64,000 nt of DNA. Source: Alphaproteobacteria bacterium. Lineage in GTDB: Bacteria > Pseudomonadota > Alphaproteobacteria > UBA828. Shown piece by piece: positions 1 to 64,000 of this stretch. The translations under genes and the position numbers were made by a program. The stretch covers positions 384,001 to 448,000 of the forward strand of contig CBDCRW010000005.1 of assembly GCA_965221125.1 (NCBI GenBank). The letters run 5' to 3'. Position 1 is the first letter of the stretch, and each line of letters begins with the position of its first letter. Below the pieces are notes generated by a model. That model saw only the letters and a list, made by a program, of their open reading frames with translations. It was not told where the DNA came from and ran no database searches.

Positions 1-532
1 GCGCCCAGGTAGATCTCATTGAGGTAGAGCTCGAGGATGCGGTCCTTGGTAAAGGCGTCCTCGATCCGCATGGCGAGGATGGCTTCCTTGAACTTGCGGG
101 AGAAGGAAAGCTCGCCCGAGAGCAGGAAGTTCTTCGCCACCTGCTGGGTGATGGTCGACGCGCCCACCGGCCTGCGGTCGCCGCCCAGGTTAACGAGGTT
201 CGTGACCACCGCGTTCGCCACGCTCAGGGGATCGATCCCGAAATGCTCGTAGAAGGCCTTGTCCTCGGCGGCGAGGAAGGCCTGGATCAGCCGGCGCGGC
301 ATGGCGGCGAGCGGCACGTAGAGCCGCTTCTCGCGGGCGTGCTCGGCGAGCAGCCGCCCGTCGCCCGCGTGAACGCGGGTCATCACCGGCGGCTCGTAGG
401 CCGCGAGCTGGTTGTGGTCCGGCAGGTCCCGGCCGTAGTGAAAGAACACGAAGGCGATGGCGCCGCTGGCGATGGCGGCGAGACTGCGGCGAGCAGAACG
501 ATGCTGCCGAGGACGATGCCGAGCGTTTTCAT
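1..532 (-). CDS. mrcA: Penicillin-binding protein 1A, 5' part (transglycosylase domain); runs off the window; apparent 1-nt frameshift near 482
   Basis: Manual minus-strand translation gives GRDLPDHNQLAAYEPPVMTRVHAGDGRLLAE, GASTITQQVAKNFLL and RKFKEAILAMRIEDAFTKDRILELYLNEIYLG (GT51 motifs). ATG at 532 (MKTLGIVLGSIVLLAAV) is in a different frame from the downstream body. It follows amiC, as is usual in Alphaproteobacteria. Confidence 0.88.
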
Positions 533-683
533 CGGAACACGGACCTGACGGTCAACGGAGTCGCGGGTGCGTCAGCCTACCACCGATCGGCGGCGATCAG
601 GGCCGACGCGGTGCACGTGGCCAACAGACGGCATGAATATGGCGAGACTGCGGCGGGCCGCAAGCGGTCGCGTCAATTTCGGG

Positions 684-1541
684 TCAGCACGGCTCGCGGA
701 AATAGGTATCCAGCGCGCGCAGGATCGCGCCTGCCAGGACCCTCCTGTGATTCCCGTCTCTCAGCCGCGCCGCGTCCCGGTCATTGGAGAGGTATCCGAG
801 CTCGACCAGCACGGAAGGCATGTCCGGCGCCTTGAGGACGCGGAAGTCGCCGAAGCGGTGCGGGCGGTTGATGAGCGGTGCGACGCGGCCGAGCTCCGGC
901 AGCAGCGTTGCCGCGAGGGTCGCCGAGCAATTCATCGTGTTCTGCTGGACCAACGAGATCAGCACCTTCGCCACGTCTTCGTCATAGCCTTCGGTGAGAT
1001 CGATGTCGGCGACGATATCCGCCTTGTTTTCGCGCGCGGCCAGCTCGGCGGTCTCCGCGTCCGACGACTCGTCGGCAAGCGTGTAGACCGATGCGCCGCG
1101 CACGTCGCGGTTCTCGACACGGTCAAGATGAATGGAGAGAAAGAGATCGGCGCCGGCGTTGCGGGCGATGACGACACGCTGATGCAGTCCCACCTTGCGG
1201 TCGCTGTCGCGCGTCATGACTACCCGATAGCGGCCGGACTCCGCGAGCACCTGCCGAAGCTCGCGGGAAAAGATCAGCGCCAGGGTCTTTTCCTTCAACC
1301 CGCTCGTCGCGATGGCGCCGGGGTCGCGTCCGCCGTGGCCGGCGTCGATCGCGACCAGGTGGCGCACGGGCGCGGGCGCAGGCTTGGAGCGCGGCAGAGG
1401 GACGGGCCCTGCCGGGGCGGTCAGTCCGGCCTGGGTGGCAGGCTTTGCCGGTGCCGGCGGCTCGGCGTGCGCGCTTGCCGCGACAGCCGCGACGAACATT
1501 GCGGCCAACGTCGCAATTGCGAGCCCGCGTCGCCACATCAC
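684..1541 (-). CDS. amiC: N-acetylmuramoyl-L-alanine amidase (Amidase_3)
   Basis: VAIDAGHGGRDPGA, EK, LFLSIHLD, SVLVELGYLSN motifs; N-terminal signal peptide; upstream of PBP1A. Confidence 0.93.
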   Translation of the reverse strand: MMWRRGLAIATLAAMFVAAVAASAHAEPPAPAKPATQAGLTAPAGPVPLPRSKPAPAPVRHLVAIDAGHGGRDPGAIATSGLKEKTLALIFSRELRQVLAESGRYRVVMTRDSDRKVGLHQRVVIARNAGADLFLSIHLDRVENRDVRGASVYTLADESSDAETAELAARENKADIVADIDLTEGYDEDVAKVLISLVQQNTMNCSATLAATLLPELGRVAPLINRPHRFGDFRVLKAPDMPSVLVELGYLSNDRDAARLRDGNHRRVLAGAILRALDTYFREPC

Positions 1542-1640
1542 GATGTCGGTCCGTGCTCTGCCGGCATCTCTACTCCCTCAAACCGGCAACCGCCTGCCTT
1601 CATAGCGGCTCGCCCCGAGTCCCGGCAACGCCCCCAATAT

Positions 1641-2807
1641 GATTCCTCTGCGAAAGTGGGTTTGCGGATTGGGTGGCATGTGATTCGTTGCTGCAGCGAT
1701 GGGGAGGTCGATTCGATGAGCGGCACGGGTCAGCTGGGGTTTGCGGAAGCGTTCATGTCTGCGGGGCTGGGGACAAACCGGAAGCTGGAGCGTCTGGACG
1801 CCCTGATCGACTGGTCTCGGCTGGAGCGTCTGGCGTCGCGTGTGCGCGAGGGACGCCGGGGTCGTCCGCCCTATGCGCCGCTGGCGATGCTGAAGGCTCT
1901 CTATCTTCAGGCGCTCTACGACCTTTCGGACCCCGGCCTGGAGGAGGCGCTGCTGGACCGGCTCTCGTTCCGGCGCTTCTGCGGCTTTGCGCTGGATGGG
2001 GGCACGCCGGACGAGACCACGATCTGCCGCTTCCGCGCGGACGCAGGCGCGGTCCTGGAGGCGGCGTTCGAGGAGATCAACCGTCAGCTGGATGCCGCCG
2101 GCCTGATCCTGCGCAAGGGCACGCTGATGGACGCGACGTTGGTGGCCTCGGCCTCGCGGCCTCCGCCCTACAAGGCGGGTGCCGGTGCCGGGCACCCACG
2201 GGAGAGGGGCGCGGGCTGGACGCGCAAGAAGGGCCGCGCCGTCTTCGGCTACAAGGCGCATGTGGGTGTGGACCAGGGCTCGGGTCTGATCCGGCGCCTG
2301 GTTCTGAGCTCGGCCAAGACCTACGAGAGCGAGGTGGCCGACCGGCTGATCTGCGGCGACGAGGGGGCGGTCTATGGCGACCGCGCCTACGAGCAGGCGG
2401 CGCGACGGGCCAGGCTCAAGGCCTGCGGCATCAAGGACCGCATCATGCACCGGCGGAACAAGCACATGGCCTCGTTGCCGCCCTGGCAGAAGCGCCGCAA
2501 CGATCTGATCGCCAGGCGCCGGGCACCGGTGGAAGCGGTCTTCTCGGCGCTGAAGCGCCTCTACGGGCTGAGGCGGGCGAAGAGCCTCACGCTCGAGAGG
2601 AACACCGCCCGCCTCTACGCCGTTGCCACCGCCTACAACCTGCGCCGCGCCAGCCTGATTGCGGGCTGCTGACACCGCATCGCACCCGCAAACCGCTGCT
2701 TCAGACACGAGAGCGTCCGGCGGTAGCGGCAAAATCGGCTCCATCAACACCGCTCAACGCCAAAATTCTCCCCCAACATCCCGCCAAGCCGATTTCGCAG
2801 AGGAATC
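1641..2807 (+). mobile_element. IS5-family insertion sequence, copy 1 (1167 bp)
   Basis: 15-bp perfect TIRs GATTCCTCTGCGAAA (1641-1655 and 2793-2807); direct repeat CAATAT at 1635-1640 and 2808-2813; encodes a DDE transposase; second copy at 34507-35673. Confidence 0.95.
1716..2672 (+). CDS. IS5-family transposase (318 aa)
   Basis: RBS GGGGAGG at 1701-1707, ATG 1716; motifs GRPPY..MLK..LQ.LY.LSDP..EE.L.DR.SFRRFCG, PDETTICRFR, DAT, FGYKAH, GDRAY, R..VE..F..LK. Confidence 0.95.
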   Translation: MSGTGQLGFAEAFMSAGLGTNRKLERLDALIDWSRLERLASRVREGRRGRPPYAPLAMLKALYLQALYDLSDPGLEEALLDRLSFRRFCGFALDGGTPDETTICRFRADAGAVLEAAFEEINRQLDAAGLILRKGTLMDATLVASASRPPPYKAGAGAGHPRERGAGWTRKKGRAVFGYKAHVGVDQGSGLIRRLVLSSAKTYESEVADRLICGDEGAVYGDRAYEQAARRARLKACGIKDRIMHRRNKHMASLPPWQKRRNDLIARRRAPVEAVFSALKRLYGLRRAKSLTLERNTARLYAVATAYNLRRASLIAGC

Positions 2808-2856
2808 CAATATGGGGGACCGTGCTACTCTTGCCGCGCGACCGGGGAGGGATGGC

Positions 2857-3633
2857 ATGGCGCGGGACGACGGCACGGAAACGAAGGCGGGCCCGAAGAC
2901 GCGACGCTCGCGGGCCGAGAGCCGCGCGCGGCGCGAGCTCGCCGCCTGCTATCGCATGTTCTACCGGCGCGGCATGGACGACCTGATCTACACGCACCTT
3001 TCGGTGCGCATTCCCGACCAGCGCGAGCGCTACCTCTTCATCGGCTTCGGCCAGCTCTTCGACGAGGTGACGGCGTCCAGCCTGCTGACCGTCGACATCG
3101 AGGGCGAGAACGTCGGCCGCACGCCGGGCGAGGCCAATCCGGCGGGCTGGGCGGTGCACCGGACCGTCTACGAGGCGGTGGCGGAGGCGGAGAGCGTGAT
3201 GCACCTGCACACGGTGCATGGCGTCGCCGTCTCGGCGCAGAAGGGCGGACTGCTGCCGATCAACCAGTTCGCGGTCACCCATACCGGCCAGATCGCCTAC
3301 CACGACTACGACGGACCGGGTCTCAGGCCCGCCGAGCAGAAGACCCTGGTCCGCGACCTCGGGAACAAGCGGATGATGTTCCTGCGCAACCACGGCACGC
3401 TGACCTGGGGGCGCTCGATCGCCGAAGCCTTCACGCTGATGCACTACCTGGAGCGCACCTGCGAAATCCAGATCGCGGCCCAGGCGGGCGGCCAGCCGGT
3501 GCTGCCCAAGAAATCCGTCATCGAGCGCACGGCTGCGGAGCGCCAGGGGACCGGCAACGTGGAGTGGGCGCGGGTCGGCTTCGAGGCGCTGCTGCGCCGC
3601 CTCGACCGCGAGGACCCCTCCTACCGCCGCTAG
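2857..3633 (+). CDS. Class II aldolase/adducin family protein
   Basis: DLIYTHLSVR, FDEVTASSL, VMHLHT, FLRNHG motifs; RBS GGGGAGG before ATG 2857. Confidence 0.9.
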   Translation: MARDDGTETKAGPKTRRSRAESRARRELAACYRMFYRRGMDDLIYTHLSVRIPDQRERYLFIGFGQLFDEVTASSLLTVDIEGENVGRTPGEANPAGWAVHRTVYEAVAEAESVMHLHTVHGVAVSAQKGGLLPINQFAVTHTGQIAYHDYDGPGLRPAEQKTLVRDLGNKRMMFLRNHGTLTWGRSIAEAFTLMHYLERTCEIQIAAQAGGQPVLPKKSVIERTAAERQGTGNVEWARVGFEALLRRLDREDPSYRR

Positions 3634-3664
3634 CGTTCAGCGGCCTGCGCGCTATAGTGCCGCC

Positions 3665-5059
3665 ATGGCAACACTCCTGAAGAATACCGACACACAAAGC
3701 GCGATCGAGGAACTCGGCGCGCTCCTCGGCGACCGGCTCTCCACCTCGCCTGCGGTGTGCGAGCACCACGCGACGGGGGAGACCTACCATGCGCCGCGTC
3801 CGCCGGATGCGGTGGTCTTCCCCGAGACGACGGAGGAGGTCGCCGAGATCGTCCGCATCTGTGCCGCCCACGGCGTGCCCATGGTCCCCTACGGGGTGGG
3901 CACGTCGGTCGAAGGCAATGTCTGCGCGCTGGAAGGCGGCGTCACGCTCGACATGGGGCAGATGAACAAGGTGCTCCGGGTGAGCCAGGAGGATCTCGAC
4001 GTCACCGTCCAGGCCGGCGTCACGCGCAAGCAGCTCAACACCTACCTGCGCGACACCGGGCTCTTCTTCCCCATCGACCCGGGCGCCGATGCGACCCTCG
4101 GCGGCATGACCGCGACGCGGGCGTCGGGCACCAACGCCGTGCGCTACGGCACGCTCAAGGAGAACGTGCTGGGCCTTACGGTGGTGCTGCCCGACGGGCA
4201 GGTCATCACCACGGGCGGCCGCGCGCGCAAGTCGGCGGCAGGCTACGATCTCACCCGGCTCTTCGTCGGCTCCGAGGGAACGCTCGGCGTGATGACCGAG
4301 ATCACGCTCAAGCTCTACGGCATTCCCGAGGCGATCTCGGCGGCGGTGTGCTCCTTCCCCTCGCTGGAGGCGGCGGTCAACACGGTGATCCTGACCATCC
4401 AGTCGGGCATCCCCATCGCCCGCGTGGAGCTGCTGGACGACATCCAGATGGATGCCTGCAACAAGTTCTCGAAGCTCGACTACGCGCCCAAGGACACGCT
4501 CTTCTTCGAGTTCCACGGCACCGAGCAGGGCGTCGCCGAGCAGGTGGAGCAGGTGCGCGAGATCGTCGAGGAGTTCGGCGGCTCGGACTTCCGCTGGGCG
4601 ACGAAGGCCGAGGAGCGGAACGCGCTGTGGCAGGCGCGGCACGACGTCTATTACGCCTGCCTCGCGCTGCAGCCGGGCAAGTCGGGCTGGGCGACGGACG
4701 TCTGCGTGCCCATCTCCCGCCTCGCGGACTGCCTGATGGAGACGAAGGAGGAGCTCGACGCCTCGCCCCTGCTGGCCCCGATCGTGGGCCACGTGGGCGA
4801 CGGCAACTTCCACGTCTGCTTCCTCATCGACCCGGACGATCCGGCGGAAATGGCCGAGGCCAAGCGCCTCAACCAGCGCATGATCGACCGTGCGCTCGCC
4901 ATGGGCGGGACCAGCACGGGCGAGCACGGCATCGGCTGCGGCAAGCTCGACTACCTGGAGGCCGAGCACGGCGCCGGCGCCGTCGAGCTCATGCGCATGC
5001 TCAAGCGGACGGTCGACCCCCAGAACCTGATGAACCCGGGGAAGGTGGTCGTCGTCTGA
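3665..5059 (+). CDS. dld: FAD-linked oxidase, D-lactate dehydrogenase (cytochrome)-like
   Basis: PDAVVFP, FFPIDPGADATLGGM, ASGTNAVRYGT, SEGTLG, GHVGDGNFH, TGEHGIG, MNPGK. Confidence 0.88.
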   Translation: MATLLKNTDTQSAIEELGALLGDRLSTSPAVCEHHATGETYHAPRPPDAVVFPETTEEVAEIVRICAAHGVPMVPYGVGTSVEGNVCALEGGVTLDMGQMNKVLRVSQEDLDVTVQAGVTRKQLNTYLRDTGLFFPIDPGADATLGGMTATRASGTNAVRYGTLKENVLGLTVVLPDGQVITTGGRARKSAAGYDLTRLFVGSEGTLGVMTEITLKLYGIPEAISAAVCSFPSLEAAVNTVILTIQSGIPIARVELLDDIQMDACNKFSKLDYAPKDTLFFEFHGTEQGVAEQVEQVREIVEEFGGSDFRWATKAEERNALWQARHDVYYACLALQPGKSGWATDVCVPISRLADCLMETKEELDASPLLAPIVGHVGDGNFHVCFLIDPDDPAEMAEAKRLNQRMIDRALAMGGTSTGEHGIGCGKLDYLEAEHGAGAVELMRMLKRTVDPQNLMNPGKVVVV

Positions 5060-5161
5060 TCGCAGGCTGCTGCGCGCGCCCGTGGCGCGGACGCAACATT
5101 TCCTAGAAAGACGACCTGGCGGCCGGGAACGCGGCGGTTCAACCGTCGCGTGCGCCCTCAA

Positions 5162-6526
5162 TCATTCGAGCATCGTGCGCGGCAGCCACATGGCGATCTC
5201 GGGGAAGGCGATGACCAGCCCGAGCCCGATGAGCTGCAGGAACACGAAGGGGATGATGCCGCGGTAGATCTGCTGGATGCGCACTTCGGGCGGGGCCACG
5301 CCCTTCATGTAGAAGAGGGCGAAGCCGAAGGGTGGCGTCAGGAAGGAGGTCTGCAGGTTGACCGCCATCAGGATCGAGAACCAGTAGACCACCTCGAGCT
5401 TGGGCACGTGATCGCCGAAGTCGAGGCCTGCCAGGATCGGCGCGAACACCGGCAGCACGATCAGCGTGATCTCGATCCAGTCGAAGAAGAAGCCCAGGAG
5501 GAAGGTCACGATCATCAGGATGAAGAGGATTCCCCAGGGCCCGACGCCCACGGAATAGACCAGGTCCTCGATCAGCTGGTCCCCGCCGAGCGAGCGGAAG
5601 ACGTAGGAGAACGCCGTCGCACCGACGAAGATGAAGAACAGCATGCCGTTGGTGAGCGCCGTGCGCTCGACCACGTCCCGCAGCACCTTCCAAGAGAGCT
5701 TACGGTTGATGACTGCCAGCAGGACTGAGCCGAAGGCGCCGACACCCGCCGCCTCGGTGGGCGTCGCCCAGCCCATCACGATCGAGCCCAGCACCAGCAG
5801 GATGAGGAAGACCGCCGGAATGAAGCCCCTGAGCAGCAGGATCACGAGCTCGCCCGTGCTCTTCGGCCCCATCTCCTTGGGCAGCGGCGGCGCGAGGTGC
5901 GGTTTGAAGCGGCAGAGCGTGAAGATGTAGATGAAGTAGAGGCCCGCCAGCATCAGGCCGGGGAACACTGCCGCGACGAAGAGCGTGCCGACCGAGCGGC
6001 CCAGCAGGTCCGCCATGATGACCAGCATGATGCTGGGCGGAATCAGGATGCCGAGCGTGCCCGAGGACGCGATCGTGCCGGTGGCGAGCTCCATGTTGTA
6101 CTTGCGCTGCAGCATCACCGGCAGCGCCATCAGGCTGATCATCACCACCGAGGCGCCGATGATGCCGGTGGTCGCGGCGAGGATGGTGCCCATCACCGTG
6201 ACCGCGAGCGCGAGCCCGCCCGGCGTGCGCCGCAGCAGGACCTGGAGGCAGTAGAGCAAATCGGCGGCGACGCCGGAGCGCTCCAGCATCGTGCCCATGA
6301 AGATGAACATGGGGATCGCCACCAGCACCAGGTTGTCGGCGATGCCCCAGATGCGGAGCGGCAGGTTGAAGAACTGGATGACGTGAAAGACGTCGAGCGC
6401 GGCGCCGAGGAAGCCGAAGCCCAGCGCCACGCCGCCGAGGACGAAACCGACGGGGAAGCCCGAGAACAGCAGGATCGCCAGCGCGCCGAACATGAACGCC
6501 GGCAGATAATCCTCGATGTAGAACAT
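5162..6526 (-). CDS. dctM: TRAP transporter large permease
   Basis: AIPMFIFMG, GTLGILIPPS, ATPTEAA, NLQTSFLTPPFG; polytopic membrane protein. Confidence 0.93.
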   Translation of the reverse strand: MFYIEDYLPAFMFGALAILLFSGFPVGFVLGGVALGFGFLGAALDVFHVIQFFNLPLRIWGIADNLVLVAIPMFIFMGTMLERSGVAADLLYCLQVLLRRTPGGLALAVTVMGTILAATTGIIGASVVMISLMALPVMLQRKYNMELATGTIASSGTLGILIPPSIMLVIMADLLGRSVGTLFVAAVFPGLMLAGLYFIYIFTLCRFKPHLAPPLPKEMGPKSTGELVILLLRGFIPAVFLILLVLGSIVMGWATPTEAAGVGAFGSVLLAVINRKLSWKVLRDVVERTALTNGMLFFIFVGATAFSYVFRSLGGDQLIEDLVYSVGVGPWGILFILMIVTFLLGFFFDWIEITLIVLPVFAPILAGLDFGDHVPKLEVVYWFSILMAVNLQTSFLTPPFGFALFYMKGVAPPEVRIQQIYRGIIPFVFLQLIGLGLVIAFPEIAMWLPRTMLE

Positions 6527-6529
6527 GCC

Positions 6530-7117
6530 CTAGAGCTCCCGGCCCGGCGTGGTGGGCTCGGGAGGCTTCGGCACCTCCGGGGTGTCGTCGCTGAGGGCGC
6601 GGCGATGCTCGGCCGAGCCGAAGAGCTCGATGAACTTGCGCAGCACGACCGCGACGGCGGCCAGTCCCAGGAGGAGCATCCCGGCCGGCAGGAAGCCCTT
6701 GATCGCCCAGCGATAGGGCAGGCCGGTCGCGGAGTCCGAGGCCTCGTTCAGGTTCCAGGAGCGCTCCACGAAGTCCATCGCGAAGTAGAAGACGATGGCG
6801 CAGTAGGGGATGGCGAAGACGAGGCAACCGATGAACTCGATCCAGCGCTGGGTCGTGGGGCTGAAGCGCTCATGCACCAGGCTGATCCGCACATGGGCGT
6901 TTCTGAGGTAGGCGAAGCCCAGGCAGAGCAGGAACAGCGCCGCATGCAGGTGCCATTCGCCTTCCTGCAGCTTGGTCGAGCCCAGCACGAGGAAGCGGCG
7001 GGTGATGACGTCGAAGATGATGACGATCATCAGCGGCACCGAGATCCAGGCGCCGATGCGCCCGACCCAGGTCGCCACCGAATTGAGGACGCCCTCGATT
7101 CTCAGGAGGTACCGCAT
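6530..7117 (-). CDS. dctQ: TRAP transporter small permease
   Basis: Four hydrophobic segments, LQE.EWHL and HVRI motifs; lies between dctP and dctM. Confidence 0.88.
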   Translation of the reverse strand: MRYLLRIEGVLNSVATWVGRIGAWISVPLMIVIIFDVITRRFLVLGSTKLQEGEWHLHAALFLLCLGFAYLRNAHVRISLVHERFSPTTQRWIEFIGCLVFAIPYCAIVFYFAMDFVERSWNLNEASDSATGLPYRWAIKGFLPAGMLLLGLAAVAVVLRKFIELFGSAEHRRALSDDTPEVPKPPEPTTPGREL

Positions 7118-7152
7118 ACGGTCCGTTACCGCCTACCCACCGCGACAATAGG

Positions 7153-7191
7153 GGAGCGCCGGAACGCGGTCCACACCGCCTCCGGCGCTCC
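7153..7191. other. Intercistronic stem-loop after the TRAP binding-protein gene (mRNA stabiliser or attenuator)
   Basis: GGAGCGCCGGA (7153-7163) pairs with TCCGGCGCTCC (7181-7191). Confidence 0.55.
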
Positions 7192-7239
7192 TCGAAGAAT
7201 GAGAAGCCGCACGCGGTGGCGCGCGGCTTCAGATCGGCC

Positions 7240-8298
7240 TTAGTTCAGGTAGCCGAGATCGTTCCAGACCGCATACTCGGCACGGAACGCCGTGTAGGAC
7301 TCCCAGACCTTGGCGAAGTTCGCGTCACGCGCCGCGTCCTCGGCCGCGACCTCGTTCCACTTCTCCTCCAGCGTGTCCAGAATCTCCTGCGACCAGCGGT
7401 GGATCGTCACGCCCTTCTCCTGGAGTTCCGCCAGCGCCTTGCCCTGAATGGCCTCGCCCTCGGCCAGGCCTTCGCGGAAGGCATCGCCACAGGCGACCTC
7501 GATCTGCGCCTGCTGCGTGTCGCTCAACGCATCCCAGGCGGCCCGGTTCAATAGCAGCTCGAACACCGTCGACTGCTGGTGCCAGCCGGGGAAGTAGTAG
7601 TGCTTGGCGACCTGGTAGAAGCCGAGATTGAGGTCGATCGCCGGCATGGAATACTCGGTGGCGTCGATGGAGCCGCGCTCGAGCGCGGGGAAGATATCGC
7701 CACCGGCAATGAGCTGGGTGGAGACGCCGACCTTCTCCATCACCTTGGCGCCGAGGCCGAAGAAGCGCATCTTCAGGCCCGCGAGATCCTCGATGGAGTT
7801 GATCTCCTTGCGGAACCAGCCTGACGCCTCAGGCGCGATGACGCCGCAAGGCAGCGACTTCAGGCCATGCGGCTCGTAGATCGAATCCCACAGCTCGTAG
7901 CCGCCGCCGTAGTAGATCCAGCCCATATACTCGCCGGCCCTCGGGCCGAAGGGCACGGCCGCGAACATGGCGAGCGCGGGCTCCTTGCCGTACCAGTAGC
8001 CGGGCGTGGACCAGCAGGCATCAACCGAGCCTGCGGCCACGGCGTCGAAGCATTCCTTCGCCGGAATCAGCGCGTTGGGCTCGAAGAACTTGATCTGGAT
8101 GTTGCCGCCGGAGATGCGGTCCAGGCGGTCCACCATGCTCTTGCCGAGCGTGCCGAGCTGGGTCAGGCTGCTGGGGAACCAGCTCGCCATGTTCCAGCGT
8201 ACGCGCTCGTCCTCGGCCTGGGCGAGGCCCGCCGTGAGAAGTGCTGCGCTCAACACGCCGGCGGCGAGGCCGGCCTTGATCGATTTGCCAACTTTCAT
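7240..8298 (-). CDS. dctP: TRAP substrate-binding protein (TakP-like, 2-keto-acid/monocarboxylate type)
   Basis: Signal peptide from MKVGKS (ATG 8298, RBS GGAGGGAG); GWFRKEINS, GLKMRFFGLG, ALERGSIDATEY, YYFPGWHQ. Confidence 0.9.
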   Translation of the reverse strand: MKVGKSIKAGLAAGVLSAALLTAGLAQAEDERVRWNMASWFPSSLTQLGTLGKSMVDRLDRISGGNIQIKFFEPNALIPAKECFDAVAAGSVDACWSTPGYWYGKEPALAMFAAVPFGPRAGEYMGWIYYGGGYELWDSIYEPHGLKSLPCGVIAPEASGWFRKEINSIEDLAGLKMRFFGLGAKVMEKVGVSTQLIAGGDIFPALERGSIDATEYSMPAIDLNLGFYQVAKHYYFPGWHQQSTVFELLLNRAAWDALSDTQQAQIEVACGDAFREGLAEGEAIQGKALAELQEKGVTIHRWSQEILDTLEEKWNEVAAEDAARDANFAKVWESYTAFRAEYAVWNDLGYLN

Positions 8299-8465
8299 CT
8301 TCGTTCTCCCTCCGATCGGTTCGCCGCGCCTCGCGCTGGCGCACAATGATCCGGACTCCGGCGTGCACAGCCGGGGCGGTGCCAACCAGTGTCGCGCCCT
8401 GGCGCCCGCCAATCCACCACGCTAGAACAGGCGCAAGGGCACGGCAAGCACATCGGGAACGAACT

Positions 8466-9230
8466 TTGATCTATGTCAACCGCGTCGCGGTGGTGACCGG
8501 CGGCGCCAGCGGCATCGGGCGCGAGGTTGCACGCGCATTGGCCGCGCGCGGAGCGGCGGTCGCCGTCGCCGATATCAACGTCGACGGCGCCCGAGACGTC
8601 GCTGCGGCGCTGGTGCAGGACGGCGCGAAGGCGGAGGCCATCGCCGTCGACGTGAGCCGGGCCGAGCAGGCCGACGCGATGATCGCGCGCGCGATCGAGG
8701 CATTCGACAAGGTCGATATCCTGGTGCACAGCGCGGGCGTCGGCGTGGAGCGCAGCTTCCTCGAGACGACGCCGGAGGAATGGCGGCGCATCCTCGATAT
8801 CGACCTCTCCGGCACGTTCTTTTGCGGCCAGGCGGCGGCGCGCCACATGGTCGAGCGCGGTTACGGCCGCATCGTCAATCTCGCGTCCACCGCCGGCGTG
8901 CGCGGCGGCACCGGGCGCGCCGCCTACGGCACCGCCAAGGGCGGCGTCATCGCGCTCACCAAGGTGATGGCGGTCGAGCTCGCGCCCTTCGGCGTGACCG
9001 TGAACGCGCTTGCGCCCGGCGCGATCGAGACCGAGCTGGTGGCGAAGATGCACTCGGCGGAGACGCGGACGGTCTACCGCGCCGGCATCCCGCTCGACCG
9101 CTACGGCACGCCGGAGGAGACCGCGGCCGCGGCGCTCTTCCTCGCGAGCGAGGAGGCCCGCTACGTCACCGGCCACGTGCTCGCCGTCGACGGCGGCTTC
9201 CTCGCGGCCGGGGTGATGCACCGGCGTTAG
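8466..9230 (+). CDS. Short-chain dehydrogenase/reductase (start uncertain; TTG 8466 assumed)
   Basis: VTGGASGIG, YGTAKGG (YxxxK), VNALAPG, VDGG. Confidence 0.88.
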   Translation: MIYVNRVAVVTGGASGIGREVARALAARGAAVAVADINVDGARDVAAALVQDGAKAEAIAVDVSRAEQADAMIARAIEAFDKVDILVHSAGVGVERSFLETTPEEWRRILDIDLSGTFFCGQAAARHMVERGYGRIVNLASTAGVRGGTGRAAYGTAKGGVIALTKVMAVELAPFGVTVNALAPGAIETELVAKMHSAETRTVYRAGIPLDRYGTPEETAAAALFLASEEARYVTGHVLAVDGGFLAAGVMHRR

Positions 9231-9268
9231 AGCGTTTCCGCTTTGCACGGAAACGCTCCGGTCTCTAG
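9228..9268. repeat. Repeat family A, terminal hairpin only
   Basis: TAGAGCGTTTCCG-CTTTGCA-CGGAAACGCTC...CTAG; fills the gap between two convergent stop codons. Confidence 0.8.
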
Positions 9269-10026
9269 TACTGAACGCGCTGGGTGATTCCGCCGTCCAC
9301 CACCAGGTTCGCGCCCGTGGTGAAGCCCGAGAGCGGGCTCGCGAGGAAGGCCACGGCATCCGCCACCTCCTCGGCCGTTCCCATCCGCCCGGTGGGGTTG
9401 CGCGCAAGCGCCGCCTCGTAGGTCTCGGGGTCGTTCAGACGCCGCTGATCCCACACGCCGCCGTCGAAGAAGATCGTGCCCGGCGAGACGCAGTTCGCAC
9501 GAATGCCCTGGCCGGCCAGAGCATTGGCGAGGTTCGACGTGTAGTTGATGAGAGCGGCCTTGACCGAGTTGTAGGGGCGCACGCCGCCGAAGCTCTCCAC
9601 GCCGGCGACGCTGGAGACGGTGACGATCGCCGCGGCCTCGGAGTCTTCGAGGTGCGGCAGGGCCGCCTCCACCGTGCGCACGGTGCCGAGCACGTCGATC
9701 TCGAAGCCGGCCCGCCACGCAGCCTCGTCCGACGCACCGGCGAGCGCGCTCGGGTTGGCGACCACGATGTCGATGCCGCCGAGCGCGGCCGCCATCGCTT
9801 CGGTCCATTGCCCGACCGCCCCGCCGTCGGCCACGTCGCAGGCGGCGCCGATGACGGCGAGGTCCTCGGCCGCGAACGCCGCCAGCGCCGCATCGAGACC
9901 CGCGCTGCCGCGGGCGCAGATGCCGACCCGGCAGCCCTCCAGCGCGAGCCTGCGCGCGATGGCGCGGCCGATTCCCCGCGTGCCGCCCGTTACGATGGCC
10001 TTCTTGCCGTCAAGTTTGAGGTCCAT
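9265..10026 (-). CDS. Short-chain dehydrogenase/reductase
   Basis: VTGGTRGIG, YNSVKAA, VSPG, VVDGG. Confidence 0.9.
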   Translation of the reverse strand: MDLKLDGKKAIVTGGTRGIGRAIARRLALEGCRVGICARGSAGLDAALAAFAAEDLAVIGAACDVADGGAVGQWTEAMAAALGGIDIVVANPSALAGASDEAAWRAGFEIDVLGTVRTVEAALPHLEDSEAAAIVTVSSVAGVESFGGVRPYNSVKAALINYTSNLANALAGQGIRANCVSPGTIFFDGGVWDQRRLNDPETYEAALARNPTGRMGTAEEVADAVAFLASPLSGFTTGANLVVDGGITQRVQY

Positions 10027-10115
10027 GTCCTCGACCCTGTGTGACCATGGGTTCCGTGTAGCCTTGGGGAGTGTCGTGGGGTCTCACGCGCTTGTCCAGT
10101 TGGCGGAGAACCACC

Positions 10116-11252
10116 TTACGACTGGCCGGGAATCAGCTCGCGATAGACGTCGAGGGTCGCGCTGCACATCCCCTCCAGCGTGAAGTTGGCGCGCACGTGA
10201 GCCTGGCCCGCGGCTGCCATGCTCTCGCGCTCCGCCTGGCTCGCGCCCAACGCCCGGCTGATCGCCTGCGCCAGCGCGGCCGTATCGCCCGGCGGCACCA
10301 GCCACCCGGTCTCGCCGTGGATGACGGTCTCGCACGCGCCGCCGTGGGCCGTGGCGATCGCGCGCCGCCCCATGGCCTGCGCCTCGGCGGGGACGCGCCC
10401 AAAACCCTCGGGGCGGAGCGAGGGCGAGACCACGACATCGGCCAGCATGTAAGCCGCCGCCATGTCCCGGCAGGCGCCGACGAGCTGCACACGGTGCCTG
10501 GGCCCGAGCGCCGCGATCCGTTGCTCGATGCGGGCGCGATAGCCCGCGTGCGCCGCGTCGGCGGTGCCGACGAAGAGGCAGCAGACGCCCTCCCCGACCG
10601 CCGCCAGCGCGTCGAGCAGCGCGAGATGCCCCTTCAACGTGGTCACGCGCCCCGGCAGCATGACGACGGGCTGCCGCTCCGGCACGCGCCACGCATCGCG
10701 GAGCGCGGCGATCCTCTCGGGGCCGACATGCGCGGGGTCGAACACCGAGAGGTCCACGCCGCGCGGGATGATCCTGATCCTGTCCGGCGGCACGGCGTAG
10801 GTCTCGGCGATGTGACGGGCGATGAATTGCGAGATCGCGATGACCCGTGCGCCCCGCGTCATGATCGCGTTGTAGCGCCGCTTGCCCGGCCAGCCGGCGG
10901 AATAGGCGCCGTGAAAGGTCGTGACGAAGGGCCGCCCCGCACGTCTGGCCGCGTAATGGGCGAGCCAGGCGGGCCAGCGCGAGCGGGCGTGGACGAGGTC
11001 CGCGCCCTCCTCGGCAATCAGGCGTGCAAGGCGCAGAATCGCACCCGGTGCCTGCGCGGGGTTGCGGCGGGCGACGGGCAGCGCCGCATGCTGCGCGCCG
11101 GCAGCGGCGGCCTGTTCCCGGTCCGCCTGCTCTCCGGTCACGATGAGGGAGCGCCAGCCGGCTTCAACCAGCGCGCGCGAGATGTCGAGCGTGCCCCGCT
11201 CCACGCCCCCGCCCCCGGCGAGGCTCGGCAGGACTTGAAGGACCGTTGGCAT
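10116..11252 (-). CDS. Glycosyltransferase family 4
   Basis: GGGVERGT, VHARSR.PAW, PGRVTTLKGH, PEGFGRVPAEAQAMG (EX7E motif). Confidence 0.9.
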   Translation of the reverse strand: MPTVLQVLPSLAGGGGVERGTLDISRALVEAGWRSLIVTGEQADREQAAAAGAQHAALPVARRNPAQAPGAILRLARLIAEEGADLVHARSRWPAWLAHYAARRAGRPFVTTFHGAYSAGWPGKRRYNAIMTRGARVIAISQFIARHIAETYAVPPDRIRIIPRGVDLSVFDPAHVGPERIAALRDAWRVPERQPVVMLPGRVTTLKGHLALLDALAAVGEGVCCLFVGTADAAHAGYRARIEQRIAALGPRHRVQLVGACRDMAAAYMLADVVVSPSLRPEGFGRVPAEAQAMGRRAIATAHGGACETVIHGETGWLVPPGDTAALAQAISRALGASQAERESMAAAGQAHVRANFTLEGMCSATLDVYRELIPGQS

Positions 11253-11365
11253 GAAATCCGTCCCGGACCGGGTCGGGCCCGGCCAGCGAGTATCGCAAAC
11301 CGCCGCGCTTGCGTCGAGACGGGCTCAGCGTACGAGTGAGGTCATCTCCCTGTCGGGCGCGCGTC

Positions 11366-11545
11366 CTAGACCGTTTCCGTTGTAGACGGAAACGGTCTAG
11401 GAATTTGTCGCTCACGGCAGCCGGTCTTCGTGCGCTTGCGCGCGCCTACCGGCGCGACGACCGGCGCCTGCGCGTGCGCGCCGCATTCGCGGCGGGCCGC
11501 TGTCGCGGCCTGTCGCGCGTCCGTCAAAGTCGGACGCGCATCTAG
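11366..11545 (-). repeat. Repeat family A, long form (180 bp, reverse orientation)
   Basis: CTAG at both ends; terminal hairpin AGACCGTTTCCG/CGGAAACGGTCT; shares modules with the copies at 22475, 36546, 46977, 51271 and 56922. Confidence 0.88.
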
Positions 11546-11731
11546 CTAGCGACCCGCACAGAGGCCGGACGGCCGCGAGCGCACGACGTCGCCGCGCACT
11601 GCGGCGTCGATGCAGCCCCGATTGATGCCGATATCGGCGAGTTCGCGGTCGGTCAGGCTCTCAAGCTCGTGCCGCGCGCGGTGGCGCTCCTGCCAGTTCC
11701 GAACCGCCTGGGTGATGGTTGCGAAATCCAT
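11546..11731 (-). CDS. DUF1127 (YjiS-like) small protein, 61 aa
   Basis: MDFATITQAVRNWQERHRARHELESLTDRELADIGINR; RBS AGGAGG upstream. Confidence 0.85.
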   Translation of the reverse strand: MDFATITQAVRNWQERHRARHELESLTDRELADIGINRGCIDAAVRGDVVRSRPSGLCAGR

Positions 11732-11983
11732 GACTTCACCTCCTGTTTCCGAAGTGTCGAAGGCGCAGCGGCGCCCGTTCTCGGGCATGCCGCTCACCGT
11801 TCCTGGGTCGGATATGTGACCGGCGGAAGCGCGCGCGAACCCCCGGACCCGGCATGGCTGCCATGCTGCGGGGACAATGCGTGGCGTGTGCGGTGCGACA
11901 GGCGGTCTCTCGCACTCGATCCGCGTGCGGGGAATGCCTATCTTTCGAGCGAGACGCGCCCACTCACGACGGATGAACCAGCC

Positions 11984-12871
11984 ATGTTCGACGGCTTCAC
12001 GAAGACGCGGATCGAGACTTCGACCATCGCGATCAATCTGGTGAAGGGCGGCGCGGGACCGCCGCTCCTGCTGCTGCACGGCTACCCGCAGAGCCACGTC
12101 ATGTGGCACAAGGTGGCGCCGTTGCTTGCCCCGCACTACACGGTGGTGGTGCCCGACCTGCGCGGCTACGGCGACAGCGGCAAGCCGGCCTCCGACGACT
12201 TCGAGGACCACTGCAAGCGCGCCTCGGCGCAGGACCAGGTCGACGTGATGGCAGCGCTCGGCTTCGACCGCTTCCACCTCGTCGGCCACGACCGCGGCGC
12301 CCGCGTCGGCCACCGCATGGCGCTCGACCACCCGGCGCAGGTCCGCACCTTCACCTCGCTCGACGTGGTGGCCTCGCAAGCGGTCTTCGAGAACATGGAC
12401 CGCGACCTCGCCTTCTCCTTCTTCCACTGGCACCTGATGCGCCAGCCGGCGCCGTTCCCCGAGACGCTGATCGGCAACAGCCCAAAACTCTTCCTCGATT
12501 TCCTGCTGGAGCAGTGGACCGCCGTGGACGGCGCGATCACGCCCGAGGCCTACGCGGAGTACCTCCGCTGCTTCAGCGATCCCGAGACGCTCCGCTGCAT
12601 GTGCCTGGATTACCGCTCCATCGCGCTCGACCTCGTCCACGACGAGGCGGACCGGGGCCGCAGGATCGCCTGCCCGATGCTGATGCTCTGGGCCGGCGAC
12701 ATGGCCCGGCGCCCCGGCTGGCAGACCGGCGGGTCGCTCGACGTGCTGGAGAGCTGGCGCGAGCGGGCCGAGGACGTGCGGGGCCGGGCGCTCGACTGCG
12801 GCCACTTCCTGCCCGAGGAGGCGCCGGAGGAGACGGCGCGGGAGATCCTGGCCTTCCTCGCCGAGCGCTGA
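11984..12871 (+). CDS. Haloacetate (fluoroacetate) dehalogenase-like alpha/beta hydrolase
   Basis: LLHGYPQ, DLRGYG, GHDRGAR (Asp nucleophile plus Arg pair), FFHW, DYR, CGHF. Confidence 0.82.
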   Translation: MFDGFTKTRIETSTIAINLVKGGAGPPLLLLHGYPQSHVMWHKVAPLLAPHYTVVVPDLRGYGDSGKPASDDFEDHCKRASAQDQVDVMAALGFDRFHLVGHDRGARVGHRMALDHPAQVRTFTSLDVVASQAVFENMDRDLAFSFFHWHLMRQPAPFPETLIGNSPKLFLDFLLEQWTAVDGAITPEAYAEYLRCFSDPETLRCMCLDYRSIALDLVHDEADRGRRIACPMLMLWAGDMARRPGWQTGGSLDVLESWRERAEDVRGRALDCGHFLPEEAPEETAREILAFLAER

Positions 12872-12892
12872 CGCGGCCCCTTCGCCCGCGCT

Positions 12893-14476
12893 CTAACTTC
12901 CCTCGCGCAGCCTGTAGCGCTGAACCTTGCCGGTGGCGGTCTTGGGCAGGCTGCCCACGTAGCGGAGCCAGCGCGGGTACTTGTAGCGCGCGAGCCCGGC
13001 CTTGCAGTGAGCCACCAGCGCCTCGCTCAGGCGCTCGCCCGGCGTGCGCCCCTCTGCGAGCACGATCCACGCCTCGGGCTTGATCAGCCCGTCGTCGTCG
13101 GCACGGCTCACGACGGCGGCTTCCAGCACCGCCTCATGGGCGATCAGCCGGGCCTCGATCTCGACAGGCGACACCCAGATGCCGCCGACCTTGAGCATGT
13201 CGTCCGAGCGCCCGCAGCAGACGTAACAGCCGGACTCGTCGATGGTGTAGGTGTCGCCGGTTCTGAGCCACGCGCCGTCGAAGGCAGTAGCGGTGCGCGC
13301 GGGCTCGCCCCAGTATTCGGCGATGAGCGACTGCCCGCGGATCAGCAGGTTGCCGGTCTCGCCCGGCGCCACGTCGCGCCCCTCGTCGTCGACGATGCGC
13401 ACCGCGTAGCCCGGCACGGGCGTGCCGCTGGTGCCGGGTCTCACCCGGCCCGGCCGGTTGGAGATGAAGATGTGCAGGCTCTCGGTGGTGCCGATCCCGT
13501 CGACGATGTCGAGCCCGGTGGCGGCCTGCCAGCGCTCGAGCAGCGGCGCCGGCAGCGGCTCGCCGGCCGAGACGCAGAGGCGGACACTGGAGAGGTCGGG
13601 CGATTCGCCTTCCAGCGCCTGTAGCTGCGCCGCGTAGAGCGTCGGCACGCCGTAGTAGACGCTCGGCCGGAACGCCTCGATGGTGGCGAAGGTCGAGGCC
13701 GGCGTCGGCCGCTCGGCATTGAGCACCGCGGTGCCACCGGTCCAGAGCGGGAACGTCATGGCGTTGCCAAGGCCGTAAGCGAAGAAAAGCTTGGCGGCGG
13801 AGTAGTGGACGTCCTCCGCCGTGATGCCGAGGGTGTCCACCGCGAAATACTGGCTGGTCACCACCATGTCGCGATGGCGGTGAACGGCGCCCTTGGGCCT
13901 GCCCGTGGATCCCGACGTGTAGAGCCAGAAGGCCGCGTCGGCGGCGGCCGCAGGCGCCGGCTCCAGCGCATCGGATGCGCCGGCCAGCCGTGCCAGAAAC
14001 GTGTCGCCCTCGCCGTCGGCGGGCAGTGCGCGGGACGGCCGGTGGGATGCCTCGGCCAGTGCGCCGGCGATCTCGCCCACGAACTCCGGCGACCACACGA
14101 CGCAGGCGGCGCGCGCGTTCTCGATGACGAAGCGGTAGTCCGGCGCGCGCAGCAGCGTGTTGAGCGGGACCGGCACGAACCCTGCCTTGATCGCGCCCCA
14201 GAACAGATAGAAGAAAAGCGGGCAGTCCTTCACCACCATGAGCACGCGGTCGCCGCGGCCGAGCCCCAGCGCGGCCAGCGCGTTGCCCGCGCGGTTCACG
14301 TTGGCGGCGAGGTCCGCATAGCTCACGTCCCCCGCCGCGTCGCGGATCGCCACACGCGCGCCGCGTCCCTCGGCGACATGCCGGTCGATGAACGGCACCG
14401 CGACATTGAACACGTCGGCGAACGCCAGCGCGGTCGGCGTCTGCGCGGTATCGACCGCGACGGTGTGATCGTCCAT
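12893..14476 (-). CDS. Benzoate-CoA ligase family aryl-CoA ligase
   Basis: WLYTSGSTGRPKG, KLFFAYGLGN, SAGEPLP, DGIGTTE, GRSDDMLKVGGIWVSP, LPKTATGKVQR. Confidence 0.88.
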   Translation of the reverse strand: MDDHTVAVDTAQTPTALAFADVFNVAVPFIDRHVAEGRGARVAIRDAAGDVSYADLAANVNRAGNALAALGLGRGDRVLMVVKDCPLFFYLFWGAIKAGFVPVPLNTLLRAPDYRFVIENARAACVVWSPEFVGEIAGALAEASHRPSRALPADGEGDTFLARLAGASDALEPAPAAAADAAFWLYTSGSTGRPKGAVHRHRDMVVTSQYFAVDTLGITAEDVHYSAAKLFFAYGLGNAMTFPLWTGGTAVLNAERPTPASTFATIEAFRPSVYYGVPTLYAAQLQALEGESPDLSSVRLCVSAGEPLPAPLLERWQAATGLDIVDGIGTTESLHIFISNRPGRVRPGTSGTPVPGYAVRIVDDEGRDVAPGETGNLLIRGQSLIAEYWGEPARTATAFDGAWLRTGDTYTIDESGCYVCCGRSDDMLKVGGIWVSPVEIEARLIAHEAVLEAAVVSRADDDGLIKPEAWIVLAEGRTPGERLSEALVAHCKAGLARYKYPRWLRYVGSLPKTATGKVQRYRLREGS

Positions 14477-14621
14477 GGCGTTCCCCCGCCATCCCGAATG
14501 CCGTTTCGCGCCCGGCGGCGCTACCGGGGTAACCTAAGCCCAATTGCGCGCGCCCGCAGTCGCCAAATCGACAGGCGGCGAGGGTGTGGCGCGGGACGTG
14601 GGCTGGGCGCAGGGGAGGGCA

Positions 14622-16217
14622 ATGACGGCGTGGGATTACATCGTCGTGGGCGCGGGCTCCGCCGGCTGCGCCGTTGCCGGGCGGCTCTCGGAGGACGGGC
14701 GAAGCCGCGTACTGGTGCTGGAGGCCGGCGGCTCGGACCGGCGCCTCGCCATTGCGATGCCGGCGGCGAGCTTCCTCCTCGCGCTGGGCAACCCGCGCTA
14801 CGACTGGGCGTACAAGGCCGAGCCGGACCCGACACGCGGCGGACGCCGGGACCTCATGCCGCGCGGCAAGGTGTTGGGCGGCACCAGCGCGATCAACGGC
14901 ATGTCCTACGTGCGCGGACAGCCGGTGGATTACGACGAATGGGCCGCGCAGGGCTGCCACGGCTGGGACTTCGCGAGCGTGCTCCCCTACTTCAAGCGGG
15001 CGGAGGACAATGAGAACGGCGCCGACGCCTACCACGGCACGGGCGGGCCGCTCGCGGTCTCCAATCGCCGCACCCTGCACCCGCTGTCCGAAGCCTACCT
15101 CCAGTCCTGCATCGCGGTCGGCATGAGCCGCATGGCGGATATCAACACACCGCCGCAGGCGGGCGTCGGCTACGTGCCCGTGACCCAGCGCCGGGGGCGG
15201 CGCTGGAGCGCGGCGCGCGCCTACCTGCGGCCGGCGATGGGGCGGCGGAACCTGCGGGTGCTGACGCACGCGCATGCGCGGCGCGTGCTGTTCGAGGGCA
15301 GGCGAGCCACCGGCGTCGAGTACACCCGCCGGGGGCGCACCGAGCGGACCGAGGCCGCGCGCGCGGTAATCCTCTCCGCCGGCACGTTCGCCTCGCCGCA
15401 GCTCCTGATGCTCTCAGGCGTGGGCCCCGCCGCCCATCTGGGCGAACACGGCGTTCCCGTGGCTCACGACCTGCCGGGCGTCGGCGAGAACCTTCAGGAT
15501 CATCCGGGCCTCGCCCAGACCTGCTGGGCGAACGTGACCACCTACAACATGCTGACCGGCCCCGCTCGTGCGCTGGCGCTGGGCGCGCAATGGCTGCTCA
15601 CCGGGACCGGGCCGGGCTCGACGCCCCATTCCCAGGTGACCGCCTTCACGTGCCACGACGGGGGCAGGGGCCGGTCCGACATCCAGTACCTGTTCTCGCC
15701 CGCCGGCTTCGATCTCTCGGAGGATGGGCCGGTGCTGTTCGACCGCCCGGCGGTCACGGGGCTGCTCAACGTGCTCAGGCCCTTCTCGCGCGGCCGGGTG
15801 CGGCTTGCCTCCGCCGACCCCTTCGCGCAGCCGGCAATTCAGCCCAACCTCTTCGCCGACGAGCGCGACCTCGAGCTGCTGCTCGCCGGCGCCAAGCTGC
15901 AGCGCCGCATCTTCGAGACCGCGCCGCTCTCCCGCTTCATCGCCGGCCACCTCCGGCCCGGCCCTGACGTGCAGAGCGACGACGAGTGGCGCGCCTACCT
16001 GCGCGAGGGCGCCATGAGCGCCTACCACCCGGCGGGCACCTGCAAGATGGGCCACGACGGGATGGCGGTCGTCGACGACCGCCTGCAGGTGCGGGGGCTC
16101 GCGAACCTCTACGTCGCCGACGCGTCGATCATGCCGGCGATCGTGAGCGGCAATCTCCACGCGACCTGCGTCATGATCGGCGAGAAGGCGGCAGACCTCG
16201 TCCGCGCCTCAGGCTGA
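14622..16217 (+). CDS. GMC family FAD oxidoreductase (choline/alcohol dehydrogenase-like)
   Basis: DYIVVGAGSAGC, RGKVLGGTSAINGM, VGENLQDH, YHPAGTCKMG, DASIMP. Confidence 0.9.
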   Translation: MTAWDYIVVGAGSAGCAVAGRLSEDGRSRVLVLEAGGSDRRLAIAMPAASFLLALGNPRYDWAYKAEPDPTRGGRRDLMPRGKVLGGTSAINGMSYVRGQPVDYDEWAAQGCHGWDFASVLPYFKRAEDNENGADAYHGTGGPLAVSNRRTLHPLSEAYLQSCIAVGMSRMADINTPPQAGVGYVPVTQRRGRRWSAARAYLRPAMGRRNLRVLTHAHARRVLFEGRRATGVEYTRRGRTERTEAARAVILSAGTFASPQLLMLSGVGPAAHLGEHGVPVAHDLPGVGENLQDHPGLAQTCWANVTTYNMLTGPARALALGAQWLLTGTGPGSTPHSQVTAFTCHDGGRGRSDIQYLFSPAGFDLSEDGPVLFDRPAVTGLLNVLRPFSRGRVRLASADPFAQPAIQPNLFADERDLELLLAGAKLQRRIFETAPLSRFIAGHLRPGPDVQSDDEWRAYLREGAMSAYHPAGTCKMGHDGMAVVDDRLQVRGLANLYVADASIMPAIVSGNLHATCVMIGEKAADLVRASG

Positions 16218-17042
16218 GCGGCCGGAGCGCTCCAGCCACGCGTTCACGGCGTCCTCCATGGTGAGGAAGGTCGCGCCGAGCCCCTTCAGCGCCTCGATCA
16301 GCCGCTCCATCATCATCATGCGGTGGCCCCGGCCAATCACGAAGGGGTGGCAGGTGTAGGTGAGCACGCCCCACTCCATGGTGCGGGTCATGTACTCGAA
16401 GTCGTCCGCCCAGTTCTCCAGCACGCCGCCCGCCGGCATCAGGCCGGGCATGCTGTACTGCTTGTTCCGCACGTACTCGAAGTGGGGGTAGTCGTCGAGC
16501 GTCCAGCTTATCGGCATCTCGACCAGGCTGGTCTCGGGTCCGAAGCGCATGGGCTCGTCCAGCGCGATCACGTCGCCCGTGCGCGCGAAATAGGGCGTGT
16601 AGTCGTTGCCCATCATGCTGCTCTCGTAGAGGAAGCCGCGGCCGACCAGGAGCTCGACCGTGTTCTCGCTCAGGTCCCACGCGGGCGAGCGGTAGCCGCG
16701 CGGCTTTCGCCCGCACAGCTTGACGATGGCGTCGGTGCCGCGCTGGAGGCCCGTCTCCTCCTCGTCGCGCGACATGGTGACGGGCGACATGTGGGTCCAG
16801 CCGTGATGGCCGATCTCGTGTCCGGCTTCGGCGATGCGGGCCGACATCGCAGGATAGGTCTCGATCGTGTGGCCGGGGATGAACCAGGTGGCATGGATGC
16901 CGTGCTGCTCGAGCAGCGCCAGGACGCGTTCGGCGCCCACGAGGCCGAACTCGCCGCGGCTGATCGACGTCGGCGAGTGCTGGCCCTGGGCGATGTAGCC
17001 CGAGACGGCATCGAAGTCGAAGGTCAGGCAGGCGATGTGCAT
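16209..17042 (-). CDS. Polysaccharide deacetylase family protein (CE4, PgdA/PuuE-like)
   Basis: TFDFD, ATWFIPG, HEIGHHGWTH, GYRSP, YESSMM, HPFVIGR. Confidence 0.85.
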   Translation of the reverse strand: MHIACLTFDFDAVSGYIAQGQHSPTSISRGEFGLVGAERVLALLEQHGIHATWFIPGHTIETYPAMSARIAEAGHEIGHHGWTHMSPVTMSRDEEETGLQRGTDAIVKLCGRKPRGYRSPAWDLSENTVELLVGRGFLYESSMMGNDYTPYFARTGDVIALDEPMRFGPETSLVEMPISWTLDDYPHFEYVRNKQYSMPGLMPAGGVLENWADDFEYMTRTMEWGVLTYTCHPFVIGRGHRMMMMERLIEALKGLGATFLTMEDAVNAWLERSGRSA

Positions 17043-17235
17043 GGCCGTCCCCCTATGTCGCATTTCGTTTTCATGATGTCCTTTTCCGCATCGTTTCGCA
17101 CTATTGTTCCCTGCCACGCCCATCGCATTGCGGTATCGTGAGCGTCCCGCCACTGCGTGAATCCGCCATGTCGATCATGCGCCGTCCGATCCCCGGCGTG
17201 GCCCGTTGCGGCCGCGCGCCTCGCCCGGCCGCGCC

Positions 17236-18111
17236 GTGATCGCCGGCTCTGCGCTCTTCGGCGTCGGCGCCGCGGCCAGCTGGGGCGTCGGCGACTTCAC
17301 GTCCCGCTTCCTCGGCCGCTCGATCGGCGTGCCGGCTGCGCTGCTTGGCATCATGGTGATCGGCAGCCTCGTGGCCGGGCTCTACATCCTGATCAGCGGC
17401 GAGCCCGTCATCTGGGAGCTTTCGGGCCTCTGGCTGCTGGCGCTGAACGGGCTCGCCACCATGGCGGCGACGTTCATGCTGTTCGAGGCGCTCACCCGCG
17501 GCCCGGTCTCGCTCGGCTCGCCGATGGTCTCCAGCTATCCGGCGTTCGCGGTGCCGATGACGGTGGTCTTCGGCGCCCGGCCGGAGCCCATCCACTGGGT
17601 CGCGATGGCGGCCACTCTCGGCGGAGTCTGGCTGGTGGCGCTCGCCGTCTACCGCATGGAAGCCGGCGACAAGCCGGAATACGAGCCGAGGGTGCTGCGG
17701 CGCTCGGTGCTGATGGCGATCGGCTCGGCGTTTCTCTTTGCCGTCGCCCTGCTTGCGGCCGACGAGGCAATCGGGCGCTACGGGCTGCCCCTCACGCTGC
17801 TGTCTGGGCGCCTGGTCAGCGTCCTGGTTCTGGCCGCAGTCTTCCTCGCGCTGCGCCGTGCGCCGTGCTATCCGGTCAAGTCCTGGCCGCTTCTTGGCGT
17901 CCTCGCCGTGGCGGACACCCTCGGCTACATCTTCGTCTACGCCGGCCTCGCGATGGAGAACGGCGAGTTCGCCATCGTCACCAGCTCCGCCTATTCGGTG
18001 GTGACGATCCTGCTGGCGCGCATCATCCTGAAGGAGCAGGTGGTGCCGCTTCAGTGGCTGGGCGTCGCCATCGTCATCGCCGGGATCGGCACGCTGTCCG
18101 CGACCGGATAA
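17236..18111 (+). CDS. DMT/EamA family transporter (start uncertain)
   Basis: About 10 hydrophobic segments; WG..DF..R, GPVSL.SP, ARIILKE. Confidence 0.8.
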   Translation: MIAGSALFGVGAAASWGVGDFTSRFLGRSIGVPAALLGIMVIGSLVAGLYILISGEPVIWELSGLWLLALNGLATMAATFMLFEALTRGPVSLGSPMVSSYPAFAVPMTVVFGARPEPIHWVAMAATLGGVWLVALAVYRMEAGDKPEYEPRVLRRSVLMAIGSAFLFAVALLAADEAIGRYGLPLTLLSGRLVSVLVLAAVFLALRRAPCYPVKSWPLLGVLAVADTLGYIFVYAGLAMENGEFAIVTSSAYSVVTILLARIILKEQVVPLQWLGVAIVIAGIGTLSATG

Positions 18112-18122
18112 CCCGAACTAAT

Positions 18123-19220
<1,098 letters not shown>

Positions 19221-19230
19221 TGCGCCCCTC

Positions 19231-20106
19231 CTACCCCTTGACCGCGCCCATGGTGATGCCTCGCACGAGGAAGCGCTGGAGCGTCGCCACCGCGAAGAAC
19301 ACCGGGAGCGTGCCGAGCACCGAGAGCGCCGCGATCTTCGTCCAGAAGGTCGACTGGGCGCCGTAGTAGTGGGTGACCAGCACCGGGAAGGTCAGCACCT
19401 CGGTGCGGGTCAGGATCAGCGCGAAGACGAACTCGTTCCACGCGAAGATGAAGGTGAACACCGCCGTCGCGAAGATTCCGGTGCGCGCCATGGGGAAGAC
19501 GATCTTGCGCAGCGCCTGCCAGCGCGAGCAGCCGTCGGTCAGCGCGCTCTCCTCCACCTCCACCGGGATGTCCTCGATGTAGCCGCGCATCATCCAGATC
19601 ACGTAGGGCAGGTTGAAGGCGATGTAGAGCAGGATCAGCCCGATGTAGCTGTCGATCCAGCCCAGCCAGACGAACAGCAGGAAGACCGGGAAGACGATGA
19701 CGATGGGCGGGATCATCCGCTGCGAGATGATCCAGATCGCGAGGTTCTGCCCGCCGGTCTTGAAGCGCGCGATGCTGTAGGCGGCCGCCGTGCCGATCAC
19801 CATGGCGACGACCGTGGACACGGTGGCGATGATCAGGCTGTTGTAGATGGCCCAGACGTCGCCGTCCTTGAACAGGACCCCGAAGATGCGAAAGGTCGGC
19901 TGCTCGGGGAACCAAACCGGCGGGCGGGCGAAGATGTCGCCTGCCGACTTGATCGACGTGATGAAGAGCCAGTAGACGGGGAAGAGGAAGAACACCAGCA
20001 CCACCAGCGCGAGCAGGAAGCGCCAGGCCAGGCGGCGGCGCTCGCGGGTGAGCCAGTGCGGCCAGCGGCTGGGGGGCTGGGGGGCCGGCGTGTCGGATAC
20101 CGTCAT
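19231..20106 (-). CDS. Carbohydrate ABC permease (MalG-like)
   Basis: EESALTDGC (EAA loop), FAWNEF, GITMGAVKG. Confidence 0.92.
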   Translation of the reverse strand: MTVSDTPAPQPPSRWPHWLTRERRRLAWRFLLALVVLVFFLFPVYWLFITSIKSAGDIFARPPVWFPEQPTFRIFGVLFKDGDVWAIYNSLIIATVSTVVAMVIGTAAAYSIARFKTGGQNLAIWIISQRMIPPIVIVFPVFLLFVWLGWIDSYIGLILLYIAFNLPYVIWMMRGYIEDIPVEVEESALTDGCSRWQALRKIVFPMARTGIFATAVFTFIFAWNEFVFALILTRTEVLTFPVLVTHYYGAQSTFWTKIAALSVLGTLPVFFAVATLQRFLVRGITMGAVKG

Positions 20107-21017
20107 CGCGCAATCTCCACGCGCTTCAAGGCGAAGATGACGATGATCGAGAGCAGGATGATCACCAGGAAGGCGATCGCCCCCGCGTAGCTCGTCTCGA
20201 ACTCCTTGAAGGCCCGGATGTAGGTGTAGATCGAGATCGTCTCGGTCATCGTGCCGGGGCCGCCCTTGGTCATCGCCCAGATGATGTCGAAGATGCGGAA
20301 GAGGTCGAGCGCGCGGATCAGGATGGCGATGATGAGCACCGGCTTGATCACCGGCAGCGTGATCTTGAAGAAGATCTTCCAGAACGAGGCGCCGTCGATC
20401 TCGGCCGCCTCGATCAGGCTGCGGTCAACGTTCGACAGCGCGGCCAGCAGGATCAGGAACATGAACGGCGTCCACTGCCACACTTCGCAGATCAGGATCG
20501 CCGGATAGACCCACTCCGGCCGGGACAGCCAGAGGATCGCCACGTGCTCCGTCGTGAACCAGTTGATGATCTGGTTGATCGGCCCGTACTGGTTGTCGAA
20601 CATCAGCCGCCAGGTCGAGCCCGCGACGATCGGCGAGATGACGGTGGGGATGATCAGGAGGGCGATGAACACCTGCTTGAGCGGCATCTTCTCGAGGAAG
20701 AGCTGCGCCATGAGCAGGCCCAGCACCAGCTCGATGGGGAGCGCGATGGCCAGGATCAGGAAGGTGTGGCCCATCGATTCCCAGAGCCGCGTGTCCGAGA
20801 AGAGGGCTGCGTAGTGCTTGCCGCCGGACCAGGAGGTGTCCTCGGCCAGCATGGTGATGTCCTGGAAGCTGACGATGCCGGTGTGGATCAGCGGGTAGAG
20901 GCCGACCATCAGGAGCACGATGATCGAGGGCGCGATCACCAGCCACTTGAAGTGCCGGTCGGCGAAGATGCTCGCGCGGCGACCGATGTGCGGGTTCCGG
21001 CCCGCGACGGCCGTCAT
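20103..21017 (-). CDS. Carbohydrate ABC permease (MalF-like)
   Basis: WQWTPF, EAAEIDGAS, MTKGGPG; overlaps the next gene by 4 nt. Confidence 0.92.
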   Translation of the reverse strand: MTAVAGRNPHIGRRASIFADRHFKWLVIAPSIIVLLMVGLYPLIHTGIVSFQDITMLAEDTSWSGGKHYAALFSDTRLWESMGHTFLILAIALPIELVLGLLMAQLFLEKMPLKQVFIALLIIPTVISPIVAGSTWRLMFDNQYGPINQIINWFTTEHVAILWLSRPEWVYPAILICEVWQWTPFMFLILLAALSNVDRSLIEAAEIDGASFWKIFFKITLPVIKPVLIIAILIRALDLFRIFDIIWAMTKGGPGTMTETISIYTYIRAFKEFETSYAGAIAFLVIILLSIIVIFALKRVEIAR

Positions 21018-21154
21018 GCGCAGACTCTCACCGCCGGAACGCCGGCGGGGTCAGAAACCGCTCCCGCCATGCCGCTCCCGTCCATGCCGGCCCGCTGCGT
21101 TCCATCCGCACAGCCGTGAGAGGTAACGGAAACGCCCGCGGGGCGCAACGTTCG

Positions 21155-21201
21155 CCGTGCCGGTGCGCTCACCGGGCCGGTGCGCTCACCGTGCCGGTGC
21201 G
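21155..21201. repeat. 17-bp tandem repeat, about 2.8 copies, in a divergent promoter region
   Basis: CCGTGCCGGTGCGCTCA / CCGGGCCGGTGCGCTCA / CCGTGCCGGTGCG. Confidence 0.75.
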
Positions 21202-21315
21202 GCGATGCGCGATCGGCCATGGCACGGCGGCCGCTTGCGCGTATGATGCGGCGGCAATCGGAACGGCGGGGCCCCGCATGAGCAGGGGCCGTGCGGGCAA
21301 GAGGGAGATTGTCGG

Positions 21316-21765
21316 ATGAGTCAGATCGGCTACGCCATGCAATTCAAGGGGTCCGCCGGGCCGAAAGAGGGCAAGGAAAACGAGCTCTGGGCCAAGTCGG
21401 GCTCCACTACCAACGGGCTCTCCACCGCGCTCGGCGCAGGCGGCCCCACCCTCGCCATCGACGAGGCGGCCTCGCAGCGGGCGACGTTCACGTCCAACGT
21501 GCAGATTCTCGAGGACGGCACGTTCACCGAGGACGGGACCATCGATTTCGGCGAGGCCGGCACGCTCGACTTCAGCACCATCGGTACCGGGTGGATGGGG
21601 CCGAGCGCGGTGGACGGGCTCACGCACGGCGGAATCAGCTGGCGGATCGACGGCGGCACGGGCCCGCTCGCGGGCGCGAGCGGCATCATCACCTCCAACT
21701 TCACCGTCTCGGGCGCCGGCGAAGTCACCGACAACCAGTGGGGCGTGATCTTCGTCGGTGACTGA
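21316..21765 (+). CDS. Hypothetical protein, probably all-beta (allene oxide cyclase/dirigent-like barrel)
   Basis: RBS GAGGGAG; host-like codon usage; WRIDGGTGPLAGASG motif. Confidence 0.7.
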   Translation: MSQIGYAMQFKGSAGPKEGKENELWAKSGSTTNGLSTALGAGGPTLAIDEAASQRATFTSNVQILEDGTFTEDGTIDFGEAGTLDFSTIGTGWMGPSAVDGLTHGGISWRIDGGTGPLAGASGIITSNFTVSGAGEVTDNQWGVIFVGD

Positions 21766-22477
21766 CGCGCGCGTACGCTCGCGCACCGGGCGGAGAGCGG
21801 ATGGCGTGAGCCGTAGTCCGAGACCGAAAGACGCGGCCACGCTGGTGCTGGTGCGGGGCGGCGCGAATGGGCCGGAGGTCCTGATGGGCCGCCGCCCCCG
21901 CCGCCAGGTCTTCATGCCGGATCAATACGTGTTCCCCGGCGGCGGCGTCGAGCCCTGCGATCGCTGGGTGCGCCCGGCGACGGAGCTTCGGCCCGGCGTG
22001 GCAGCCAGGCTTGCGCGCGCATGCACGCCGGGGCGCGCCCGCTCGCTGGCGGCCGCGGCGGTGCGCGAGACCTTCGAGGAGACGGGCCTTGCGCTCGGCC
22101 TGAAAGCGTCGGACGTGAACGGGCGGCTGCGGCCCGAATGGCAGGCCTTCCACGCGACCGGCCTCGCGCCCGCGCTCGACAGGCTCGACTACATCTACCG
22201 CGCGGTCACGCCGCCGGGGCTGCCGCGGCGCTTCAACGCGCGCTTCTTCCTCGCCCGCGCTGACGACGCGTCGGGAACGCTTGCCGGCAACGGCGAGCTG
22301 CTCGATCTCGGCTGGTTCCCTGTGGCGCAGGCGATGGACCTGCCGATCCCCTACATCACCGCCGTCGTGCTGGAAGAGCTCGAGCACATGTACGCCTCAC
22401 CCCCCGATCCCGACGCCGACCGCCCCGTGCCGGTCTGCATCCGCGTCGGCCGCGACCACATCCACAGCCAAGAGTAG
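21758..22477 (+). CDS. NUDIX hydrolase
   Basis: PKDAATLVL, VFPGGGVE...AAVRETFEETG, TPPG.PRRFNARFF. Confidence 0.88.
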   Translation: MTDARVRSRTGRRADGVSRSPRPKDAATLVLVRGGANGPEVLMGRRPRRQVFMPDQYVFPGGGVEPCDRWVRPATELRPGVAARLARACTPGRARSLAAAAVRETFEETGLALGLKASDVNGRLRPEWQAFHATGLAPALDRLDYIYRAVTPPGLPRRFNARFFLARADDASGTLAGNGELLDLGWFPVAQAMDLPIPYITAVVLEELEHMYASPPDPDADRPVPVCIRVGRDHIHSQE

Positions 22478-22606
22478 AGCGGGTCCGTCTCCGACGGAGC
22501 CGCGACAGGCCGCGACCGCGGCCCGCCGCGAATGCGGCGCCCTCGCGGAGGCGCTGGCCGTAGGCCAGCTGCCGTGAGCGACAAAGAGTCGAAGCGTTTC
22601 CTGCGG
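22475..22606 (+). repeat. Repeat family A (about 130 bp, right end decayed)
   Basis: Starts at the NUDIX stop TAG; contains GGCCCGCCGCGAATGCGGCGC, GCTGGCC-GTA-GGCCAGC and GCCGTGAGCGACAAAGA. Confidence 0.85.
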
Positions 22607-22634
22607 AAAAAAAGGAGACACCTCTGCAGGGCGC

Positions 22635-23648
22635 CTACTCCGCCGAGACCCTGACCAGCAGCTTGCCGAAGTTGCGCCCGTCGAACAGGCGCTGGAAGGC
22701 CGCCGGCGCGTTCTCGAGCCCGTCCACGATGTCCTCCCTGTAGGCGAGCCGGCCCTCGCCAAGCCAGCGGGCGAGGCGCTTGCGCGCATGCTCGTAGTGC
22801 GCGCCGTAGGAGTAGATGTTGAAGCCCTTCACCTCGGTCTCGGTGAAGAGGATCGGCGCGAGGTGGCTCGCGACCCTGGGCGGCTCGGTGGCGTTGTAGT
22901 GCGCGATGCCGCCGCAGATCACCACGCGCGCACCGTGAGCGAGCAGCGGATAGATCGCATCGCCGATGGGCCCGCCCACGTTCTCGAAGTAGACGTCAAT
23001 GCCGTCCGGGCACGCCGCGGCAAGCGCGCCCGGCAGGTCGTCCCCGTGCCGGTCGATGGCCTCGTCGAAGCCAAGCTCGCCGGTGAGGTAGCGCAGCTTC
23101 TCCGTTCCGCCGGCGATGCCGACGACCCGGCAGCCGGCGATCTTCGCCACTTGGCCCACGACCGCGCCGACCGCGCCTGAGGCCGCCGAGATCACCACCG
23201 TATCGCCGGGCGCCGGCCGGCCCACCTTGACGAGGCCGAGGTAGGCGGTGAGCCCCGGCATGCCGAGCACGCCGATGGCGGTGGACAGCGGCCCCAGCGT
23301 CGGGTCCACCTTGCGCGCGCTCGCGCCCTGCGCGATGGCGTAGTCCTGCCAGCCGGCGTAGTCGTCCACGATGTCGCCCGGCGCGAAGCCCGGATGGCGG
23401 CTTTCGACCACCCGGCTCACCGCGCCGCCCACGATCACCTCGCCGAGCGCAAGCGGTGGGTAGTAGCGGAGGTCCGTGCCCATCCTGAGCCGCATGTAGG
23501 GGTCGAGCGAGAGCCAGATCGTCCGCACCAGCAGCTCGCCGTCCTGCGGCGTCGGCACCGGCCCCTCGACGAGCCGAAGATCCGTCTCCTTCGGCGGCCC
23601 GACCGGGCGCGCGGCGAGCACGATCTGGCGGTTGCTGTTGGCAATCAT
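22635..23648 (-). CDS. NADP-dependent oxidoreductase (CurA/prostaglandin reductase family)
   Basis: [35 protein letters not shown]. Confidence 0.9.
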
Positions 23649-23775
23649 GGGCGACGCTCCCTCCTTGGCGAGAGCGTTGAGTCTATGCATGGGGCCGGTG
23701 GCGGCAAATTCGGCTGTTTTCGGCGCGTGCCCCCGACTACTCTGGTGCGGCGATGCAAAAGGGAGGCAACGCCCG

Positions 23776-24471
23776 ATGAACCTCAACCCGACGGAGCAGG
23801 AGCGGCTCACCATCTTCACCGCCGCCCAGCTTGCGCGCGAGCACAAGCGCCGCGGCATCAAGCTCAGCCACCCGGAGGCGGTCGCCTACATCTGCGACGA
23901 GCTCCTGATGTGCGCGCGCGAAGGCCGCCCGCTCAGGGACCTCATGGGCTACGGCGCGGAGATCCTGAACTCTGACGACGTGATGCCGGGCGTGCCGGAA
24001 CTCATTCCGGTGATCCACGTCGAGGCGGTGTTCCCGGACGGCGCCAAGCTCATCACCGTGCATCAGCCGATCCGCCCCGGCAAGGCGGAGACCGCGCCCG
24101 GCCCCCGCGCCGGCGAGATCATCACGCCGGACGCCGAGATCGAGCTGAACGCGGGCCGGAAGACCGGGGCGGTCAGGGTGACCAACACCGGCGACCGCCC
24201 GGTGCAGATCGGCAGCCACTTCCACTTCTTCGAGGTCAACCGGGCGCTCGATTTCGACCGGGCGTCGACTTTCGGCATGCGCCTCGACATTCCCTCCGGC
24301 ACCGCGGCCCGCTTCGAGCCGGGGCAGGAGAAGGAGGTGGCGCTGGTGGAGTTCGGCGGCAGAGGCCGCATCAGCGGCTTCAGCAACCTCACCGAGGGCA
24401 TGATCGACTCGCCCGAGGTCAAGGAACAGGCGATTGCCCGCGCGAAGGCGGGCGGCTTCCGGGGAGCGTAG
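23776..24471 (+). CDS. ureAB: Urease-like fused gamma/beta subunit
   Basis: [31 protein letters not shown] (gamma) fused to [34 protein letters not shown] (beta). Confidence 0.9.
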
Positions 24472-24475
24472 GCAA

Positions 24476-26185
24476 ATGGTGAAGATCGCGCGCGAGACCT
24501 ATGCCCGCTACTACGGGCCGACCAAGGGCGACAAGATCAGGCTGGGCGACACCTCGCTGATCGGCGAGATCGAGCACGACCACACCGCTTACGGCGACGA
24601 GTGCTGGACCGGCGCGGGCCGGGTGATGCGGGACGGCATGTCCTACGACGCCCACACGTCCGCCGCCGACGGCGCCATCGACATGCTGGTGGAGAACGCG
24701 ACCGTCATCGACCCCGTGCTGGGCCTGGTGAAGGCCGACATCGGCATCAAGGACGGCAAGATCGCGGGCGTCGGCAAGGCCGGCAACCCCAACACGCAGG
24801 ACGGCGTGGATTCCAACCTCGTCTGCGGCCCCAACACCACCTACTACCCCGCCAGCGGGCTCATCGTGACGCCGGGCGGCATCGACGTGCACGTCCACTG
24901 GATGTCGGCGGACCAGTGCAACCACGCGCTGGCGAGCGGGCTCACCACCATGATCGGCGGCACCATGGGGCCGCTCTTCGCCATCGACTGCGGCGGCCCG
25001 TGGAACACCTACCGCATGCATGAGGCATCCGAGGCCTGGCCGATCAATTTCGGTTTCTTCGGCCGGGGCTCGTCGCACGACCCGGCGACCGTCGCCGAGC
25101 ACCTCGACGGCGCCATCATCGGCGTCAAGATTCACGAGGACTACGGCGCCATGCCGGCCACCATCGACGCCTGCCTGCGCGCCTCGGCCGAGCACGACTT
25201 CGCGGTGCAAATTCACACCGACACGCTGAACGAGTCCGGCTTCTACGAGGACACGATGGCGGCGATCGCGGGCCGCACCATCCACATGTACCACACGGAA
25301 GGCTCCGGCGGCGGCCACGCGCCGGACATCATCCGCTGCAACGGCGAGCCGCACTGCCTGCCGTCGTCGACCAACCCGACCAACCCCTACACGGTCAACG
25401 TCTTCGACGAGCAGCTCGACATGACCATGGCCTGCCACCTGCTGCGCTACGACCTGCCGGAGGACGTGGCCTTCGCCGAGAGCCGGGTGCGCCACGGCAC
25501 CATCGCGGCCGAGGACGTGCTGCACGACATCGGTGCGGTCTCGATGTTCGGCTCCGACAGCCAGGGCATGGGTCGAATCAACGAGGTCATCACCCGCTGC
25601 TGGCAGCTTGCCAGCAAGATGCGCGACCAGCGCGGGCGGCTGCCTGAGGAGACCACGGCCGACGCCGACAACGAGCGCATCAAGCGCTACATCGCGAAGT
25701 ACACCATCAACCCGGCGATCGCGTTCGGCATCGACCAGTACGTGGGTTCGCTGGAGCCCGGCAAGATGGCCGATCTGGTCACCTGGAAGCCCGCCTTCTT
25801 CGGCATCAAGCCCTTCGGCGTCATCAAGGGCGGCTTCGTCGCCTGGGGGCTGAGCGGCGATCCCTCGGGCAGCTACTTCCAGACCGAGCCGGTCGTCATG
25901 CGACCGCAGTTCGGCCACCACGGCCGGGCGCCGGCGACGCTGAGCGCCAACTTCGCCCACCGCCGCGCGCTCGACATCGACGTGCCGGGCCGCATCGGGC
26001 TGCGCAAGCCGATCCTGCCGATCGGGAGCTTCACCAAGCTCACGAAGAAGGACATGCTGCACAACGACGCCTGCCCAGACATCCGCGTCGATTCCCAGAC
26101 CTTCGAGGTCTTCGTCGACGGGACGCTGGCTGCGTGCGAGCCGATCGACACGATCACCCTCGGCCAGAACTACCTGCTGCGCTGA
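24476..26185 (+). CDS. ureC: Urease-like alpha subunit, divergent
   Basis: [50 protein letters not shown]: metal ligands conserved, substrate-pocket segments altered. Confidence 0.88.
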
Positions 26186-26190
26186 GCGCC

Positions 26191-27048
26191 TTGGCCGCCA
26201 CCGCCCTGCCGGCCGCCCGGCCCAACGAGGGGCCGCAGGCCGCGCTCCGCTTCGCCCGCGCGCCCGACGGGCGGAGCTACATCGCGCGCCAGCGCGTGGG
26301 CTACCCGTTCCACATCACCCGGCCGTTTCATTTCGACGAGGCGCCGGCCGGCGCGCTCACGCTCTACCTGCAATCGGTCTCCGGCGGCATCTACCAGGGC
26401 GAAGACCTGCAGATGACCTGCCGCGCGGACGCCGGCAGCGCCGCCCACGTGACCACGCAGGCGGCGACCATCGTGCACCGCATGCCCGCCGCGCCGGCAC
26501 GGCAGACGGTGGCGCTGGAGGCGGCGGACGGCGCGCTGCTCGAATACCTGCCGGACCCGCTGATCATGTTTCCGGGCGCCCGGCTTACTTCCGTGCTGGA
26601 GATCGAGGCGTCGGCGGACGCCACCGTCATCGCGTCCGAGAGCTTCGCCCACCACGACCCCGGCGGCGAGGACCGCCGCTTCGAGAGTTTCGAGGCCGAG
26701 TTGCGAATCCGCGATGAGGGAGGACGCCTGCTCGCGCTGGAGCGCTATGCCCTCGCCGGCGACCGCCTGACCGAGGGCGCAGGCCAGATCGCGCGCTGGC
26801 CCGCGCAGGGCAGTTTCGTCGTCGCCCACCGTGGCCCTGCCCGCGAGGGCATCCTGGCCGCTCTCCGCGCGGCCCTTGCGCCGACGGACGATTTCTACGG
26901 CGGCGCCTCGGCGCTTGCCAATGAGGCCGGCGTTGGCGTGCGCCTGCTTGCGCGGGATGGTGCGCGGCTGCGCAGCGGGCTGGAGGCCGCGTGGCGCGCG
27001 GTCCGCCTCGCCCTCTACGGCGCCCCCCCGGCTCCCCGCCGCAAGTGA
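26191..27048 (+). CDS. ureD: Urease accessory protein UreD/UreH
   Basis: SGGIYQGEDL, HVTTQAAT, LEYLPDPLI.FPGA; directly follows ureC. Confidence 0.85.
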   Translation: MAATALPAARPNEGPQAALRFARAPDGRSYIARQRVGYPFHITRPFHFDEAPAGALTLYLQSVSGGIYQGEDLQMTCRADAGSAAHVTTQAATIVHRMPAAPARQTVALEAADGALLEYLPDPLIMFPGARLTSVLEIEASADATVIASESFAHHDPGGEDRRFESFEAELRIRDEGGRLLALERYALAGDRLTEGAGQIARWPAQGSFVVAHRGPAREGILAALRAALAPTDDFYGGASALANEAGVGVRLLARDGARLRSGLEAAWRAVRLALYGAPPAPRRK

Positions 27049-27071
27049 CCCTCGAAGACCCCGGTACGGTC

Positions 27072-27503
27072 TCAAGCTCCTTCCCGAGGCGCGCCCCGGC
27101 TTGAATTGCGTTCGATGAGGTCCCACCGGTTGCCGTATTTGTCCGCAAATACGGCTACGATGCCGTATTGTTCGTTTCGCGGTTCCTCCTGGAACTCGAC
27201 ACCCCGGCTCATGTAGGTCCGATAGTCGCGCCAGAAATCATCCGTCGTCAGAAACAGGAATACGCGTCCACCCGACTGGTTACCGATCGCAGCGACCTGG
27301 CGTTCGCCATCCGCCTTGGCCAGCAGAAGACATGTGCCGAACCCCGGCGAAACCACGATCCATCGTTTCTCGTCTGAAAGCCTCGTGTCCTCAACGAGCG
27401 TGAAGCCGAGTGTCCCTACGAAATAGTCGATCGCCTCGTCATAGTCCGGGACCAGAATCGTGACGGCTCCAACGGACCTCTGAGGGCTTTCAGATTCCTT
27501 CAT
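27072..27503 (-). CDS. VOC/glyoxalase family protein
   Basis: DYDEAIDYFV..LGF.LVED, GNQSGGRVFLFL.TDDFWRDY, YGIVAVFADKYGNRWDL; visibly lower GC than its neighbours. Confidence 0.88.
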   Translation of the reverse strand: MKESESPQRSVGAVTILVPDYDEAIDYFVGTLGFTLVEDTRLSDEKRWIVVSPGFGTCLLLAKADGERQVAAIGNQSGGRVFLFLTTDDFWRDYRTYMSRGVEFQEEPRNEQYGIVAVFADKYGNRWDLIERNSSRGAPREGA

Positions 27504-27585
27504 CTCCCCTTTTTCCGATCGTTGCAGGGAGGAAGCCGCAGCTCAGGCGGCGAGGGCGCCGGTCCCGGCGTGCCGGCGGTGCTCG

Positions 27586-28680
27586 TCACGCGCCGGACCC
27601 TCCCTCGGCGGCGACCGGCACGGGCCTGCCCAGCCGGGCGGACTCCTGCGCGGCGAGCGCGAAGCGCAGAACCTGCCGGCCCTCGCGCGCGGTGAGCACG
27701 GGCCGCCCGCCCTGCGTGAGAACCTCCAGGAAGTGGCGCGTGGAAAGCACGAAGCTCTGCTCCCAGCCGGTCTCCACGTCGCGGATCTCGGTCAGCGCGC
27801 CGTCGCGGTAGAGCGCGAGCGGCGCCGCGTCGCCGAGCCGCCCGTGGCCGCCGTTCATCCAGATCACGCCCTTGCTGCCGGTGATCTCCACCCGGTCGTC
27901 CTGGGCATAGTGCCGGGTCGCGATCTCCAGCTCCGGCGAGTGGACGATCTCCAGGTTGCCGATGCGGTTGCCGGGAAAGCGGAACGAGACCATCGAGGGC
28001 GCATCCAGCCGCTCCCGGTGGTCCGCCGTCTCGGTCTGCCCGATGAAGGCGTGGACCTCCTCCGGCTCGCCCATGAAGTGCCAGGCGAGGGCGAACTTGT
28101 GGTGGCCGTCGTCGAACACCAGCGGCCCGCCGCCGGACTGCTCGGGCCGCTGCCGCCAGGCGATGGCGCTCTCCGGCACGTCCCAGGCGGTGGCACTCCG
28201 CCCCGGGTTGCTCTTGATGCGGATGGAGAGCGGCGTGCCGATGGCGCCGTCTGCGATCAGCGCCCGCGCCCGGAGGACGGGCGGATAGAACACGAAGTTC
28301 TCGAACACCTTGAACGGGCGCCCCGAGGCGTCCGCAGCGTCGACCAGGTGGTCGGCCTCCGCGAGCGAGATGCACATCGGCTTCTGCAGCGAGACGATCT
28401 TGCCGGCGGCGACCGCCTTCAGCGCCGCGTCGAGGTGCAGGTGGTGCGGGAGCAGGATCTCGACGAGGTCCACGTCCGGGCGGACGAGCAGGGCGTCGAT
28501 GTCGCCGCAGATGGCGACGTCGTCGAGGCCCCAGGCCGCCGCGCGCGCCTCTGCGCGCGCCGTGTCGACGTCGCAGAGCGCCACGATCCGCGCCAGCGGG
28601 CTGGCCAGGTACTCGATGGCGTGCAGGTCGGAGATGCGACCCGTGCCCACGATGCCGACGCCGATGGGACCGCTCTGCAT
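27586..28680 (-). CDS. Gfo/Idh/MocA family oxidoreductase
   Basis: GIVGTGRIS, PHHLH, LQKPM, GGGPLVFDDGHH. Confidence 0.88.
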   Translation of the reverse strand: MQSGPIGVGIVGTGRISDLHAIEYLASPLARIVALCDVDTARAEARAAAWGLDDVAICGDIDALLVRPDVDLVEILLPHHLHLDAALKAVAAGKIVSLQKPMCISLAEADHLVDAADASGRPFKVFENFVFYPPVLRARALIADGAIGTPLSIRIKSNPGRSATAWDVPESAIAWRQRPEQSGGGPLVFDDGHHKFALAWHFMGEPEEVHAFIGQTETADHRERLDAPSMVSFRFPGNRIGNLEIVHSPELEIATRHYAQDDRVEITGSKGVIWMNGGHGRLGDAAPLALYRDGALTEIRDVETGWEQSFVLSTRHFLEVLTQGGRPVLTAREGRQVLRFALAAQESARLGRPVPVAAEGGSGA

Positions 28681-28840
28681 GTCTCGTCAGCTCCTGTCGC
28701 GGCAGCGGGTGGATACACCGGCCACGCGGCGCCCGCCCGTGACGGCGTTGCGCTGCGAACCTAGGCGGAGTCCGCGCCGCCGTGCAACACGTGCGGGCGT
28801 CCAGGTAGAGGGCCGCGAGCAATCTTGGGTTGAAGGTGCG

Positions 28841-29689
28841 TCAAGCCCCTTCTGCGAGTTCGATCTCGATACGGCAATGGTCGCTTGGTCCCCATTCCTC
28901 GGGCGCGTTCAGAGCACGCACTTTGAGCAAGCCGGCTAGCTCGGTGGAGGCGAAGACGTAGTCCAACTGGCGCTTCGCCGTTTTTGGCGATTGCTGGTTG
29001 GAATGAAAGGTTGGGACATTCTTGCTGTCCCTCGGAAGTTCGTCCGGCCAGGGATCGGCCTGCCTGCCGTTCGGAAATTCCGGCCCGACGCAGGGCAACC
29101 CCATGACCTCCATCCGGTCGAACACGGTCTTGTAGCGGGCGCCCCAGTACTCGCTGCCGTACTCACCGTAGCCTCGCAGGATGTTCAGATCGCCGGCCGC
29201 CAGAATGCGGTGACCATCTTCTTTCGCGATGAACGCGGACAAGTCGGAAACGACGTGGTGAGCGGAGCCGTCCGAGAAAAGGAAGTTGCTTCCTGCTCGG
29301 GTATGTGTGCGCACCCACTGCGCATACATCGAAACGACTATCAGGGAGTTGCCCGAGGGGAGCTTGACCGCTGCAGCGGCAAGCGTGCCGGGCCAACTGG
29401 CCACCAAGTCCCTGGGCTCTGACTTGTCGATCGACCTCGCTTCGATCCAATCGATTTCAATGCGGTTCGAGAGTTTGACAATTGCCGTTCTGAACTTGGA
29501 AACGCCGCCTATGAATTTGGTCTCCCACGGCGCCGAATCGACCTCAATTGCGGGGTTCTTTCGAATTCGTTCTGCGACATCGGGCGGGGGCTTGCCGGCC
29601 TCCTGAAGCAGCGCCAGGTCGACATCCATGTCGAGCAGGCGACGCCACGGTTCGTACCTGTGAGCCATGTTCCAGGAGATGATGTTCAT
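28841..29689 (-). CDS. Endonuclease/exonuclease/phosphatase (EEP) family protein
   Basis: IISWN, LALLQE, AGDLN, QLDYVF, GPSDH motifs; RBS GAGGTG before ATG 29689; lower GC. Confidence 0.82.
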   Translation of the reverse strand: MNIISWNMAHRYEPWRRLLDMDVDLALLQEAGKPPPDVAERIRKNPAIEVDSAPWETKFIGGVSKFRTAIVKLSNRIEIDWIEARSIDKSEPRDLVASWPGTLAAAAVKLPSGNSLIVVSMYAQWVRTHTRAGSNFLFSDGSAHHVVSDLSAFIAKEDGHRILAAGDLNILRGYGEYGSEYWGARYKTVFDRMEVMGLPCVGPEFPNGRQADPWPDELPRDSKNVPTFHSNQQSPKTAKRQLDYVFASTELAGLLKVRALNAPEEWGPSDHCRIEIELAEGA

Positions 29690-29894
29690 CGCACCTCGCA
29701 CCTTGGGGGCATCCCTAGCTCCTCTGTCGGCATCTATTCGTCTCTACAGTGGTGTTCTGTCATATCGGTATGTTCGCATGGAATACTTTGACGATTTCGC
29801 CGTGTATTCGTTGACACCCAGAGGAGCGATGCGGTTCACTGCCGGATTGCCCAACCATGATGCTGGCATGTCAACCGCACGGGGGGAAAAATCC

Positions 29895-31166
29895 ATGATC
29901 ACTCTCAACAGGCGCGGGCTGCTGGCCGCCGTGGCGGTCGTGCCGGCCCTGGCGCTCGGCGCCCCCGCCTTCGCGCAAGGCGGCGACGTCACGCTCACGC
30001 ACTACTTCACCGGCGAGTTCGGGCTCAAGATCTTCAACGAGCAGGTCGCGAAGTTCGAAGCCGCCACCGACTACACCATCAAGAACAGCCCCATCGGTCA
30101 CGAGGACTTCAAGACCGACATCCTGGTGCGCGCGGCCGGCGACAGCCTGCCCGACGTCTTCAGCTACTGGGCCGGGGCGCGGACGCAGTTCGTCGTCGAT
30201 GCCGGAGCTCTCCATCCCATCGACGACATGTGGGCGCGGGACGGCCTCGACAATGTCGTCGCGAAGTCCGTGGCCGACAGCGCCACCATGTACAACGGCC
30301 AGCGCTACCTGGTGCCGTTCAACTACCACTACGCGGGCATGTTCTATAACACCCAGGTGATGGCGGACGCGGGCGTCACCGAGATGCCGACGACCTGGGA
30401 CGGCTTCATGGCGCTCTGCGAGACGCTGAAGGGCAAGGGCGTGACACCCATCGCGCTCGGCTCGAAGAACCGCTGGCCCGCCCAGTTCTGGTTCGACTAC
30501 CTGCTGCTCGGCACCGCCGGCCCCGACTACCGCGCGGGCCTGATGAACGGCTCCGCGGCTTACGACGACGCCGAGGTCAAGGCCGCCATGGCGATGTGGA
30601 AGGACTTGGCGGACAAGGGCTACTTCGCGCCCAACGCCAACGCCGATTCATGGACGGATGCGTCCGACAAGGTGGCGCGCGGCGATGCGGCCATGACCCT
30701 CATGGGCACCTGGATCACCGGCTACTGGAACGGGCTGGGGCTCGAGCCCGGCAAGGACTACGACTTCTTCCCGTTCCCGGCGATCGCCGACGGCGTGCCC
30801 GTGTCGGTGGTGGGCCCGGTGGACGGCCTGGTCATCTCCAACGACGGAGAGAACCGCGCGGGCGCCGAGGCGTTCCTCAGCTTCATGATGTCGAACGCCG
30901 ACGTGCAGGCGAGCTGGACCGGCGCCTACGGGGCCTTGTCGGCCAACGTCAACGTGGACCCCGCGAACTTCAACGTGGTCATGCAGCGGGTCTCCGGCGT
31001 CGTAGGCGGAGCCGACAACTTCGCGTTCAACTACGACCTCGCGACGCCGCCGCCGGTGGCCGAGGTCGGGCTCTCCATGTTCTCGCGCTTCATGGACGAC
31101 CCGAGCCAGGTGGACGACATCCTGGCGCAGGCGGCCGCGGACGCAGCACAGGCGTTCACGGAATAA
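29895..31166 (+). CDS. Carbohydrate ABC substrate-binding protein, with Tat-like signal
   Basis: LNRRGLL signal; PDVFSYWAG, PTTWDGF, GVTPIALG, AAMTLMGTW. Confidence 0.9.
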   Translation: MITLNRRGLLAAVAVVPALALGAPAFAQGGDVTLTHYFTGEFGLKIFNEQVAKFEAATDYTIKNSPIGHEDFKTDILVRAAGDSLPDVFSYWAGARTQFVVDAGALHPIDDMWARDGLDNVVAKSVADSATMYNGQRYLVPFNYHYAGMFYNTQVMADAGVTEMPTTWDGFMALCETLKGKGVTPIALGSKNRWPAQFWFDYLLLGTAGPDYRAGLMNGSAAYDDAEVKAAMAMWKDLADKGYFAPNANADSWTDASDKVARGDAAMTLMGTWITGYWNGLGLEPGKDYDFFPFPAIADGVPVSVVGPVDGLVISNDGENRAGAEAFLSFMMSNADVQASWTGAYGALSANVNVDPANFNVVMQRVSGVVGGADNFAFNYDLATPPPVAEVGLSMFSRFMDDPSQVDDILAQAAADAAQAFTE

Positions 31167-31183
31167 GCGCAGTCTCGTGCAGG

Positions 31184-31216
31184 CGGGCCGCCGGGCGGTA
31201 TCTCCCCGGCGGCCCG
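31184..31216. other. Intercistronic stem-loop after the SBP gene
   Basis: CGGGCCGCCGGG / CCCGGCGGCCCG perfect 12-bp stem. Confidence 0.6.
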
Positions 31217-31243
31217 TTCACTTGCCGGCATGAGCAGTGACCG

Positions 31244-32125
31244 ATGGAACGGGAGAACCGTTTCTGGCGGGTGATCCTGTTGGCGCTGCCGCTTGCGGTG
31301 TTCGCGGCCTTCGTTGTCTGGCCGCTGGCGAGCTCCTTCTACTACAGCTTCACCAACTGGAACGGCTTCAATCCCGACTACGACTACGTCGGCTTCGCTA
31401 ACTTCCTCAAGATCCACACCGACAAGCTGTTCCTCAACGCCGCGATCAACACGGCGTTCTGGATCGTGGCCGCGATCGTCGTGCCGACCGCGCTGGGGTT
31501 AGGCCTTGCGCTCCTGATCGACAGCCGCATCCCCGGCGGCTCGGTGTTCAAGTCGATCTTCTACCTGCCGATCTGCCTCTCGGCCGTGGTGGTGGGGCAG
31601 ATCTGGGTCTGGATCTACCAGCCGGACTGGGGGCTGCTGAACACCGTGGTCGAAGCGGTGAGCGGCGAGAACTTCAACTACGCGTGGCTCGCGAAGCCGG
31701 ATAGCGCGCTCTGGTCGGTGATCCTCGCCTGGTCGTGGCAGCAGACCGGGCTCTCGATGGTGATCTTCCTGGCAGGCCTCACCACCATCCCCGAGGAGCT
31801 TCTGGAGGTCTGCGAGATCGAGGGCGCGAAGGCCTTCCAGCGCATCCGCCTCGTGGTCATCCCCCTGCTCACGCCGGCCACGGTGGTGGTGATCGCGCTC
31901 AACGTCATCAACTCGCTCAAGGGCTTCGACATCCTCTACACCATGACCGGCGGCGGGCCGTTCAACAGCTCCGACACGCTGGCCATGCACATGTACAACG
32001 AGTCCTTCAAGAAGTACCTCATGGGCTACGGCAGCGCGATCTCGGTGGTCCTGTTCCTGATCGCGCTCACCATCATCCGCCTCTACTTCCGCCAGCTGCG
32101 CAAGGTGGACGAGCTCCATGGCTGA
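31244..32125 (+). CDS. Carbohydrate ABC permease (MalF-like)
   Basis: SFTNWNG, WQQTG, MTGGGP, GYGSA. Confidence 0.92.
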   Translation: MERENRFWRVILLALPLAVFAAFVVWPLASSFYYSFTNWNGFNPDYDYVGFANFLKIHTDKLFLNAAINTAFWIVAAIVVPTALGLGLALLIDSRIPGGSVFKSIFYLPICLSAVVVGQIWVWIYQPDWGLLNTVVEAVSGENFNYAWLAKPDSALWSVILAWSWQQTGLSMVIFLAGLTTIPEELLEVCEIEGAKAFQRIRLVVIPLLTPATVVVIALNVINSLKGFDILYTMTGGGPFNSSDTLAMHMYNESFKKYLMGYGSAISVVLFLIALTIIRLYFRQLRKVDELHG

Positions 32126-32978
32126 CATCGCGTTCAGCCCGGTGCCGGCCAGGCGGTTCAACCCGTGGCCTGCGGTGATCTTCATCTCGCTCGCGGTCCT
32201 CGCGGTGCTGTTCCTGGCGCCGACCGCCGGCGTGCTGCTGTCGTCGATCAAGACCACCCGCGACATCGCTTTGGGCCAGCTGTGGACGATCCCGTCGGAG
32301 CTCTTCTGGGGCAACTACGCCGAGGTGCTCGCGAACCCCGCCGTTCACCGCTACTTCCTCAACACGCTGCTCGTCACCGCGCCCGCGACGGTGGCCTCGA
32401 TCGCGCTGGGGACGCTCGCCGGCTACGTCTTCGCTAAGCTGCCCTTCCGCGGCGGCAACCTGCTCTTCCTCGTCGTCGTCTCCGGCATGTTCTTCCCGCC
32501 GCAGGTGATCCTGATCCCGCTGTTCCGCCTCTTCAACGCGATGGATCTGATCGACACGCTGTGGCCCATCATCGTCATCCACACCGCGATGGGCATCCCC
32601 ATCTGCACGCTGCTCATGCGCAACTTCTTCGCCACCGTGCCGAGCGCGCTGCGCGAGGCGGCGATCCTGGAAGGCGCCAACGAGTGGCAGGTGCTGACCC
32701 GGGTGGCGCTGCCGCTCAGCCTGCCGGCGCTCGCGGTGCTGGCGACGCTGCAGTTCACCTGGATCTGGAACGACTTCCTCTGGCCGCTCATCTTCACCCA
32801 GTCCGACGAGAAGCGGACCATCATGCTGGGGATCGTGAACCTGCAGGGGCAGTACTCGGTGGCCTGGGGCGTGCAGGGCGCGCTGTCGCTGATCGCGAGC
32901 CTGCCGACGCTCGTGGTGTTCCTGTTCTTCCAGCGTTACTTCATCAAGGGGATGACCATGGGCGCGGTGAAGGGATAG
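32118..32978 (+). CDS. Carbohydrate ABC permease (MalG-like)
   Basis: EAAILEGA, WNDFLWP, FQRYFIKGMTMGAVKG. Confidence 0.92.
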   Translation: MADIAFSPVPARRFNPWPAVIFISLAVLAVLFLAPTAGVLLSSIKTTRDIALGQLWTIPSELFWGNYAEVLANPAVHRYFLNTLLVTAPATVASIALGTLAGYVFAKLPFRGGNLLFLVVVSGMFFPPQVILIPLFRLFNAMDLIDTLWPIIVIHTAMGIPICTLLMRNFFATVPSALREAAILEGANEWQVLTRVALPLSLPALAVLATLQFTWIWNDFLWPLIFTQSDEKRTIMLGIVNLQGQYSVAWGVQGALSLIASLPTLVVFLFFQRYFIKGMTMGAVKG

Positions 32979-32980
32979 CG

Positions 32981-34051
<1,071 letters not shown>

Positions 34052-34054
<3 letters not shown>

Positions 34055-34080
34055 AGCGCATCCGACATGCACGGAAACGC
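34052..34080 (+). repeat. Repeat family A, internally deleted remnant
   Basis: Left end TAGAGCGCATCCGACAT fused to right-end GCACGGAAACGC; begins at the ATPase stop TAG. Confidence 0.6.
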
Positions 34081-34086
34081 CTCAAA

Positions 34087-34204
34087 GCGGCATATTCCGG
34101 CATACGCCGACACAAAGTGGCACAAGGTGGCACAAGGTGGCACGAAACGAGCGGCACGAGGTGGCACAAAGTGGCACAAGGTGGCACAAGGCGGAACAAG
34201 ATGG
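34087..34204. repeat. 10-bp-period tandem array (consensus CACAAGGTGG, about 11 units)
   Basis: CACAAAGTGG CACAAGGTGG CACAAGGTGG ... CACGAGGTGG CACAAAGTGG CACAAGGTGG CACAAGGCGG AACAAGATGG. Confidence 0.88.
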
Positions 34205-34420
34205 CCCGTCCCGGCGGCGGCCGGCGCCCGCTGGACGAGCGCCCGGCCGCGAGCCGGCTCCCCGGCGCCGCTCCGGCCCGGCTTTTCCTGAAGTTCGATG
34301 GTCTGCGCGCTGCATCCGCAGAGCCTGCCCCCACCAAGCGGCCCCGTGCACCGCACCATGGTCCGGTGAATCGCCCGCGGCTGAACTGTGGCGGGCGCAG
34401 GTTGATGCCATGAAAAACAC

Positions 34421-34467
34421 CCCCTCCTCACCCCGGCCCTCTCCTCCCCGGTGGGGAGGAGAGGGAG
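34421..34467 (+). repeat. REP-like palindrome
   Basis: Leader CCTCACCCCGG, then a 13-bp perfect stem CCCTCTCCTCCCC-GGT-GGGGAGGAGAGGG. Confidence 0.75.
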
Positions 34468-34506
34468 AACAGGTCGTGCCGCCTGCGTTCCCCCTCCGCC
34501 CTAGTG

Positions 34507-35673
34507 GATTCCTCTGCGAAATCGGCTTGGCGGGATGTTGGGGGAGAATTTTGGCGTTGAGCGGTGTTGATGGAGCCGATTTTGCCGCTACCGCCGGACG
34601 CTCTCGTGTCTGAAGCAGCGGTTTGCGGGTGCGATGCGGTGTCAGCAGCCCGCAATCAGGCTGGCGCGGCGCAGGTTGTAGGCGGTGGCAACGGCGTAGA
34701 GGCGGGCGGTGTTCCTCTCGAGCGTGAGGCTCTTCGCCCGCCTCAGCCCGTAGAGGCGCTTCAGCGCCGAGAAGACCGCTTCCACCGGTGCCCGGCGCCT
34801 GGCGATCAGATCGTTGCGGCGCTTCTGCCAGGGCGGCAACGAGGCCATGTGCTTGTTCCGCCGGTGCATGATGCGGTCCTTGATGCCGCAGGCCTTGAGC
34901 CTGGCCCGTCGCGCCGCCTGCTCGTAGGCGCGGTCGCCATAGACCGCCCCCTCGTCGCCGCAGATCAGCCGGTCGGCCACCTCGCTCTCGTAGGTCTTGG
35001 CCGAGCTCAGAACCAGGCGCCGGATCAGACCCGAGCCCTGGTCCACACCCACATGCGCCTTGTAGCCGAAGACGGCGCGGCCCTTCTTGCGCGTCCAGCC
35101 CGCGCCCCTCTCCCGTGGGTGCCCGGCACCGGCACCCGCCTTGTAGGGCGGAGGCCGCGAGGCCGAGGCCACCAACGTCGCGTCCATCAGCGTGCCCTTG
35201 CGCAGGATCAGGCCGGCGGCATCCAGCTGACGGTTGATCTCCTCGAACGCCGCCTCCAGGACCGCGCCTGCGTCCGCGCGGAAGCGGCAGATCGTGGTCT
35301 CGTCCGGCGTGCCCCCATCCAGCGCAAAGCCGCAGAAGCGCCGGAACGAGAGCCGGTCCAGCAGCGCCTCCTCCAGGCCGGGGTCCGAAAGGTCGTAGAG
35401 CGCCTGAAGATAGAGAGCCTTCAGCATCGCCAGCGGCGCATAGGGCGGACGACCCCGGCGTCCCTCGCGCACACGCGACGCCAGACGCTCCAGCCGAGAC
35501 CAGTCGATCAGGGCGTCCAGACGCTCCAGCTTCCGGTTTGTCCCCAGCCCCGCAGACATGAACGCTTCCGCAAACCCCAGCTGACCCGTGCCGCTCATCG
35601 AATCGACCTCCCCATCGCTGCAGCAACGAATCACATGCCACCCAATCCGCAAACCCACTTTCGCAGAGGAATC
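34507..35673 (-). mobile_element. IS5-family insertion sequence, copy 2 (1167 bp, inverted relative to copy 1)
   Basis: Same TIRs, same length and identical translated ORFs as copy 1; flanks CTAGTG and CAAAGG do not match each other. Confidence 0.95.
34642..35598 (-). CDS. IS5-family transposase (318 aa)
   Basis: Translation identical to 1716-2672. Confidence 0.95.
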   Translation of the reverse strand: MSGTGQLGFAEAFMSAGLGTNRKLERLDALIDWSRLERLASRVREGRRGRPPYAPLAMLKALYLQALYDLSDPGLEEALLDRLSFRRFCGFALDGGTPDETTICRFRADAGAVLEAAFEEINRQLDAAGLILRKGTLMDATLVASASRPPPYKAGAGAGHPRERGAGWTRKKGRAVFGYKAHVGVDQGSGLIRRLVLSSAKTYESEVADRLICGDEGAVYGDRAYEQAARRARLKACGIKDRIMHRRNKHMASLPPWQKRRNDLIARRRAPVEAVFSALKRLYGLRRAKSLTLERNTARLYAVATAYNLRRASLIAGC

Positions 35674-35800
35674 CAAAGGGCGGAGAGGGACAGGGGGAGG
35701 TGGGAACGTTCGGACCGCAGTGATCTCGTAAGATCGGAAATCCCTCTAGCGCGCGCCTGAGCGCGGCCGGCGGGGGCGGAGCCTGCTACGATACCCGGCC

Positions 35801-36565
35801 ATGCATCAGGACGTCGTCGACCTCAACGCCTTCTACCTGACCCGGCTCGGCCGCATCACGCGCCGCATCCTCGGCCAGCAGATCCGCCGGGTGTGGCCGA
35901 GCGTGCGCGAGGAGTCGGTGCTTGGGCTCGGCTACCCGGTGCCCTTCCTCGGCCTCTTCCGCGAGGAGGCGGAGCGCGTGTTCGCGATCATGCCGGCGGG
36001 CCAGGGGGTCATGGCCTGGCCCGAGAGCGGCGGGCGGCAGGTGGCGCTCGCCGACGACGGCTCGCTGCCGCTGCCGGACGGCTGCATCGACCGCATCCTC
36101 ATCGTCCACGGGCTCGAGTTCAGCGAGCAGCGGCGTGCGATGCTGGAGGAGGTGTGGCGCGTGATGCGGCCGAACGGGCGCATCCTGGTGCTGGTGCCGA
36201 ACCGCCACGGCCTCTGGGCGCGCGCGGAAGCCACGCCCTTCGGCCACGGCTCGCCCTTCAGCGCCTCCCAGCTCGGCCGGCTCCTGCGCGAGCACCGCTT
36301 CGCCCCGGTGGCCAGCGGCGCGATGCTGTTCCTGCCGCCCACGGGCTGGCGCGGGGTGCTGCGCACGGCCGCCATCTGGCAGCGCCTCGGCCGCCATCTC
36401 GGGCGCCCCTTCGGCGGCCTCGTCTACGTGGAGGCGGGCAAGACCGTGTTCGAGGCCCGTCCGGTGACGGCGCGGCAGAGGCGCCGCGTCATCATGCCGC
36501 TGCCGCAGCCGGTGCCGGCAGGCGCGCGAACGGCGGCAGGAGGCTTGGAGCGCGACCGTCTCTGA
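35801..36565 (+). CDS. Class I SAM-dependent methyltransferase (Methyltransf_11, YafS-like)
   Basis: FY...LG, LGLGYPVP, MPAGQG..WP, LP..D..IDRIL.VHGLE, PNR.GLWAR...TPFGHG.PFS. Confidence 0.85.
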   Translation: MHQDVVDLNAFYLTRLGRITRRILGQQIRRVWPSVREESVLGLGYPVPFLGLFREEAERVFAIMPAGQGVMAWPESGGRQVALADDGSLPLPDGCIDRILIVHGLEFSEQRRAMLEEVWRVMRPNGRILVLVPNRHGLWARAEATPFGHGSPFSASQLGRLLREHRFAPVASGAMLFLPPTGWRGVLRTAAIWQRLGRHLGRPFGGLVYVEAGKTVFEARPVTARQRRRVIMPLPQPVPAGARTAAGGLERDRL

Positions 36566-36672
36566 CGGACGCGCGACAGGCCGCGAAAGCGGCCCGCCGC
36601 GAATGCGGCGCCCTCGCGGAGGCGCCGGCCGCAGGCCGGCCGCCGTGAGCGACAAAAGGCCTTACCGTTTCT
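36546..36672 (+). repeat. Repeat family A, overlapping the 3' ends of two convergent genes
   Basis: GACGGACGCGCGACAGGCCGCGAAAGCGGCCCGCCGCGAATGCGGCGC, GCCGGCC-GCA-GGCCGGC, GCCGTGAGCGACAAA. Confidence 0.85.
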
Positions 36673-37294
36673 CCGACGAGAGCAGGAACACCGCCTGCTC
36701 GCCGAAGAGGTTGGCGAAGCGGCCGGTGCCGGAAAACCGGCGCACGCGGCCGCGTGAATCGACCTGGGTGCGCCGCTCGATACGGATGCCGAGCTCGCGG
36801 CAGAGCATCACGAAGTCCTTGATCGTGCACGGCCTGATCACCGGCGTCTCGTACCAGAGATCGCCGGAACCCAAGGCCGCCGGCATCCGGCCCCGCGTCA
36901 TCAGGTGCAGCCGGTTGCGCCAGTGCCCGAAGTTGGGGATGGACACGATGGCGCTCCGGCCGATCCTCAGCAGCTCCAGCAGCACGCCCTTGGGGTCGCG
37001 GATCGCCGGCAGGGTCTGGCTGAGCACGACGTAGTCGAAGGCCGCGTCCGGGTAATCGGCGAGGTCGGTCTCCGCATCCCCCTGGATGACCGAGAGCCCG
37101 CGCCTCACCGAGGCGTTCACGCCCTCGTGGCTGATCTCGATGCCGCGTCCGTCCACGTTCTTCTCGCGCGCCAGCAGCTCCAGCAGGGCGCCGTCGCCGC
37201 AGCCGATGTCGAGCAGGCGCGACCCCGGCTCCACCAGCTCGGCGATCAGGCGATGGTCGGGGCGGGCGCCGTGCCGCCCGCGCTCGATGCTCAC
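36662..37294 (-). CDS. metW: Methionine biosynthesis protein MetW
   Basis: LDIGCGDG, GLSVIQGD, FDYVVLSQTL, PNFGHW; downstream of metX. Confidence 0.93.
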   Translation of the reverse strand: MSIERGRHGARPDHRLIAELVEPGSRLLDIGCGDGALLELLAREKNVDGRGIEISHEGVNASVRRGLSVIQGDAETDLADYPDAAFDYVVLSQTLPAIRDPKGVLLELLRIGRSAIVSIPNFGHWRNRLHLMTRGRMPAALGSGDLWYETPVIRPCTIKDFVMLCRELGIRIERRTQVDSRGRVRRFSGTGRFANLFGEQAVFLLSSEKR

Positions 37295-37312
37295 CGGCCG
37301 GAGCTCACGGCG

Positions 37313-38473
37313 TCAGAGCCCGCGCCTTTCCGCGGCGCCGCTGAGAAAACCCCGCAGGGTCTCGAACATGTCGGGCTCGTCGAGGAGGAAGGCGTCGTGC
37401 CCCTTGTCGCTCACCACCTCGACGAAGCTCACGTTGGCGGCGACGGCAGCCAGTGCGCGGACGAAGGCGCGGTTCTCCGAGGTGGGATAGAGCCAGTCGC
37501 TGGTGAACGAGATCACGCAGAAGCGGGTCTCGGCGCCGCGAAACGCATTCGCCAGCACGCCGTCGTACTCGGCCGCGAGGTCGAAGTAGTCCATCGCGCG
37601 CGTGATGTAGAGGTAGGAGTTGGCGTCGAAGCGCTCGACGAAGCTCTGACCCTGGTGGCGCAGGTAGCTCTCCACCTGGAAGTCCGCGTCGAAGCCGTAG
37701 GTGACATTGCTCCGGTCCTGCAGCGCCCGGCCGAACTTGCGGTGCAGCGCGGCCTCCGAGAGGTAGGTGATGTGCGCCGCCATGCGCGCCACCGCGAGGC
37801 CGCCCTCCGGGTTCGTGCCAAGCTCCTGATAGCGCCCCTCGCGCCATTCGGGGTCGGCCATGATCGCCTGGCGGCCGACCTCGTTGAGCGCGATGTTCTG
37901 GGCCGAGTGCTTGGCCGCGCACGCGATGGGGAGCGCCGTGAAGCAGCGCTCGGGATAGCTCGCCACCCATTGCAGCGCCTGCATGCCGCCCATGGAGCCG
38001 CCGGAGACGCAGAACAGCTGCTCGATCCCGAGGTGGTCGATCAGCATGGCCTGCGCCTTGACCATGTCGCGGATGGTGATGACGGGGAAGTCGAGGCCCC
38101 AGGGGCGCCCGGTCGCGGGGTTGGTCTCCTTCGGCCCGACGGTGCCCATGCAGCCGCCCAGCACGTTGCTGCAGATCACGAAGTAGCGGTCGGTATCGAA
38201 GGTCTTGCCCGGCCCCACCATCATCTCCCACCAGCCGGGCTTGCCGGTCACCGGGTGCGGCCCAAGCACGAACTGGTCGCCGGTGAGCGCATGGCAGAGC
38301 AGCACCGCGTTGGAGCGCGCGGCATTCAGTGTGCCGTAGGTCTGATAGGCGAGCGTGAAGGGCCCGAGAGAGACGCCGCAGTCCAGCTCGAGCGGCGTAT
38401 CCCCGCCGAGCTCGACGCTCAGGCCGGTCTGCACGTGCGCCGCCGCGGCTTGGCTCTCAGGCAATGCGGTCAT
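37313..38473 (-). CDS. metX: Homoserine O-acetyltransferase
   Basis: [40 protein letters not shown]. Confidence 0.95.
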
Positions 38474-38642
38474 CGCTATCAGGCTCCGCCCGGCCGCGCC
38501 CCGCCATCGGAGCGCCTGCCGGAATTGTCGCCGAAAGGGGGCCAGACAGTTGCGATTTGAACCCGAAAGTCAATGTTCTCTTTGATTTTACCACGGTCTT
38601 GGACTAGGACTCGCCACCCCCTCTAGCCGTGTCAGCACCGCC

Positions 38643-39557
38643 ATGAACAGGCCTCCGCCGGAGGATTCCCCGCTCGCCGCCCTGCGTGACGAGATCGACG
38701 GGATCGACGACGCGATTCACGATCTCATCATGCGCCGCATGGTGCTCGCCAACCGCATCAGCGAGACCAAGCGCGCCCGGGGCGCCACCGGCGCTCTGCT
38801 GCGGCCGGCGCGCGAGGCCGGCATCCTGAGGCGGCTGATGGCCCGCCACGAGGGCCCCTTCCCCTTCCCGGTGATCGTGCGGATCTGGTCCGAGATCATG
38901 TCGGCGACCCTCTTCGCCGAGGGCGGCTTCGCGGTCTCGGTGTTCACGCTGGACGATCCCGGCGAGGAGAGCCGCTTCCCCGACCTGGCTCGGGTCCACT
39001 TCGGCGCCGAGACGCCCCTGCTCAACGCCCGGACGGAGAGCGGCGTGCTGCGCGGCGTGCGCGACGGCAAGGCGTCGATCGGCGTCCTCCCCGTGCCGGC
39101 GGACGCGATGAGCGGCGATGTGGGCGTGAGCGCCGAGCCGTGGTGGCTGACGCTCGCCGTGAGCGACGAGGAGCGGCCGATGATCGTGGCCCGCCTGCCC
39201 TGGCTCGACGGTGCGAAGAGCTCCGCCGCCAAGACCAGCGCGCTGGTGGTGGCCATGACCCGGCCGGCGCCGTCGGGCGACGACGTGTCCTACGTGGCGG
39301 TCCAGTCCTCGGACACCATCAGCCGCGACCGCATCCGCTCGGCGCTCGCCGTGGCCGGCGTCGCGGTGACCGGCTCCGTCGCCTGGCACGACGAGAACGG
39401 CGCGCCGGGCCGCTGGCAGCTCATCGAGATCGACGGCTTCGTGGCCGAGGACGACGAGCGCCTGCACGACTTCGCCGCGCACTTGGGCGACGACGTCGGG
39501 CGCGTCGAGGTGCTGGGCAGCTACCCGAGGCCGCCTGCCCCCTGGAAAGACGGCTGA
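38643..39557 (+). CDS. Chorismate mutase with a C-terminal PDT-like domain
   Basis: LAALRDEIDGIDDAIHDLIMRR, RPAREA, IWSEIMS, LGSYP; upstream of hisC-tyrA. Confidence 0.85.
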   Translation: MNRPPPEDSPLAALRDEIDGIDDAIHDLIMRRMVLANRISETKRARGATGALLRPAREAGILRRLMARHEGPFPFPVIVRIWSEIMSATLFAEGGFAVSVFTLDDPGEESRFPDLARVHFGAETPLLNARTESGVLRGVRDGKASIGVLPVPADAMSGDVGVSAEPWWLTLAVSDEERPMIVARLPWLDGAKSSAAKTSALVVAMTRPAPSGDDVSYVAVQSSDTISRDRIRSALAVAGVAVTGSVAWHDENGAPGRWQLIEIDGFVAEDDERLHDFAAHLGDDVGRVEVLGSYPRPPAPWKDG

Positions 39558-39575
39558 CGGGCGGCGGGCACGACA

Positions 39576-40697
39576 ATGCCGGTCAAACCGACGCCCCGCC
39601 CCGGGATCATGGAGATCTCGCCCTATGTGGGCGGGCGGTCTGTCGCCGACGGCCACGCCAACACCATCAAGCTCTCGTCCAATGAGTCCGCGCTGGGGCC
39701 GAGCCCCAAGGCGCAGGCCGCCTACCGGGAGCTTACGGGGACGCTCCACCGCTACCCCGACGGCGGCGCCACGGACCTGCGGCGCGCGCTTGGCGCGCTC
39801 CACGGGATCGACGCGGACCGCATCGTCTGCGGCAACGGCTCGGACGAGCTGCTCCAGCTCATCGCCCACGCCTATGCCGGCCCCGGCGACGAGGTCATCT
39901 ACTCCCGCCACGGCTTCCTCGTCTATCCGCTGGCGACGCTCGCCGTCGGCGCGGCGCCCGTCGTCGCGCCGGAGAGGGACTACACGGCGGACGTCGACGC
40001 GATCCTGAGCCGCGTCACCGAGCGGACCCGCATCGTCTACCTCGCCAATCCGAACAACCCGACCGGGACCTACATTCCCAGGGGCGAGCTGCGCCGCCTC
40101 TGGGGCGGCCTGCCGGAGCACGTCGTGCTGGTGGTGGACTCGGCCTATGCGGAATACGTCACCGCCGCCGACTACGACCCCGGCCTGGAGCTTGCCGGCA
40201 TGGCGCCCAACGTGGTGATGACCCGCACCTTCTCCAAGGCTTACGGGCTCGCCGCGCTCCGGCTCGGCTGGGCCTACGCGGCGCCCGCCATCGTCGACGT
40301 GATCCACCGCATCCGGGGCCCCTTCAACGCCAACGCGGCGGCGCTCGCCGCGGCACTCGCCGCTCTCGACGATCAGGATCACATCGTCCGCTCGCGGCGG
40401 GACAACGAGGCATGCCGCGGCGCGCTCGCCGCACGGCTCGCAGCAACCGGGCTGCATGTCGTGCCCAGCGTCTGCAACTTCCTGCTGGTGCGCTTCCCGG
40501 ACGAGCCCGGCCGGGACGCGGCAGCGGCCGACCGCTATCTCAGCGAGCGCGGCGTCGTCGCCCGCCGCATGGAGCCCTACCACCTCGCCGACTGCCTCAG
40601 GCTCACGGTGGGGCTCGAGGCGGAGAACGAGGTCGTGGCGCAGGTGCTCGAAGCCTTCATGGCGGCCCCTGCGGCAGAGACGGGCGGCAGCCGGTGA
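39576..40697 (+). CDS. hisC: Histidinol-phosphate aminotransferase
   Basis: KLSSNE, GNGSDE, ANPNNPTG, DSAYAEY, RTFSKAYGLAALRLGW. Confidence 0.93.
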   Translation: MPVKPTPRPGIMEISPYVGGRSVADGHANTIKLSSNESALGPSPKAQAAYRELTGTLHRYPDGGATDLRRALGALHGIDADRIVCGNGSDELLQLIAHAYAGPGDEVIYSRHGFLVYPLATLAVGAAPVVAPERDYTADVDAILSRVTERTRIVYLANPNNPTGTYIPRGELRRLWGGLPEHVVLVVDSAYAEYVTAADYDPGLELAGMAPNVVMTRTFSKAYGLAALRLGWAYAAPAIVDVIHRIRGPFNANAAALAAALAALDDQDHIVRSRRDNEACRGALAARLAATGLHVVPSVCNFLLVRFPDEPGRDAAAADRYLSERGVVARRMEPYHLADCLRLTVGLEAENEVVAQVLEAFMAAPAAETGGSR

Positions 40698-41581
40698 GCC
40701 AACCCGAACGCTTCTCCCGCGTCGCACTGATCGGCCTCGGCCTGATCAACTCCTCGCTCGCGCGCGTGCTCCGCGAAAAGACGCCCGAGACGGAGATCGT
40801 GGGCTGCGCGCGGAGCCAGGCGACCCTCGACACGTCTGAGGCGCTCGGCTTCGTCGACCGGGCGACGCTCGACCCGGCGGAGGCCGTCGCGGGCTGCGAC
40901 CTCGTGGTGCTGGGCACGCCGGTCGGCACGTTCGCGCCCCTCGCAGCGCAGATCGGCCCGCACCTCGCCGCCGGCGCGATCCTGACCGACGTGGGCTCGG
41001 TCAAGGGCGCAGTGATTTCCGCGCTCTCCCCGCACGTGCCGGCGGGCGCCCACCTGGTCCCCGGCCACCCGGTGGCGGGTACCGAGCACTCCGGGCCGGA
41101 GGCCGGGTTCGCCGCGTTGTTCGAGGGCCGCTGGTGCATCCTGACCCCGCCGCCGGGCACGGACGCTCGGGCGGTGGAGCGCGTCGCGGCGCTCTGGCGC
41201 ATGGCCGGCATGACGGTGGAGCTGATGGACGTCGAGCACCACGACGCCGTGCTCGCCATCACCTCGCACCTGCCGCACCTGATCGCCTACAACATCGTCG
41301 GCACGGTCACCGACCTGGAGGAGGAGACCCGGCAGGAGGTGTTCAAGTACGCCGCCGCCGGCTTCCGCGACTTCACGCGCATCGCCTCGTCGGACCCGGT
41401 CATGTGGCGCGACATCTTCCTCAACAACCGGGGCGCGGTGCTGGAGATGCTGGGCCGCTTCACCGAAGACCTCTCGGCGCTGCAGCGCGCGGTCCGCCGG
41501 GGCGACGGCGACTACCTGGAAGCGCTCTTCACCCGCACCCGCGCCATCCGGCGCGGCGTGATCGAAGCCAAGCAGGTGTAG
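40694..41581 (+). CDS. tyrA: Prephenate/arogenate (cyclohexadienyl) dehydrogenase
   Basis: GTG overlapping the hisC stop; IGLGLI, TDVGSVK, GHPVAGTE, HD...AITSHLPH, GFRDFTRIA. Confidence 0.92.
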   Translation: MSQPERFSRVALIGLGLINSSLARVLREKTPETEIVGCARSQATLDTSEALGFVDRATLDPAEAVAGCDLVVLGTPVGTFAPLAAQIGPHLAAGAILTDVGSVKGAVISALSPHVPAGAHLVPGHPVAGTEHSGPEAGFAALFEGRWCILTPPPGTDARAVERVAALWRMAGMTVELMDVEHHDAVLAITSHLPHLIAYNIVGTVTDLEEETRQEVFKYAAAGFRDFTRIASSDPVMWRDIFLNNRGAVLEMLGRFTEDLSALQRAVRRGDGDYLEALFTRTRAIRRGVIEAKQV

Positions 41582-41612
41582 GGCGGCTTCGCCGGGGGTG
41601 GAAACGCTCTAG
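41579..41612. repeat. Repeat family A terminal hairpin, degenerate
   Basis: TAGGGCGGCTTCG...GGAAACGCTCTAG spans the tyrA and dapB stop codons. Confidence 0.6.
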
Positions 41613-42409
41613 GTAAGGCCCAGAACGTCCGCCATCGTGTAGAGGCCGGGCGCACGCCCTTCCGCCCAGCGCGCCGCCTGCAGCGCGCCGCGTGCGTAGG
41701 TCTGGCGGTTGGACGAGCGGACGGCCAGCTCCAGCCGCTCGCCGTCGGCCGCGAAGATCACGGTGTGCTCGCCGATCACATCGCCGCCGCGCAGGGCGGC
41801 GAAGCCGATCTCGCCGCGCGGCCGCGCGCCGGTCACGCCGTCGCGGCCACGCGCTGCCACCTCGTCGAACGGGACCCCCCTGGCGCGGGCTGCCGCCCGG
41901 CCGAGCCCCAGAGCCGTGCCGGAGGGCGCGTCGATCTTGTGCCGGTGGTGCATCTCGACGATCTCGATGTCGTAGTCGGCGTCCAGCAGGCCCGCGACCT
42001 GCTCGGTGAGCCTGAACAGCAGGTTGACGGCGAGGCTCATGTTGGGCGCCTGCACCACCGCGGTCCGCTCTGCCGCCGCATCCAGCGCGGCCTGCTCGGC
42101 CTCGCCGATGCCGGTGGTGCCGACGACGAGGATCGTGCCCTCGGCAGCCGCGAGCGCGGCGTGGCCGGCGGTGGCGGCCGGCAGCGTGAAGTCGAGCACC
42201 GCGTCCGCCGCGCGGAACATTCCTTGCGAATCGTCGCTCACCGCGACGCCGAGCGGCTCGATCCCGGCCAGCGCCCCGCAGTCCCGCCCGAGCGCGGGAT
42301 GGTCCGCAACCTCGGTCGCCGCGACCACGGTGCAGCCCTCCGTGCCCGCCACCTGGCGGGTCAGCGCCTGGCCCATGCGCCCGCCGGCGCCCGGAATGCC
42401 GATCTTCAT
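41609..42409 (-). CDS. dapB: 4-hydroxy-tetrahydrodipicolinate reductase
   Basis: GAGGRMG, DFT, GTTG, EMHHRHKIDAPSGTA, RGGDVIGEH. Confidence 0.95.
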   Translation of the reverse strand: MKIGIPGAGGRMGQALTRQVAGTEGCTVVAATEVADHPALGRDCGALAGIEPLGVAVSDDSQGMFRAADAVLDFTLPAATAGHAALAAAEGTILVVGTTGIGEAEQAALDAAAERTAVVQAPNMSLAVNLLFRLTEQVAGLLDADYDIEIVEMHHRHKIDAPSGTALGLGRAAARARGVPFDEVAARGRDGVTGARPRGEIGFAALRGGDVIGEHTVIFAADGERLELAVRSSNRQTYARGALQAARWAEGRAPGLYTMADVLGLT

Positions 42410-42472
42410 TGTGCCGTCATAGTGGCGGCGCGCCTGCGCCCGCGCAAGCGAGCGCGGTCGTATCCCGCGCCC

Positions 42473-43951
42473 TCAAATCAACGACCCCTGGCCGTCGTCC
42501 TCATCCCGTGCGGTTTTGCGGGGCCTGGGCTTCCCGGCCGCGCGGGCGGCGGCGCGGCCGTCGTGGAATTCGAGGGAGAGCGCGGCGCCGGACTTCACCG
42601 CCGCAGCGCTGGTCACGGGCCGCTCCCGCTGGTCGCGCACCACCGCGAAGCCCCGCGCGAGCACGCCCCGATAGGAATAGCTTTCGAGCAGGCGCGCCGC
42701 CGTCTCGATCCGTGCCGCCCGCTCGCTCAGCGCAGCGCGCCGGGCGTGGCGCAGCCGGCCGGCCAGCAGCTCCGTGCCCCGGCGCTCCCAGTCGATGCGG
42801 GCGGCGGGGTGCCCGGCCGCAAGGCGTTCGGTCGCGTGCCCGAGCTGCTGGCGCTTGAGCGCGAGGAGCTGGCGCGGACGGAGCGGCCGGAGCCGGTCCA
42901 CGGCTTGCCGCTCCGCGCCCAACCGGCCGCGCACGCCGCGGCCTAAACGTTCCGACCAGTCGTCGAGGCGCTGGCTCGCCGTGGCGAGGCGGTCCCGCGC
43001 CGCCGGCAGGCCGCGCCCGAGCCCGTCGACACGAGCGCGCCGCTCGGCGATCAGCCGGCGGAGCGACGCGCCAAGCCGATGCTCCAGGCTCTGCGCGCGC
43101 TCCAGCAGGTCGGCGCGCACCGGCACGGCCATCTCGGCGGCGGCCGTCGGCGTGGGCGCGCGGCGGTCGGCGGCGAGGTCGATCAGCGTCACGTCGGTCT
43201 CGTGGCCCACGGCGGAAATCAGCGGAATCTCGCTCGCGGCCGCCGCGCGCACCACGACCTCCTCGTTGAAGGCCCACAGATCCTCCAGGCTACCGCCGCC
43301 GCGGGCGACGATCAGCACGTCCGGCCGCGGCACGGCCCCTTGCGTATCGAGGCGGTTGAAGCCCGCGATGGCCGCCGCGATTTCCTCCGCCGCGCCCGCG
43401 CCCTGCACCTTGACCGGCCAGACCAGCACGCGGCGGGGGAAGCGGTCCTCGATGCGATGCAGGATGTCGCGGATCACCGCGCCGGTGGGCGAAGTCACGA
43501 CGCCGACGGTCTCCGGCAGGTAGGGCAGATCGCGCTTGCGCGCCTCGTCGAAGAGGCCCTCGTCGGCGAGCGCCTTCTTGCGCGCCTCCAGCAGCGCCAG
43601 CAGCGCGCCCGCGCCGGAAAGCTCCAGCCGCTCCACCACGATCTGGTAGCGCGAGCGCCCCGGATAGGTGCTGATCTTGCCGGTGGCGACGACCTCCAGC
43701 CCGTCCTCCGGCGCGATGCCGAGCCGGCCGGCGACGCCCCGCCAGCACACCGCGTCCAGCACCGCGTCCGCGTCCTTGAGCGCGAAGTAGAGGTGGCCCG
43801 ACGCGGCCCGCTTGAAGCCCGAGACCTCGCCCCGCACGCTCACCCAGGCGAACTCGCCCTCGACCACGCGCTTCAGCGCCTGCGATAGCTCGCCGACCGT
43901 GAGCACGGGCCGGTTGCTGCCGTCGGCGAGGGTGCCGTCCGCCTCCGTCAT
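42473..43951 (-). CDS. xseA: Exodeoxyribonuclease VII large subunit
   Basis: SGHLYFALKD, TSPTGAVIRDI, RGGGSLEDLWAFNEE, SAVGHETD, APTPTAAAE. Confidence 0.95.
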   Translation of the reverse strand: MTEADGTLADGSNRPVLTVGELSQALKRVVEGEFAWVSVRGEVSGFKRAASGHLYFALKDADAVLDAVCWRGVAGRLGIAPEDGLEVVATGKISTYPGRSRYQIVVERLELSGAGALLALLEARKKALADEGLFDEARKRDLPYLPETVGVVTSPTGAVIRDILHRIEDRFPRRVLVWPVKVQGAGAAEEIAAAIAGFNRLDTQGAVPRPDVLIVARGGGSLEDLWAFNEEVVVRAAAASEIPLISAVGHETDVTLIDLAADRRAPTPTAAAEMAVPVRADLLERAQSLEHRLGASLRRLIAERRARVDGLGRGLPAARDRLATASQRLDDWSERLGRGVRGRLGAERQAVDRLRPLRPRQLLALKRQQLGHATERLAAGHPAARIDWERRGTELLAGRLRHARRAALSERAARIETAARLLESYSYRGVLARGFAVVRDQRERPVTSAAAVKSGAALSLEFHDGRAAARAAGKPRPRKTARDEDDGQGSLI

Positions 43952-43973
43952 CGCCGCTCGGTGACCGCCGCCA

Positions 43974-44789
43974 TCAGGGGGCGAAGAAGGCGAGGGTGCG
44001 GGATTCGATGCTCTGGCGCGGGCGCGCGTCCGCCGGCGCGTTGGGGTCGGCGAAAGCGGTGTGCGCGGTGAACCGCGCCCGGCCGTCGGCGAGCGAATCG
44101 AAGGTCTTGAAGATCAGCGCCTCGCCGGGCGCCATCTCGGGAAAGTAGAACCAGCGGTGGCCGGGATTGTGGCTGAGCTGCATCACCTCGCCGACGCGGT
44201 GGGTGTAGACCAGATCGGTGAGCACGAAGTCGCCCTCGTCGATGCTCTGGGCGTCGCAGATGGCGAGCGGCATGTCCTGCACCGGGCCCGCGATGGGCCG
44301 CCAGACCTGCACCACGGCGAAGCGATGCCGCAGCAGCTCCTCCGCGCGATCCGCCGGCAGCAGGTCGCGCACCCGCTGCGGGGCCGAGCGTTTGGTGTAG
44401 TCGTTGTGCGCGACGTGCACGGGCTCGCGCACCTTGCGCTCGGTCCTGAGCGAGTCGTCGGCGACGCGGATGGTGTGGTCGAAGACCACGACGTCCGCCG
44501 CGCCGCTCGCCGCCTTCACCAGCCGCTCGACCTCCGGGCTGTAGACCGCCTCGATCTCGTCCTTGTCGTAGAAGTTCGAGACCGCGCTTCCTTCGGTGTT
44601 GAAAGTGAAGCCCTCGCGCTCCAGGTCGAGGGCATCCGCCGTCGGCCGGGCGTCGCGGATCGTAACCTCGACCTCCCGGTACTCGGCGTTGCGCTGTGCC
44701 GGCTTCTTGCCCGGATTGGTGAGGTAAGTGACCGGCTTCTCGTCGGTCGGCAGGATATAGTTGATCGCGGCATGGACGGCTCCGGACAT
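43974..44789 (-). CDS. CmcJ/NvfI (AsaB-like) family oxidoreductase
   Basis: FDHTIR, AHNDYT, VWRPI..PV.D.PLA.CD, H.W.Y.P.M, AHTAF, RQSIESR. Confidence 0.8.
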   Translation of the reverse strand: MSGAVHAAINYILPTDEKPVTYLTNPGKKPAQRNAEYREVEVTIRDARPTADALDLEREGFTFNTEGSAVSNFYDKDEIEAVYSPEVERLVKAASGAADVVVFDHTIRVADDSLRTERKVREPVHVAHNDYTKRSAPQRVRDLLPADRAEELLRHRFAVVQVWRPIAGPVQDMPLAICDAQSIDEGDFVLTDLVYTHRVGEVMQLSHNPGHRWFYFPEMAPGEALIFKTFDSLADGRARFTAHTAFADPNAPADARPRQSIESRTLAFFAP

Positions 44790-44887
44790 GGCGGCGTTCT
44801 CTTTGGCTTGAAGGGTGCTGCGGCGGCAGAGCTTAACCCGAAGATCGGTCTGCGGCGATACCAGCGTCTCTCAAATGCCAGCGTCGC

Positions 44888-46909
44888 TCAAACGGCGGCG
44901 ATCTCGACCTCGACGCCGTGGACGCAGGTGCTCTCCCCCATGTCCGACTTGATGCCGGGGTTGAGCACGTTGACGTTGGCCCTGGTGCCCTCCTGGCGGG
45001 GCCAGCGGCCCTTGGGGCTGAGCGCCACGCCCTGCGGGATGGTCTCGGCCACGGCCAGCGCAAGCTCCAGGCTGCCGGTCTCGTTGCTGAGCCGCACCCG
45101 TTGCCCGTCCGCGAGCCCGCGTGCCTCGGCGTCCGCCGGGTGCAGCGTCACCGTCGCCGCGCCCATGCGGTCCGCGATCCGCTCGTCGTTGGCGTAGGAA
45201 TCGTTCATGAGCCAGGGCGAGGCCGGCGTCAGCAGGCGCAGCCTGCCGCTCTCCGGCCGGGGGTCGGCATCTGCCAGCGGCAGGCGCGGGTGCCCGTCCG
45301 CCTCGGCGCGGGCAGACGTGATCTCGATCTTCCCGCTCGGCGTCGGGAAGGCGAGGTCAGGAAACTGGATGATCGGCTCCGCCGTCGGGAACACCGTGCC
45401 GGCCTTCTTGAAGTCCTCGAACGAGCCCGCGACGCCCACCTGGCCCATGACGCGCTCGATGATCTCGTCATCGGGTTCGTAGAGCTCCGGCTCCGCGTAG
45501 CCCATGGCGTGCGCGAGGCGCCGAAAAATCTCCTGGTTGGGGAGCGAGTCTCCAAGCGGCTCCTGCAGCCTCGCCTGCGCGGACATCGAGAGGTTGAAGT
45601 AGCCCGAGACCAGGTCGTCGAATTCCAGGAACGACGCCGCCGGCAGCACGTAGTCGGCGTAATCCGCGGTGTCGGTCTGAAAGATGTCCACGACCACGGT
45701 GAAGAGGTCTTCGCGCATCAGCGCCCGGCGGAAGCGCGCCTGCTCGGGGCTGGAGGCCGCCGGGTTGATGTTCCAGCAGAGGAAGGCCTGGATGTCCGCC
45801 GGGTCCTCCAGCCGGGCCGCAAGCTCCATCTGGCTGAAGCTCGGCGGGCTCCGGCTCAGCGCGGCGCCTGACAGGTAGTCGCCGTCCACCCCCTTGCGCG
45901 CGCCGCCGTTGAGGTAGAGCAGCCCGGCGCCGGGCTTGCCGAAGTTGCCGGTGACCGCCGGCAGCAGAGCGCAGGCACGGATCACGTTGCCGCCCATGGC
46001 TTGGCGTTGCAGCCCCTGGCCGAGCCAGAGCAGCGCCGGGCCTGCGCCGTAGATCCGCGCCACTTCTTCGATCTGCGCGGCCGGCACGCCGGTCCGCGCC
46101 TCGCCCCAGGCCGGCGTGCACGGCAGGGTGGCGGGCTCCAGCTCGTCCCAGCCGATCGTGTGCGCGTCGAGGAAGGCGCGGTCGATCAGCCTGTCGCGCA
46201 CCAGCACGTGGACCATGGCGAAGGCCAGCGCCGCATCGCTGCCGGGGAAGGGCTGCACGTGGATGTCGGCCTGCTCGGCGGTCGGGTGACGCACCGGGTC
46301 GACCACGATCACCGTGCCCGGCGCCTCCTTCAGCCAGTGCTTGTGCTGGTGCGGCGCGGACGCAGACGGGTTCGCGCCCCAGACGACGATCGAGTGCGCG
46401 TCCTTCGCGGTGCGCGGGTCGAAGCCGATCCCCGACGAGCCGATGGCGTAGTCGAGCGCCACGTGACCCGCCATGTTGCACACCGTGTCGGGCTCGACCT
46501 CGCGGGCGCCCAGGCGGCCCAAAAAACGCATCGGGAAGTTGTTGGCGATCAGCGAGCAGGTGCCGGTGTAGTGGGCGTGCACGATCCTGTCGGCGCCGTC
46601 GCCCGCCGCGATCTCCTTGAAGCGCCCGGCGATCGCGCCCAAGGCCTCGTCCCACGAGACCGGCTCGAAGCGCCCCTCCCCCTTGGCGCCGGCGCGCCTG
46701 AGCGGCGTCTGCAGCCGCACCTCCGGGTCGCGGAAGACGCCGTTGTACGCGAGCGCGCACTTGCCGCAGAGCGCGCCCCGGCTCACCGGGTGGTCCGGGT
46801 CGCCGAGCACGCGGGTGATCGCGCCGTCCCGCTTGATCGCGACGATGCCGCAGGCGTCGTAGCAGTCCCGCGGGCAGGTGGTCTTCAGGACTTCCTTCTC
46901 GCCCGGCAT
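44888..46909 (-). CDS. Molybdopterin (bis-MGD) oxidoreductase, uncharacterised subfamily
   Basis: TTCPRDCYDAC...LCGK Fe-S motif, WGANP, TADYADYVLPAA..LE, C-terminal molydop-binding domain; RBS GGAGG before ATG 46909. Confidence 0.88.
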   Translation of the reverse strand: MPGEKEVLKTTCPRDCYDACGIVAIKRDGAITRVLGDPDHPVSRGALCGKCALAYNGVFRDPEVRLQTPLRRAGAKGEGRFEPVSWDEALGAIAGRFKEIAAGDGADRIVHAHYTGTCSLIANNFPMRFLGRLGAREVEPDTVCNMAGHVALDYAIGSSGIGFDPRTAKDAHSIVVWGANPSASAPHQHKHWLKEAPGTVIVVDPVRHPTAEQADIHVQPFPGSDAALAFAMVHVLVRDRLIDRAFLDAHTIGWDELEPATLPCTPAWGEARTGVPAAQIEEVARIYGAGPALLWLGQGLQRQAMGGNVIRACALLPAVTGNFGKPGAGLLYLNGGARKGVDGDYLSGAALSRSPPSFSQMELAARLEDPADIQAFLCWNINPAASSPEQARFRRALMREDLFTVVVDIFQTDTADYADYVLPAASFLEFDDLVSGYFNLSMSAQARLQEPLGDSLPNQEIFRRLAHAMGYAEPELYEPDDEIIERVMGQVGVAGSFEDFKKAGTVFPTAEPIIQFPDLAFPTPSGKIEITSARAEADGHPRLPLADADPRPESGRLRLLTPASPWLMNDSYANDERIADRMGAATVTLHPADAEARGLADGQRVRLSNETGSLELALAVAETIPQGVALSPKGRWPRQEGTRANVNVLNPGIKSDMGESTCVHGVEVEIAAV

Positions 46910-46976
46910 GGCGGCCTCCAGGATCAGATGCTGAGCCTCAAGGTAGCGCGCCGGGCGCTGCGCCGGAACCCCGTGC

Positions 46977-47124
46977 AGGAGCGCGTCCGACATTGACGGA
47001 CGTGCGACAGGCCGCGACAGCGGCCCGCCGCGAATGGGGCGCCCTCGCGGAGGCGCTGGCCGAAGGCCAGCTGCCGTGAGCGACAGAGACTTAGAGCGTT
47101 TCCGTGCAAAACGGAAACGCTCTA
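46977..47124 (+). repeat. Repeat family A, complete short form
   Basis: GAGCGCGTCCGACATTGACGGACG ... GCTGGCC-GAA-GGCCAGC ... TAGAGCGTTTCCGTGCAAAACGGAAACGCTCTA. Confidence 0.9.
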
Positions 47125-47158
47125 AGCTCCACGCCATGCAAAGGGAGGACAGGCCACG

Positions 47159-47992
47159 ATGCGGACGCTAAGGCTGCCGGGCGGCGACGAGGTGGTGGCG
47201 CTCGGCCAGGGTACGTGGCGCATGGGCGAGCGCCGGGCCGCGCGCAAGGACGAGGTGGCGGCGCTCCGCCACGGCATCGCCAACGGCATGACGCTGATCG
47301 ACACCGCCGAGATGTACGGCTCCGGCGGGTCGGAGCGCGTGGTGGGCGAGGCGATCCGCGGGCAGCGAGATCAGGTCTACATCGTGAGCAAGGTCCTGCC
47401 GTCCAACGCCGGGCGGAAGCGCATGGTGCGGTCCTGCGAGAAGAGCCTGAAGTGCCTGGGTACCGATTACCTCGACCTCTACCTGCTGCACTGGCGTAGC
47501 GGTGTTGCCCTGGACGAGGTCGTCGAGGGTTTTCTGGCGTTGCAGGAGTCCGGCAAGATTCGCCGCTTCGGGGTCAGCAACTTCGACATCGACGACATGG
47601 AGGATCTTTGGGGGACCCCGGACGGCCAGGGCTGCCAGACCAACCAGATCCTCTACAACCTCTCGCGGCGCTGGCCCGAGGCGGAGCTTCTGGCCTGGTC
47701 CCGCAGCCACGACCAGCCGCTCATGATCTACTCGCCGCTGGAGCAGGGCAGGCTGCCGGAAGGCGGCGCGCTCGGCGCCATCGCGGGCGCGCGCGGCGTC
47801 ACGCCCATGCAGGTGGCGCTCGCCTGGGTGCTTCGCCACGAGGACGTGTTCGTCGTGCCCAAGGCGAGCCGCATCGCCCACGTCGATGCCAACCTCGGCG
47901 CGCTCGACATCGCGCTCACCGCCGACGAGCTTGCCGCCCTGGACGCGGCCTTCCCGCCGCCCGAAGGCGCAGCCCCCCTCGAAATTCTCTAG
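47159..47992 (+). CDS. Aldo/keto reductase (YeaE-like)
   Basis: LGQGTW, IDTAEMYG, SKV, DLYLLHW, GVSNF, YSPL, PKAS. Confidence 0.92.
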   Translation: MRTLRLPGGDEVVALGQGTWRMGERRAARKDEVAALRHGIANGMTLIDTAEMYGSGGSERVVGEAIRGQRDQVYIVSKVLPSNAGRKRMVRSCEKSLKCLGTDYLDLYLLHWRSGVALDEVVEGFLALQESGKIRRFGVSNFDIDDMEDLWGTPDGQGCQTNQILYNLSRRWPEAELLAWSRSHDQPLMIYSPLEQGRLPEGGALGAIAGARGVTPMQVALAWVLRHEDVFVVPKASRIAHVDANLGALDIALTADELAALDAAFPPPEGAAPLEIL

Positions 47993-48131
47993 CCCGCATT
48001 TCTCACCAGGGTCACGGCCTGCGTCGCGTCCAGGCGTTCGATCCGCCAGGAGCGGGCCGAAAAGCGTATCGGGGAATACGGTTGAGGCCCGCGACGCCGC
48101 GGGCGGGCGCCTGGGCGCGACCCGAAGGGCG
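47990..48131 (+). repeat. Repeat family B MITE, left half only
   Basis: TA-GCCCGCATTTCTCACCAGGGTCACGGCC...CCCGAAGGGCG, nearly identical to 58075-58243 apart from an internal indel; starts at the AKR stop TAG; right TIR absent. Confidence 0.85.
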
Positions 48132-48136
48132 GCCTC

Positions 48137-49027
48137 TCACTCCCCCTGGCCGATCATCTTCATGATGCCGGAGAAATCGTCCGCCCCGTTGCCGGCGTTG
48201 CAGAAGAGCGTGTAGAGCGCCGCGGCCTCCGCGCCCAAGGGCGAAGCCGCGCCGGCGGACGCCGCCGCGGCCTGGGCGAGGCGGAGGTCCTTCAGCATCA
48301 TCTGGGCCGTGAAGCCCGGCGCGTAGTCGCGATTGGACGGCGCGGCCTCCACCGGCCCCGGCACCGGGCAGTAGGAGGTGAGCGCCCAGCACTGGCCGGT
48401 CGCCTTGGAGACGATGTCGAAGAGGGTCTGGCGCTCGAGCCCGAGCCGGTCGGCCATGCCGAAGGCCTCGCAGACCCCGATCATCGAGACCGCGAGGATC
48501 AGGTTGTTGCAGACCTTGGCCGTCTGGCCCGCGCCGGAGGCGCCGGCGTGGATCACGGCCTTGCCCATGTCGCCCAGCACCGGCCGCGCGCGCTCCACCG
48601 CGTCCACCTCGCCGCCCACCATAAAGGTGAGCGTGCCTGCCGCAGCGCCTGCGACACCGCCCGAGACCGGCGCATCCAGCAGCGGCCAGCCGCCGTCGGC
48701 CGCCGTCGCCGCGACCGCACGCGCCGTATCGACGTCGATGGTCGAGCAGTCGATGAGCAGCGTTCCGGGCGCCGCGGCGGAGAGCACGCCGCCCGCGCCG
48801 CGATAAACCTCCGAGACCTCGGCGCCTGCGGGAAGCATGGTGACGACCACCTCCCGCCCGGCCGCCGCCTCGGCGACCGACGCCGCCGTCGCGGCGCCCG
48901 CCTCGCGCGCCTTCGCCGCCGCGTCCGCGCTGATGTCGAAGGCGGCGACCGCATGGCCGGCCTTCGCCAGATTGGCGGCCATCGGCCCTCCCATGTTGCC
49001 GAGCCCGATGAAACCCACGTCAGCCAT
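48137..49027 (-). CDS. mmsB: 3-hydroxyisobutyrate dehydrogenase
   Basis: FIGLGNMG.PMA.NL, DAPVSGG, KVCNN, YCPVPG, MLKDL. Confidence 0.93.
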   Translation of the reverse strand: MADVGFIGLGNMGGPMAANLAKAGHAVAAFDISADAAAKAREAGAATAASVAEAAAGREVVVTMLPAGAEVSEVYRGAGGVLSAAAPGTLLIDCSTIDVDTARAVAATAADGGWPLLDAPVSGGVAGAAAGTLTFMVGGEVDAVERARPVLGDMGKAVIHAGASGAGQTAKVCNNLILAVSMIGVCEAFGMADRLGLERQTLFDIVSKATGQCWALTSYCPVPGPVEAAPSNRDYAPGFTAQMMLKDLRLAQAAAASAGAASPLGAEAAALYTLFCNAGNGADDFSGIMKMIGQGE

Positions 49028-49080
49028 GTCGGCGTCTCCCTCCAATATCCGTCAGCGGTCCGGGGACCGGCTGCGGCCGC

Positions 49081-50148
49081 TCACCACGTCATGTCGCCCT
49101 TGGGCGGCACCTCGAAATAGGCATCGACCGCCGCCGCCGTCACCTCTTCCAGCCGCGCCGGGCGCCAGGCCGGGTTGCGGTCCTTGTCGACGATCTGGGC
49201 GCGGATCCCTTCGAAGAAATCCACGCCCAGGTTGCAGTGCATGGCGAGGCGGTATTCCAGCGCCATCGCCTCCTCGAAGTCCCGCTCGCCGTACTCCGTA
49301 AGCTGCTTGTGCGTGACCTTGAGGCTGGTCGGCGACTTCTGGGCGAGCGTCGCCAGCGTCTCAGCCGCCCAGTCCGAGCCCTCGGCCTCGAGGTTGGCCA
49401 CGATCTCCTCCACCGAGCCTGCGGCGAAGCAGCGGTCGATCTCCGCCTGCCGCGCGGCCAGCGGCGCGGGGCCCAAGTCCGCGGCGCTCTCCGCCAGCAT
49501 CCGCTCGATGGCCGCGCCCGCGTCGCCGCCGAGGTCCGCCGCCAACAGGGTCTCGTCCAGCGCCTGCAGCGCATCGCTCTGCACCACGTGCGTGGCGAGG
49601 CCGAGATAGAGCGAGTCCGCAGCCCCGATGCGCGCACCCGTGAGGCCGAGGTAGAGCCCGGCCCGACCCCTCAGCCTCGGCAGGAAATAGGTGGCGCCCA
49701 CGTCGGGGAAGAGCCCGATCCCGGTCTCCGGCATGGCGAAGAGCGCGCGCTCGGTCATCACCCGGTGCGAGCCGTGGATCGAGATGCCGACGCCGCCCCC
49801 CATGACGACGCCGTCGATCAGCGCGACGTAGGGCTTCGGGTAGCGGAAGATGAAGGTGTTGAGCCGGTACTCCTGCGCGTAGAAGACCGTGGCGAAGCGG
49901 CGCTCGGGATCGCCCTGCTCGCCGTAGAGCAGGCGGATGTCGCCGCCGGCGCAGAAGGGCACGCGCCCGTCGTCGCGCGCAGCCCCGCGGACGACCACGG
50001 CGGTGATGGACGGGTCCTCCGCCCATTCCTTCAGCCGCGCGTCGAGGCCCAGCACCATGGGCTGAGTCAGCGCGTTCAGCGCCTTCGGCCGGTTCAGCGT
50101 CACGCTGCCGATCCGGCCCTTCCGCTCCAGGATGATCTCGTCGCTCAC
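49081..50148 (-). CDS. 3-hydroxyisobutyryl-CoA hydrolase (crotonase family)
   Basis: LNRPKALNAL, FCAGGDI, MGGGVG, MPETGIGLFPDVG, EGIRA..VDKD..P.W; upstream of mmsB. Confidence 0.9.
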   Translation of the reverse strand: MSDEIILERKGRIGSVTLNRPKALNALTQPMVLGLDARLKEWAEDPSITAVVVRGAARDDGRVPFCAGGDIRLLYGEQGDPERRFATVFYAQEYRLNTFIFRYPKPYVALIDGVVMGGGVGISIHGSHRVMTERALFAMPETGIGLFPDVGATYFLPRLRGRAGLYLGLTGARIGAADSLYLGLATHVVQSDALQALDETLLAADLGGDAGAAIERMLAESAADLGPAPLAARQAEIDRCFAAGSVEEIVANLEAEGSDWAAETLATLAQKSPTSLKVTHKQLTEYGERDFEEAMALEYRLAMHCNLGVDFFEGIRAQIVDKDRNPAWRPARLEEVTAAAVDAYFEVPPKGDMTW

Positions 50149-50219
50149 GGCTGCTCCGCTCGATGGCCGGCGCATCCTACTCGCGAGCGTTGTGGTCTGC
50201 ACGGCACTTTGCACCCGGC

Positions 50220-50262
50220 ATGATCCACGTCATACCCGCGCCTGCGGCCGGTGGCCTAAACT
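50220..50262 (+). promoter_or_regulatory. Putative FNR/FixK-type site and -10 for the usp gene
   Basis: ATGATCCACGTCAT (50220-50233) resembles TTGAY-N4-RTCAA; TAAACT at 50257-50262 would place the site centre near -42. Confidence 0.4.
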
Positions 50263-50336
50263 GGCGCAGTCCGGGCCGGATGCCGCCTTGGGTCCCGATT
50301 CCGGGCAACGGACGCTGCGGAGAAGGAGGCTTGACC

Positions 50337-51158
50337 ATGGCCTACAAGGAAATCGTCGTGCACGTGGCTCCCGACGAGCGTGCGCCCCAGCGGCTCGATG
50401 CCGCGGTCGAGCTGGCCGAACGCCACGACGGCAAGGTGATCGGCCTTTACGCGCTGACCCGGCTCGTCGTCCCCGGCTTCGCGAGCTTCGAGCTCTCCAC
50501 GGAGGTCTACAAGCGGCTGGACACGGAGCAGCGCGCGCTCGCCGAAGCGGCCGAACGTCGCTTCACCGAGCGGATGGCGAAATCCACGGCTGCGTCCGAG
50601 TGGCGGCTGACCACGGGCGAGGCCGTCGACGCGGTCACGACCAGCGCGCACTACGCCGACATCACCGTGGTGGGCCAGACCGACCCGGACGACAGCCACA
50701 GTGTCGCCGGGATGGCAGACAGCGTGGTGCTGGGCGCCGGCGGCCCCGTGCTCGTCTGGCCCTACGCGGGCACCTTCAGCGTCAACGCGGAGACGGTCAT
50801 GCTCGCCTGGAACGGTACCCGCGAGGCGAAGCGGGCGCTCTCCGATGCGCTGCCCCTGATGCAGCAGGCGGAGAAGGTGATCGTGCTCGGCATCGACACC
50901 GGCGACGGCAAGCACATACCGGGCGCCGACGTCAGCGCCTACCTCGCGCGCCACGGCGTCAACGCGGAGGCCCGGCACACGGTGAGCTCGTCGGACCTCG
51001 GCGCTAGCGACGCCCTTCTCTCCGAGATCAGCGATCACGGGGCGAACCTCCTCGTCATGGGCGGCTACGGCCACCACCGCATGCGCGAAGTGCTGCTGGG
51101 CGGCGTCACGCGCGACATCCTGCGTCAGATGACCGTTCCGGTCCTGATGTCGCATTAG
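50337..51158 (+). CDS. Universal stress protein (tandem USP domains)
   Basis: MAYKEIVVHV, AWNGTREAKRA, LLVMGGYGH.R.RE.LLGGVT..IL..MTVPVLMSH; RBS AAGGAGG. Confidence 0.92.
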   Translation: MAYKEIVVHVAPDERAPQRLDAAVELAERHDGKVIGLYALTRLVVPGFASFELSTEVYKRLDTEQRALAEAAERRFTERMAKSTAASEWRLTTGEAVDAVTTSAHYADITVVGQTDPDDSHSVAGMADSVVLGAGGPVLVWPYAGTFSVNAETVMLAWNGTREAKRALSDALPLMQQAEKVIVLGIDTGDGKHIPGADVSAYLARHGVNAEARHTVSSSDLGASDALLSEISDHGANLLVMGGYGHHRMREVLLGGVTRDILRQMTVPVLMSH

Positions 51159-51201
51159 CTTGATCTATCGTGTGATCGTCTGACACGAAATCACGCTAAT
51201 G
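51153..51201. repeat. Imperfect palindrome over the usp stop codon (terminator or third repeat family)
   Basis: CATTAGC-TTGAT..CGTGT ... ACACG..ATCA-C-GCTAATG. Confidence 0.5.
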
Positions 51202-51270
51202 ATCGCAGGCGGCCGCCGCCGCCTGCACTCGCACGCGCCGGATCGCCCGCCACCCGCGTCAGGGCATTTC

Positions 51271-51409
51271 TGGAGCGCGTCCGACCATGACGGACGCGCG
51301 ACAAGCGGCCCGCCGCGAATGCGGCGCGCCCGCGCAGGCATCGGCCGAAGGCCGACTGCCGTGAGCGATAAAGACTCAGAGCGTTTCCGTGCAAAACGGA
51401 AACGCTCTA
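51271..51409 (+). repeat. Repeat family A, complete short form
   Basis: GAGCGCGTCCGACCATGACGGACGCGC ... TCGGCC-GAA-GGCCGA ... AGAGCGTTTCCGTGCAAAACGGAAACGCTCTA. Confidence 0.9.
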
Positions 51410-51489
51410 ATGTCTCGTGCGAGGCTGGCCGGGTAGACTGCCGCCGACGCCCGGACGCGCCCGGCGCAGGGCACGACGCGAGAGCAGGC

Positions 51490-52143
51490 ATGAGCAGGAC
51501 GATGCGGGCGAAGGCCGGAGCCGACGCCCCGGAACCCCGAATTCGGGCCAGGAACAAGGCGCGGATTCTGAACGCCGCCGTCGATCTCTTCGCCGACAAG
51601 GGTTTTCATGGCACGCACGTGAAGGAGATCGCGCTGGCGAGCGGCCTGCCCAAGACCAACGTCTACTACTATTTCCCGACCAAGGAGAGCATCTACACGG
51701 CCCTGATCGAGCGGCTGATCGAGGGCTGGGACCTCGCCTTCGAGCACATCGTGGCCGAGCGCGCGCCGCGCGATGCCATCGCCGCCTACATCCGCGCGAA
51801 GCTCGAGTACTCGCGCCTGCACGCCGCCGAATCCCGCTTCTTCGCCAACGAGATCCTGCGCGGCGCGACGTTCCTGGAGCGCCGCCAGCGCCGGCACATC
51901 TGCGACGTCACCACCCAGCGCGCCCATGTGGTGGAGGAATGGATCCGCACGGGCCAGATGGCGCCGGTGGACCCGCGCCACTTCTTCATCATGCTGTGGT
52001 CGGCGACCCAGTTCTATGCGGATTTCGGCGTGCTCGCCGCGGACGTGCTGGAGAAGCGCCGGCTCACGCGGAAGGACTTCGACGACGCGGCCAAGACCAT
52101 GACCCGGGTCATCCTGGACGGCTGCTGCACGTCGCGCCGGTAG
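51490..52143 (+). CDS. TetR family regulator (RutR-like)
   Basis: HTH ILNAAVDLFADKGF..IA..SGLPKTNVYYYF.TKE; RutR-type C-terminus SRFFANEI and WSATQFYADF. Confidence 0.88.
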   Translation: MSRTMRAKAGADAPEPRIRARNKARILNAAVDLFADKGFHGTHVKEIALASGLPKTNVYYYFPTKESIYTALIERLIEGWDLAFEHIVAERAPRDAIAAYIRAKLEYSRLHAAESRFFANEILRGATFLERRQRRHICDVTTQRAHVVEEWIRTGQMAPVDPRHFFIMLWSATQFYADFGVLAADVLEKRRLTRKDFDDAAKTMTRVILDGCCTSRR

Positions 52144-52192
52144 GCGCGCGGAATCAAATGACGGCCGGCTGCCGCGAGCGATAAACGCTCTG
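52141..52192 (+). repeat. Repeat family A, internally deleted remnant
   Basis: TAGGCGCGCG..TGACGG-CCGGCTGCCGCGAGCGATAAA-CGCTCT; starts at the tetR stop. Confidence 0.55.
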
Positions 52193-52322
52193 AGACCGAC
52201 GCCGCGCCGCTTGCGATGCGGCAGCGATGATGTATAGTCCGCCGCCTGGGTCTGCCGCCTCGCGGCTGCGGGGCGGGTGGCCTATTACGCGCCGCGACGG
52301 ACATTCAGGAGAACAGCGCCGC

Positions 52323-52895
52323 ATGCCGCTCTACGAGAGCACGTTTATCGCGCGACCCGATATCTCGTCCCAGCAGGTGGACGGCCTTGCCGAGCAGTTT
52401 CGCGAGATCCTGACGGAGGCCGGCGGCGAGATCGCCAAGACCGAGTATTGGGGCCTGCGCAGCCTTGCGTACCGCATCAAGAAGAACCGCAAGGGCCACT
52501 ACTACTTCATGAACATCGACGCGCCGCCGGAGGCGATCGATGCCATGGAGCACACCATGCGCATCAACGAGGACGTCATTCGCTACCTCACCGTGCGGGT
52601 CGAGGAGCACGACCCCAACCCGGCGCCGCTCACGCAGTCGCGCGGACGCGGGCGCGACGGACGCGGCGGGCGTGGCGGCCGCTGGGAAGGCCGGCGCCGC
52701 GAGGACGGCGAAGGCCGGGGACGCGACGAGTCCAGCGAGCGCAAGGAAGCCGCGCCTGCCGAGGCAGCGCCCGCTGATGCAGCGCCTGCCGAAGCCGCAC
52801 CAGCCAAACCTGCGTCTGCCGATGCCGGCGTGAGCGAGCCTGCGGCCGGCGGCGAGGCGGAGAGCGGCGGCGCCGAGGAGAAGAGCGATGGCTGA
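52323..52895 (+). CDS. rpsF: 30S ribosomal protein S6 with a long C-terminal extension
   Basis: [43 protein letters not shown]. Confidence 0.95.
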
Positions 52896-53274
52896 AGGCG
52901 AACGGACCGAGAGCGGCCCACCGCTCGCCGGCGCAGGCCGGCCGGGGCCGGGCGGCGGCAGCCGCAGCCAGCATCCCTTCGGCGGACCCCGCCACGGCGG
53001 CGGACATGGCGGCGGCCGCGGCGGGGGCGGCGTGCCGGTGGTCTCATTCCCGAGGCGCCCGTTCTTCCGCCGCAAGAAGTCCTGCCCCTTCAGCGGGGCG
53101 AACGCGCCGAAGATCGACTATCGCGACGTGAAGCTGCTCCAGCGCTTCCTCTCGGAGCGGGGCAAGATCGTGCCGAGCCGCATCACCGCCGTCTCGGCCA
53201 AGAAGCAGCGGGAGCTCGCGCGGGCGATCAAGCGCGCGCGTCATCTGGCGCTGCTGCCCTACGTCATCAAATAG
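52888..53274 (+). CDS. rpsR: 30S ribosomal protein S18 with a Gly-rich N-terminal extension
   Basis: [54 protein letters not shown]. Confidence 0.95.
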
Positions 53275-53342
53275 CCGGGCAGCCGGTCTTCGCCCGGCGC
53301 CGGTTGAGCGGTGCGGGCGACACCCACGCGGAGAACAGGGGC

Positions 53343-53987
53343 ATGGAAGTCATCTTGCTCGAGAGGATCGAGAAGCTCGGCGGGATGGGCGAAATCGTCG
53401 GCGTGAAGGACGGCTACGCCCGCAACTTCCTGCTGCCGCGCAAGAAGGCGCTGCGCGCCACGCCCGAGAACATGCAGCGCTTCGAGCGCGAGCGCGAGGC
53501 GCTGGAGCAGCTCAACAGCGACCGGCGCGATGCCGCAAGCTCCGCCGCCACCCGGCTAGAGGGCGAGAGCATCATCCTCATCCGCCAGGCGAGCGACACG
53601 CTGCAGCTCTACGGCTCCGTCAGCGCGCGCGACATTGCCGAGGCGATGGGCGAGCGCGGCGCCGAGGTCAGGCGCCAGCAGGTGCGGCTCGACCGCCCCA
53701 TCAAGTCGCTCGGCGTCCATGACGTGCGCATCGCGCTGCACCCGGAGGTGACGGTGACGGTCAAGGTCAACGTCGCCCGCTCGCCGGAGGAGGCCGAGAT
53801 CCAGGCCCGCGGCGGCACGATCCTCGACGACGACGAGGACGCCGCAGAGGGCGCCGAAGCCAAGGCCGCAGCCGAAGCCGAGGACTCGTCGGACGACGAC
53901 ACTGCGGCGGCGGAAGAAGCGGCCGCAGACGCGGACTCGGGCGAAGGCCCTGACGAGCCGCAAGACGAAGGCTCCGCCGGCACCTAG
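53343..53987 (+). CDS. rplI: 50S ribosomal protein L9
   Basis: [36 protein letters not shown]; acidic tail. Confidence 0.95.
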
Positions 53988-54011
53988 ACCCGGAACTCGA
54001 GGCTTCCTGCC

Positions 54012-55226
54012 ATGCTTGTCGCGCCCCTGCTCAGGACTCTGATGAAGCGGGGCACGCTTCGCGTGGTCGACGCCAGGGGCAAGCTCCACACCTTCGAAGG
54101 CGAGCCCGGACCCAGCGTCACCATCCGCCTGCACGACCGCTCGCTCCACTGGAAGCTGCTGCTGAACCCGCGCCTCGTCGTCGGCGAGGCCTACATGGAC
54201 GGCACGCTGACGGTGGAGGACGACGCGACCATCCGCGACTTCCTCCACCTGGTCGGCGCGAACCTCCACCTGCTCGACGAGAACGCCGTCATCAAGGCGC
54301 GCAACTGGCTCGCGCAATGGGTCCGCCCGCTGCAGCAGCACAACCCCATCGGCCGCGCCCAGCGCAACGTCGCCCACCACTACGATCTGTCGGACGACCT
54401 CTACGAGCTCTTCCTCGACCCCGACCGGCAGTATTCCTGCGCCTACTTCGACACGCCCAACCACTCGCTGGATCAGGCCCAGCAGGCGAAGAAGCGCCAC
54501 CTCGCGTCGAAGCTGCTGCTCGACCGGCCGGGCCTCGACGTGCTCGACATCGGCTCCGGCTGGGGCGGCCTCGGTATCTACCTGCACAAGGAGGCAGGCG
54601 CGTCGGTGACCGGCCTCACGCTGTCCCGCGAGCAGCAGGCCTTCGCGACCGAGCGCGCGCAGAAGCTCGGCATTCAGGACCATGTCGGCTTCCACCTGCG
54701 CGACTACCGCGAGGACACCGGCAGCTACGACCGGATCGTCTCCGTCGGCATGTTCGAGCACGTGGGCGTCAAGCACTACGTCGAGTTCTTCCGCAAGGTG
54801 GAGCGGCTGCTGAAGGAAGACGGCGTGGCCCTGCTGCACACCATCGCCCGCTGGGACGGGCCGAGCGTCACCAATCCGTGGCTCCGCAAGTACATCTTCC
54901 CCGGCGGCTACTGCCCCTCGCTCTCCGAGGTGTTCGCCGCGCTGGAGCAGACCGGCCTCAAGTCCCTCGACGTGGAGATGCTGCGCCTGCACTACGCCGA
55001 TACGCTCAAGCACTGGTCGCGCAACTTCCAGGCCAACCGCGAGCGGGTGAAGGCGGTCTACGACGAGCGCTTCTGCCGCATGTGGGAGTTCTACCTCGCC
55101 GGCTCCGAGGCCGCCTTCCGCCACCAGGACCACATGGTGGCCCAGATCCAGCTCGCCCGGCGCCAGGACGCAGCGCCGCTGACCCGCGACTACATGGTGG
55201 ATTGGGAGCGCGCCCACGCCGCCTGA
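54012..55226 (+). CDS. cfa: Cyclopropane-fatty-acyl-phospholipid synthase
   Basis: NVAHHYDL, YSCAYF, LDIGSGWG, SVGMFEHVG, KYIFPGG, RMWEFYLA. Confidence 0.92.
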   Translation: MLVAPLLRTLMKRGTLRVVDARGKLHTFEGEPGPSVTIRLHDRSLHWKLLLNPRLVVGEAYMDGTLTVEDDATIRDFLHLVGANLHLLDENAVIKARNWLAQWVRPLQQHNPIGRAQRNVAHHYDLSDDLYELFLDPDRQYSCAYFDTPNHSLDQAQQAKKRHLASKLLLDRPGLDVLDIGSGWGGLGIYLHKEAGASVTGLTLSREQQAFATERAQKLGIQDHVGFHLRDYREDTGSYDRIVSVGMFEHVGVKHYVEFFRKVERLLKEDGVALLHTIARWDGPSVTNPWLRKYIFPGGYCPSLSEVFAALEQTGLKSLDVEMLRLHYADTLKHWSRNFQANRERVKAVYDERFCRMWEFYLAGSEAAFRHQDHMVAQIQLARRQDAAPLTRDYMVDWERAHAA

Positions 55227-55252
55227 GCCGGCAAGCGCCGCAGCCGTGCCGG

Positions 55253-55383
55253 TCACTCACAGCTTGCTCACAGGCGACGTGGCGAAAACACGAGGGTTTG
55301 AACGGTTTTCCCCGTAATTCTGGCCCTGTGAACACGGAAAACGTGCAAAACCGGGTTTCCACGATATCCCCAATTTTCATACA
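55253..55383. promoter_or_regulatory. Cluster of degenerate DnaA-box-like 9-mers upstream of dnaB
   Basis: Seven 7/9 matches to TTWTNCACA within about 130 bp of relatively AT-rich DNA. Confidence 0.4.
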
Positions 55384-55430
55384 TCGAGGCCGCTAACACC
55401 CGGCGTGCGTTTCCGTGTATTACAGTGAGC

Positions 55431-56924
55431 ATGGCGACGCGCGTTCCCCTGCAGGAAGCAACGACCGAGACGCCGGGCTACCGCTCGCCCCCCAGCAACC
55501 TCGAGGCCGAACAGGCGCTCCTCGGCGCGCTGCTGGTCAACAACGAGGCCGCCAGCCTGGTCAGCGCCTTCCTGCTGCCGGAGCATTTCTTCCTGCCGGT
55601 GCATGGCCGCATCTACGACGCCGTCCTCCGCATGATCGAGCGAGGGCAGATCGCCAACCCCGTGACCCTGAAGCACTTTTTCGAGCGCGACGAAGCGCTG
55701 GAGGAGGCCGGCGGCGGGCAGTACCTGGCGCGGCTCGCTGGCTCCGCCGTCACCGTGATCAATGCCGAGCACTACGGCCGCGCCATCCACGACCTGGCGA
55801 TGCGGCGCGCGCTGGTCTCCATCGGCGAGGTGGTGGTGAACGAGGCCTACGACGGGCCGCTCGACCAGCCCGCGACGGAGCAGATCGAGGAGGCCGAGCA
55901 CCGGCTCTACCAGCTCGCCGAGGACGGCCGGGTCGACCCCGGCGGGCAGCAGTTCGCGGCGCCGCTGGCCAGCGCCGTCGAGATGATCGAGCAGGCTTAC
56001 AAGCGCGACACGCCGCTCACCGGCGTGCCGACGGGCTTCGTCGACCTCGACCGCCTGCTGGGCGGCTTGCACGCCTCCGACCTGGTCATCATGGCCGGCC
56101 GGCCCGGCATGGGAAAGACGGCGCTCGCCACCAACATCGCCTTCAACGCCGCGAAGATGTACAGCCCAGGCGACGGGCCGGACGGCAAGAACCCGCCCGA
56201 CGGCGCCAAGGTCGCCTTCTTCTCGCTGGAGATGTCGGCCGAGCAGCTCGCGACGCGTATTCTCGCCGAGCAGACCGAAATCTCGTCGGACAGGCTCAGG
56301 CGCGGCGACGTGCGCGACGTGGACTTCGACCGCATCGTTGCGGCCTGCCGCACGATGGAGAGCCTGCCGCTCTTCATCGACGATTCGCCCGCGCTCACCA
56401 TCGCGGGCCTGCGCGCCCGGGCGCGCCGGCTGAAGCGCCGCCACGGCATCTCGTTGATCGTGGTCGACTACCTGCAGCTCATGCGACCCACCACCAGCCT
56501 GCGGCTCAACAACCGCGTGCAAGAGGTCTCGGAGGTGACGCAGGGCCTCAAGGCGCTCGCCAAGGACCTCGACCTGCCGGTTCTGGCGCTGGCCCAGCTC
56601 AGCCGCGCCGTCGAGCAGCGCGACGACAAGCGGCCGCAGCTCGCGGACCTGCGGGAATCGGGCTCCATCGAGCAGGACGCGGACGTGGTCATGTTCATCT
56701 ACCGCGAGCAGTACTACCTCGCGCGCAAGGAGCCGGACGAGGGCACCGCCGACCACGCCGAGTGGCAGGAGAAGATGGACAAGGTCCACAACAAGGCCGA
56801 GATCATCACCGCCAAGCAGCGCCACGGCCCCATCGGCAAGGTCGAGCTCTACTTCAACGCGCTGCTCACCAAGTTCGACAACCTCGACAGGATCCATGAG
56901 CCGGCGGACGATCCGCCGTTCTAA
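55431..56924 (+). CDS. dnaB: Replicative DNA helicase
   Basis: EAEQALLGA, AGRPGMGKT, FSLEMS, VDYLQL, DLRESGSIEQDAD, KQRHGP. Confidence 0.96.
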   Translation: MATRVPLQEATTETPGYRSPPSNLEAEQALLGALLVNNEAASLVSAFLLPEHFFLPVHGRIYDAVLRMIERGQIANPVTLKHFFERDEALEEAGGGQYLARLAGSAVTVINAEHYGRAIHDLAMRRALVSIGEVVVNEAYDGPLDQPATEQIEEAEHRLYQLAEDGRVDPGGQQFAAPLASAVEMIEQAYKRDTPLTGVPTGFVDLDRLLGGLHASDLVIMAGRPGMGKTALATNIAFNAAKMYSPGDGPDGKNPPDGAKVAFFSLEMSAEQLATRILAEQTEISSDRLRRGDVRDVDFDRIVAACRTMESLPLFIDDSPALTIAGLRARARRLKRRHGISLIVVDYLQLMRPTTSLRLNNRVQEVSEVTQGLKALAKDLDLPVLALAQLSRAVEQRDDKRPQLADLRESGSIEQDADVVMFIYREQYYLARKEPDEGTADHAEWQEKMDKVHNKAEIITAKQRHGPIGKVELYFNALLTKFDNLDRIHEPADDPPF

Positions 56925-57127
56925 AGCGCGTCCGACTTTGACGGACGCGCTTGGCCGCGACAGCGGCCCGCCGCGAATGCGGCGCACATCGCGCGCCCCT
57001 GCGCGCGTGGCCGCGCGACGCGGAGGCGCTGGCCGTCGCGCCGATAGGCGCGCGCAAGCGCACGACGGCCAGCTGCCGTGAGCGATAAAGACTCAGAGCG
57101 TTTCCGTGCAAAACGGACACGCTCTAG
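56922..57127 (+). repeat. Repeat family A, longest form (about 205 bp)
   Basis: Begins at the dnaB stop TAA and ends GCTCTAG; contains all modules plus the branched insert shared with the 11366 copy. Confidence 0.9.
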
Positions 57128-57162
57128 CGGCGCGCTCAACGGCGCGGGCGCGCCGCGGGTCG

Positions 57163-57188
57163 TGACCGTGGCGAGAATTCCGGGCTAG
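57163..57188 (+). repeat. Repeat family B, orphan right TIR
   Basis: TGACCGTGGCGAGAATTCCGGGCTAG compared with TGACCGTGGTGAGAAATGCGGGTTAA at 58347-58372. Confidence 0.65.
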
Positions 57189-57251
57189 AGTCCGGCGCGC
57201 TCGGCGCCGAGTCGAGGATCGGCCCGGAGGCATCATCGACGGATACGCTGC

Positions 57252-58031
57252 GTGAAGAGCAATCCGCTGCAGGCGATCGGCCATGGCGTCCTGGCGCTGT
57301 TCGCGGCCATCGGGCGCCTCTCCCTCTTCGCGATGGAGGCGACCTCGCACTGCGCGCGGCCGCCGTTCTACCCGCGCCTCGTCGCCCGCCAGATGGTGGA
57401 GATCGGCTTCTACTCGCTGCCGGTGGTGGGGCTGACCGGCCTCTTCGCCGGCATGGTGCTGGCGCTGCAGAGCTATACGGGCTTCTCCCGCTTCTCGGCC
57501 GAGAGCACGATCCCCACCGTCGTCGTGCTCTCGATCACGCGCGAGCTGGGCCCGGTGCTGGCCGGCCTCATGGTCGCCGGCCGGGTCGGCGCCGCGATGG
57601 CGGCGGAGATCGGCACCATGCGGGTCACCGAGCAGATCGACGCGCTCACCACGCTGTCCACCAACCCGCACAAGTACCTGATCGTGCCCCGCCTCATCGG
57701 CGGCTTTCTCATGCTGCCGTTCCTGGTCCTCGTCACCGACATCATCGGCGTCGGCGGCGGCTATATCGTCAGCGTCTTCAAGCTCGGCTTCAACCCGGAC
57801 GCCTACATCAACAACACCCTCGAGTATCTGGAGGTCATGGACGTGGTCTCCGGCTTGGTGAAGGCCGCCGTCTTCGGCTACCTGATCGCGCTGATGGGCT
57901 GCTACCACGGCTTCTACTCCAAGGGCGGCGCCCAGGGGGTGGGCAAGGCCACCACCAACGCGGTCGTGACCGGCGCGATCCTGGTGCTGATCTTCAACTA
58001 CGTCATCACAGAGGCGTTCTTCGCCCAATGA
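57252..58031 (+). CDS. mlaE: MlaE family lipid ABC permease
   Basis: RELGPVLAGLMVAGRVGAAMAAEIGTMRVTEQIDAL, GAQGVGKATT.AVV. Confidence 0.93.
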   Translation: MKSNPLQAIGHGVLALFAAIGRLSLFAMEATSHCARPPFYPRLVARQMVEIGFYSLPVVGLTGLFAGMVLALQSYTGFSRFSAESTIPTVVVLSITRELGPVLAGLMVAGRVGAAMAAEIGTMRVTEQIDALTTLSTNPHKYLIVPRLIGGFLMLPFLVLVTDIIGVGGGYIVSVFKLGFNPDAYINNTLEYLEVMDVVSGLVKAAVFGYLIALMGCYHGFYSKGGAQGVGKATTNAVVTGAILVLIFNYVITEAFFAQ

Positions 58032-58076
58032 GCGCGCCTGCCAACGAGCGCGCCGGCGGCGGCGCCAACCGGCCTA

Positions 58077-58369
58077 ACCCGCAATTCTCACCAGGGTCAC
58101 GGCCTGCGTCGCGCCCAGGCGTTCGATCCGCAAGGAGCGGGCCGAAAAGCGTATCGGGGAATACGGTTGAGGCCCGCGACGTCGCGCGGGACGCGCGCGG
58201 AGCGCACGATGCGGGCGGGCGCCTGGGCGCGACCCGAAGGGCGACGCTGTCCGGCCGACAGTGTGCGTCACGGCTCTTGCCCGATGTCCCTGCATCGCGC
58301 TGCGCGCCGTTCCTACCCTGTCGGCCGGACAGCGCCGCGCAGACCATGACCGTGGTGAGAAATGCGGGT
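58077..58369 (+). mobile_element. Repeat family B MITE, complete (293 bp), inserted in the 5' end of mlaF
   Basis: About 23-bp imperfect TIRs ACCCGCAATTCTCACCAGGGTCA / TGACCGTGGTGAGAAATGCGGGT; TA on both sides (58075-76 and 58370-71); internal long stems; no transposase. Confidence 0.88.
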
Positions 58370-59138
58370 TAAGATCGCCCTTCGCGGCCTCAGCAAGACC
58401 TTCGCGGGCCAGGTCGTGCTCGACGGCCTCGACCTCGAGATCGGCACCGGGGAATCGGTGGTGGTCATCGGCTGCTCCGGCGTCGGCAAGTCGGTCATGC
58501 TGAAGTGCCTGCTCGGCCTGCTGCACCCCGATGCCGGCAACGTGACCATCGACGGCGAGGAGCTGGCCCGCGACCGCGCGGCGCGCGAGGCCGCCATGCG
58601 CAAGATCGGCATGCTGTTTCAGAACGCCGCGCTCTTCGACAGCCTGTCGGTGTGGGAGAACGTGGCCTTCGGGCTGATCCAGGCGCACGGCATGGCGCGC
58701 CGCGAGGCCCGGGGCATCGCCATCGAGACGCTGGCCCAGGTCGGCCTCGGCACGGATTCGGCCGATCTCTACCCGGCCGCGCTCTCCGGCGGCATGCGCA
58801 AGCGGGTGGGCCTCGCACGGGCCATCGCGACCCGGCCCGAGATCGTCCTCTTCGACGAGCCGACGACCGGGCTCGACCCCATCATGGCCGACGTGATCAA
58901 CGACCTCATCGTCGCCTGCACCCACGAGCTTGGCGCGACCGCGCTCACCATCACCCACGACATGCGGAGCGCGCGCAAGATCGCCGACCGCATCGCCATG
59001 ATCCACGAGGGCGCGATCATCTGGCAGGGGCCGGCCGGCGAGATCGACAGCAGCGGGAACGCGCACGTGGAGCAGTTCATCAACGGCCGGGCGGAAGGGC
59101 CGATCCGGTTGCCGGCGGCCGATGCCGCGCTCGGCTGA
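58362..59138 (+). CDS. mlaF: MlaF family ABC ATPase (present start lies in the MITE TIR; ancestral start probably 58028)
   Basis: GCSGVGKS, LFQNAALFDSL, LSGGMRKRVGLARA, FDEPTTGLDP, THD. Confidence 0.92.
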   Translation: MRVKIALRGLSKTFAGQVVLDGLDLEIGTGESVVVIGCSGVGKSVMLKCLLGLLHPDAGNVTIDGEELARDRAAREAAMRKIGMLFQNAALFDSLSVWENVAFGLIQAHGMARREARGIAIETLAQVGLGTDSADLYPAALSGGMRKRVGLARAIATRPEIVLFDEPTTGLDPIMADVINDLIVACTHELGATALTITHDMRSARKIADRIAMIHEGAIIWQGPAGEIDSSGNAHVEQFINGRAEGPIRLPAADAALG

Positions 59139-59162
59139 GCCGCCGGCAGGCTGAGGAAACCC

Positions 59163-60548
59163 GTGGCACGGGCGGAAAAGCGCTTCGTCTGCAGCGATTG
59201 CGGCGCTACGCGGTCGCGCTGGGCCGGCCGCTGCGACGCCTGCGGTGCCTGGAACAGCATCACGGAAGAAGCGCCGCGCACCGCGCCGCCGCGCGCCCTC
59301 GGCAAGGGCAAGGGCCGGGTCATCGACTTCCTGCCGCTGGACGGGCCGGGCGGCGTGCTCGCGCGCCGCCCCTGCGGCATCGGCGAGATCGACCGGGTCG
59401 TGGGCGGCGGCTTCGTGCCGGGCTCGGTCGTCCTGCTCGCGGGCGATCCCGGCATCGGCAAGTCCACCCTGCTGCTCCAGGCCGCGGCGGCGCTCGCCGG
59501 GCGCGGCGGGCGGATCGCCTACATCTCGGGCGAAGAGGGGCTGGAGCAGATCCGCATGCGCGCGGCCCGCCTCGGGCTCAGCAGTGCGCCGGTGGGGCTG
59601 GCCGCGGCCATCGACGTCCGCGACATCGCGACCAGCGTGGAGGACGAGACGCCGCCCGACATGGTGGTGATCGATTCCATCCAGACCATGTACCTCGACA
59701 CCCTCGATTCCGCGCCGGGCACGGTCGCCCAGGTGCGGGGCTCGGCGCAGGAGCTGATCCGCCTCGCCAAGCGCACCGGCACGGTGCTCGTGCTCGTGGG
59801 TCACGTCACCAAGGAGGGGCAGATCGCCGGCCCCCGCGTGCTCGAGCACATGGTCGACTGCGTGCTCTACTTCGAGGGTGAGCGCGGCCACCAGTTCCGC
59901 ATCGTGCGCGCCATCAAGAACCGCTTCGGGCCGACCGACGAGATCGGCGTCTTCGAGATGACCGACCGCGGCCTCGTGGAGATTCCCAATCCCTCCAGCC
60001 TGTTCGTCGACCCGGAGCGGGGGCCCGTCCCCGGCGCTGCGGTCTTCGCCGGCGTCGAGGGCTCGCGGCCGGTCCTGGTCGAGATCCAGGCCCTGGTGGC
60101 GCCGGGGCCGGCGGGCTCGCCGCGCCGCACCGTGGTGGGCTGGGATGCCGGCAGGCTCGCCATGGTCCTCGCCGTGCTGGAGGCCCGCGCCGGGCTCCGG
60201 CTCAGCGTCTGCGACGTCTACCTCAACGTGGCCGGCGGCTTGCGCATCACCGAGCCCGCCGCCGACCTCGCGGTCGCCGCCGCGCTGGCCTCGTCGGCGG
60301 CGAACCGGGCGCTCGACCACGGCGCCGTGATCTTCGGCGAGGTGGGACTCGCCGGCGAGGTGCGGGCGGTGAGCCAGGGCGAGGCCCGGCTCAAGGAGGC
60401 GGCGAAGCTCGGCTTCACCCACGCGCTGGCGCCTGTGCCGGACCGCGCCCAAGGCGGCGAAGCGGAAGGGCAGGGCATCGCTATCAGGCGGCTCACCCAC
60501 GTGCGCGACCTGGTGGCGCTCTTCCCCGCCGATGCGCCGCTCGGCTGA
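59163..60548 (+). CDS. radA: DNA repair protein RadA/Sms
   Basis: CxxC..CxxC zinc finger, GDPGIGKST, KNRFG, DVYLNVAGG. Confidence 0.95.
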   Translation: MARAEKRFVCSDCGATRSRWAGRCDACGAWNSITEEAPRTAPPRALGKGKGRVIDFLPLDGPGGVLARRPCGIGEIDRVVGGGFVPGSVVLLAGDPGIGKSTLLLQAAAALAGRGGRIAYISGEEGLEQIRMRAARLGLSSAPVGLAAAIDVRDIATSVEDETPPDMVVIDSIQTMYLDTLDSAPGTVAQVRGSAQELIRLAKRTGTVLVLVGHVTKEGQIAGPRVLEHMVDCVLYFEGERGHQFRIVRAIKNRFGPTDEIGVFEMTDRGLVEIPNPSSLFVDPERGPVPGAAVFAGVEGSRPVLVEIQALVAPGPAGSPRRTVVGWDAGRLAMVLAVLEARAGLRLSVCDVYLNVAGGLRITEPAADLAVAAALASSAANRALDHGAVIFGEVGLAGEVRAVSQGEARLKEAAKLGFTHALAPVPDRAQGGEAEGQGIAIRRLTHVRDLVALFPADAPLG

Positions 60549-60561
60549 CGGGCGCGCGAGC

Positions 60562-61224
60562 ATGGAGAGCCTGCCGGTCAATCTGATCGACATCCTGGTG
60601 GCGCTGATCATCGTCCTCTCGGCGCTGCTCGCCTTCGGGCGGGGTGCGGCGCGGGAAATCCTCGGCATCGGCGCCTGGGTCGGCGCGGGCGTCGCCACCT
60701 TCTTCGCCTTCCCCCATACGCGGCCCATCGCCCGCGACCTCATCCCGGATTCCACGCTGATCGCCGACGTGGTTGCCGGCGTCGCGGTCTTCGTCGTCGT
60801 GCTGGTGATGCTCACAATCGTCAACCAGATCATCTCGGGCCGCATCCAGCGGAGCCGGGGCGGCGCGCTGGACCGCACGTTGGGGTTCATCTTCGGCATC
60901 CTGCGGGGCGCGGCGCTCGTCTGCATCGCCTACATGCTGTTCGCCTCGGTGGTGCCGCAGAGCGACTGGCCCGCCTGGGTCGACGAAGCCAGGACCTTGC
61001 CCTATATCAAGCAGGGCGTCGCGGCGCTGCGCGAAGTGGTGCCCGAGGACGTCGCCGAGGAAGGAACCAGGCACATCGAAGAGACCTTCGAGGACGGCCG
61101 CGAGCGCAGCGTGAAGGAGCTCACCGAGCCGGTGCCGGCCGAGCGCAGCGAAGAGGAAGGCGAGACCGGCTACAGCGACCGCGAGCGCAACCAGCTCGAC
61201 GGGCTGAGCGAGACCGTCGAGTGA
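60562..61224 (+). CDS. cvpA: CvpA family membrane protein
   Basis: RG..RE, LDRTLGFIFGILRG; directly upstream of purF. Confidence 0.88.
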   Translation: MESLPVNLIDILVALIIVLSALLAFGRGAAREILGIGAWVGAGVATFFAFPHTRPIARDLIPDSTLIADVVAGVAVFVVVLVMLTIVNQIISGRIQRSRGGALDRTLGFIFGILRGAALVCIAYMLFASVVPQSDWPAWVDEARTLPYIKQGVAALREVVPEDVAEEGTRHIEETFEDGRERSVKELTEPVPAERSEEEGETGYSDRERNQLDGLSETVE

Positions 61225-62702
61225 TTGCGGCATCCAGCGCGGGCGCGGCAGCAGGCGGCATCAGACCCGACGACGACAAGCTGCGCGAGGAATGCGGGGT
61301 CTTCGGCATCTTCGGGCATCCCGACGCTGCCGCCCACGCGGCACTCGGCCTGCACGCGCTGCAGCACCGGGGCCAAGAATCCGCCGGCATCGTCAGCAGC
61401 GATGGCACGCTCTTCCACTCGCACCGGGCGCTCGGCCGCGTCGGCGACATCTTCTCCTCGGGCGAGGTGATCGACGCGCTCGCGGGCCGCGCCGCCATCG
61501 GCCACAACCGCTACTCCACCCAAGGCGCGCCCGAGGTGCGCAACATCCAGCCGCTCTTCGCCGACATCGCCACCGGCGGGCTCAGCATCGCGCACAACGG
61601 CAATCTCACCAACGCGCTCTCGCTCCGCGCCGATCTCGTCGCCCACGGCTGCATCTTCCAGTCCACGTCGGACACGGAGGTCATCGTCCACCTGATCGCC
61701 ATCAGCCGGCGCGCGCACCTGGTGGAGCGCATGATCGAGGCGCTAGGCCGCGTGCGCGGCGCCTACTCGCTGGTGGCGCTCACCAGGGACTCGATGATCG
61801 GCGTGCGCGATCCCCACGGCGTGCGCCCGCTGGTGCTGGGGCAGCTCGACGGCGCGATGATCCTGGCGTCCGAGACCGTGGCCTTCGACATCATCGGCGC
61901 GAGCGTCGTGCGCGACATCGAGCCGGGCGAGATGGTCATCGTCACCGACGCAGGGGTGGAGAGCATCAAGCCCTTCCGCCCCGCCGCCAAGCGCTTCTGC
62001 ATCTTCGAGTACATCTACTTCGCGCGGCCAGACAGCGTCTCGGAAGGGATCGGCGTCTACGAGGCGAGGCGCCGCATCGGGGCCGAGCTCGCGCGCGAGG
62101 CGCCGGCGCCGGCGGACGTGGTGGTGCCGGTGCCGGATTCCGGCGTGCCGGCCGCCATTGGCTTCGCCGCCGAGGCCGGCCTCCCCTTCGAGCTCGGCAT
62201 CATCCGCAACCACTATGTCGGGCGCACCTTCATCGAGCCCACGGACCGGATCAGGCACCTCGGCGTGAAGCTCAAGCACAACGCCAACCGCCAGCTCATC
62301 GAAGGCCGGCGGGTCGTGCTCGTCGACGACAGCATCGTGCGCGGCACCACGTCGACCAAGATCGTGGAGATGGTGCGCTCGGTGGGCGCCAGCTCGGTCC
62401 ACATGCGGATCGCGAGCCCGCCCACCGCTCATTCCTGCTTCTACGGCGTCGATACGCCGGCGCGCGAGAAGCTTCTCGCCGCGCGTCACGACGTGGACGC
62501 CATGGCGCGCTCCATCGGCGTGGACAGCCTCGCCTTCCTGAGCATCGACGGCCTCTACCGGGCCATGGGCGAGCCGGGCCGGGATCCCGAGCGGCCCGCC
62601 TATTGCGACGCCTGCTTCTCCGGCGACTACCCGATCCCGCTTTCGGATCACGAGGTCGGCGAGCCGCCGTCGCAGCTCTCCCTGCTCGCGGAATCGGGAT
62701 AG
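61221..62702 (+). CDS. purF: Amidophosphoribosyltransferase
   Basis: EECGVFG, QHRGQE, GHNRYST, CIFEYIYFARPDS, VDDSIVRGTT. Confidence 0.96.
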   Translation: MIAASSAGAAAGGIRPDDDKLREECGVFGIFGHPDAAAHAALGLHALQHRGQESAGIVSSDGTLFHSHRALGRVGDIFSSGEVIDALAGRAAIGHNRYSTQGAPEVRNIQPLFADIATGGLSIAHNGNLTNALSLRADLVAHGCIFQSTSDTEVIVHLIAISRRAHLVERMIEALGRVRGAYSLVALTRDSMIGVRDPHGVRPLVLGQLDGAMILASETVAFDIIGASVVRDIEPGEMVIVTDAGVESIKPFRPAAKRFCIFEYIYFARPDSVSEGIGVYEARRRIGAELAREAPAPADVVVPVPDSGVPAAIGFAAEAGLPFELGIIRNHYVGRTFIEPTDRIRHLGVKLKHNANRQLIEGRRVVLVDDSIVRGTTSTKIVEMVRSVGASSVHMRIASPPTAHSCFYGVDTPAREKLLAARHDVDAMARSIGVDSLAFLSIDGLYRAMGEPGRDPERPAYCDACFSGDYPIPLSDHEVGEPPSQLSLLAESG

Positions 62703-62710
62703 CCGCTGCC

Positions 62711-63424
62711 GTGACGGCGCCGCGTCTCGAAGGCCGGATCGCGCTCGTCACCGGCGCCTCGCGCGGCATCGGCGCGGCCGTCGCCCGCCGCTTCGCGGCC
62801 GAGGGTGCGCGGCTCGTCCTCGTGGCCCGCACCAGCGGCGGCCTGGAGGAGGTCGACGACGCCGTCCAGCGCGCATCGGGAGAGCCCGCGACGCTCGTGC
62901 CCATGGACCTCCGCGACGGCGAGAAGATCGACCGTCTGGGCGCTGCGCTCGCCGAGCGTTTCGGCCGCCTCGACATCCTCGTCGCCAACGCAGGCGTCCT
63001 GGGCCAGCTGAGCCCGGTCGGCCATTACGCGCCGGACGACTGGGAGGCGACGCTCGCGCTCAACCTCGGCGCGAACTGGCGCCTGATCCGGAGCCTCGAC
63101 CCCCTGCTGCGCGCCTCGCCTGCGGGCCGAGCGATCTTCGTCACCGCCGCCGCAGCGCAGGACTCGCCCGCCTTCTGGGGCCCCTATGCTGCGAGCAAGG
63201 CGGGGCTCGAGGCGCTGGTGCGCTGCTATGCGGCGGAGGTCCGGCGCAGCCCGCTCCGCGTCAACCTGCTCGAGCCCGGCCCGGTGGCGACCGAGCTCCG
63301 CCGCCGCGCCTATCCCGGCGAGGACGCGAGCAAACTGCCCCAGCCGGACGCGGTGACCGAGCCCTTCGTCGCCCTCGCCGAAGCCGCCTGCACCGAGCAC
63401 GGCGCGCGCATCGGCCCGCCCTGA
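62711..63424 (+). CDS. Short-chain dehydrogenase/reductase (YciK-like)
   Basis: VTGASRGIG, ANAG, FWGPYAASKA, RRAYPGED; usual position after purF. Confidence 0.88.
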   Translation: MTAPRLEGRIALVTGASRGIGAAVARRFAAEGARLVLVARTSGGLEEVDDAVQRASGEPATLVPMDLRDGEKIDRLGAALAERFGRLDILVANAGVLGQLSPVGHYAPDDWEATLALNLGANWRLIRSLDPLLRASPAGRAIFVTAAAAQDSPAFWGPYAASKAGLEALVRCYAAEVRRSPLRVNLLEPGPVATELRRRAYPGEDASKLPQPDAVTEPFVALAEAACTEHGARIGPP

Positions 63425-63464
63425 CCCCGCGTCTGCCCGAGCGAGAACAACGGAGCATCGAGCC

Positions 63465-64000
63465 ATGAAGATCGGAATCGTCGGCGCCGGCGCCATGGGC
63501 TGCGTCTACGCGGCGCTCATGGCCGATGCCGGCAACGAGGTCTGGGCCATCGACACCTGGCAGGCCCACGTCGATGCCATCGCGGCCAACGGCCTCCGGC
63601 TCGAGGGCGCGAGCGGCGAGCGCACGGTGCGGATCGGCGCGACCACCGACCCCGCCGCGGTCGGCCCCTGCGATCTCGTCATCATCGCGACCAAGGCCGC
63701 GCAGGTGGAGGCTGCGGCGAGCGGCGCACGCGCCCTGCTCGACCCCGAGACGCCGGTTCTCACCATCCAGAACGGCCTCGGCAGCGCCGCGAAGGTGGCC
63801 CGCGTCCTGGGCGAGCGGCGCGTGACCATCGGCGTGGTCGGCGGCTTCGGCGCCTCGATCAAGGCGCCGGGCCACGCCCACCACAACGGCATGGAGCTGG
63901 TGCGCCTCGGCGAGGCGAACGGCGCGGTGACGCCGCGGCTGGAGCGCATCGCCGCGCTCTGGCGTGACTCGGGCTTCACCGTCAAGTGTTTCGACGACAT
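63465..64000 (+). CDS. panE: 2-dehydropantoate 2-reductase (ketopantoate reductase family), truncated by the window end
   Basis: Manual translation: MKIGIVGAGAMGCVYAA, DLVIIATKA, VLTIQNGLG. Confidence 0.82.
   Translation, partial: MKIGIVGAGAMGCVYAALMADAGNEVWAIDTWQAHVDAIAANGLRLEGASGERTVRIGATTDPAAVGPCDLVIIATKAAQVEAAASGARALLDPETPVLTIQNGLGSAAKVARVLGERRVTIGVVGGFGASIKAPGHAHHNGMELVRLGEANGAVTPRLERIAALWRDSGFTVKCFDD

Follow-up and report, generated by a model that had tools for sequence, protein, structure and literature searches.

BIME, RIME and BOX elements are mosaics of palindromic modules that lie between genes in a fixed order, some modules being optional, and BIMEs are bound by gyrase, IHF and Pol I. 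MITEs derived from IS630/Tc1 elements, such as the Correia elements, are short, non-autonomous and intergenic, carry terminal inverted repeats (TIRs) and TA borders, and may touch gene ends. IS200/IS605 elements have subterminal hairpins at both ends and a tetranucleotide 5′ of the left end, without a long target duplication, and the fold of a REPIN is a single long hairpin. PMC6006769 deals with elements of the IS200/IS605 type and with derivatives of these that carry palindromes, and in Bertels and Rainey (2011, PMC3116915) and PMC3337134 a REPIN is presented as a pair of inverted REPs moved by RAYTs. According to the text of Di Nocera, De Gregorio and Rocco (2013, PMC3733652), tagged REPs have stems of 6-13 bp and form tag-outward dimers around a conserved spacer of 20-100 bp that holds stem-loops. 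The same text describes GTAG REPs as lying mostly after coding regions, with termini that supply TAG stops to the flanking genes, sub-families told apart by complementary changes in their stems, and singletons that are remnants of dimers.

Family A is an undescribed intergenic repeat family of 140-210 bases with a fixed series of hairpins. In the window, the whole 64-kb stretch of DNA that was analysed, it was counted as six full copies (c1 to c6) and four partial units (Table 1). The initial annotation had listed six near-complete copies and four remnants; all six copies were present where it placed them and could be aligned along their full length, and all four remnants proved real. Full copies measure 141-208 nt (n=6) and share 81-91% pairwise identity when aligned end to end. 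A covariance model, the check proposed in that annotation, was trained on the six window copies together with two outside copies (L074 and L095). Scanning the 64 kb with filters off recovered exactly six matches, at 127.7-169.4 bits, with a gap of about 100 bits to the runner-up (26.8 bits). The model fits its own training copies by construction; independent support comes from blastn of the two outside loci against the window, in which the longest match per copy reached E = 2e-44 to 4e-14 for all six and the flanks gave no match.

Table 1. Units of family A in the window, with the modules of reference copy c4.
Feature	Position	Strand	Description
c1	11366-11545	-	180 nt; long form, complete; 157.8 bits
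c2	22474-22626	+	153 nt; short form; 152.1 bits
c3	36545-36685	+	141 nt; short form; 143.1 bits
c4	46976-47126	+	151 nt; reference copy, short form, complete; 169.4 bits
c4 left hairpin (LH)	46981-47005		
c4 hairpin 2	47010-47025		
c4 hairpin 3	47026-47041		
c4 variable stem	47052-47075		with GAA triloop
c4 unpaired GTGAGCGA	47076-47083		
c4 terminal hairpin (RH)	47090-47126		
c5	51270-51411	+	142 nt; short form; 144 bits
c6	56921-57128	+	208 nt; longest form; 127.7 bits
Solo terminal hairpin	9227-9260	-	97% complementary to the c4 and c5 RH
Hybrid solo hairpin	34052-34082	+	read directly against c4 LH and RH
Degenerate terminal hairpin	41579-41612	.	fills the gap between convergent genes
5′-truncated long-form copy	52130-52195	+	84% to c1, 79% to L074

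Both ends of the element are related palindromic units, LH and RH, with a common foot, (C/T/G)TAG-AGCG...TCCG. Their stems are 9 and 12-16 bp long, they are arranged tag-outward, and they differ from each other at two stem positions, both compensated. Most tags read CTAG or YTRG, with GTAG at only one of eight LH units; the RH tag takes part in pairing and flanks the hairpin on either side. In c1, CTAG stands at the left end and to either side of the terminal hairpin. TAGAGCG occurs 19 times in the window against 5.4±2.3 expected, eight of the 19 lying at unit ends; CTAG is rare, yet five of its 24 occurrences fall exactly at unit ends. The spacer between the end units is conserved; it is made up of short G+C-rich hairpins, three to seven in number, and the unpaired CCGTGAGCGA. 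This motif is invariant in 8/8 copies though mostly unpaired, which would suit a candidate recognition or cleavage site; the top-base frequency was 0.95 in paired columns versus 0.84 in unpaired ones.

The module order had been described as fixed, and this holds overall, with three exceptions: c5 has lost the left arm of hairpin 2 to a 9-nt deletion (its terminal hairpin is intact), the terminal hairpin is decayed in c2 and decayed or absent in c3, and c6 carries a further two-hairpin insert 3′ of hairpin 3, also found, translated, in P0005. One loop varies in its middle base only, as annotated, reading GTA in c2, GCA in c3 and GAA in c4 and c5; the triloop of the outside locus L095 is also GAA (n=5 GNA loops). 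The long copies c1 and c6 indeed have a two-hairpin branch within the variable stem in place of this triloop, and the same stem extension was seen in L074 and in the 52130 remnant.

All ten units lie between genes, within the approximately 11% of the window that is non-coding, and the genes flanking the copies are unrelated housekeeping genes. Five of the ten units supply a stop codon to a neighbouring gene. The TAG foot of c2 ends the NUDIX gene upstream (flanking genes convergent) and the TAA foot of c6, which lies between dnaB and mlaE, ends dnaB. The TAG of the 9227-9260 unit ends an SDR gene upstream, with convergent neighbours; this unit is inverted, its loop being the reverse complement of the RH loop. 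The 34052-34082 hairpin provides the TAG of an ABC ATPase gene, and its LH-like left arm (GAGCGCATCCG) and RH-like right arm (CGGAAACGC) fit a deletion product of a full element that has lost its entire interior. The 41579-41612 unit fills the whole gap between two convergent genes, its left TAG being the prephenate dehydrogenase stop and its right CTA the dapB stop. At c3, the upstream methyltransferase gene stops at a TGA within the left-hairpin loop and the convergent metW ends at the place expected for the terminal hairpin. In the 52130-52195 remnant the variable stem is reduced to its right half, which survives along with the inner two-hairpin branch, GCGAGCGATAAA and the final bases of RH, and the stop codon of TetR falls within an inner loop. 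Of the remaining copies, c1 lies between divergent glycosyltransferase and alpha/beta hydrolase genes, c4 in a divergent promoter region 32 nt ahead of the aldo/keto reductase start, and c5 between co-directional Usp and TetR genes. Overall the full copies occupy two divergent, two convergent and two tandem contexts, a mixture that speaks against one single cis-regulatory role.

In the minimum-free-energy structure, local hairpins stand in a row. Folding energies gave z scores of -8.1 (c4, RNA parameters), -8.2 (c4, DNA), -7.7 (c6, DNA) and -7.2 (c1, RNA), and in each case the observed energy was reached by 0/200 shuffles. RNA and DNA parameters gave the same z and the reverse strand of c4 folded equally well (z -8.06), so nothing in the fold is specific to ssDNA; the evidence, GNA triloops included, is equally compatible with RNA. 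The proposal that the fold is maintained was borne out in an alignment of the eight DNA rows, in which 93.9% of stem cells were paired and two-sided changes occurred at 11 of 50 pairs, compared with 3.5±1.5 in shuffles (reached by 0/500) and 0-3 in slid controls; some counts for helices 7-8 are soft, as these take in the c2, c3 and L074 rows with a decayed or misaligned terminal hairpin. The compensations quoted previously were all recovered, namely GAGCG/CGCTC versus GACCG/CGGTC in c1, and GCTGGCC, GCCGGCC and TCGGCC, each with its complement. At LH pair 10/28, read in 23 copies (eight DNA copies and 15 translated ones read at their second codon bases), C-G was found in 8, A-T in 9, T-A in 3 and G-C in 1, with 2 unpaired. 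Non-canonical pairs comprised three G·T, one A·C and five others, without strand bias. Hairpin-templated repair, too, can produce compensated changes in a DNA palindrome without selection.

Family members were also found in two other alphaproteobacterial MAGs, at non-homologous sites with unrelated flanks: L074 (110.7 bits) and L095 (129.9 bits), which adjoins tRNA-Leu. Translated copies were present in 22 representative metagenomic ORFs among 1.84 billion. Window copies are 80-86% identical to copies in other genomes, and so about as diverged from each other as from these, giving no sign of recent copying. No full-length match to family A was found in Rfam, in plasmid and phage collections or among sequence strings in papers. 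The description as an undescribed non-autonomous element family is fair for the family, but REP dimers with structured spacers (BIME or MITE-like) are already a well-known kind; what is new is the family itself, within the known REP/BIME/MITE class.

Family A is probably a REP/MITE-type repeat of some sort, selfish or domesticated. Its anatomy is that of a head-to-head REP heterodimer, or a REPIN/BIME-like composite, with a structured spacer. We tentatively read it, with slightly less than even confidence, as a non-coding composite palindromic repeat of the REP/BIME/REPIN kind, HUH-type mechanism included. The end units fit published tagged REPs in outward tags, structured spacer and stop codons, and their stems are near the size range given for these. 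The whole 140-210-nt unit would then be a non-autonomous element that depends on an enzyme encoded elsewhere in the genome to copy it into further intergenic positions. This enzyme would read the terminal hairpins and the adjacent tag on single-stranded DNA, in the manner of HUH/Y1 transposases of the RAYT or IS200/IS605 type, and sites beside TAG/TAA stop codons would be favoured. Copies would persist for long and then decay through loss of RH, nested inserts and internal deletion, the last leaving solo hairpins. An HUH-type mobiliser is itself a possibility that falls a little short of an even chance. Counting against it are the mostly CTAG/YTRG tag, paired and two-sided in RH, and the lack of any Y1/HUH transposase among the 56 window proteins scanned. 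A mobilising enzyme encoded elsewhere had been suggested, and no transposase with matching ends lies within the window, where the sole transposase is of the IS5 family and has ends unrelated to family A. To our knowledge, no RAYT, parent IS or TnpA has been reported for this family. The window also holds a second repeat, clearly of TIR type, at 58074-58376.

Judged by the ends alone, a MITE moved by a DDE transposase (IS630/Tc1-mariner or another TA/CTAG-targeting type) encoded elsewhere would fit equally well, with LH and RH as terminal inverted repeats, TA as the duplicated target and the hairpins incidental; on all the evidence we consider it rather unlikely. The left end reads CTAGAGCG(CG)TCCG and the right end, once reverse-complemented, CTAGAGCG(TT)TCCG, with agreement at 12/14 positions, and TA borders 5/8 left ends and 4/4 intact right ends, but the other three left ends have TG, TG and AG. 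TA and CTAG are rare in the 70% G+C DNA of the window (CTAG 24 versus 80 expected), which would explain insertion at stop codons. The TIR-type repeat mentioned above likewise begins at CTAA/CTAG, suggesting that TA-targeting elements may be active in the genome, but none of the 56 window proteins is IS630-like. Moreover, the interior is structured and conserved far beyond the needs of a MITE, the invariant unpaired motif included, the end stems are kept by compensation that a dsDNA-binding transposase does not require, and the age and divergence of the copies do not resemble a typical MITE burst.

It is improbable that family A is mainly a structured RNA, either a cis-acting 3′UTR stabiliser/terminator or a small RNA gene family, with repetition secondary. 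The strong fold (z about -8) and compensated stems are consistent with such a role, as are three G·U-type pairs on the forward strand versus one A·C, but the reverse strand folds as well and no Rfam family matched. Four of the six full copies lie directly downstream of a co-oriented gene, but two are in divergent promoter regions into which no upstream gene reads, and the neighbouring genes have no common function. On the reverse strand RH is followed by GTCTTTATCG, resembling an intrinsic terminator, and in Agrobacterium vitis a T-run comes after an RH-like hairpin situated between convergent genes; a gene reads into the terminator-like side in only 2/6 copies, however, and no sigma-70-like promoter was detected within c4, c5 or c6. 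RNA roles have been proposed for REPs (in the text of PMC3733652), but copies of family A decay freely (c2, c3, c5 and the remnants).

There is likewise little probability that these are dsDNA sites for protein binding or nucleoid structuring, as in BIMEs with gyrase, IHF and Pol I, their palindromy stemming from dimeric binding or hairpin-templated repair without a single-strand function and their spread from recombination rather than transposition. The modules are palindromic, and invariance of CCGTGAGCGA and of the hairpin-2 and hairpin-3 stems indicates constraint at the level of sequence, not merely of structure; but the occurrence of all four Watson-Crick pairs at one stem position keeps pairing rather than sequence, the opposite of what dsDNA sites predict. 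Chance likeness of G+C-rich intergenic hairpins, with no true family, was rejected as having next to no probability, since, although the 17-mer core is unspecific (it retrieved 114 loci from other genomes, 112 of them by chance), identity extends over the whole 140-210 nt, the bit-score gap is wide and outside copies match at E down to 2e-44.

Among known systems, single hairpins on Rhizobiaceae replicons resemble the terminal hairpin alone (67/69 matching records were Rhizobiales). That of S. meliloti pSymB has CTAG-AGCGTTTC arms with CTAG on both sides, and relative to RH its loop is shorter and one pair is changed with compensation; that of A. vitis has a 12-bp stem identical to that of RH and a terminator-like T-run after it. 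These hairpins occur at 1-2 places per record, without the LH, spacer or GTGAGCGA motif of family A. With TA-targeting MITEs family A shares its short length, non-autonomy, TIRs, TA borders, intergenic sites and contact with gene ends, but TA is missing at some ends and the interior is structured and compensated. Like IS200/IS605 elements it combines subterminal hairpins on both sides with a conserved tetranucleotide immediately preceding the left end, and long target duplications are absent, a layout that by analogy would follow the logic of a single-strand substrate. A fixed-order mosaic, optional modules and intergenic sites are shared with BIME, RIME and BOX, likened here by description only, whereas the modules are its own and its known hosts are uncultured alphaproteobacteria. 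REPINs, as described in the cited papers, have in common with it a REP-like doublet with a spacer, non-autonomy, longevity and singletons as decay products. Each end unit of family A is a full palindrome in a predicted row of local hairpins, in contrast to the single long hairpin of REPINs. GTAG REPs were compared through the text descriptions of PMC3733652, and the sole Rhodospirillales genome named in its text and supplements, Azospirillum lipoferum 4B, carries a different type (CGTC-1). Classical REPs have an unpaired, one-sided GTAG where family A has CTAG/YTRG, and its spacer of approximately 85-140 nt with 3-7 hairpins is at or above their 20-100 bp. As described there, GTAG REP dimers nevertheless share with family A TAG-bearing foot tags that face outward on unlike-stemmed partners (a heterodimer), a structured and conserved spacer, intergenic sites that mostly follow coding regions, TAG stops, complementary stem changes and singletons as remnants.

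The six full copies of family A, a composite palindromic intergenic repeat, were found at the coordinates of the initial annotation (c1-c6; see table); they aligned from end to end and were 81-91% identical to one another over the shared core. The covariance model that had been proposed was built from these six copies and two copies from other genomes, and a scan of the entire window with filters off returned c1-c6 at 127.7-169.4 bits and everything else at 26.8 bits or less. Recovery of the training copies is built into such a model. Independent evidence came from blastn with the loci of other genomes: L074, from a Rhodospirillales MAG (JAPPHR01; 110.7 bits), and L095, from an alphaproteobacterial MAG (OZ253557.1; 129.9 bits), matched all six copies (E 2e-44 to 4e-14, longest match per copy) and nothing else in the window, where their flanks also matched nothing. 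Five of the six full copies lie on the + strand, an orientation bias that is not significant.

Positions of family A units, of other features in the window and of related hairpins on plasmids
Feature	Position	Orientation	Length	Remarks
c1	11366-11545	reverse	180 nt	
c2	22474-22626	forward	153 nt	
c3	36545-36685	forward	141 nt	
c4	46976-47126	forward	151 nt	reference copy
c5	51270-51411	forward	142 nt	
c6	56921-57128	forward	208 nt	
solo unit	9227-9260	inverted		RH
hybrid hairpin	34052-34082			left arm LH-type, right arm RH-type
decayed unit	41579-41612			decayed RH
truncated copy	52130-52195			long form, 5′ side truncated
TetR-family gene	about 51491-52143			
dnaB-mlaE interval	56924-57252			
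MITE-form repeat	58074-58376		~300 nt	between mlaE and ABC ATPase gene
MITE-form left half	47989-48101			96% identical
IS5-family copies	1641-2809; 34505-35673	inverted to each other	~1.17 kb	identical, ~32 kb apart
10-bp tandem array	34111-34205			~9 copies, 77% matches
C/T-rich hairpin	34438-34466			perfect
G+C-rich hairpin	53275-53301			between rpsR and rplI
S. meliloti pSymB hairpin (L118)	301-331			RH-like
A. vitis plasmid hairpin (L117)	401-432			12-bp stem identical to RH

Read from left to right in c4, the element comprises a foot, (C/T/G)T(A/G)G; the left hairpin (LH), formed by GCGCGTCCG, a 7-nt loop and CGGACGCGC; hairpin 2 (GGCCGC, a GNNN loop and GCGGCC); hairpin 3 (CGCCGC-GAAT-GCGGCG); a short G+C stem; a variable stem with a G-N-A triloop at its tip; CCGTGAGCGA(C/T)AAA, which is unpaired; and the terminal hairpin (RH), formed by (C/T)TAGAGCGTTTCCG, a loop and CGGAAACGCTCTA(G/A). 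The initial annotation had described the module order as fixed, and the order is indeed the same in all copies, with these exceptions: c5 lacks the left arm of hairpin 2, RH is decayed or absent in c2 and c3, and c1 and c6 (as well as L074 and the truncated copy) carry a stem extension with two small hairpins in place of the triloop. In c6 there is an additional two-hairpin insert 3′ of hairpin 3, which was also seen translated in P0005, an ORF of another genome. The stem variants and the loops GTA, GCA, GAA and GAA reported earlier were all present in the alignment, and the triloop of L095 is another GAA. The motif CCGTGAGCGA was identical in 8/8 DNA copies although it is mostly unpaired.

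The two end hairpins are related, as two versions of one unit. The stem of LH is 9 bp long and its loop 7 nt, for 25 nt in total; in RH, a stem of 12-16 bp carries a loop of 5-7 nt, for about 33 nt. Across the nine loop-proximal stem pairs they differ at two positions (GCG-CG-TCCG vs GCG-TT-TCCG), both of them compensated in the 3′ arm (CGGA-CG-CGC vs CGGA-AA-CGC), and a TAG-AGCG foot is common to both. Because RH is a perfect palindrome through its foot, CTAG or TTAG stands on both sides of it, so that the tag there is base-paired and two-sided. The foot of LH is on the outer side only, and the four bases before LH in eight copies were CTAG (three), GTAG, CTGG, TTGG, CAGG and CTAA (one each). 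Judging by its two arms, we read the hybrid hairpin as what is probably a full element that has lost its entire interior.

Single copies were strongly folded compared with dinucleotide shuffles, with z-scores of -8.09 for c4 forward under RNA parameters, -8.17 for the same strand under DNA parameters, -8.06 for c4 reverse under RNA parameters, -7.67 for c6 forward under DNA parameters and -7.20 for the forward strand of the c1 element under RNA parameters. In every case, on either strand, the minimum-free-energy and centroid folds were a row of local hairpins.

Covariation was assessed on an alignment of eight rows with a structure of 50 pairs. Standard pairs filled 93.9% of cells, compared with 89.4±0.6 in shuffles (0/500 as high), and 11 pairs had changed on both sides, compared with 3.5±1.5 in shuffles (0/500); when partners were slid by 1-3 columns as a control, 0-3 pairs had changed on both sides. 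Some of these counts come from the RH helices, where the rows of c2, c3 and L074 show decay or misalignment. Firm compensation is seen at LH column 10/28 (six copies with C-G, c2 with G-C, L095 with A-T), in three variable-stem pairs with C-G/T-A swaps, and in the RH of c1, where G-C is swapped to C-G. Nine departures were uncompensated (three G·T, one A·C and five other mismatches). Conservation was 0.95 in paired columns and 0.84 in unpaired ones.

Translated copies from public protein sets were then added; in the frame S-A-S-x-x-D-G-R-A, residues 2 and 8 carry the two sides of LH pair 10/28 as the middle base of their codons. The stretch was present in 16 peptides, of which P0017 was dropped, as its LH is in another frame, and c5 and c6 were taken from the DNA. 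In the resulting 23 copies (eight of them DNA), the pair was C-G in 8, A-T in 9, T-A in 3, G-C in 1 and unpaired in 2, so that all four Watson-Crick pairs were seen and pairing was retained in 21/23. The peptides also retained most of CCGTGAGCGA, as AAVSD or AAVSE.

The initial annotation had suggested that the fold is under selection and may act as single-stranded DNA. The first part agrees with a fold maintained by pairing, while the second gains no preference over RNA: z-scores were the same for both strands and both parameter sets, and the wobble pairs (three G·T vs one A·C, counts too few to decide) gave no strand bias. The fold evidence thus does not tell ssDNA, RNA and cruciform apart. 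In DNA palindromes, hairpin-templated repair is another source of compensated changes, one that operates without selection. C-GNA-G triloops are exceptionally stable in DNA, and the G-N-A observation made here on five loops is a lead and no evidence of function.

The window is chromosomal DNA of ~70% G+C whose gene content is ordinary housekeeping: urease, TRAP and ABC transporters, metW/metX, pheA, hisC, dapB, xseA, rpsF-rpsR-rplI, dnaB, radA and purF. In the plasmid collection it matched Azospirillum chromids best, at ~76% nucleotide identity, and the host is therefore a Rhodospirillales-like alphaproteobacterium. Coding sequence makes up 89% of the 64 kb (rough GC3-based gene map), and all ten family A units are nevertheless intergenic. 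The stop codon of a neighbouring gene is supplied by five of the ten, as TAG by the units at 9228, 22475, 34052 and 41579 and as TAA by the unit at 56922, and at the 41579 unit the CTA on the other side doubles as the dapB stop. Similarly, c3 provides the last codons of an upstream methyltransferase together with a TGA within the LH loop, and the convergent metW terminates within the place where the RH of c3 is expected. All three forward frames are closed within the element. Two full copies lie between divergent genes, two between convergent genes and two between tandem genes, and the genes adjoining the copies have nothing in common. Since neighbours take their stop codons and last few codons from the element, family A explains odd gene ends; it also accounts for annotated small ORFs or N-terminal extensions that are spurious. 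The TetR-family gene is bracketed by family A, with c5 79 nt upstream of its start and the truncated copy overlapping its stop codon.

CTAG is three-fold under-represented in the window (24 sites vs 80±9 expected), and despite this avoidance the exact unit ends of family A hold 5 of the 24. The heptamer TAGAGCG occurred 19 times, compared with 5.4±2.3 expected, and 8 of the 19 were at family A unit ends.

Outside the window, the 17-base core of hairpin 3 was used as the query against the genome collection and gave at least 114 loci. Among the 114 matches listed, blastn and the covariance model identified two as family A members, L074 and L095, and the other 112 had only the seed in common. An Acidimicrobiia MAG locus (L016, 35.8 bits) was considered as a distant member and rejected, its alignment being seed-driven and otherwise degenerate. 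L074 is a long form with an RH remnant, and its TAG foot is a stop codon; L095 is a short form without RH and abuts a tRNA-Leu gene. Both were 80-86% identical to the window copies, the same range as within the window, and this equality within and between genomes indicates that family A is old, with no sign of a recent burst.

When the translated element was searched as a profile, 5.8 billion clustered proteins yielded 9 small ORFs, none of them informatively named and each from an ENA or JGI assembly; a set of 1.84 billion yielded 22 representatives at E ≤ 0.001 (12 with E ≤ 1e-10). The hairpin 3 loop, invariant in the DNA set, varies in these peptides (PPRM, PPLM, PPLL, PPPM), and the hairpin 3 stem codons are unchanged. 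In one metagenomic ORF (P0015) the part from hairpin 3 to GTGAGCGA is duplicated in tandem, and repeats of the last motif come after it; tandem arrays of partial units therefore exist elsewhere.

The full element had no match in the plasmid collection (queried with c4) or the phage collection (queried with c6), and at a laxer threshold the terminal hairpin was the sole part of c6 that matched plasmids. RH alone matched 69 plasmid records, 67 of them from Rhizobiales. The S. meliloti pSymB hairpin has CTAG on both sides, one compensated pair different and a loop one base shorter than that of RH, and the A. vitis hairpin, which lies between convergent genes, has a T-run after it, a terminator-like arrangement. 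A control search of plasmids with LH gave six chance-like hits, all in coding regions and from six unrelated genera. The Rhizobiales matches, set beside this control, argue that the RH-type unit is more widespread in alphaproteobacteria than the composite.

Several further repeats were observed in the window. A second, unrelated repeat has the classic form of a MITE, with ~25-nt terminal inverted repeats, TAACCCGCAATTCTCACCAGGGTCA and its near-complement; a copy of its left half follows directly after the stop codon of an aldo/keto reductase gene, and both copies start at CTAA or CTAG. The IS5-family element encodes DDE_Tnp_1 and DUF772 domains, has the TIR GGATTCCTCTGCGAAA and sits within a short palindrome at both of its sites; recombination between the two copies could invert the segment with c1 and c2. 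Between the hybrid hairpin and an IS copy lies the tandem array, with the unit CACAAGGTGG, and just before the IS insertion site is the C/T-rich hairpin, CCTCTCCTCCCC-GGT-GGGGAGGAGAGG, which may be a unit of another palindromic family. The small G+C-rich hairpin matched the variable-stem part of the model at 17.9 bits and is probably an unrelated attenuator or terminator-like structure.

How family A may spread was considered in the light of these features. Our leading prediction, made tentatively and with a little less than even confidence, is copying by an HUH/Y1 enzyme encoded elsewhere, whose substrate would be single-stranded DNA, at the end hairpins and the tag beside them. This is favoured by the hairpins at both ends, the conserved tetranucleotide just outside the left hairpin, the invariant unpaired motif in every copy, the retention of pairing rather than of sequence, and the old, persistent copy population. 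No Y1 transposase domain was detected among the 56 window proteins scanned. The autonomous element with matching ends that the initial annotation had thought worth seeking was absent from the window, where the sole transposase is of the IS5 family; as a partner this was rejected, its TIR being unrelated to the ends of family A.

The main rival, which we regard as unlikely, is that a TA-targeting DDE transposase moves family A. As in DDE-type MITEs (IS630/Tc1-like), complete copies have terminal inverted repeats, the left end matching the reverse complement of the right end at 12/14 positions. TA, which an enzyme of this kind would duplicate at both ends, is present at 5/8 left ends and 4/4 intact right ends. 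The window contains neither an IS630 gene nor an HUH gene. Empty sites were sought by synteny in Azospirillum chromids, which at ~76% were too distant and gave no clean empty site. In plasmid pAB510e of Azospirillum sp. B510 (L115), alr lies between dnaB and a mlaE-like permease gene, whereas in the window c6 stands alone in the dnaB-mlaE interval with no alr; because B510 has alr there, the locus gives no clean empty site for c6.

A bolder reading, for which we see only a slim chance, holds that family A is not decaying junk: selection would have maintained this multi-hairpin element over a long time in an uncultured Rhodospirillales-like clade, where a yet-undescribed ssDNA enzyme would act on it. 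The substrate would be the CTAG-footed end hairpins together with the invariant unpaired CCGTGAGCGA, and the enzyme might be, for example, an HUH protein that resembles RAYTs or IS200/IS605 but recognises a new tag. The structured spacer, with its G-N-A and G-N-N-A loops, might function in folded form as ssDNA, or else be an RNA with a guide-like or scaffold role for the enzyme. This reading is kept in play by the equal divergence within and between genomes (80-91%), by the four Watson-Crick pairs at one stem position and by the RH-type hairpin also found in Rhizobiaceae.

A primary RNA function and a dsDNA-binding role are improbable, each of them ranking below both the HUH/Y1 and the DDE readings. 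A promoter role was set aside, as no sigma-70-like site lies inside c4, c5 or c6. A terminator role was rejected: at c5 the reverse-strand RH with its T-rich tail is terminator-like, but a gene reads into that side in only 2/6 copies. A link to CcrM methylation, as in Caulobacter repeats, was likewise dismissed, since 3/6 copies have a GANTC site next to RH where the 102 sites of the window would put about 1.6 in the elements by chance, a difference that is not significant. GANTC itself is three-fold under-represented in the window (102 vs 286±17 expected).

To place family A among known repeats, Rfam 15 was searched, as suggested initially; at gathering thresholds there were 0 matches across the entire window, and in E-value mode c4 and c6 were matched at 7-18 bits at best, against thresholds of 34-270. 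Searches of paper text for element strings found unrelated primers only, and topic searches found no description, within a scope that stops short of the older RIME/CIR/Bru-RS papers and subscription journals. Family A appears new as a family, while an earlier description is possible. If this is right, a well-defined repeat family is added for a poorly sampled group of alphaproteobacteria, one whose modules are clear, for which a covariance model exists and whose pair of terminal hairpins can be tested.

In family A, two related hairpins (LH and RH, with 2/9 loop-proximal pairs different and both compensated) flank a spacer; each is a full palindrome, so that only the tag and the loop show how the two are oriented to each other. 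A REPIN doublet folds into one long hairpin; family A differs in its predicted rows of local hairpins.

The REP survey (PMC3733652) describes CGTC-type REPs as having a terminal CGTC, 8-9-bp stems starting with two A-T pairs, 4-5-nt loops and a CCA tail. Family A departs from that description: its LH and RH stems start with G-C, its loops are of 7 nt, there is no CCA tail, and CGTC is confined to the LH stem. According to the survey, CGTC REPs predominate in alpha-proteobacteria and no dedicated transposase was found for them, and the sole Rhodospirillales genome named in it, that of Azospirillum lipoferum 4B, has a different REP type (PMC3733652).

GTAG-type REPs, as the survey describes them, are palindromic units of 20-40 bp with stems of 6-13 bp and an unpaired GTAG at one end, degenerate solely at positions 2-3; they are extragenic and high in copy number, their termini often provide a TAG stop, and a RAYT gene flanked by like units is called a REPtron (PMC3733652). 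Family A resembles this type in its small palindromic units, the RH stem being slightly above the range. The window has 10 units in 64 kb, all of them intergenic and 5/10 with a stop. The TAG core is common to both and the unpaired, one-sided state is not: the first tag base of family A is usually C, and the RH tag is paired and two-sided. The tag is mostly CTAG rather than GTAG, and the spacer is unusually long and structured. Tagged palindromes outside the gamma-proteobacteria may use RAYTs, DDE enzymes or none, a question on which the partner enzyme of family A would bear. Tagged REPs are further described, in the same survey, as sited 3′ of coding regions, commonly as tag-outward head-to-head dimers that are often heterodimers, with conserved spacers of 20-100 bp in which stem-loops are possible, complementary stem changes that define sub-families, and singletons that are dimer remnants (PMC3733652). 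As its anatomy matches tagged REPs so described, we would read family A as a REP heterodimer or a REPIN/BIME-like composite with an unusually long, structured spacer.

Follow-up and report, generated by a model that had tools for sequence, protein, structure and literature searches.

The window, i.e. the whole stretch of 64,000 nucleotides that was analysed, contains a urease gene cluster on the forward strand and a reductase gene that is divergently transcribed from it. The following genes and features are found at the locus:

22635..23648, reverse strand: CurA/YncB-like NADPH-dependent reductase, a neighbour outside the urease system (NF058644)
23649..23775, no strand: divergent intergenic region of 127 bp between the reductase gene and ureAB (sequence reading)
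23776..24471, forward strand: ureAB, fused urease gamma/beta subunit, 231 amino acids (Pfam, NCBIfam)
24476..26185, forward strand: ureC, catalytic (alpha) subunit of a urease from sub-lineage B of the fused-subunit lineage, 569 amino acids (TIGR01792)
26134..27048, forward strand: ureD, urease accessory protein, 304 amino acids (Pfam UreD)

The three open forward-strand reading frames matched Pfam and NCBIfam models, in agreement with the initial annotation, which had read the cluster as fused gamma-beta, alpha and ureD only. In ureAB, the Pfam domains Urease_gamma (residues 1–99) and Urease_beta (residues 113–208) lie in a single protein, which also matched the NCBIfam model NF009671, "bifunctional urease subunit gamma/beta", with 328.5 bits (cut-off 243). 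UreC carries the Pfam domains Urease_alpha (PF00449) and Amidohydro_1 (PF01979); it scored 786 bits against NCBIfam NF009686 and narrowly passed TIGR01792, the curated model for urease alpha (732.8 bits, cut-off 680). The match of ureD to Pfam UreD (137.2 bits) covers residues 78–276. Since its GTG start at position 26134 results in a 52-nt overlap with ureC, the true start of ureD may lie further downstream.

A Shine-Dalgarno-like AAGGGAGG is located 8–9 nt upstream of the ureAB ATG, and AAGGAGGGAG precedes the ATG of the reductase gene on the opposite strand. A consensus scan of the intergenic region between the two genes found no sigma-70-like promoter. Furthermore, a TGGC...N...GG stretch 5' of ureAB was considered as a sigma-54 site and rejected, as by eye it does not fit the -24/-12 consensus. 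The share of sampled words present did not exceed 0.21 in any of the metatranscriptome runs listed, which gives no indication of expression or habitat.

The divergent neighbour had been described as an NADP-dependent reductase, which agrees with the family match. The CurA/YncB-like protein scored 432.9 bits against NF058644, under the cut-off of 440, and its gene adjoins the cluster in nine of the 10 close orthologous loci and in none of the loci with approximately 80% identity. Because the reductase gene is absent beside the more distant orthologous loci, the adjacency was read as synteny only. A functional tie between the urease and the reductase was rejected, as the adjacency is confined to genus-level loci.

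Active site, fold and selection of UreC

The motifs of UreC were read against solved ureases and against UreC of E. coli O157, the numbering of which fits that of Klebsiella aerogenes (Ka). The identity to the solved ureases is approximately 50%, with a best score of 623.7 bits. As had been proposed, the set of metal ligands is complete: H139, H141, K218, H247, H273 and D361 align to Ka H134, H136, K217, H246, H272 and D360. The catalytic and substrate-binding residues H220, D222, G278, H321 and R337 correspond to Ka H219, D221, G277, H320 and R336, and both groups of positions are invariant in 46 aligned ureases.

The four motif changes that had been pointed out are present as well. The active-site loop is four residues shorter than GGGTGPxxGTxATTCTPGPW, and the counterpart of Ka Ala167 is C172 according to MAFFT and to HMMER against H. 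pylori UreB, or A169 according to HMMER against jack bean urease. The flap reads MACHLL in place of MVCHHL, with the catalytic His retained and the second His replaced by Leu. SQGMGR is found in place of SQAMGR (A363G, Ka numbering), a replacement of Ala by Gly that leaves the backbone carbonyl in place, and the FGGGKVIRDG stretch is replaced by a different 10-residue sequence. Of the positions with 94% conservation or more among 17 three-subunit ureases, 45 are changed in the subclade of UreC; among them are W222Y beside D221, H321L on the flap, and the altered Ala167 loop (all Ka numbering). The subclade is set apart only by H321L, V318A/S, W222Y and an N-terminal TGAGRV motif; W222Y/F and H321X are particular to sub-lineage B (Ka numbering).

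The three-subunit nickel ureases (Klebsiella aerogenes UreABC, Sporosarcina pasteurii, Helicobacter pylori UreAB and jack bean) resemble the enzyme at this same level of about 50% identity and in the fold (TM 0.95), the metal ligands, the carbamylated-lysine motif, the equivalents of His219, Asp221, His320 and Arg336, and the flap architecture. They differ in that here gamma and beta are fused, the Ala167 loop is four residues shorter, and A363G, H321L, W222Y and V318A are found. An AF2 model of UreC matched 39 urease chains with TM values of 0.94–0.96, the next fold being allantoinase with 0.44; model confidence is low precisely where the active-site loops lie (residues 161–170, 250–254, 271–280 and 301–340). 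The structure matches include solved C319A/S/D/Y urease variants, and Cys319 is dispensable for urease activity.

Compared with 10 orthologues, ureC showed dN/dS values of 0.04–0.12, ureAB of 0.15–0.32, and ureD of 0.11–0.28; ureC is under strong purifying selection. A check that covered the 10 close orthologous loci among 67 full-length loci found no stops or frameshifts.

The fused-subunit urease lineage

In a UreC tree (quick IQ-TREE, LG+G4, 91 rows), UreC falls inside a clade of fused-subunit enzymes (73 rows, SH-aLRT 99) that is sister to the three-subunit ureases, and there into sub-lineage B (43 rows, support 100). This branch outside the three-subunit ureases, in a supported sister clade, agrees with the divergence that had been ascribed to the operon. 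The loop shortened by four residues and A363G are common to the whole fused-subunit lineage, and GMGR was present in 122 of 122 sequences examined. The flap of sub-lineage B has a fixed His320 flanked by freely variable residues 319 and 321 (Ka numbering). Its 43 rows contain 16 or more distinct flap motifs of six residues, compared with two in 28 lineage-A rows and one in 17 three-subunit rows. Sub-lineage B is the faster-evolving branch of the fused lineage. Among 50%-clustered protein representatives, the ureases collapse to few (best, 53% identity), a level of clustering that does not resolve the lineage.

Clusters of the ureEF(AB)CGD type, with fused UreA-UreB, were described bioinformatically in 2008 by Contreras-Rodriguez et al. 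(PMC2492869), who name Bradyrhizobium sp. BTAi1 and Pseudomonas syringae B728a (PSYR2197) as carriers. For Mycobacterium smegmatis, the order ureEFABCGD is named in PMC4222082. A literature search for a characterised member, or for a urease called "second", "atypical" or "fused", yielded only the 2008 cluster comparison and the M. smegmatis mention. No published enzyme assay of any member of the fused lineage was found in this search, so for the whole lineage we infer urea as the substrate.

The cluster shares with the ureEF(AB)CGD type the fused gamma/beta subunit, the UreC clade (SH-aLRT 99), the kinds of helpers, the loop shortened by four residues and SQGMGR, and the P. syringae proteins are 64–65% identical to its own. 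It differs in that only ureAB-ureC-ureD lie together here, with ureF by the paralogue and ureE-ureG on another contig, and in belonging to sub-lineage B, with M[AS]CHLL and TGAGRV replacing MVCHHL and HGGGKT. The features that seemed special run through the whole lineage, a urease type already recognised in the 2008 genome comparison. Another type described there comprises the ure(AB)C-only clusters of Streptomycetaceae, as in S. coelicolor SCO5526 (PMC2492869). In an Embleya plasmid example (L103), fused gamma/beta and alpha genes without adjacent helpers resemble our cluster, but the identity is 41% and the branch, with 1.27 substitutions/site, lies outside the fused proteobacterial clade.

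Members of the lineage occur in various gene neighbourhoods. One complete 3.9-Mb chromosome carries a single ureC, which is of sub-lineage B and has two arginase-family (urea-releasing) genes and an Opp-type, Nik-like ABC transporter as neighbours; Methylophaga sulfidovorans and Hyphomicrobium sp. GJ21 have no ureC besides that of lineage A. The sub-lineage B cluster of Rhizobium tumorigenes lies downstream of an acetamidase/formamidase gene. The lineage-A cluster of Aminobacter adjoins urtBCDE, an ANTAR/SBP pair (AmiC/AmiR-like) and HupE/UreJ, and the Methylobacterium cluster adjoins urate catabolism genes and urtA. Across the sub-lineage B clusters, no conserved neighbour hinting at another substrate was found. 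All 10 close relatives carry three ureC genes, and two or three are present in four of five further genomes examined. The culturable Acidocella facilis ATCC 35904 combines a sub-lineage B cluster (L076) with a three-subunit urease. The lineage-A paralogue coexists in all 10 close relatives, in three marine relatives and in this genome, both copies being conserved over divergence down to 80% identity. The frequent coexistence with one or two other ureases counts against an ordinary isoenzyme, as paralogues kept for a long time invite functional divergence.

Helper genes, paralogues and transporters in the genome

As stated in the initial annotation, ureE, ureF and ureG are absent from the window, in which ureD is the only helper gene. 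This ureD is the sole PF01774 match of the genome. The only ureF is located at C5:543572, beside the paralogous ureAB2-ureC2 and 136 kb from the cluster, and ureE-ureG are found on contig C4, this ureG again being the only one. The genome thus encodes one full set of ureD, ureF, ureE and ureG, distributed over three loci. The claim that accessory genes are missing is unsupported because the helpers sit elsewhere in the genome.

The arrangement ureAB-ureC-ureD without other helpers in cis was observed here and in all 10 close orthologous loci; the block order ureE-ureF-(AB)-C-G-D does not occur at the locus. The orthologues with approximately 80% identity and the same motifs carry ureE-F-AB-C-D-G as a single block, which was confirmed with Pfam for two of these loci (L033 and L036). 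The helpers of this genome are 66–82% (UreG), 53% (UreF) and 52–66% (UreE; seven loci, 63–66% in six) identical to the cis helpers of these clusters, of which they are the orthologues. A different maturation route, which had also been suggested, is likewise unsupported, given the presence of all helpers in the genome and their position in cis in the orthologous clusters.

The cluster is indeed paralogous, as had been assumed: a second ureAB-ureC (L009:8158-10569), 64% identical to it and belonging to lineage A, is present in the genome, along with a third, three-subunit ureC of which only a C-terminal remnant (77–93% identical to UreC of the relatives) is left. The genome has lost its three-subunit urease. 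That the fused-type helper set was kept despite this loss argues that the fused ureases need this set. Two ureG genes, scoring approximately 338 and 240 bits, are kept in five relatives. The fused lineage keeps its own helpers beside a three-subunit urease with its own, which hints that the helpers are not interchangeable between the two types.

No urea- or nickel-related gene adjoins the cluster. The matches to UrtA-like, NicO and NikA-like probes all lie outside the window, and for these probed families the reported absence of nickel and urea transporters from the window holds. An SBP-urtBCDE operon at C5:30277-35129 is 51–58% identical to the operon linked to the Aminobacter cluster; the UrtA-like binding protein scored 405 bits, below the NCBI urea cut-off of 492.75. 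A NicO-family permease is encoded outside the window. HupE/UreJ was not found in the genome (92% complete), and the NikA-like probe detected no Nik-like binding protein in the window and no strong match genome-wide.

Function of the cluster

With a probability of roughly 0.65, we consider the cluster to encode a nickel urease isoenzyme of the fused gamma/beta lineage that is matured in trans. The enzyme is most likely an ordinary urea-splitting urease. UreAB and UreC would assemble as the apoenzyme, on which the cluster-encoded UreD would dock. UreF, UreE and UreG would then join in trans to give a GTP-dependent complex for nickel insertion and lysine carbamylation. Urea would be hydrolysed by the standard mechanism, with a bridging hydroxide on the di-nickel centre, His220 polarising the carbonyl and the flap His321 acting as the general acid. 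We infer nickel as the metal, urea as the physiological substrate and the sharing of helpers by the two enzymes. One UreD/E/F/G set can split over three loci, and the dispersed set apparently serves two paralogous ureases; this matters for annotation pipelines and for "orphan urease" calls.

The remodelled pocket had initially been taken as a sign of another substrate. The changes are real, and H321L, V318A/S, W222Y and TGAGRV are specific to the subclade, but the short loop and A363G are common to the entire fused lineage, which weakens this inference. We regard as unlikely a neofunctionalised paralogue, that is, a nickel enzyme matured by UreDEFG with a pocket tuned to non-urea or wider substrates (formamide/acetamide, N-substituted ureas, semicarbazide/hydroxyurea and carbamates being candidates), which would complement the lineage-A urease of the same cell. 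Such a role would fit the coexistence with the lineage-A paralogue in the close and marine relatives and in this genome, the flap diversity of sub-lineage B, and the restriction of W222Y/F and H321X to it. The acetamidase/formamidase gene before the Rhizobium tumorigenes cluster and the AmiC/AmiR-like SBP and ANTAR pair ahead of the Aminobacter lineage-A clusters point in the same direction. However, neither the catalytic His nor any urea-binding side chain is altered, and one of the variable flap residues is the dispensable Cys319, for which solved variants exist. Moreover, one complete chromosome has no ureC other than that of a sub-lineage B cluster, with two arginase-family genes next to it, and the B clusters have no conserved neighbour suggesting another substrate. 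Given the very narrow substrate range of ureases, a natural relative acting on something else would be of note, but the present evidence speaks against one. It is more doubtful still that sub-lineage B consists of nickel amidohydrolases that have abandoned urea, its subclades being tuned to distinct small amides, carbamates and substituted ureas. If true, cells would keep the B enzyme beside a true urease for that substrate, and the shared dispersed helper set would be the first urease maturation machinery serving a non-urease.

Helicobacter mustelae has an iron urease, UreA2B2 (PDB 3qga), a type marked by function without UreDEFG. The cluster resembles UreA2B2 in being a second urease in its genome with ureE/F/G not adjacent. 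A helper-independent or non-nickel urease of this kind would account for the shedding of ureE/F/G from the cluster, with ureD alone in cis in all 10 loci of the genus, and for the missing HupE/UreJ. It is nevertheless very improbable, as ureD in cis is under purifying selection, the cognate-type ureF, ureE and ureG are retained elsewhere despite the loss of the three-subunit urease, and the orthologues with identical motifs and approximately 80% identity have four helpers in cis. In addition, the iron urease is no closer to UreC (593.6 bits) than the nickel ureases are (603–624 bits; 615 for H. pylori UreB), and the genome encodes a NicO-family permease. Finally, the stripping of most helpers from the cluster, a TIGR01792 score just 53 bits over the cut-off, and the fact that one urease has already been lost from the genome could be explained by a catalytically idle copy, either a decaying duplicate or a protein with a non-enzymatic role. 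There is very little chance of this, given the low dN/dS of ureC, the 10 close orthologous loci free of stops and frameshifts, and the fully intact catalytic residues.

Urease genes and the active site of UreC

The urease cluster consists of three closely spaced genes on the + strand (window 23776-27048):

23776-24471, +, ureAB (231 aa; Pfam Urease_gamma and Urease_beta in one protein)
24476-26185, +, ureC (569 aa; Pfam Urease_alpha and Amidohydro_1)
26134-27048, +, ureD (304 aa from a GTG at 26134; Pfam UreD)

A strong Shine-Dalgarno sequence lies 5' of ureAB, and 4 nt separate the ureAB stop from the ureC start. Starting at the GTG, ureD overlaps ureC by 52 nt, and it is uncertain whether this is the true start. 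NCBIfam identified UreAB as 'bifunctional urease subunit gamma/beta' (328.5 bits vs. a cut-off of 243), and UreC cleared the urease-alpha equivalog TIGR01792 by a modest margin (732.8 bits vs. 680). The divergent neighbour, initially annotated as an NADP-dependent reductase, was typed by NCBIfam as a CurA/YncB-like NADPH reductase, in agreement with that description.

Over its full length, UreC shares about 50% identity with solved ureases, jack bean urease being the best match (623.7 bits). As a numbering ruler we used E. coli O157 UreC (567 aa), in which residues 134/136/217/219/221/246/272/277/319/320/336/360 are H/H/K/H/D/H/H/G/C/H/R/D, as expected. On this ruler, all metal ligands and catalytic residues were found to be retained, and they are invariant across an alignment of 46 three-subunit and fused ureases. 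The initial annotation was thus right about the intact metal site, and its four motif differences were all reproduced against solved ureases: the loop that follows GGxxGP is shorter by 4 residues, SQAMGR is changed to SQGMGR, MVCHHL to MACHLL, and FGGGKV to TGAGRV. The histidine kept in MACHLL is the catalytic His320 (Klebsiella aerogenes numbering, Ka), and the next residue, His321, is replaced by Leu. The residue in the place of the urea-contacting Ala167 is either C172 or A169, as two alignments disagree. In an AF2 model, UreC adopts the urease fold, matching 39 urease chains at TM 0.94-0.96, with allantoinase (0.44) as the runner-up; confidence is low in the active-site loops.

Place of UreC among fused-subunit ureases

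A UreC phylogeny, as proposed in the initial annotation, was calculated from 91 sequences (IQ-TREE quick search, LG+G4, SH-aLRT support only), comprising 67 full-length matches from 78 loci, 7 plasmid records, 15 of 120 listed database homologues, the window's UreC and its paralogue. A clade of 73 fused-subunit ureases (support 99) stands apart from the three-subunit ureases, and the window's UreC falls inside it. This cluster type is already in print: for Bradyrhizobium BTAi1 and P. syringae B728a, Contreras-Rodriguez et al. (2008, PMC2492869) distinguish a third type of urease cluster, ureEF(AB)CGD, in which ureA and ureB are fused, and PMC4222082 lists ureEFABCGD for M. smegmatis.

All members shown of the fused clade share the short loop and carry Gly at Ka363, and GMGR was present in 122/122 sequences examined. 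The clade divides into two groups. Lineage A (28 rows, support 98), with Pseudomonas syringae, Aminobacter, Methylophaga, Labrys and Hyphomicrobium, has uniform HGGGKT, GPITVGIDCG and MVCHHL motifs. Sub-lineage B (43 rows, support 100), which includes the window's UreC, keeps the catalytic His invariant amid highly variable flanking residues (flap motifs include AHQM, AHML, AHLL, GHML, AHRL, IHHL, CHIL, CHQL, PHML and CHLL). TGAGRV and M[AS]CHLL mark the window's own subclade (23 rows, support 97). Here, replacements affect 45 positions with a conservation of at least 94% in 17 three-subunit ureases; most of these replacements are common to lineage A, and W222Y/F and H321X are among those specific to sub-lineage B.

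Dispersed helper genes and paralogues

Three further urease loci, all outside the window, were found on contigs C4 and C5 of the source assembly (4.58 Mb, 7 contigs, 92% complete):

C5:543421-547822 (locus L009:7422-11823), ureF-ureAB2-ureC2 and an amidohydrolase gene
C4:279002-280104 (locus L010:9003-10105), -, isolated ureE-ureG pair
C4:340666-341144 (locus L011:8667-9145), frameshifted C-terminal piece of a three-subunit ureC

The accessory genes, reported missing by the initial annotation, are therefore present in the genome, with all but ureD outside the window's cluster. The assembly has single matches for ureD (the window's), ureF (C5:543572-544012) and ureG (on C4, with ureE directly upstream). 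Since the long ureG ORF overlaps ureE, the true ureG start is probably downstream. The pair is flanked by an acyl-CoA dehydrogenase-like gene and an AMP-binding enzyme gene.

Compared with the cis-encoded helpers of orthologous clusters (about 80% identity), UreG is 66-82%, UreF 53% and UreE 52-66% identical (7 loci; 63-66% in 6), and the dispersed proteins are the cognate helpers of the window's urease type. These orthologues are ordered ureE-ureF-ureAB-ureC-ureD-ureG (Pfam-confirmed in two loci, L033 and L036), and in the window's genus-level group ureAB-ureC-ureD stand alone in 10/10 loci, nine of which have the reductase upstream. Helper dispersal is therefore a rearrangement within this group, not a loss. 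In an alphaproteobacterial MAG, a 544-aa open frame (L046:8354-9988) contains UreF (86-238), Urease_gamma (312-410) and Urease_beta (425-521); it may be a ureF-ureAB gene fusion or an artefact of choosing the longest ORF.

The second ureAB-ureC pair, directly downstream of ureF, shares 64% identity with the window's genes and belongs to lineage A, which bears out the initial view of a urease paralogue. The cytosine-deaminase-like amidohydrolase downstream of it (NF004636, 260 bits, under its cut-off) is kept 3' of lineage-A ureC in a close relative (L114, 92% identical) and a marine relative (L107, 73%). Marine relatives carry lineage A as ureAB-ureC-amidohydrolase without cis helpers and sub-lineage B with full cis helpers.

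Each of 10 close relatives has three ureC matches, the third being a three-subunit ureA-ureB-ureC-ureE-ureF-ureG cluster in the three inspected; five relatives have two ureG genes (about 338 and 240 bits). In the window's genome we found no intact three-subunit cluster. This canonical ureABCEFG cluster has been deleted, leaving the frameshifted ureC piece (77% identical to the relatives' UreC over 151 aa, 93% over 45 aa). As the sole remaining ureG is of the fused type (238 bits), the organism relies on two fused-type ureases and the dispersed helper set.

Function and genomic surroundings

In the most economical reading, to which we give a probability of about 0.65, the cluster encodes a nickel urease isoenzyme whose maturation takes place in trans: UreD from the window's cluster, together with UreF, UreE and UreG from the other loci, would mature the enzyme with nickel. 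Genomic settings in other members of the lineage speak for urea and nickel. Fused-urease clusters have urtBCDE, an SBP/ANTAR pair and HupE/UreJ nearby in Aminobacter, and urate-catabolism genes and urtA in Methylobacterium. The only ureC of a complete 3.9-Mb chromosome belongs to sub-lineage B, and around it lie genes for an Opp/Nik-type ABC transporter, ureD/G/F/E and two arginase-family genes. Methylophaga sulfidovorans and Hyphomicrobium sp. GJ21 have no ureC other than one of lineage A. The window's genome encodes a NicO-family permease; HupE/UreJ was sought in this 92% complete genome and not found. It also has a transporter operon outside the window:

C5:30277-35129, SBP-urtBCDE-like ABC transporter operon (51-58% identity to its Aminobacter counterpart)

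With 405 bits on the UrtA model, the binding protein of this operon falls short of the NCBI urea cut-off (492.75). It shares 55% identity with the SBP associated with the Aminobacter fused-urease cluster, and candidate ligands are urea and a short amide.

A shifted substrate range is unlikely next to the trans-matured nickel urease, and it keeps some weight because our literature search found no enzyme assay for any member of the fused lineage, because the paralogues have been retained side by side across a long divergence, and because the sub-lineage B flap is unusually variable and Trp222, beside Asp221, is replaced. A helper-independent or non-nickel enzyme is highly improbable: all four cognate helpers are retained and the protein shows no particular affinity to the iron urease of H. 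mustelae, which also disfavours the different metal or maturation route proposed initially. We consider an idle copy just as hard to credit, since selection speaks against it (Nei-Gojobori dN/dS against 10 orthologues: ureC 0.04-0.12, ureAB 0.15-0.32, ureD 0.11-0.28).

The following genes surround the cluster, with an ABC import operon on either side:

18123-21017, -, ABC import operon (ORF translations: ATPase with GPSGCGKST Walker A, two permeases)
27586-28680, -, Gfo/Idh/MocA-type dehydrogenase (weak iolG-like match)
29667-34054, +, ABC import operon (ORF translations: ATPase with GPSGCGKST Walker A, two permeases, binding protein)

Both operons look like putative sugar-type importers. No NCBIfam match at E <= 1e-8 was obtained for the ORFs at 21316-21765 (+), 21758-22477 (+), 27072-27503 (-) and 28841-29701 (-).

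Long-branch fused-subunit ureases also occur on plasmids. The conjugative IncU plasmid pKLZT-1 of Klebsiella pneumoniae (L102, 4299-9375) carries one with FGAGKT, MTSHHL and SQGMG motifs, together with ureG, ureF, a Urt-like ABC transporter and an SBP; this urease differs from the chromosomal Klebsiella urease. On an Embleya plasmid (L103, 5276-7662), a highly divergent ure(AB)C pair (41% identity, branch 1.27) without helpers directly follows genes for NRPS adenylation and condensation and lies between phosphotransferase genes, neighbours that could fit a role in secondary metabolism.

Follow-up and report, generated by a model that had tools for sequence, protein, structure and literature searches.

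Known mobile repeats and the mlaF element

The prokaryotic MITEs MITEAba12, ERIC, and BOX are small, non-coding, and multi-copy elements that have terminal inverted repeats, duplicate their target, and form a strong hairpin. At the gene boundaries where they sit, they are able to alter the neighbouring genes. The Correia/CREE elements of Neisseria exhibit the same MITE traits. The element described in this work, which interrupts mlaF in an alphaproteobacterial genome, shares these characteristics but exhibits no sequence similarity to Correia/CREE, MITEAba12, ERIC, or BOX. Unlike in those MITEs, the ATG of its family repeatedly replaces the native starts of interrupted housekeeping genes, and flanking stops end a relay ORF beside that ATG. 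No published description of start donation by a MITE end was found; the literature searched raises the idea merely as a possibility.

The REP2 of Neisseria and the IR sequences of Borrelia have no terminal inverted repeats and carry a promoter, whereas the mlaF element has such repeats. An SD-like site and an ATG are present in it, but no sigma-70-like promoter was found. Its signal sits in the transposon end and the insertion lies within a coding region. The Rickettsia palindromic elements (RPEs) are palindromic, mobile, and tolerated within protein-coding genes, according to an excerpt of the report on them (PMC10969869). RPEs are translated in frame into the host protein, whereas the mlaF element would stay outside the product and the gene would restart at its far end.

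IS1380 serves as the outgroup of piggyBac in an excerpt of another report (PMC10813416). The mlaF element resembles both in its ends that begin with CCC, and 4-bp duplications of TTAA-like sites were seen around related IS1380 copies. However, unlike IS1380 elements, it has no transposase, and none of the 11 MITE copies in its own genome exhibits a perfect 4-bp duplication.

The interrupted mlaF locus and its empty site

The window, which is the whole 64-kb stretch of DNA that was analysed, contains mlaE (57252..58031, forward strand) that encodes an MlaE-family ABC permease of 259 aa (TIGR00056, 245.9 bits, cut-off 212.2). No other MlaE homologue occurs in the genome. The TGA of mlaE overlaps the native ATG of mlaF at 58028 (ATGA), at the coordinates that the original prediction had given, and an ATPase gene follows mlaE with this ATGA overlap in all relatives. 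The mlaF product reaches 169.4 bits against the curated MlaF equivalog NF008809, which is below the cut-off of 441. Hence, the name MlaF is based on context and MlaF-like would be safer.

A MITE of 291 bp with IS1380-type ends and no transposase (58078..58368) interrupts mlaF 50 nt past the native ATG and is flanked by CTAA and TTAA. The stranded native 5' end (58028..58077, forward strand) consists of the ATG and 16 codons (MSAPANERAGGGANRP), including the left copy of the target-site duplication (CTAA, 58074..58077, where the 4-bp reading is by analogy with IS1380 copies), and its frame runs into KIALRGL in the relatives. The left terminal inverted repeat CCCGCAATTCTCACCA (58078..58093) and the right terminal inverted repeat TGGTGAGAAATGCGGG (58353..58368) are both given on the forward strand, and the right copy of the duplication, TTAA, follows at 58369..58372. 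The insertion adds 295 bases, as had been claimed, and since this shifts the frame, the native ATG at 58028 is unable to make MlaF. The claimed open frame of 114 aa was also recovered, as a relay ORF (58028..58372, forward strand) that runs from the native mlaF ATG through the entire element to the TAA of the right duplication copy (58370-72) and overlaps the region of the new start by 11 nt. It is the only long ORF of the element and has no protein family match in a profile search.

The inverted ends form arms of 40 nt that are 85% complementary, where the end repeats of 16-17 nt extend into these arms. Two internal pairs of arms measure 24 nt (92% complementary) and 14 nt (100%). The predicted RNA fold of the element has an energy of -201.6 kcal/mol (z = -10.5), and that of the opposite strand is -202.8 kcal/mol (z = -11.8). 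No intron-like feature was found in the element, and an Rfam scan of 57000-59000 returned no family, only two chance-level matches (E 0.27 and 0.95). There are 0 sigma-70-like promoter sites in 57000-59300, and the element contains no promoter or terminator. The end motif occurs four times in the window against 0.06 expected. The partial copies that had been placed at 47990 and 57163 are included, with the motif seen at 47993 and 57169: they are a truncated copy of the left half of the same MITE (47993..48131, about 140 bp) and a right end that stands alone and belongs to a related element (TGGCGAGAATTCCGGG + CTAG, 57169..57188), 66 nt 5' of the mlaE GTG, both on the forward strand. The genome has 11 full-length copies plus fragments, the genus has hundreds (20 congeners), and the exact 17-nt end sequence is found across many phyla. 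The element is a MITE, as denoted by its small size, terminal repeats, flanking duplication, lack of a transposase, and dispersed polymorphic copies.

In 11 of 11 genomes of the genus, nothing interrupts the mlaF site; each has one continuous mlaF, and all 11 loci read ATGA...AAC C(G/A)G CCC AAG ATC GCC. The contigs of public runs X4 and X6 also exhibit the empty form, where 58074 is joined to 58371 with one C between. These empty sites bear out the earlier expectation that removal of the element restores a continuous mlaF frame. The contigs of run X1, which may be the source of the assembly itself, read across each of the filled junctions with 0 differences, and none of them shows an empty site, although contigs drop rare variants. 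The whole 64-kb stretch is present in none of the public runs examined. These findings support that the MITE insertion at mlaF is specific to this lineage.

The mobiliser and the target duplication

The original prediction had proposed an IS630/Tc1-type mobiliser and a TA duplication. An IS630/Tc1 partner of the DDE_3 type was rejected in this genome (PF13358, 0 matches), and the autonomous elements found with the ends of the MITE all belong to the IS1380 family. A transposase flanked by the same terminal repeats, which the original prediction had suggested as a search target, was found in congeners. The autonomous IS copies are 1,646-1,648 bp long in G011 and G006 and 1,698 bp long in G041, and they are bounded by CCCG(C/G)ATTTCTCAC(G/C)AG. 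The partner transposase is assigned by NF033539 (413.9 bits, cut-off 180) and PF13701 (DDE_Tnp_1_4, 503.2 bits), and its copies in congeners are 60-62% identical. Judged by these shared ends, the MITE is mobilised by a transposase of the IS1380 family, which is related to piggyBac. This assembly (92% complete) yielded neither a cognate transposase with matching ends nor an autonomous copy among its end-repeat pairs. The genome also has an 11-copy IS1380 of its own, whose ends differ from those of the MITE.

This sister IS1380 exhibits perfect 4-bp duplications in 11/11 copies, including CTAT, CTAC, and CACG. The cognate IS copies have matching flanking 4-mers in eight of ten distinct copies, one of which is flanked by TTAG/TTAG. 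The 4-bp duplications of TTAA-like sites that were seen are CTAG, TTAA, TTAG, and CTAA. The mlaF flanks match at three of four positions. The claimed TA duplication stands as the core of the site but is not the whole story, since the sister IS1380 makes 4-bp duplications. By analogy, the duplication of the MITE is probably 4 bp (YTAR), with CTAA at 58074-77, TTAA at 58369-72, and a TA core. No TA is visible at the empty site because the relatives have CCC AAG there, and the bases of filled sites diverge from the empty sites of relatives more than the flanks do.

That the MITE derives from IS630/Tc1-mariner with a TA duplication is very improbable. TA is present at 104 of 130 ends in the distant-phyla sample and on both sides of 5/11 own copies, the hdaA flanks in congener G004 are better explained if just the 2-bp TA was duplicated rather than 4 bp, and a 2-bp TA duplication beside G...C termini fits equally well at some sites. 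However, the 4-bp YTAR sites likewise have TA at their centre, all the autonomous elements recovered with these ends code for a transposase of the IS1380 family, and the genome lacks a DDE_3 transposase. The 11/11 duplications of the sister IS1380 and the TTAG/TTAG flanks of the cognate copy also argue against it.

The probable new start at 58362 and end-repeat starts at other genes

An intact ATPase can be read from one start alone, the ATG at 58362, which lies inside the right end repeat after GGTGA. It is the sole possible start since an in-frame TGA (58356-58) is located two codons upstream. The right end reads TGG-TGA-GAA-ATG-CGG-G and is followed by the duplicated TTAA; therefore, it supplies an SD-like GGTGA (58354-58), an ATG (58362-64), an upstream TGA, and a TAA or TAG in the next frame. 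This agrees with the SD-like site and outward-facing ATG, in frame with mlaF, that had been predicted. The mlaF gene as now encoded (58362..59138, forward strand) has a product of 258 aa that begins with MRVKIALRGL, and the ABC ATPase models align from residue 5. The SD-like site of the new start pairs with the 16S 3' end (anti-SD) at -7.4 kcal/mol, compared with -7.9 for native mlaF, -7.8 for radA, and -3.3 for mlaE. The predicted P(unpaired) at the new ribosome-binding site is 0.12 vs 0.39 at the native start. The dN/dS of mlaF against relatives is 0.19-0.25 and that of mlaE is 0.10-0.18. This genome has two singleton changes at otherwise invariant mlaF columns, compared with 0-5 in the relatives. 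The dN/dS and the intact ORF are weak evidence because the insertion is confined to this genome and may be too recent for decay. RNA run X15 has coverage at other copies of the element only.

A new finding is that start replacement by the end repeat recurs, both in this genome, where it affects hisZ, hdaA, and an ABC permease, and at a set of genes in G004. The end-repeat ATG was found in frame with these three further genes here and with seven genes in G004, as the original prediction had proposed to check. In hisZ, the stranded native start (ATG ACG...) is retained in 7/7 relatives. The empty site of the ABC permease is shown by its own paralogue and by G015. The hdaA gene of this genome has a solo end, and ten other relatives have native starts. 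Of the 27 ends of G004 that bear the ATG, 7 serve as the start of a gene with a stranded or frame-broken native start, namely tpiA, ispE, hdaA, a secreted protein, a membrane protein, a permease, and an hpnD-like gene. The end-repeat starts of the hpnD-like gene and the permease are common to G004 and G014, and the native starts of these genes are kept in 17 and 14 other species. The genes tpiA, ispE, hdaA, and hisZ are essential or near-essential in other bacteria. In 8/9 full-length cases, the relay ORF terminates close to the end-repeat ATG, at positions that range from 12 nt before it to 11 nt after it. The start-replacement cases were first found via a search for in-frame ORFs, and no out-of-frame 5' interruption was recognised by the ORF and GC3 heuristics used.

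Since end-repeat starts recur at other genes, two of which are common to G004 and G014, start donation by the end repeat very probably works. We consider it probable that mlaF, which the MITE has interrupted, is restarted at 58362 with the aid of coupling through the relay ORF. The insertion with its geometry, the family of the element, the type of its partner transposase, and the recurrence at other genes are established by the sequences, and we infer both the actual translation start at 58362 and the help of coupling. A MITE with IS1380-type, piggyBac-related ends has entered a YTAR-type site at mlaF codons 16/17 in this lineage alone. The ATG is in frame with the downstream gene whenever the target is in the phase xYT|ARx; the upstream TGA falls in that frame, and the duplication creates the TAA or TAG in the next frame. 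Ribosomes from the native ATG, which is coupled to mlaE via ATGA, would translate the 114-aa relay ORF across the element and melt the hairpin of about -200 kcal/mol that otherwise buries the new ribosome-binding site. They would stop at the TAA 8 nt past the ATG and then restart, or a fresh ribosome may bind the exposed site. The product would be MlaF in which MRV replaces a variable 16-residue N-terminal tail plus Pro.

Initiation may instead proceed independently from the SD of the end repeat at 58362 with the relay ORF being irrelevant, which we regard as possible but doubtful. It is consistent with the anti-SD pairing that equals that at neighbouring genes, with case L190 of G004 that retains no native start upstream, and with the solo-end scars whose relay ORFs have just 6-8 codons. 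Random 293-nt frames in this genome are open in 40% of cases; hence, the open interior frame is not statistically unusual. Of the claim that the open interior keeps coupling, the ending of the relay ORF on the new ATG holds. However, a relay ORF whose stop lies no more than 12 nt from the ATG is retained in 8/9 full-length cases, and an untranslated element is predicted to pair the site. It is also conceivable, although unlikely, that the insertion killed mlaF, which would then be a young pseudogene whose end-repeat ATG is a coincidence of the transposase-binding sequence. The insertion is present solely in this genome, the ribosome-binding site is buried in the hairpin, the in-frame phase has a chance expectation of 44% (173 of 394 coding YTAR sites), and the conservation of the end sequence between phyla evidently serves transposition rather than translation. 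The Mla system is dispensable in many bacteria, so an mlaF null allele could persist. Against this, no start other than the end-repeat ATG is workable for tpiA, ispE, and hdaA in G004 or for hisZ and hdaA in this genome, and two end-repeat starts have survived a speciation event. In addition, mlaF exhibits no excess of amino-acid changes and partners the only MlaE of the genome.

Restoration in part of the population, either by precise excision or by removal or processing of the RNA, appears very improbable. The element is a near-perfect hairpin, and piggyBac-type elements, of which IS1380 is treated as a prokaryotic relative in the excerpt cited above (PMC10813416), can excise precisely. On the other hand, the 92%-complete assembly yielded no cognate transposase with matching ends, the X1 contigs show no empty site (though contigs drop rare variants), neither an Rfam family nor an intron-like feature was found, and two species retain elements at common sites. 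No observation favours RNA-level removal or the regulatory role that the original prediction had raised.

Coding insertions are normally scored as knock-outs, whereas a transposon end appears to be a portable start signal at mlaF. Because the transposon end would act as a start signal, annotators and pseudogene callers would miscall mlaF as broken, and tpiA, ispE, hdaA, and hisZ in related genomes would likewise be miscalled as broken or given wrong starts. These loci may serve as an experiment, repeated in nature, on how translational coupling and re-initiation proceed over a very stable RNA hairpin, and as an example of a selfish element that lowers its own host cost. They also connect a MITE family of bacteria with transposition of the IS1380/piggyBac type at TTAA-like sites.

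We tentatively suggest a broader reading, where the IS1380/piggyBac-like ends that span phyla are a translational 'pass-through' module that lets MITEs occupy gene starts and spread. Its parts would be a stop, an SD, an ATG, and a second stop, completed by the YTAR duplication. The MITEs could then occupy the first codons even of essential genes without killing them. In GC-rich genomes, where YTAR targets would be nearly absent beyond gene boundaries, this property would be what allows the family to spread, and the N-termini and start signals of proteins would be continually rewritten. The 17-nt end common to many phyla is a handle for locating such elements anywhere. Among 125 ends of distant phyla, a crude frame count exhibits no excess of the ATG frame (17 vs 19 vs 6 open flanks). 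Frame 1 in that count is filled by antisense shadow ORFs. In two data sets, the sense-like ORFs that stay open from the boundary for 100 codons or more number 14 in frame 0 vs 2 in frame 1. Frame 0 stands out only once a codon-position GC filter, which is a heuristic, is applied, with frame counts of 5:1:0 in the distant phyla and 9:1:2 in this genome.

The insertion in mlaF

In the window (G000:C5:384001-448000), the mlaE gene (57252-58031) ends in ATGA. The ATG at 58028 within this overlap begins an ORF of 114 aa, terminated by TAA 58370-72. The 258-aa ABC ATPase ORF starts at ATG 58362, inside the right terminal inverted repeat of a MITE. ATPase-domain family models align from residue 5 of this ORF, and no start other than 58362 retains the domain because TGA 58356-58 lies two codons upstream in the same frame. 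The element has 40-nt inverted ends with 85% complementarity and internal arms of 24 and 14 nt. Its predicted fold has a free energy of -201.6 kcal/mol (z -10.5), and that of the opposite strand -202.8 kcal/mol (z -11.8). An Rfam search returned no family for the element.

A DNA search with the locus gave matches in 36 of 41 related genomes, including 20 of 20 from the same genus. The flanks of the insertion site adjoin directly in the closest relative. All 11 congener loci that were read (11/11) have a continuous mlaF, which starts at the ATGA overlap and proceeds through a variable 16-codon tail to CCC AAG ATC GCC (PKIALRGL). The coordinates and these empty sites agree with the original prediction that mlaF is split by an inserted element. 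The empty site is also present in contigs of two public sequencing runs from other studies (X4 and X6), where a single C separates 58074 from 58371. In the run X1, which may be the source of the assembly itself, contigs span both filled junctions with 0 differences. By these comparisons, the element is an insertion specific to this lineage.

The ATG within the end repeat very probably restarts mlaF, as judged from comparative evidence that is indirect but appears strong. The dN/dS values against four relatives are 0.19-0.25 for mlaF and 0.10-0.18 for mlaE. Singleton changes at otherwise invariant mlaF columns number 2 in the genome under study (G000) versus 0-5 in eight relatives, and mlaE is the sole MlaE homologue in G000. 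These three observations are weakly informative because the insertion may be young. The nearest other ATPase (G000:C7:258952-259698) is an ABC ATPase that is 56% identical to the MlaF-like protein, with no MlaE-family permease adjoining it. The RNA reads of one run cover other MITE copies only.

Start codons within the end repeat

Three more genes in G000 have the end-repeat ATG as their first in-frame start, their native start being either stranded beyond the element or frame-broken. The hisZ gene of relatives opens with ATG ACG GA(A/C) (G/C)CC AAG ACA CCG (7/7), whereas in G000 the element has ATGACGGACCT on its left and is followed by the rest of the gene, which reads MRARTPALL. The native ATG AC of an ABC permease gene is split after base 5, with the empty site found in its G000 paralogue and in the congener G015. 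Only a solo end remains at hdaA, for which ten other relatives have native starts. The idea that the end repeat carries a translation start is very probably right and is more general than originally predicted, since it recurs at other genes.

All 27 exact ATG-bearing ends of the complete congener G004 were surveyed and compared with the G000 orthologues, which lack the element there. The end-repeat ATG appears to be needed by seven genes, which are tpiA, ispE, hdaA, an hpnD-like synthase gene, and the genes of a signal-peptide protein, a membrane protein, and a permease. The hdaA insertion lies at a different site from that of G000 and is an independent event. One further end (L190) is an uncertain case, and at two others a native ATG follows within a few codons. 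Among the 11 full-length G000 copies and the 27 G004 ends, ORF and GC3 heuristics revealed no gene whose 5' region was interrupted out of frame.

The end-repeat starts of the hpnD-like gene and the permease gene are common to G004 and another congener, G014; such starts therefore persisted through a speciation event, and the genes stayed intact. Native starts are kept in 17 other species for the hpnD-like gene and in 14 for the permease gene. The hpnD junction is identical in both genomes, with a full MITE in G014 and a solo end in G004. Solo-end scars (L206 in G004 versus L207 in G014) seem to result from a deletion between the end-repeat GGTGAG and a chance native GGTGAG (ATGGTGAG). Such a deletion removes the element and keeps its ATG.

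G000 has 11 full-length MITE copies of 263-348 bp that are 74-84% identical to the mlaF copy, as well as dozens of fragments and solo ends, and congeners have hundreds of copies. The exact 17-mer end GCCCGCAWTTCTCACCA occurs at >=110 loci (at least 110), in genomes whose labels span numerous phyla. TA directly precedes 104 of 130 occurrences in the distant-phyla sample, and the interiors are unrelated. The loci L013-L122, which carry the 17-nt end GCCCGCATTTCTCACCA, are labelled as Acidobacteriota, Planctomycetota, Gammaproteobacteria, Verrucomicrobiota, Chloroflexi, Gemmatimonadetes, Nitrospirota, and others. Some ORFs flanking these loci likewise appear to start at the end-repeat ATG; from their N-terminal motifs, we take them to resemble Dam, ThyX, NUDIX, and permease genes. 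Two mini-versions of ~40-55 bp (G000:C1:63577-63631 and C5:595543-595582) consist of little beyond two back-to-back end repeats, and one of them directly adjoins a full-length copy.

Related cases appear in passages of earlier reports. In-frame fusions by RPE, ERIC, and BOX are listed in reviews (PMC10969869), and Neisseria REP2 and Borrelia IR repeats are described with promoter, RBS, and ATG on board (PMC3184786). MITEAba12 is noted for start codons near its ends that could permit fusions (PMC6382973), and a Halobacterium annotation mentions a 'hybrid start codon' that is in part transposon-derived (PMC7002104). A full-text literature search, with most subscription journals outside its scope, found neither a MITE end repeat repeatedly replacing start codons nor IS1380-derived MITEs doing so.

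Reading frames and relay ORFs

The target motif YTAR is rare in confident coding DNA, with 394 sites in ~2.2 Mb. The phase xYT|ARx, which places the ATG in frame, accounts for 173 of these 394 sites (44%), so one in-frame case means little. Eleven in-frame cases of 11 would arise by chance in ~1 in 10,000 trials, but the cases were first located by seeking in-frame ORFs. Sense-like ORFs open for >=100 codons from the element boundary, selected with a heuristic codon-position GC filter, give a less biased count. Frames 0:1:2 are 9:1:2 in G000, with a single repeat, present twice, accounting for two of the nine frame-0 cases; the distant-phyla sample gives 5:1:0. With both sets pooled, the ratio of frame 0 to frame 1 is 14:2 (one-sided binomial ~0.002). 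The unfiltered count for the distant-phyla sample exhibits no excess of frame 0 (17:19:6).

The right end reads TGG TGA GAA ATG CGG G, followed by the duplication. The ATG frame has a TGA two codons upstream, the next frame acquires TAA or TAG from the duplication, and the third frame alone stays open. A native frame entering at xYT|ARx would exit in a closed frame unless the element length is 1 modulo 3, which is the case in only 1 of 11 G000 copies. In 8 of 9 full-length insertions that replace a start, a relay ORF of 59-114 aa begins at the stranded native start and crosses the entire element. Because of the closed exit frames, these relay ORFs stop beside the new ATG, between 12 nt ahead of it and 11 nt past it.

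The pairing of GGTGA with the 16S 3' end (-7.4 kcal/mol) is about equal to that of neighbouring genes, and the new ribosome-binding site is predicted to be mostly paired (P(unpaired) 0.12). Translation of the relay ORF would open this site; such coupling may be required, or may only help. The special significance originally attached to the open interior frame is not upheld, as 40% of random 293-nt frames in G000 are open and the relay frame is free of stops in 7 of 11 family copies wherever they are located. Openness of the interior characterises the family and has a plausible role, with no sign that it is under selection.

The IS1380 family and target sites

An IS630/Tc1 mobiliser had been proposed for the mlaF element. 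This candidate is not supported, as no IS630-type DDE_3 domain was detected in G000 and the matching ends elsewhere bound IS1380-family transposases. The distant-phyla genome G041 has seven pairs of 17-mer ends, spaced 1,700 bp apart, that enclose a 455-aa IS1380-family transposase (NF033539, 413.9 bits, cut-off 180; PF13701, 503 bits). Its own MITE of ~245 bp shares the termini alone. A 60-62% identical transposase is present in the congeners G011, G006, G015, and G018, and where both ends were located (G011 and G006) the IS is 1,646-1,648 bp, bounded by CCCG(C/G)ATTTCTCACGAG. No IS with ends matching the MITE ends was found in G000.

G000 does carry a 41%-identical IS1380 element, whose ends are unlike those of the MITE; it is 1,613 bp long and present as 11 near-identical copies (e.g. 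C7:652383-653995). Perfect 4-bp duplications flank 11 of 11 copies (CTAG four times, TTAA twice, and TTAG, CTAA, CTAT, CTAC, and CACG once each). Judged from these mostly YTAR duplications, target choice in this bacterial IS is of the piggyBac-like TTAA type. The cognate IS copies have CTAG/CTAG flanks in 7 of 10 distinct copies and TTAG/TTAG in 1. A passage in PMC10813416 gives TTAA as the piggyBac target and IS1380 as the outgroup used for piggyBac. Because of the 4-bp IS1380 duplications and this parallel, the mlaF element is read as probably 291 bp (58078-58368) with the duplication copies CTAA and TTAA.

Perfect 4-bp duplications are found at none of the MITE copies of G000 itself (0 of 11). 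The filled site compared with the empty site is CTAA/TTAA versus CCAA at mlaF (58074-77/58369-72), TTAG/CTAG versus CCAA at hisZ (G000:C4:912768-913035), and CTAG/CTAA versus CCGA at the permease gene (G000:C4:832088-832383), where the empty sites are those of relatives. At all three sites the two duplication copies are unlike each other, and the insertion-point bases differ from the empty sites at 1-3 positions with conserved flanks. The duplication is possibly a 2-bp TA with termini G...C and a Y-TA-R preference; in 10 of 11 G000 copies a G or a C directly adjoins each terminus. Ascertainment is another possible explanation, in that the site had to become YTAR before insertion. Donor flanks may also have been carried over into the insertion site, as reported for piggyBac at non-canonical sites.

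Other repeats and element ends lie near mlaE. The 29-bp hairpin repeat at 57095-57123 (GAGCGTTTCCG...CGGAAACGCTC) has 69 matches genome-wide on both strands, usually with TAG or TAA after it. One copy flanks an IS1380 insertion (L128) on the left, and glpK has another a short distance upstream. The repeat is possibly REP-like and a source of YTAR targets. In G000 and in 4 of 8 relatives read (L003, L007, L010, and L012), an element end occupies a CTAG located 66 nt before the mlaE GTG (57169-57188), and the other four have an unoccupied CTAG or CTAC there. The pattern reflects either an insertion hot spot or one old insertion that was lost afterwards in some genomes. The mlaE ORF is limited on its upstream side by the in-frame TAG stop of this site. 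About 17 of 63 G000 element ends adjoin a convergent gene whose TAG stop is formed by the duplicated TA and the G adjacent to the end repeat; therefore insertions on stop codons likewise leave the upstream gene intact.
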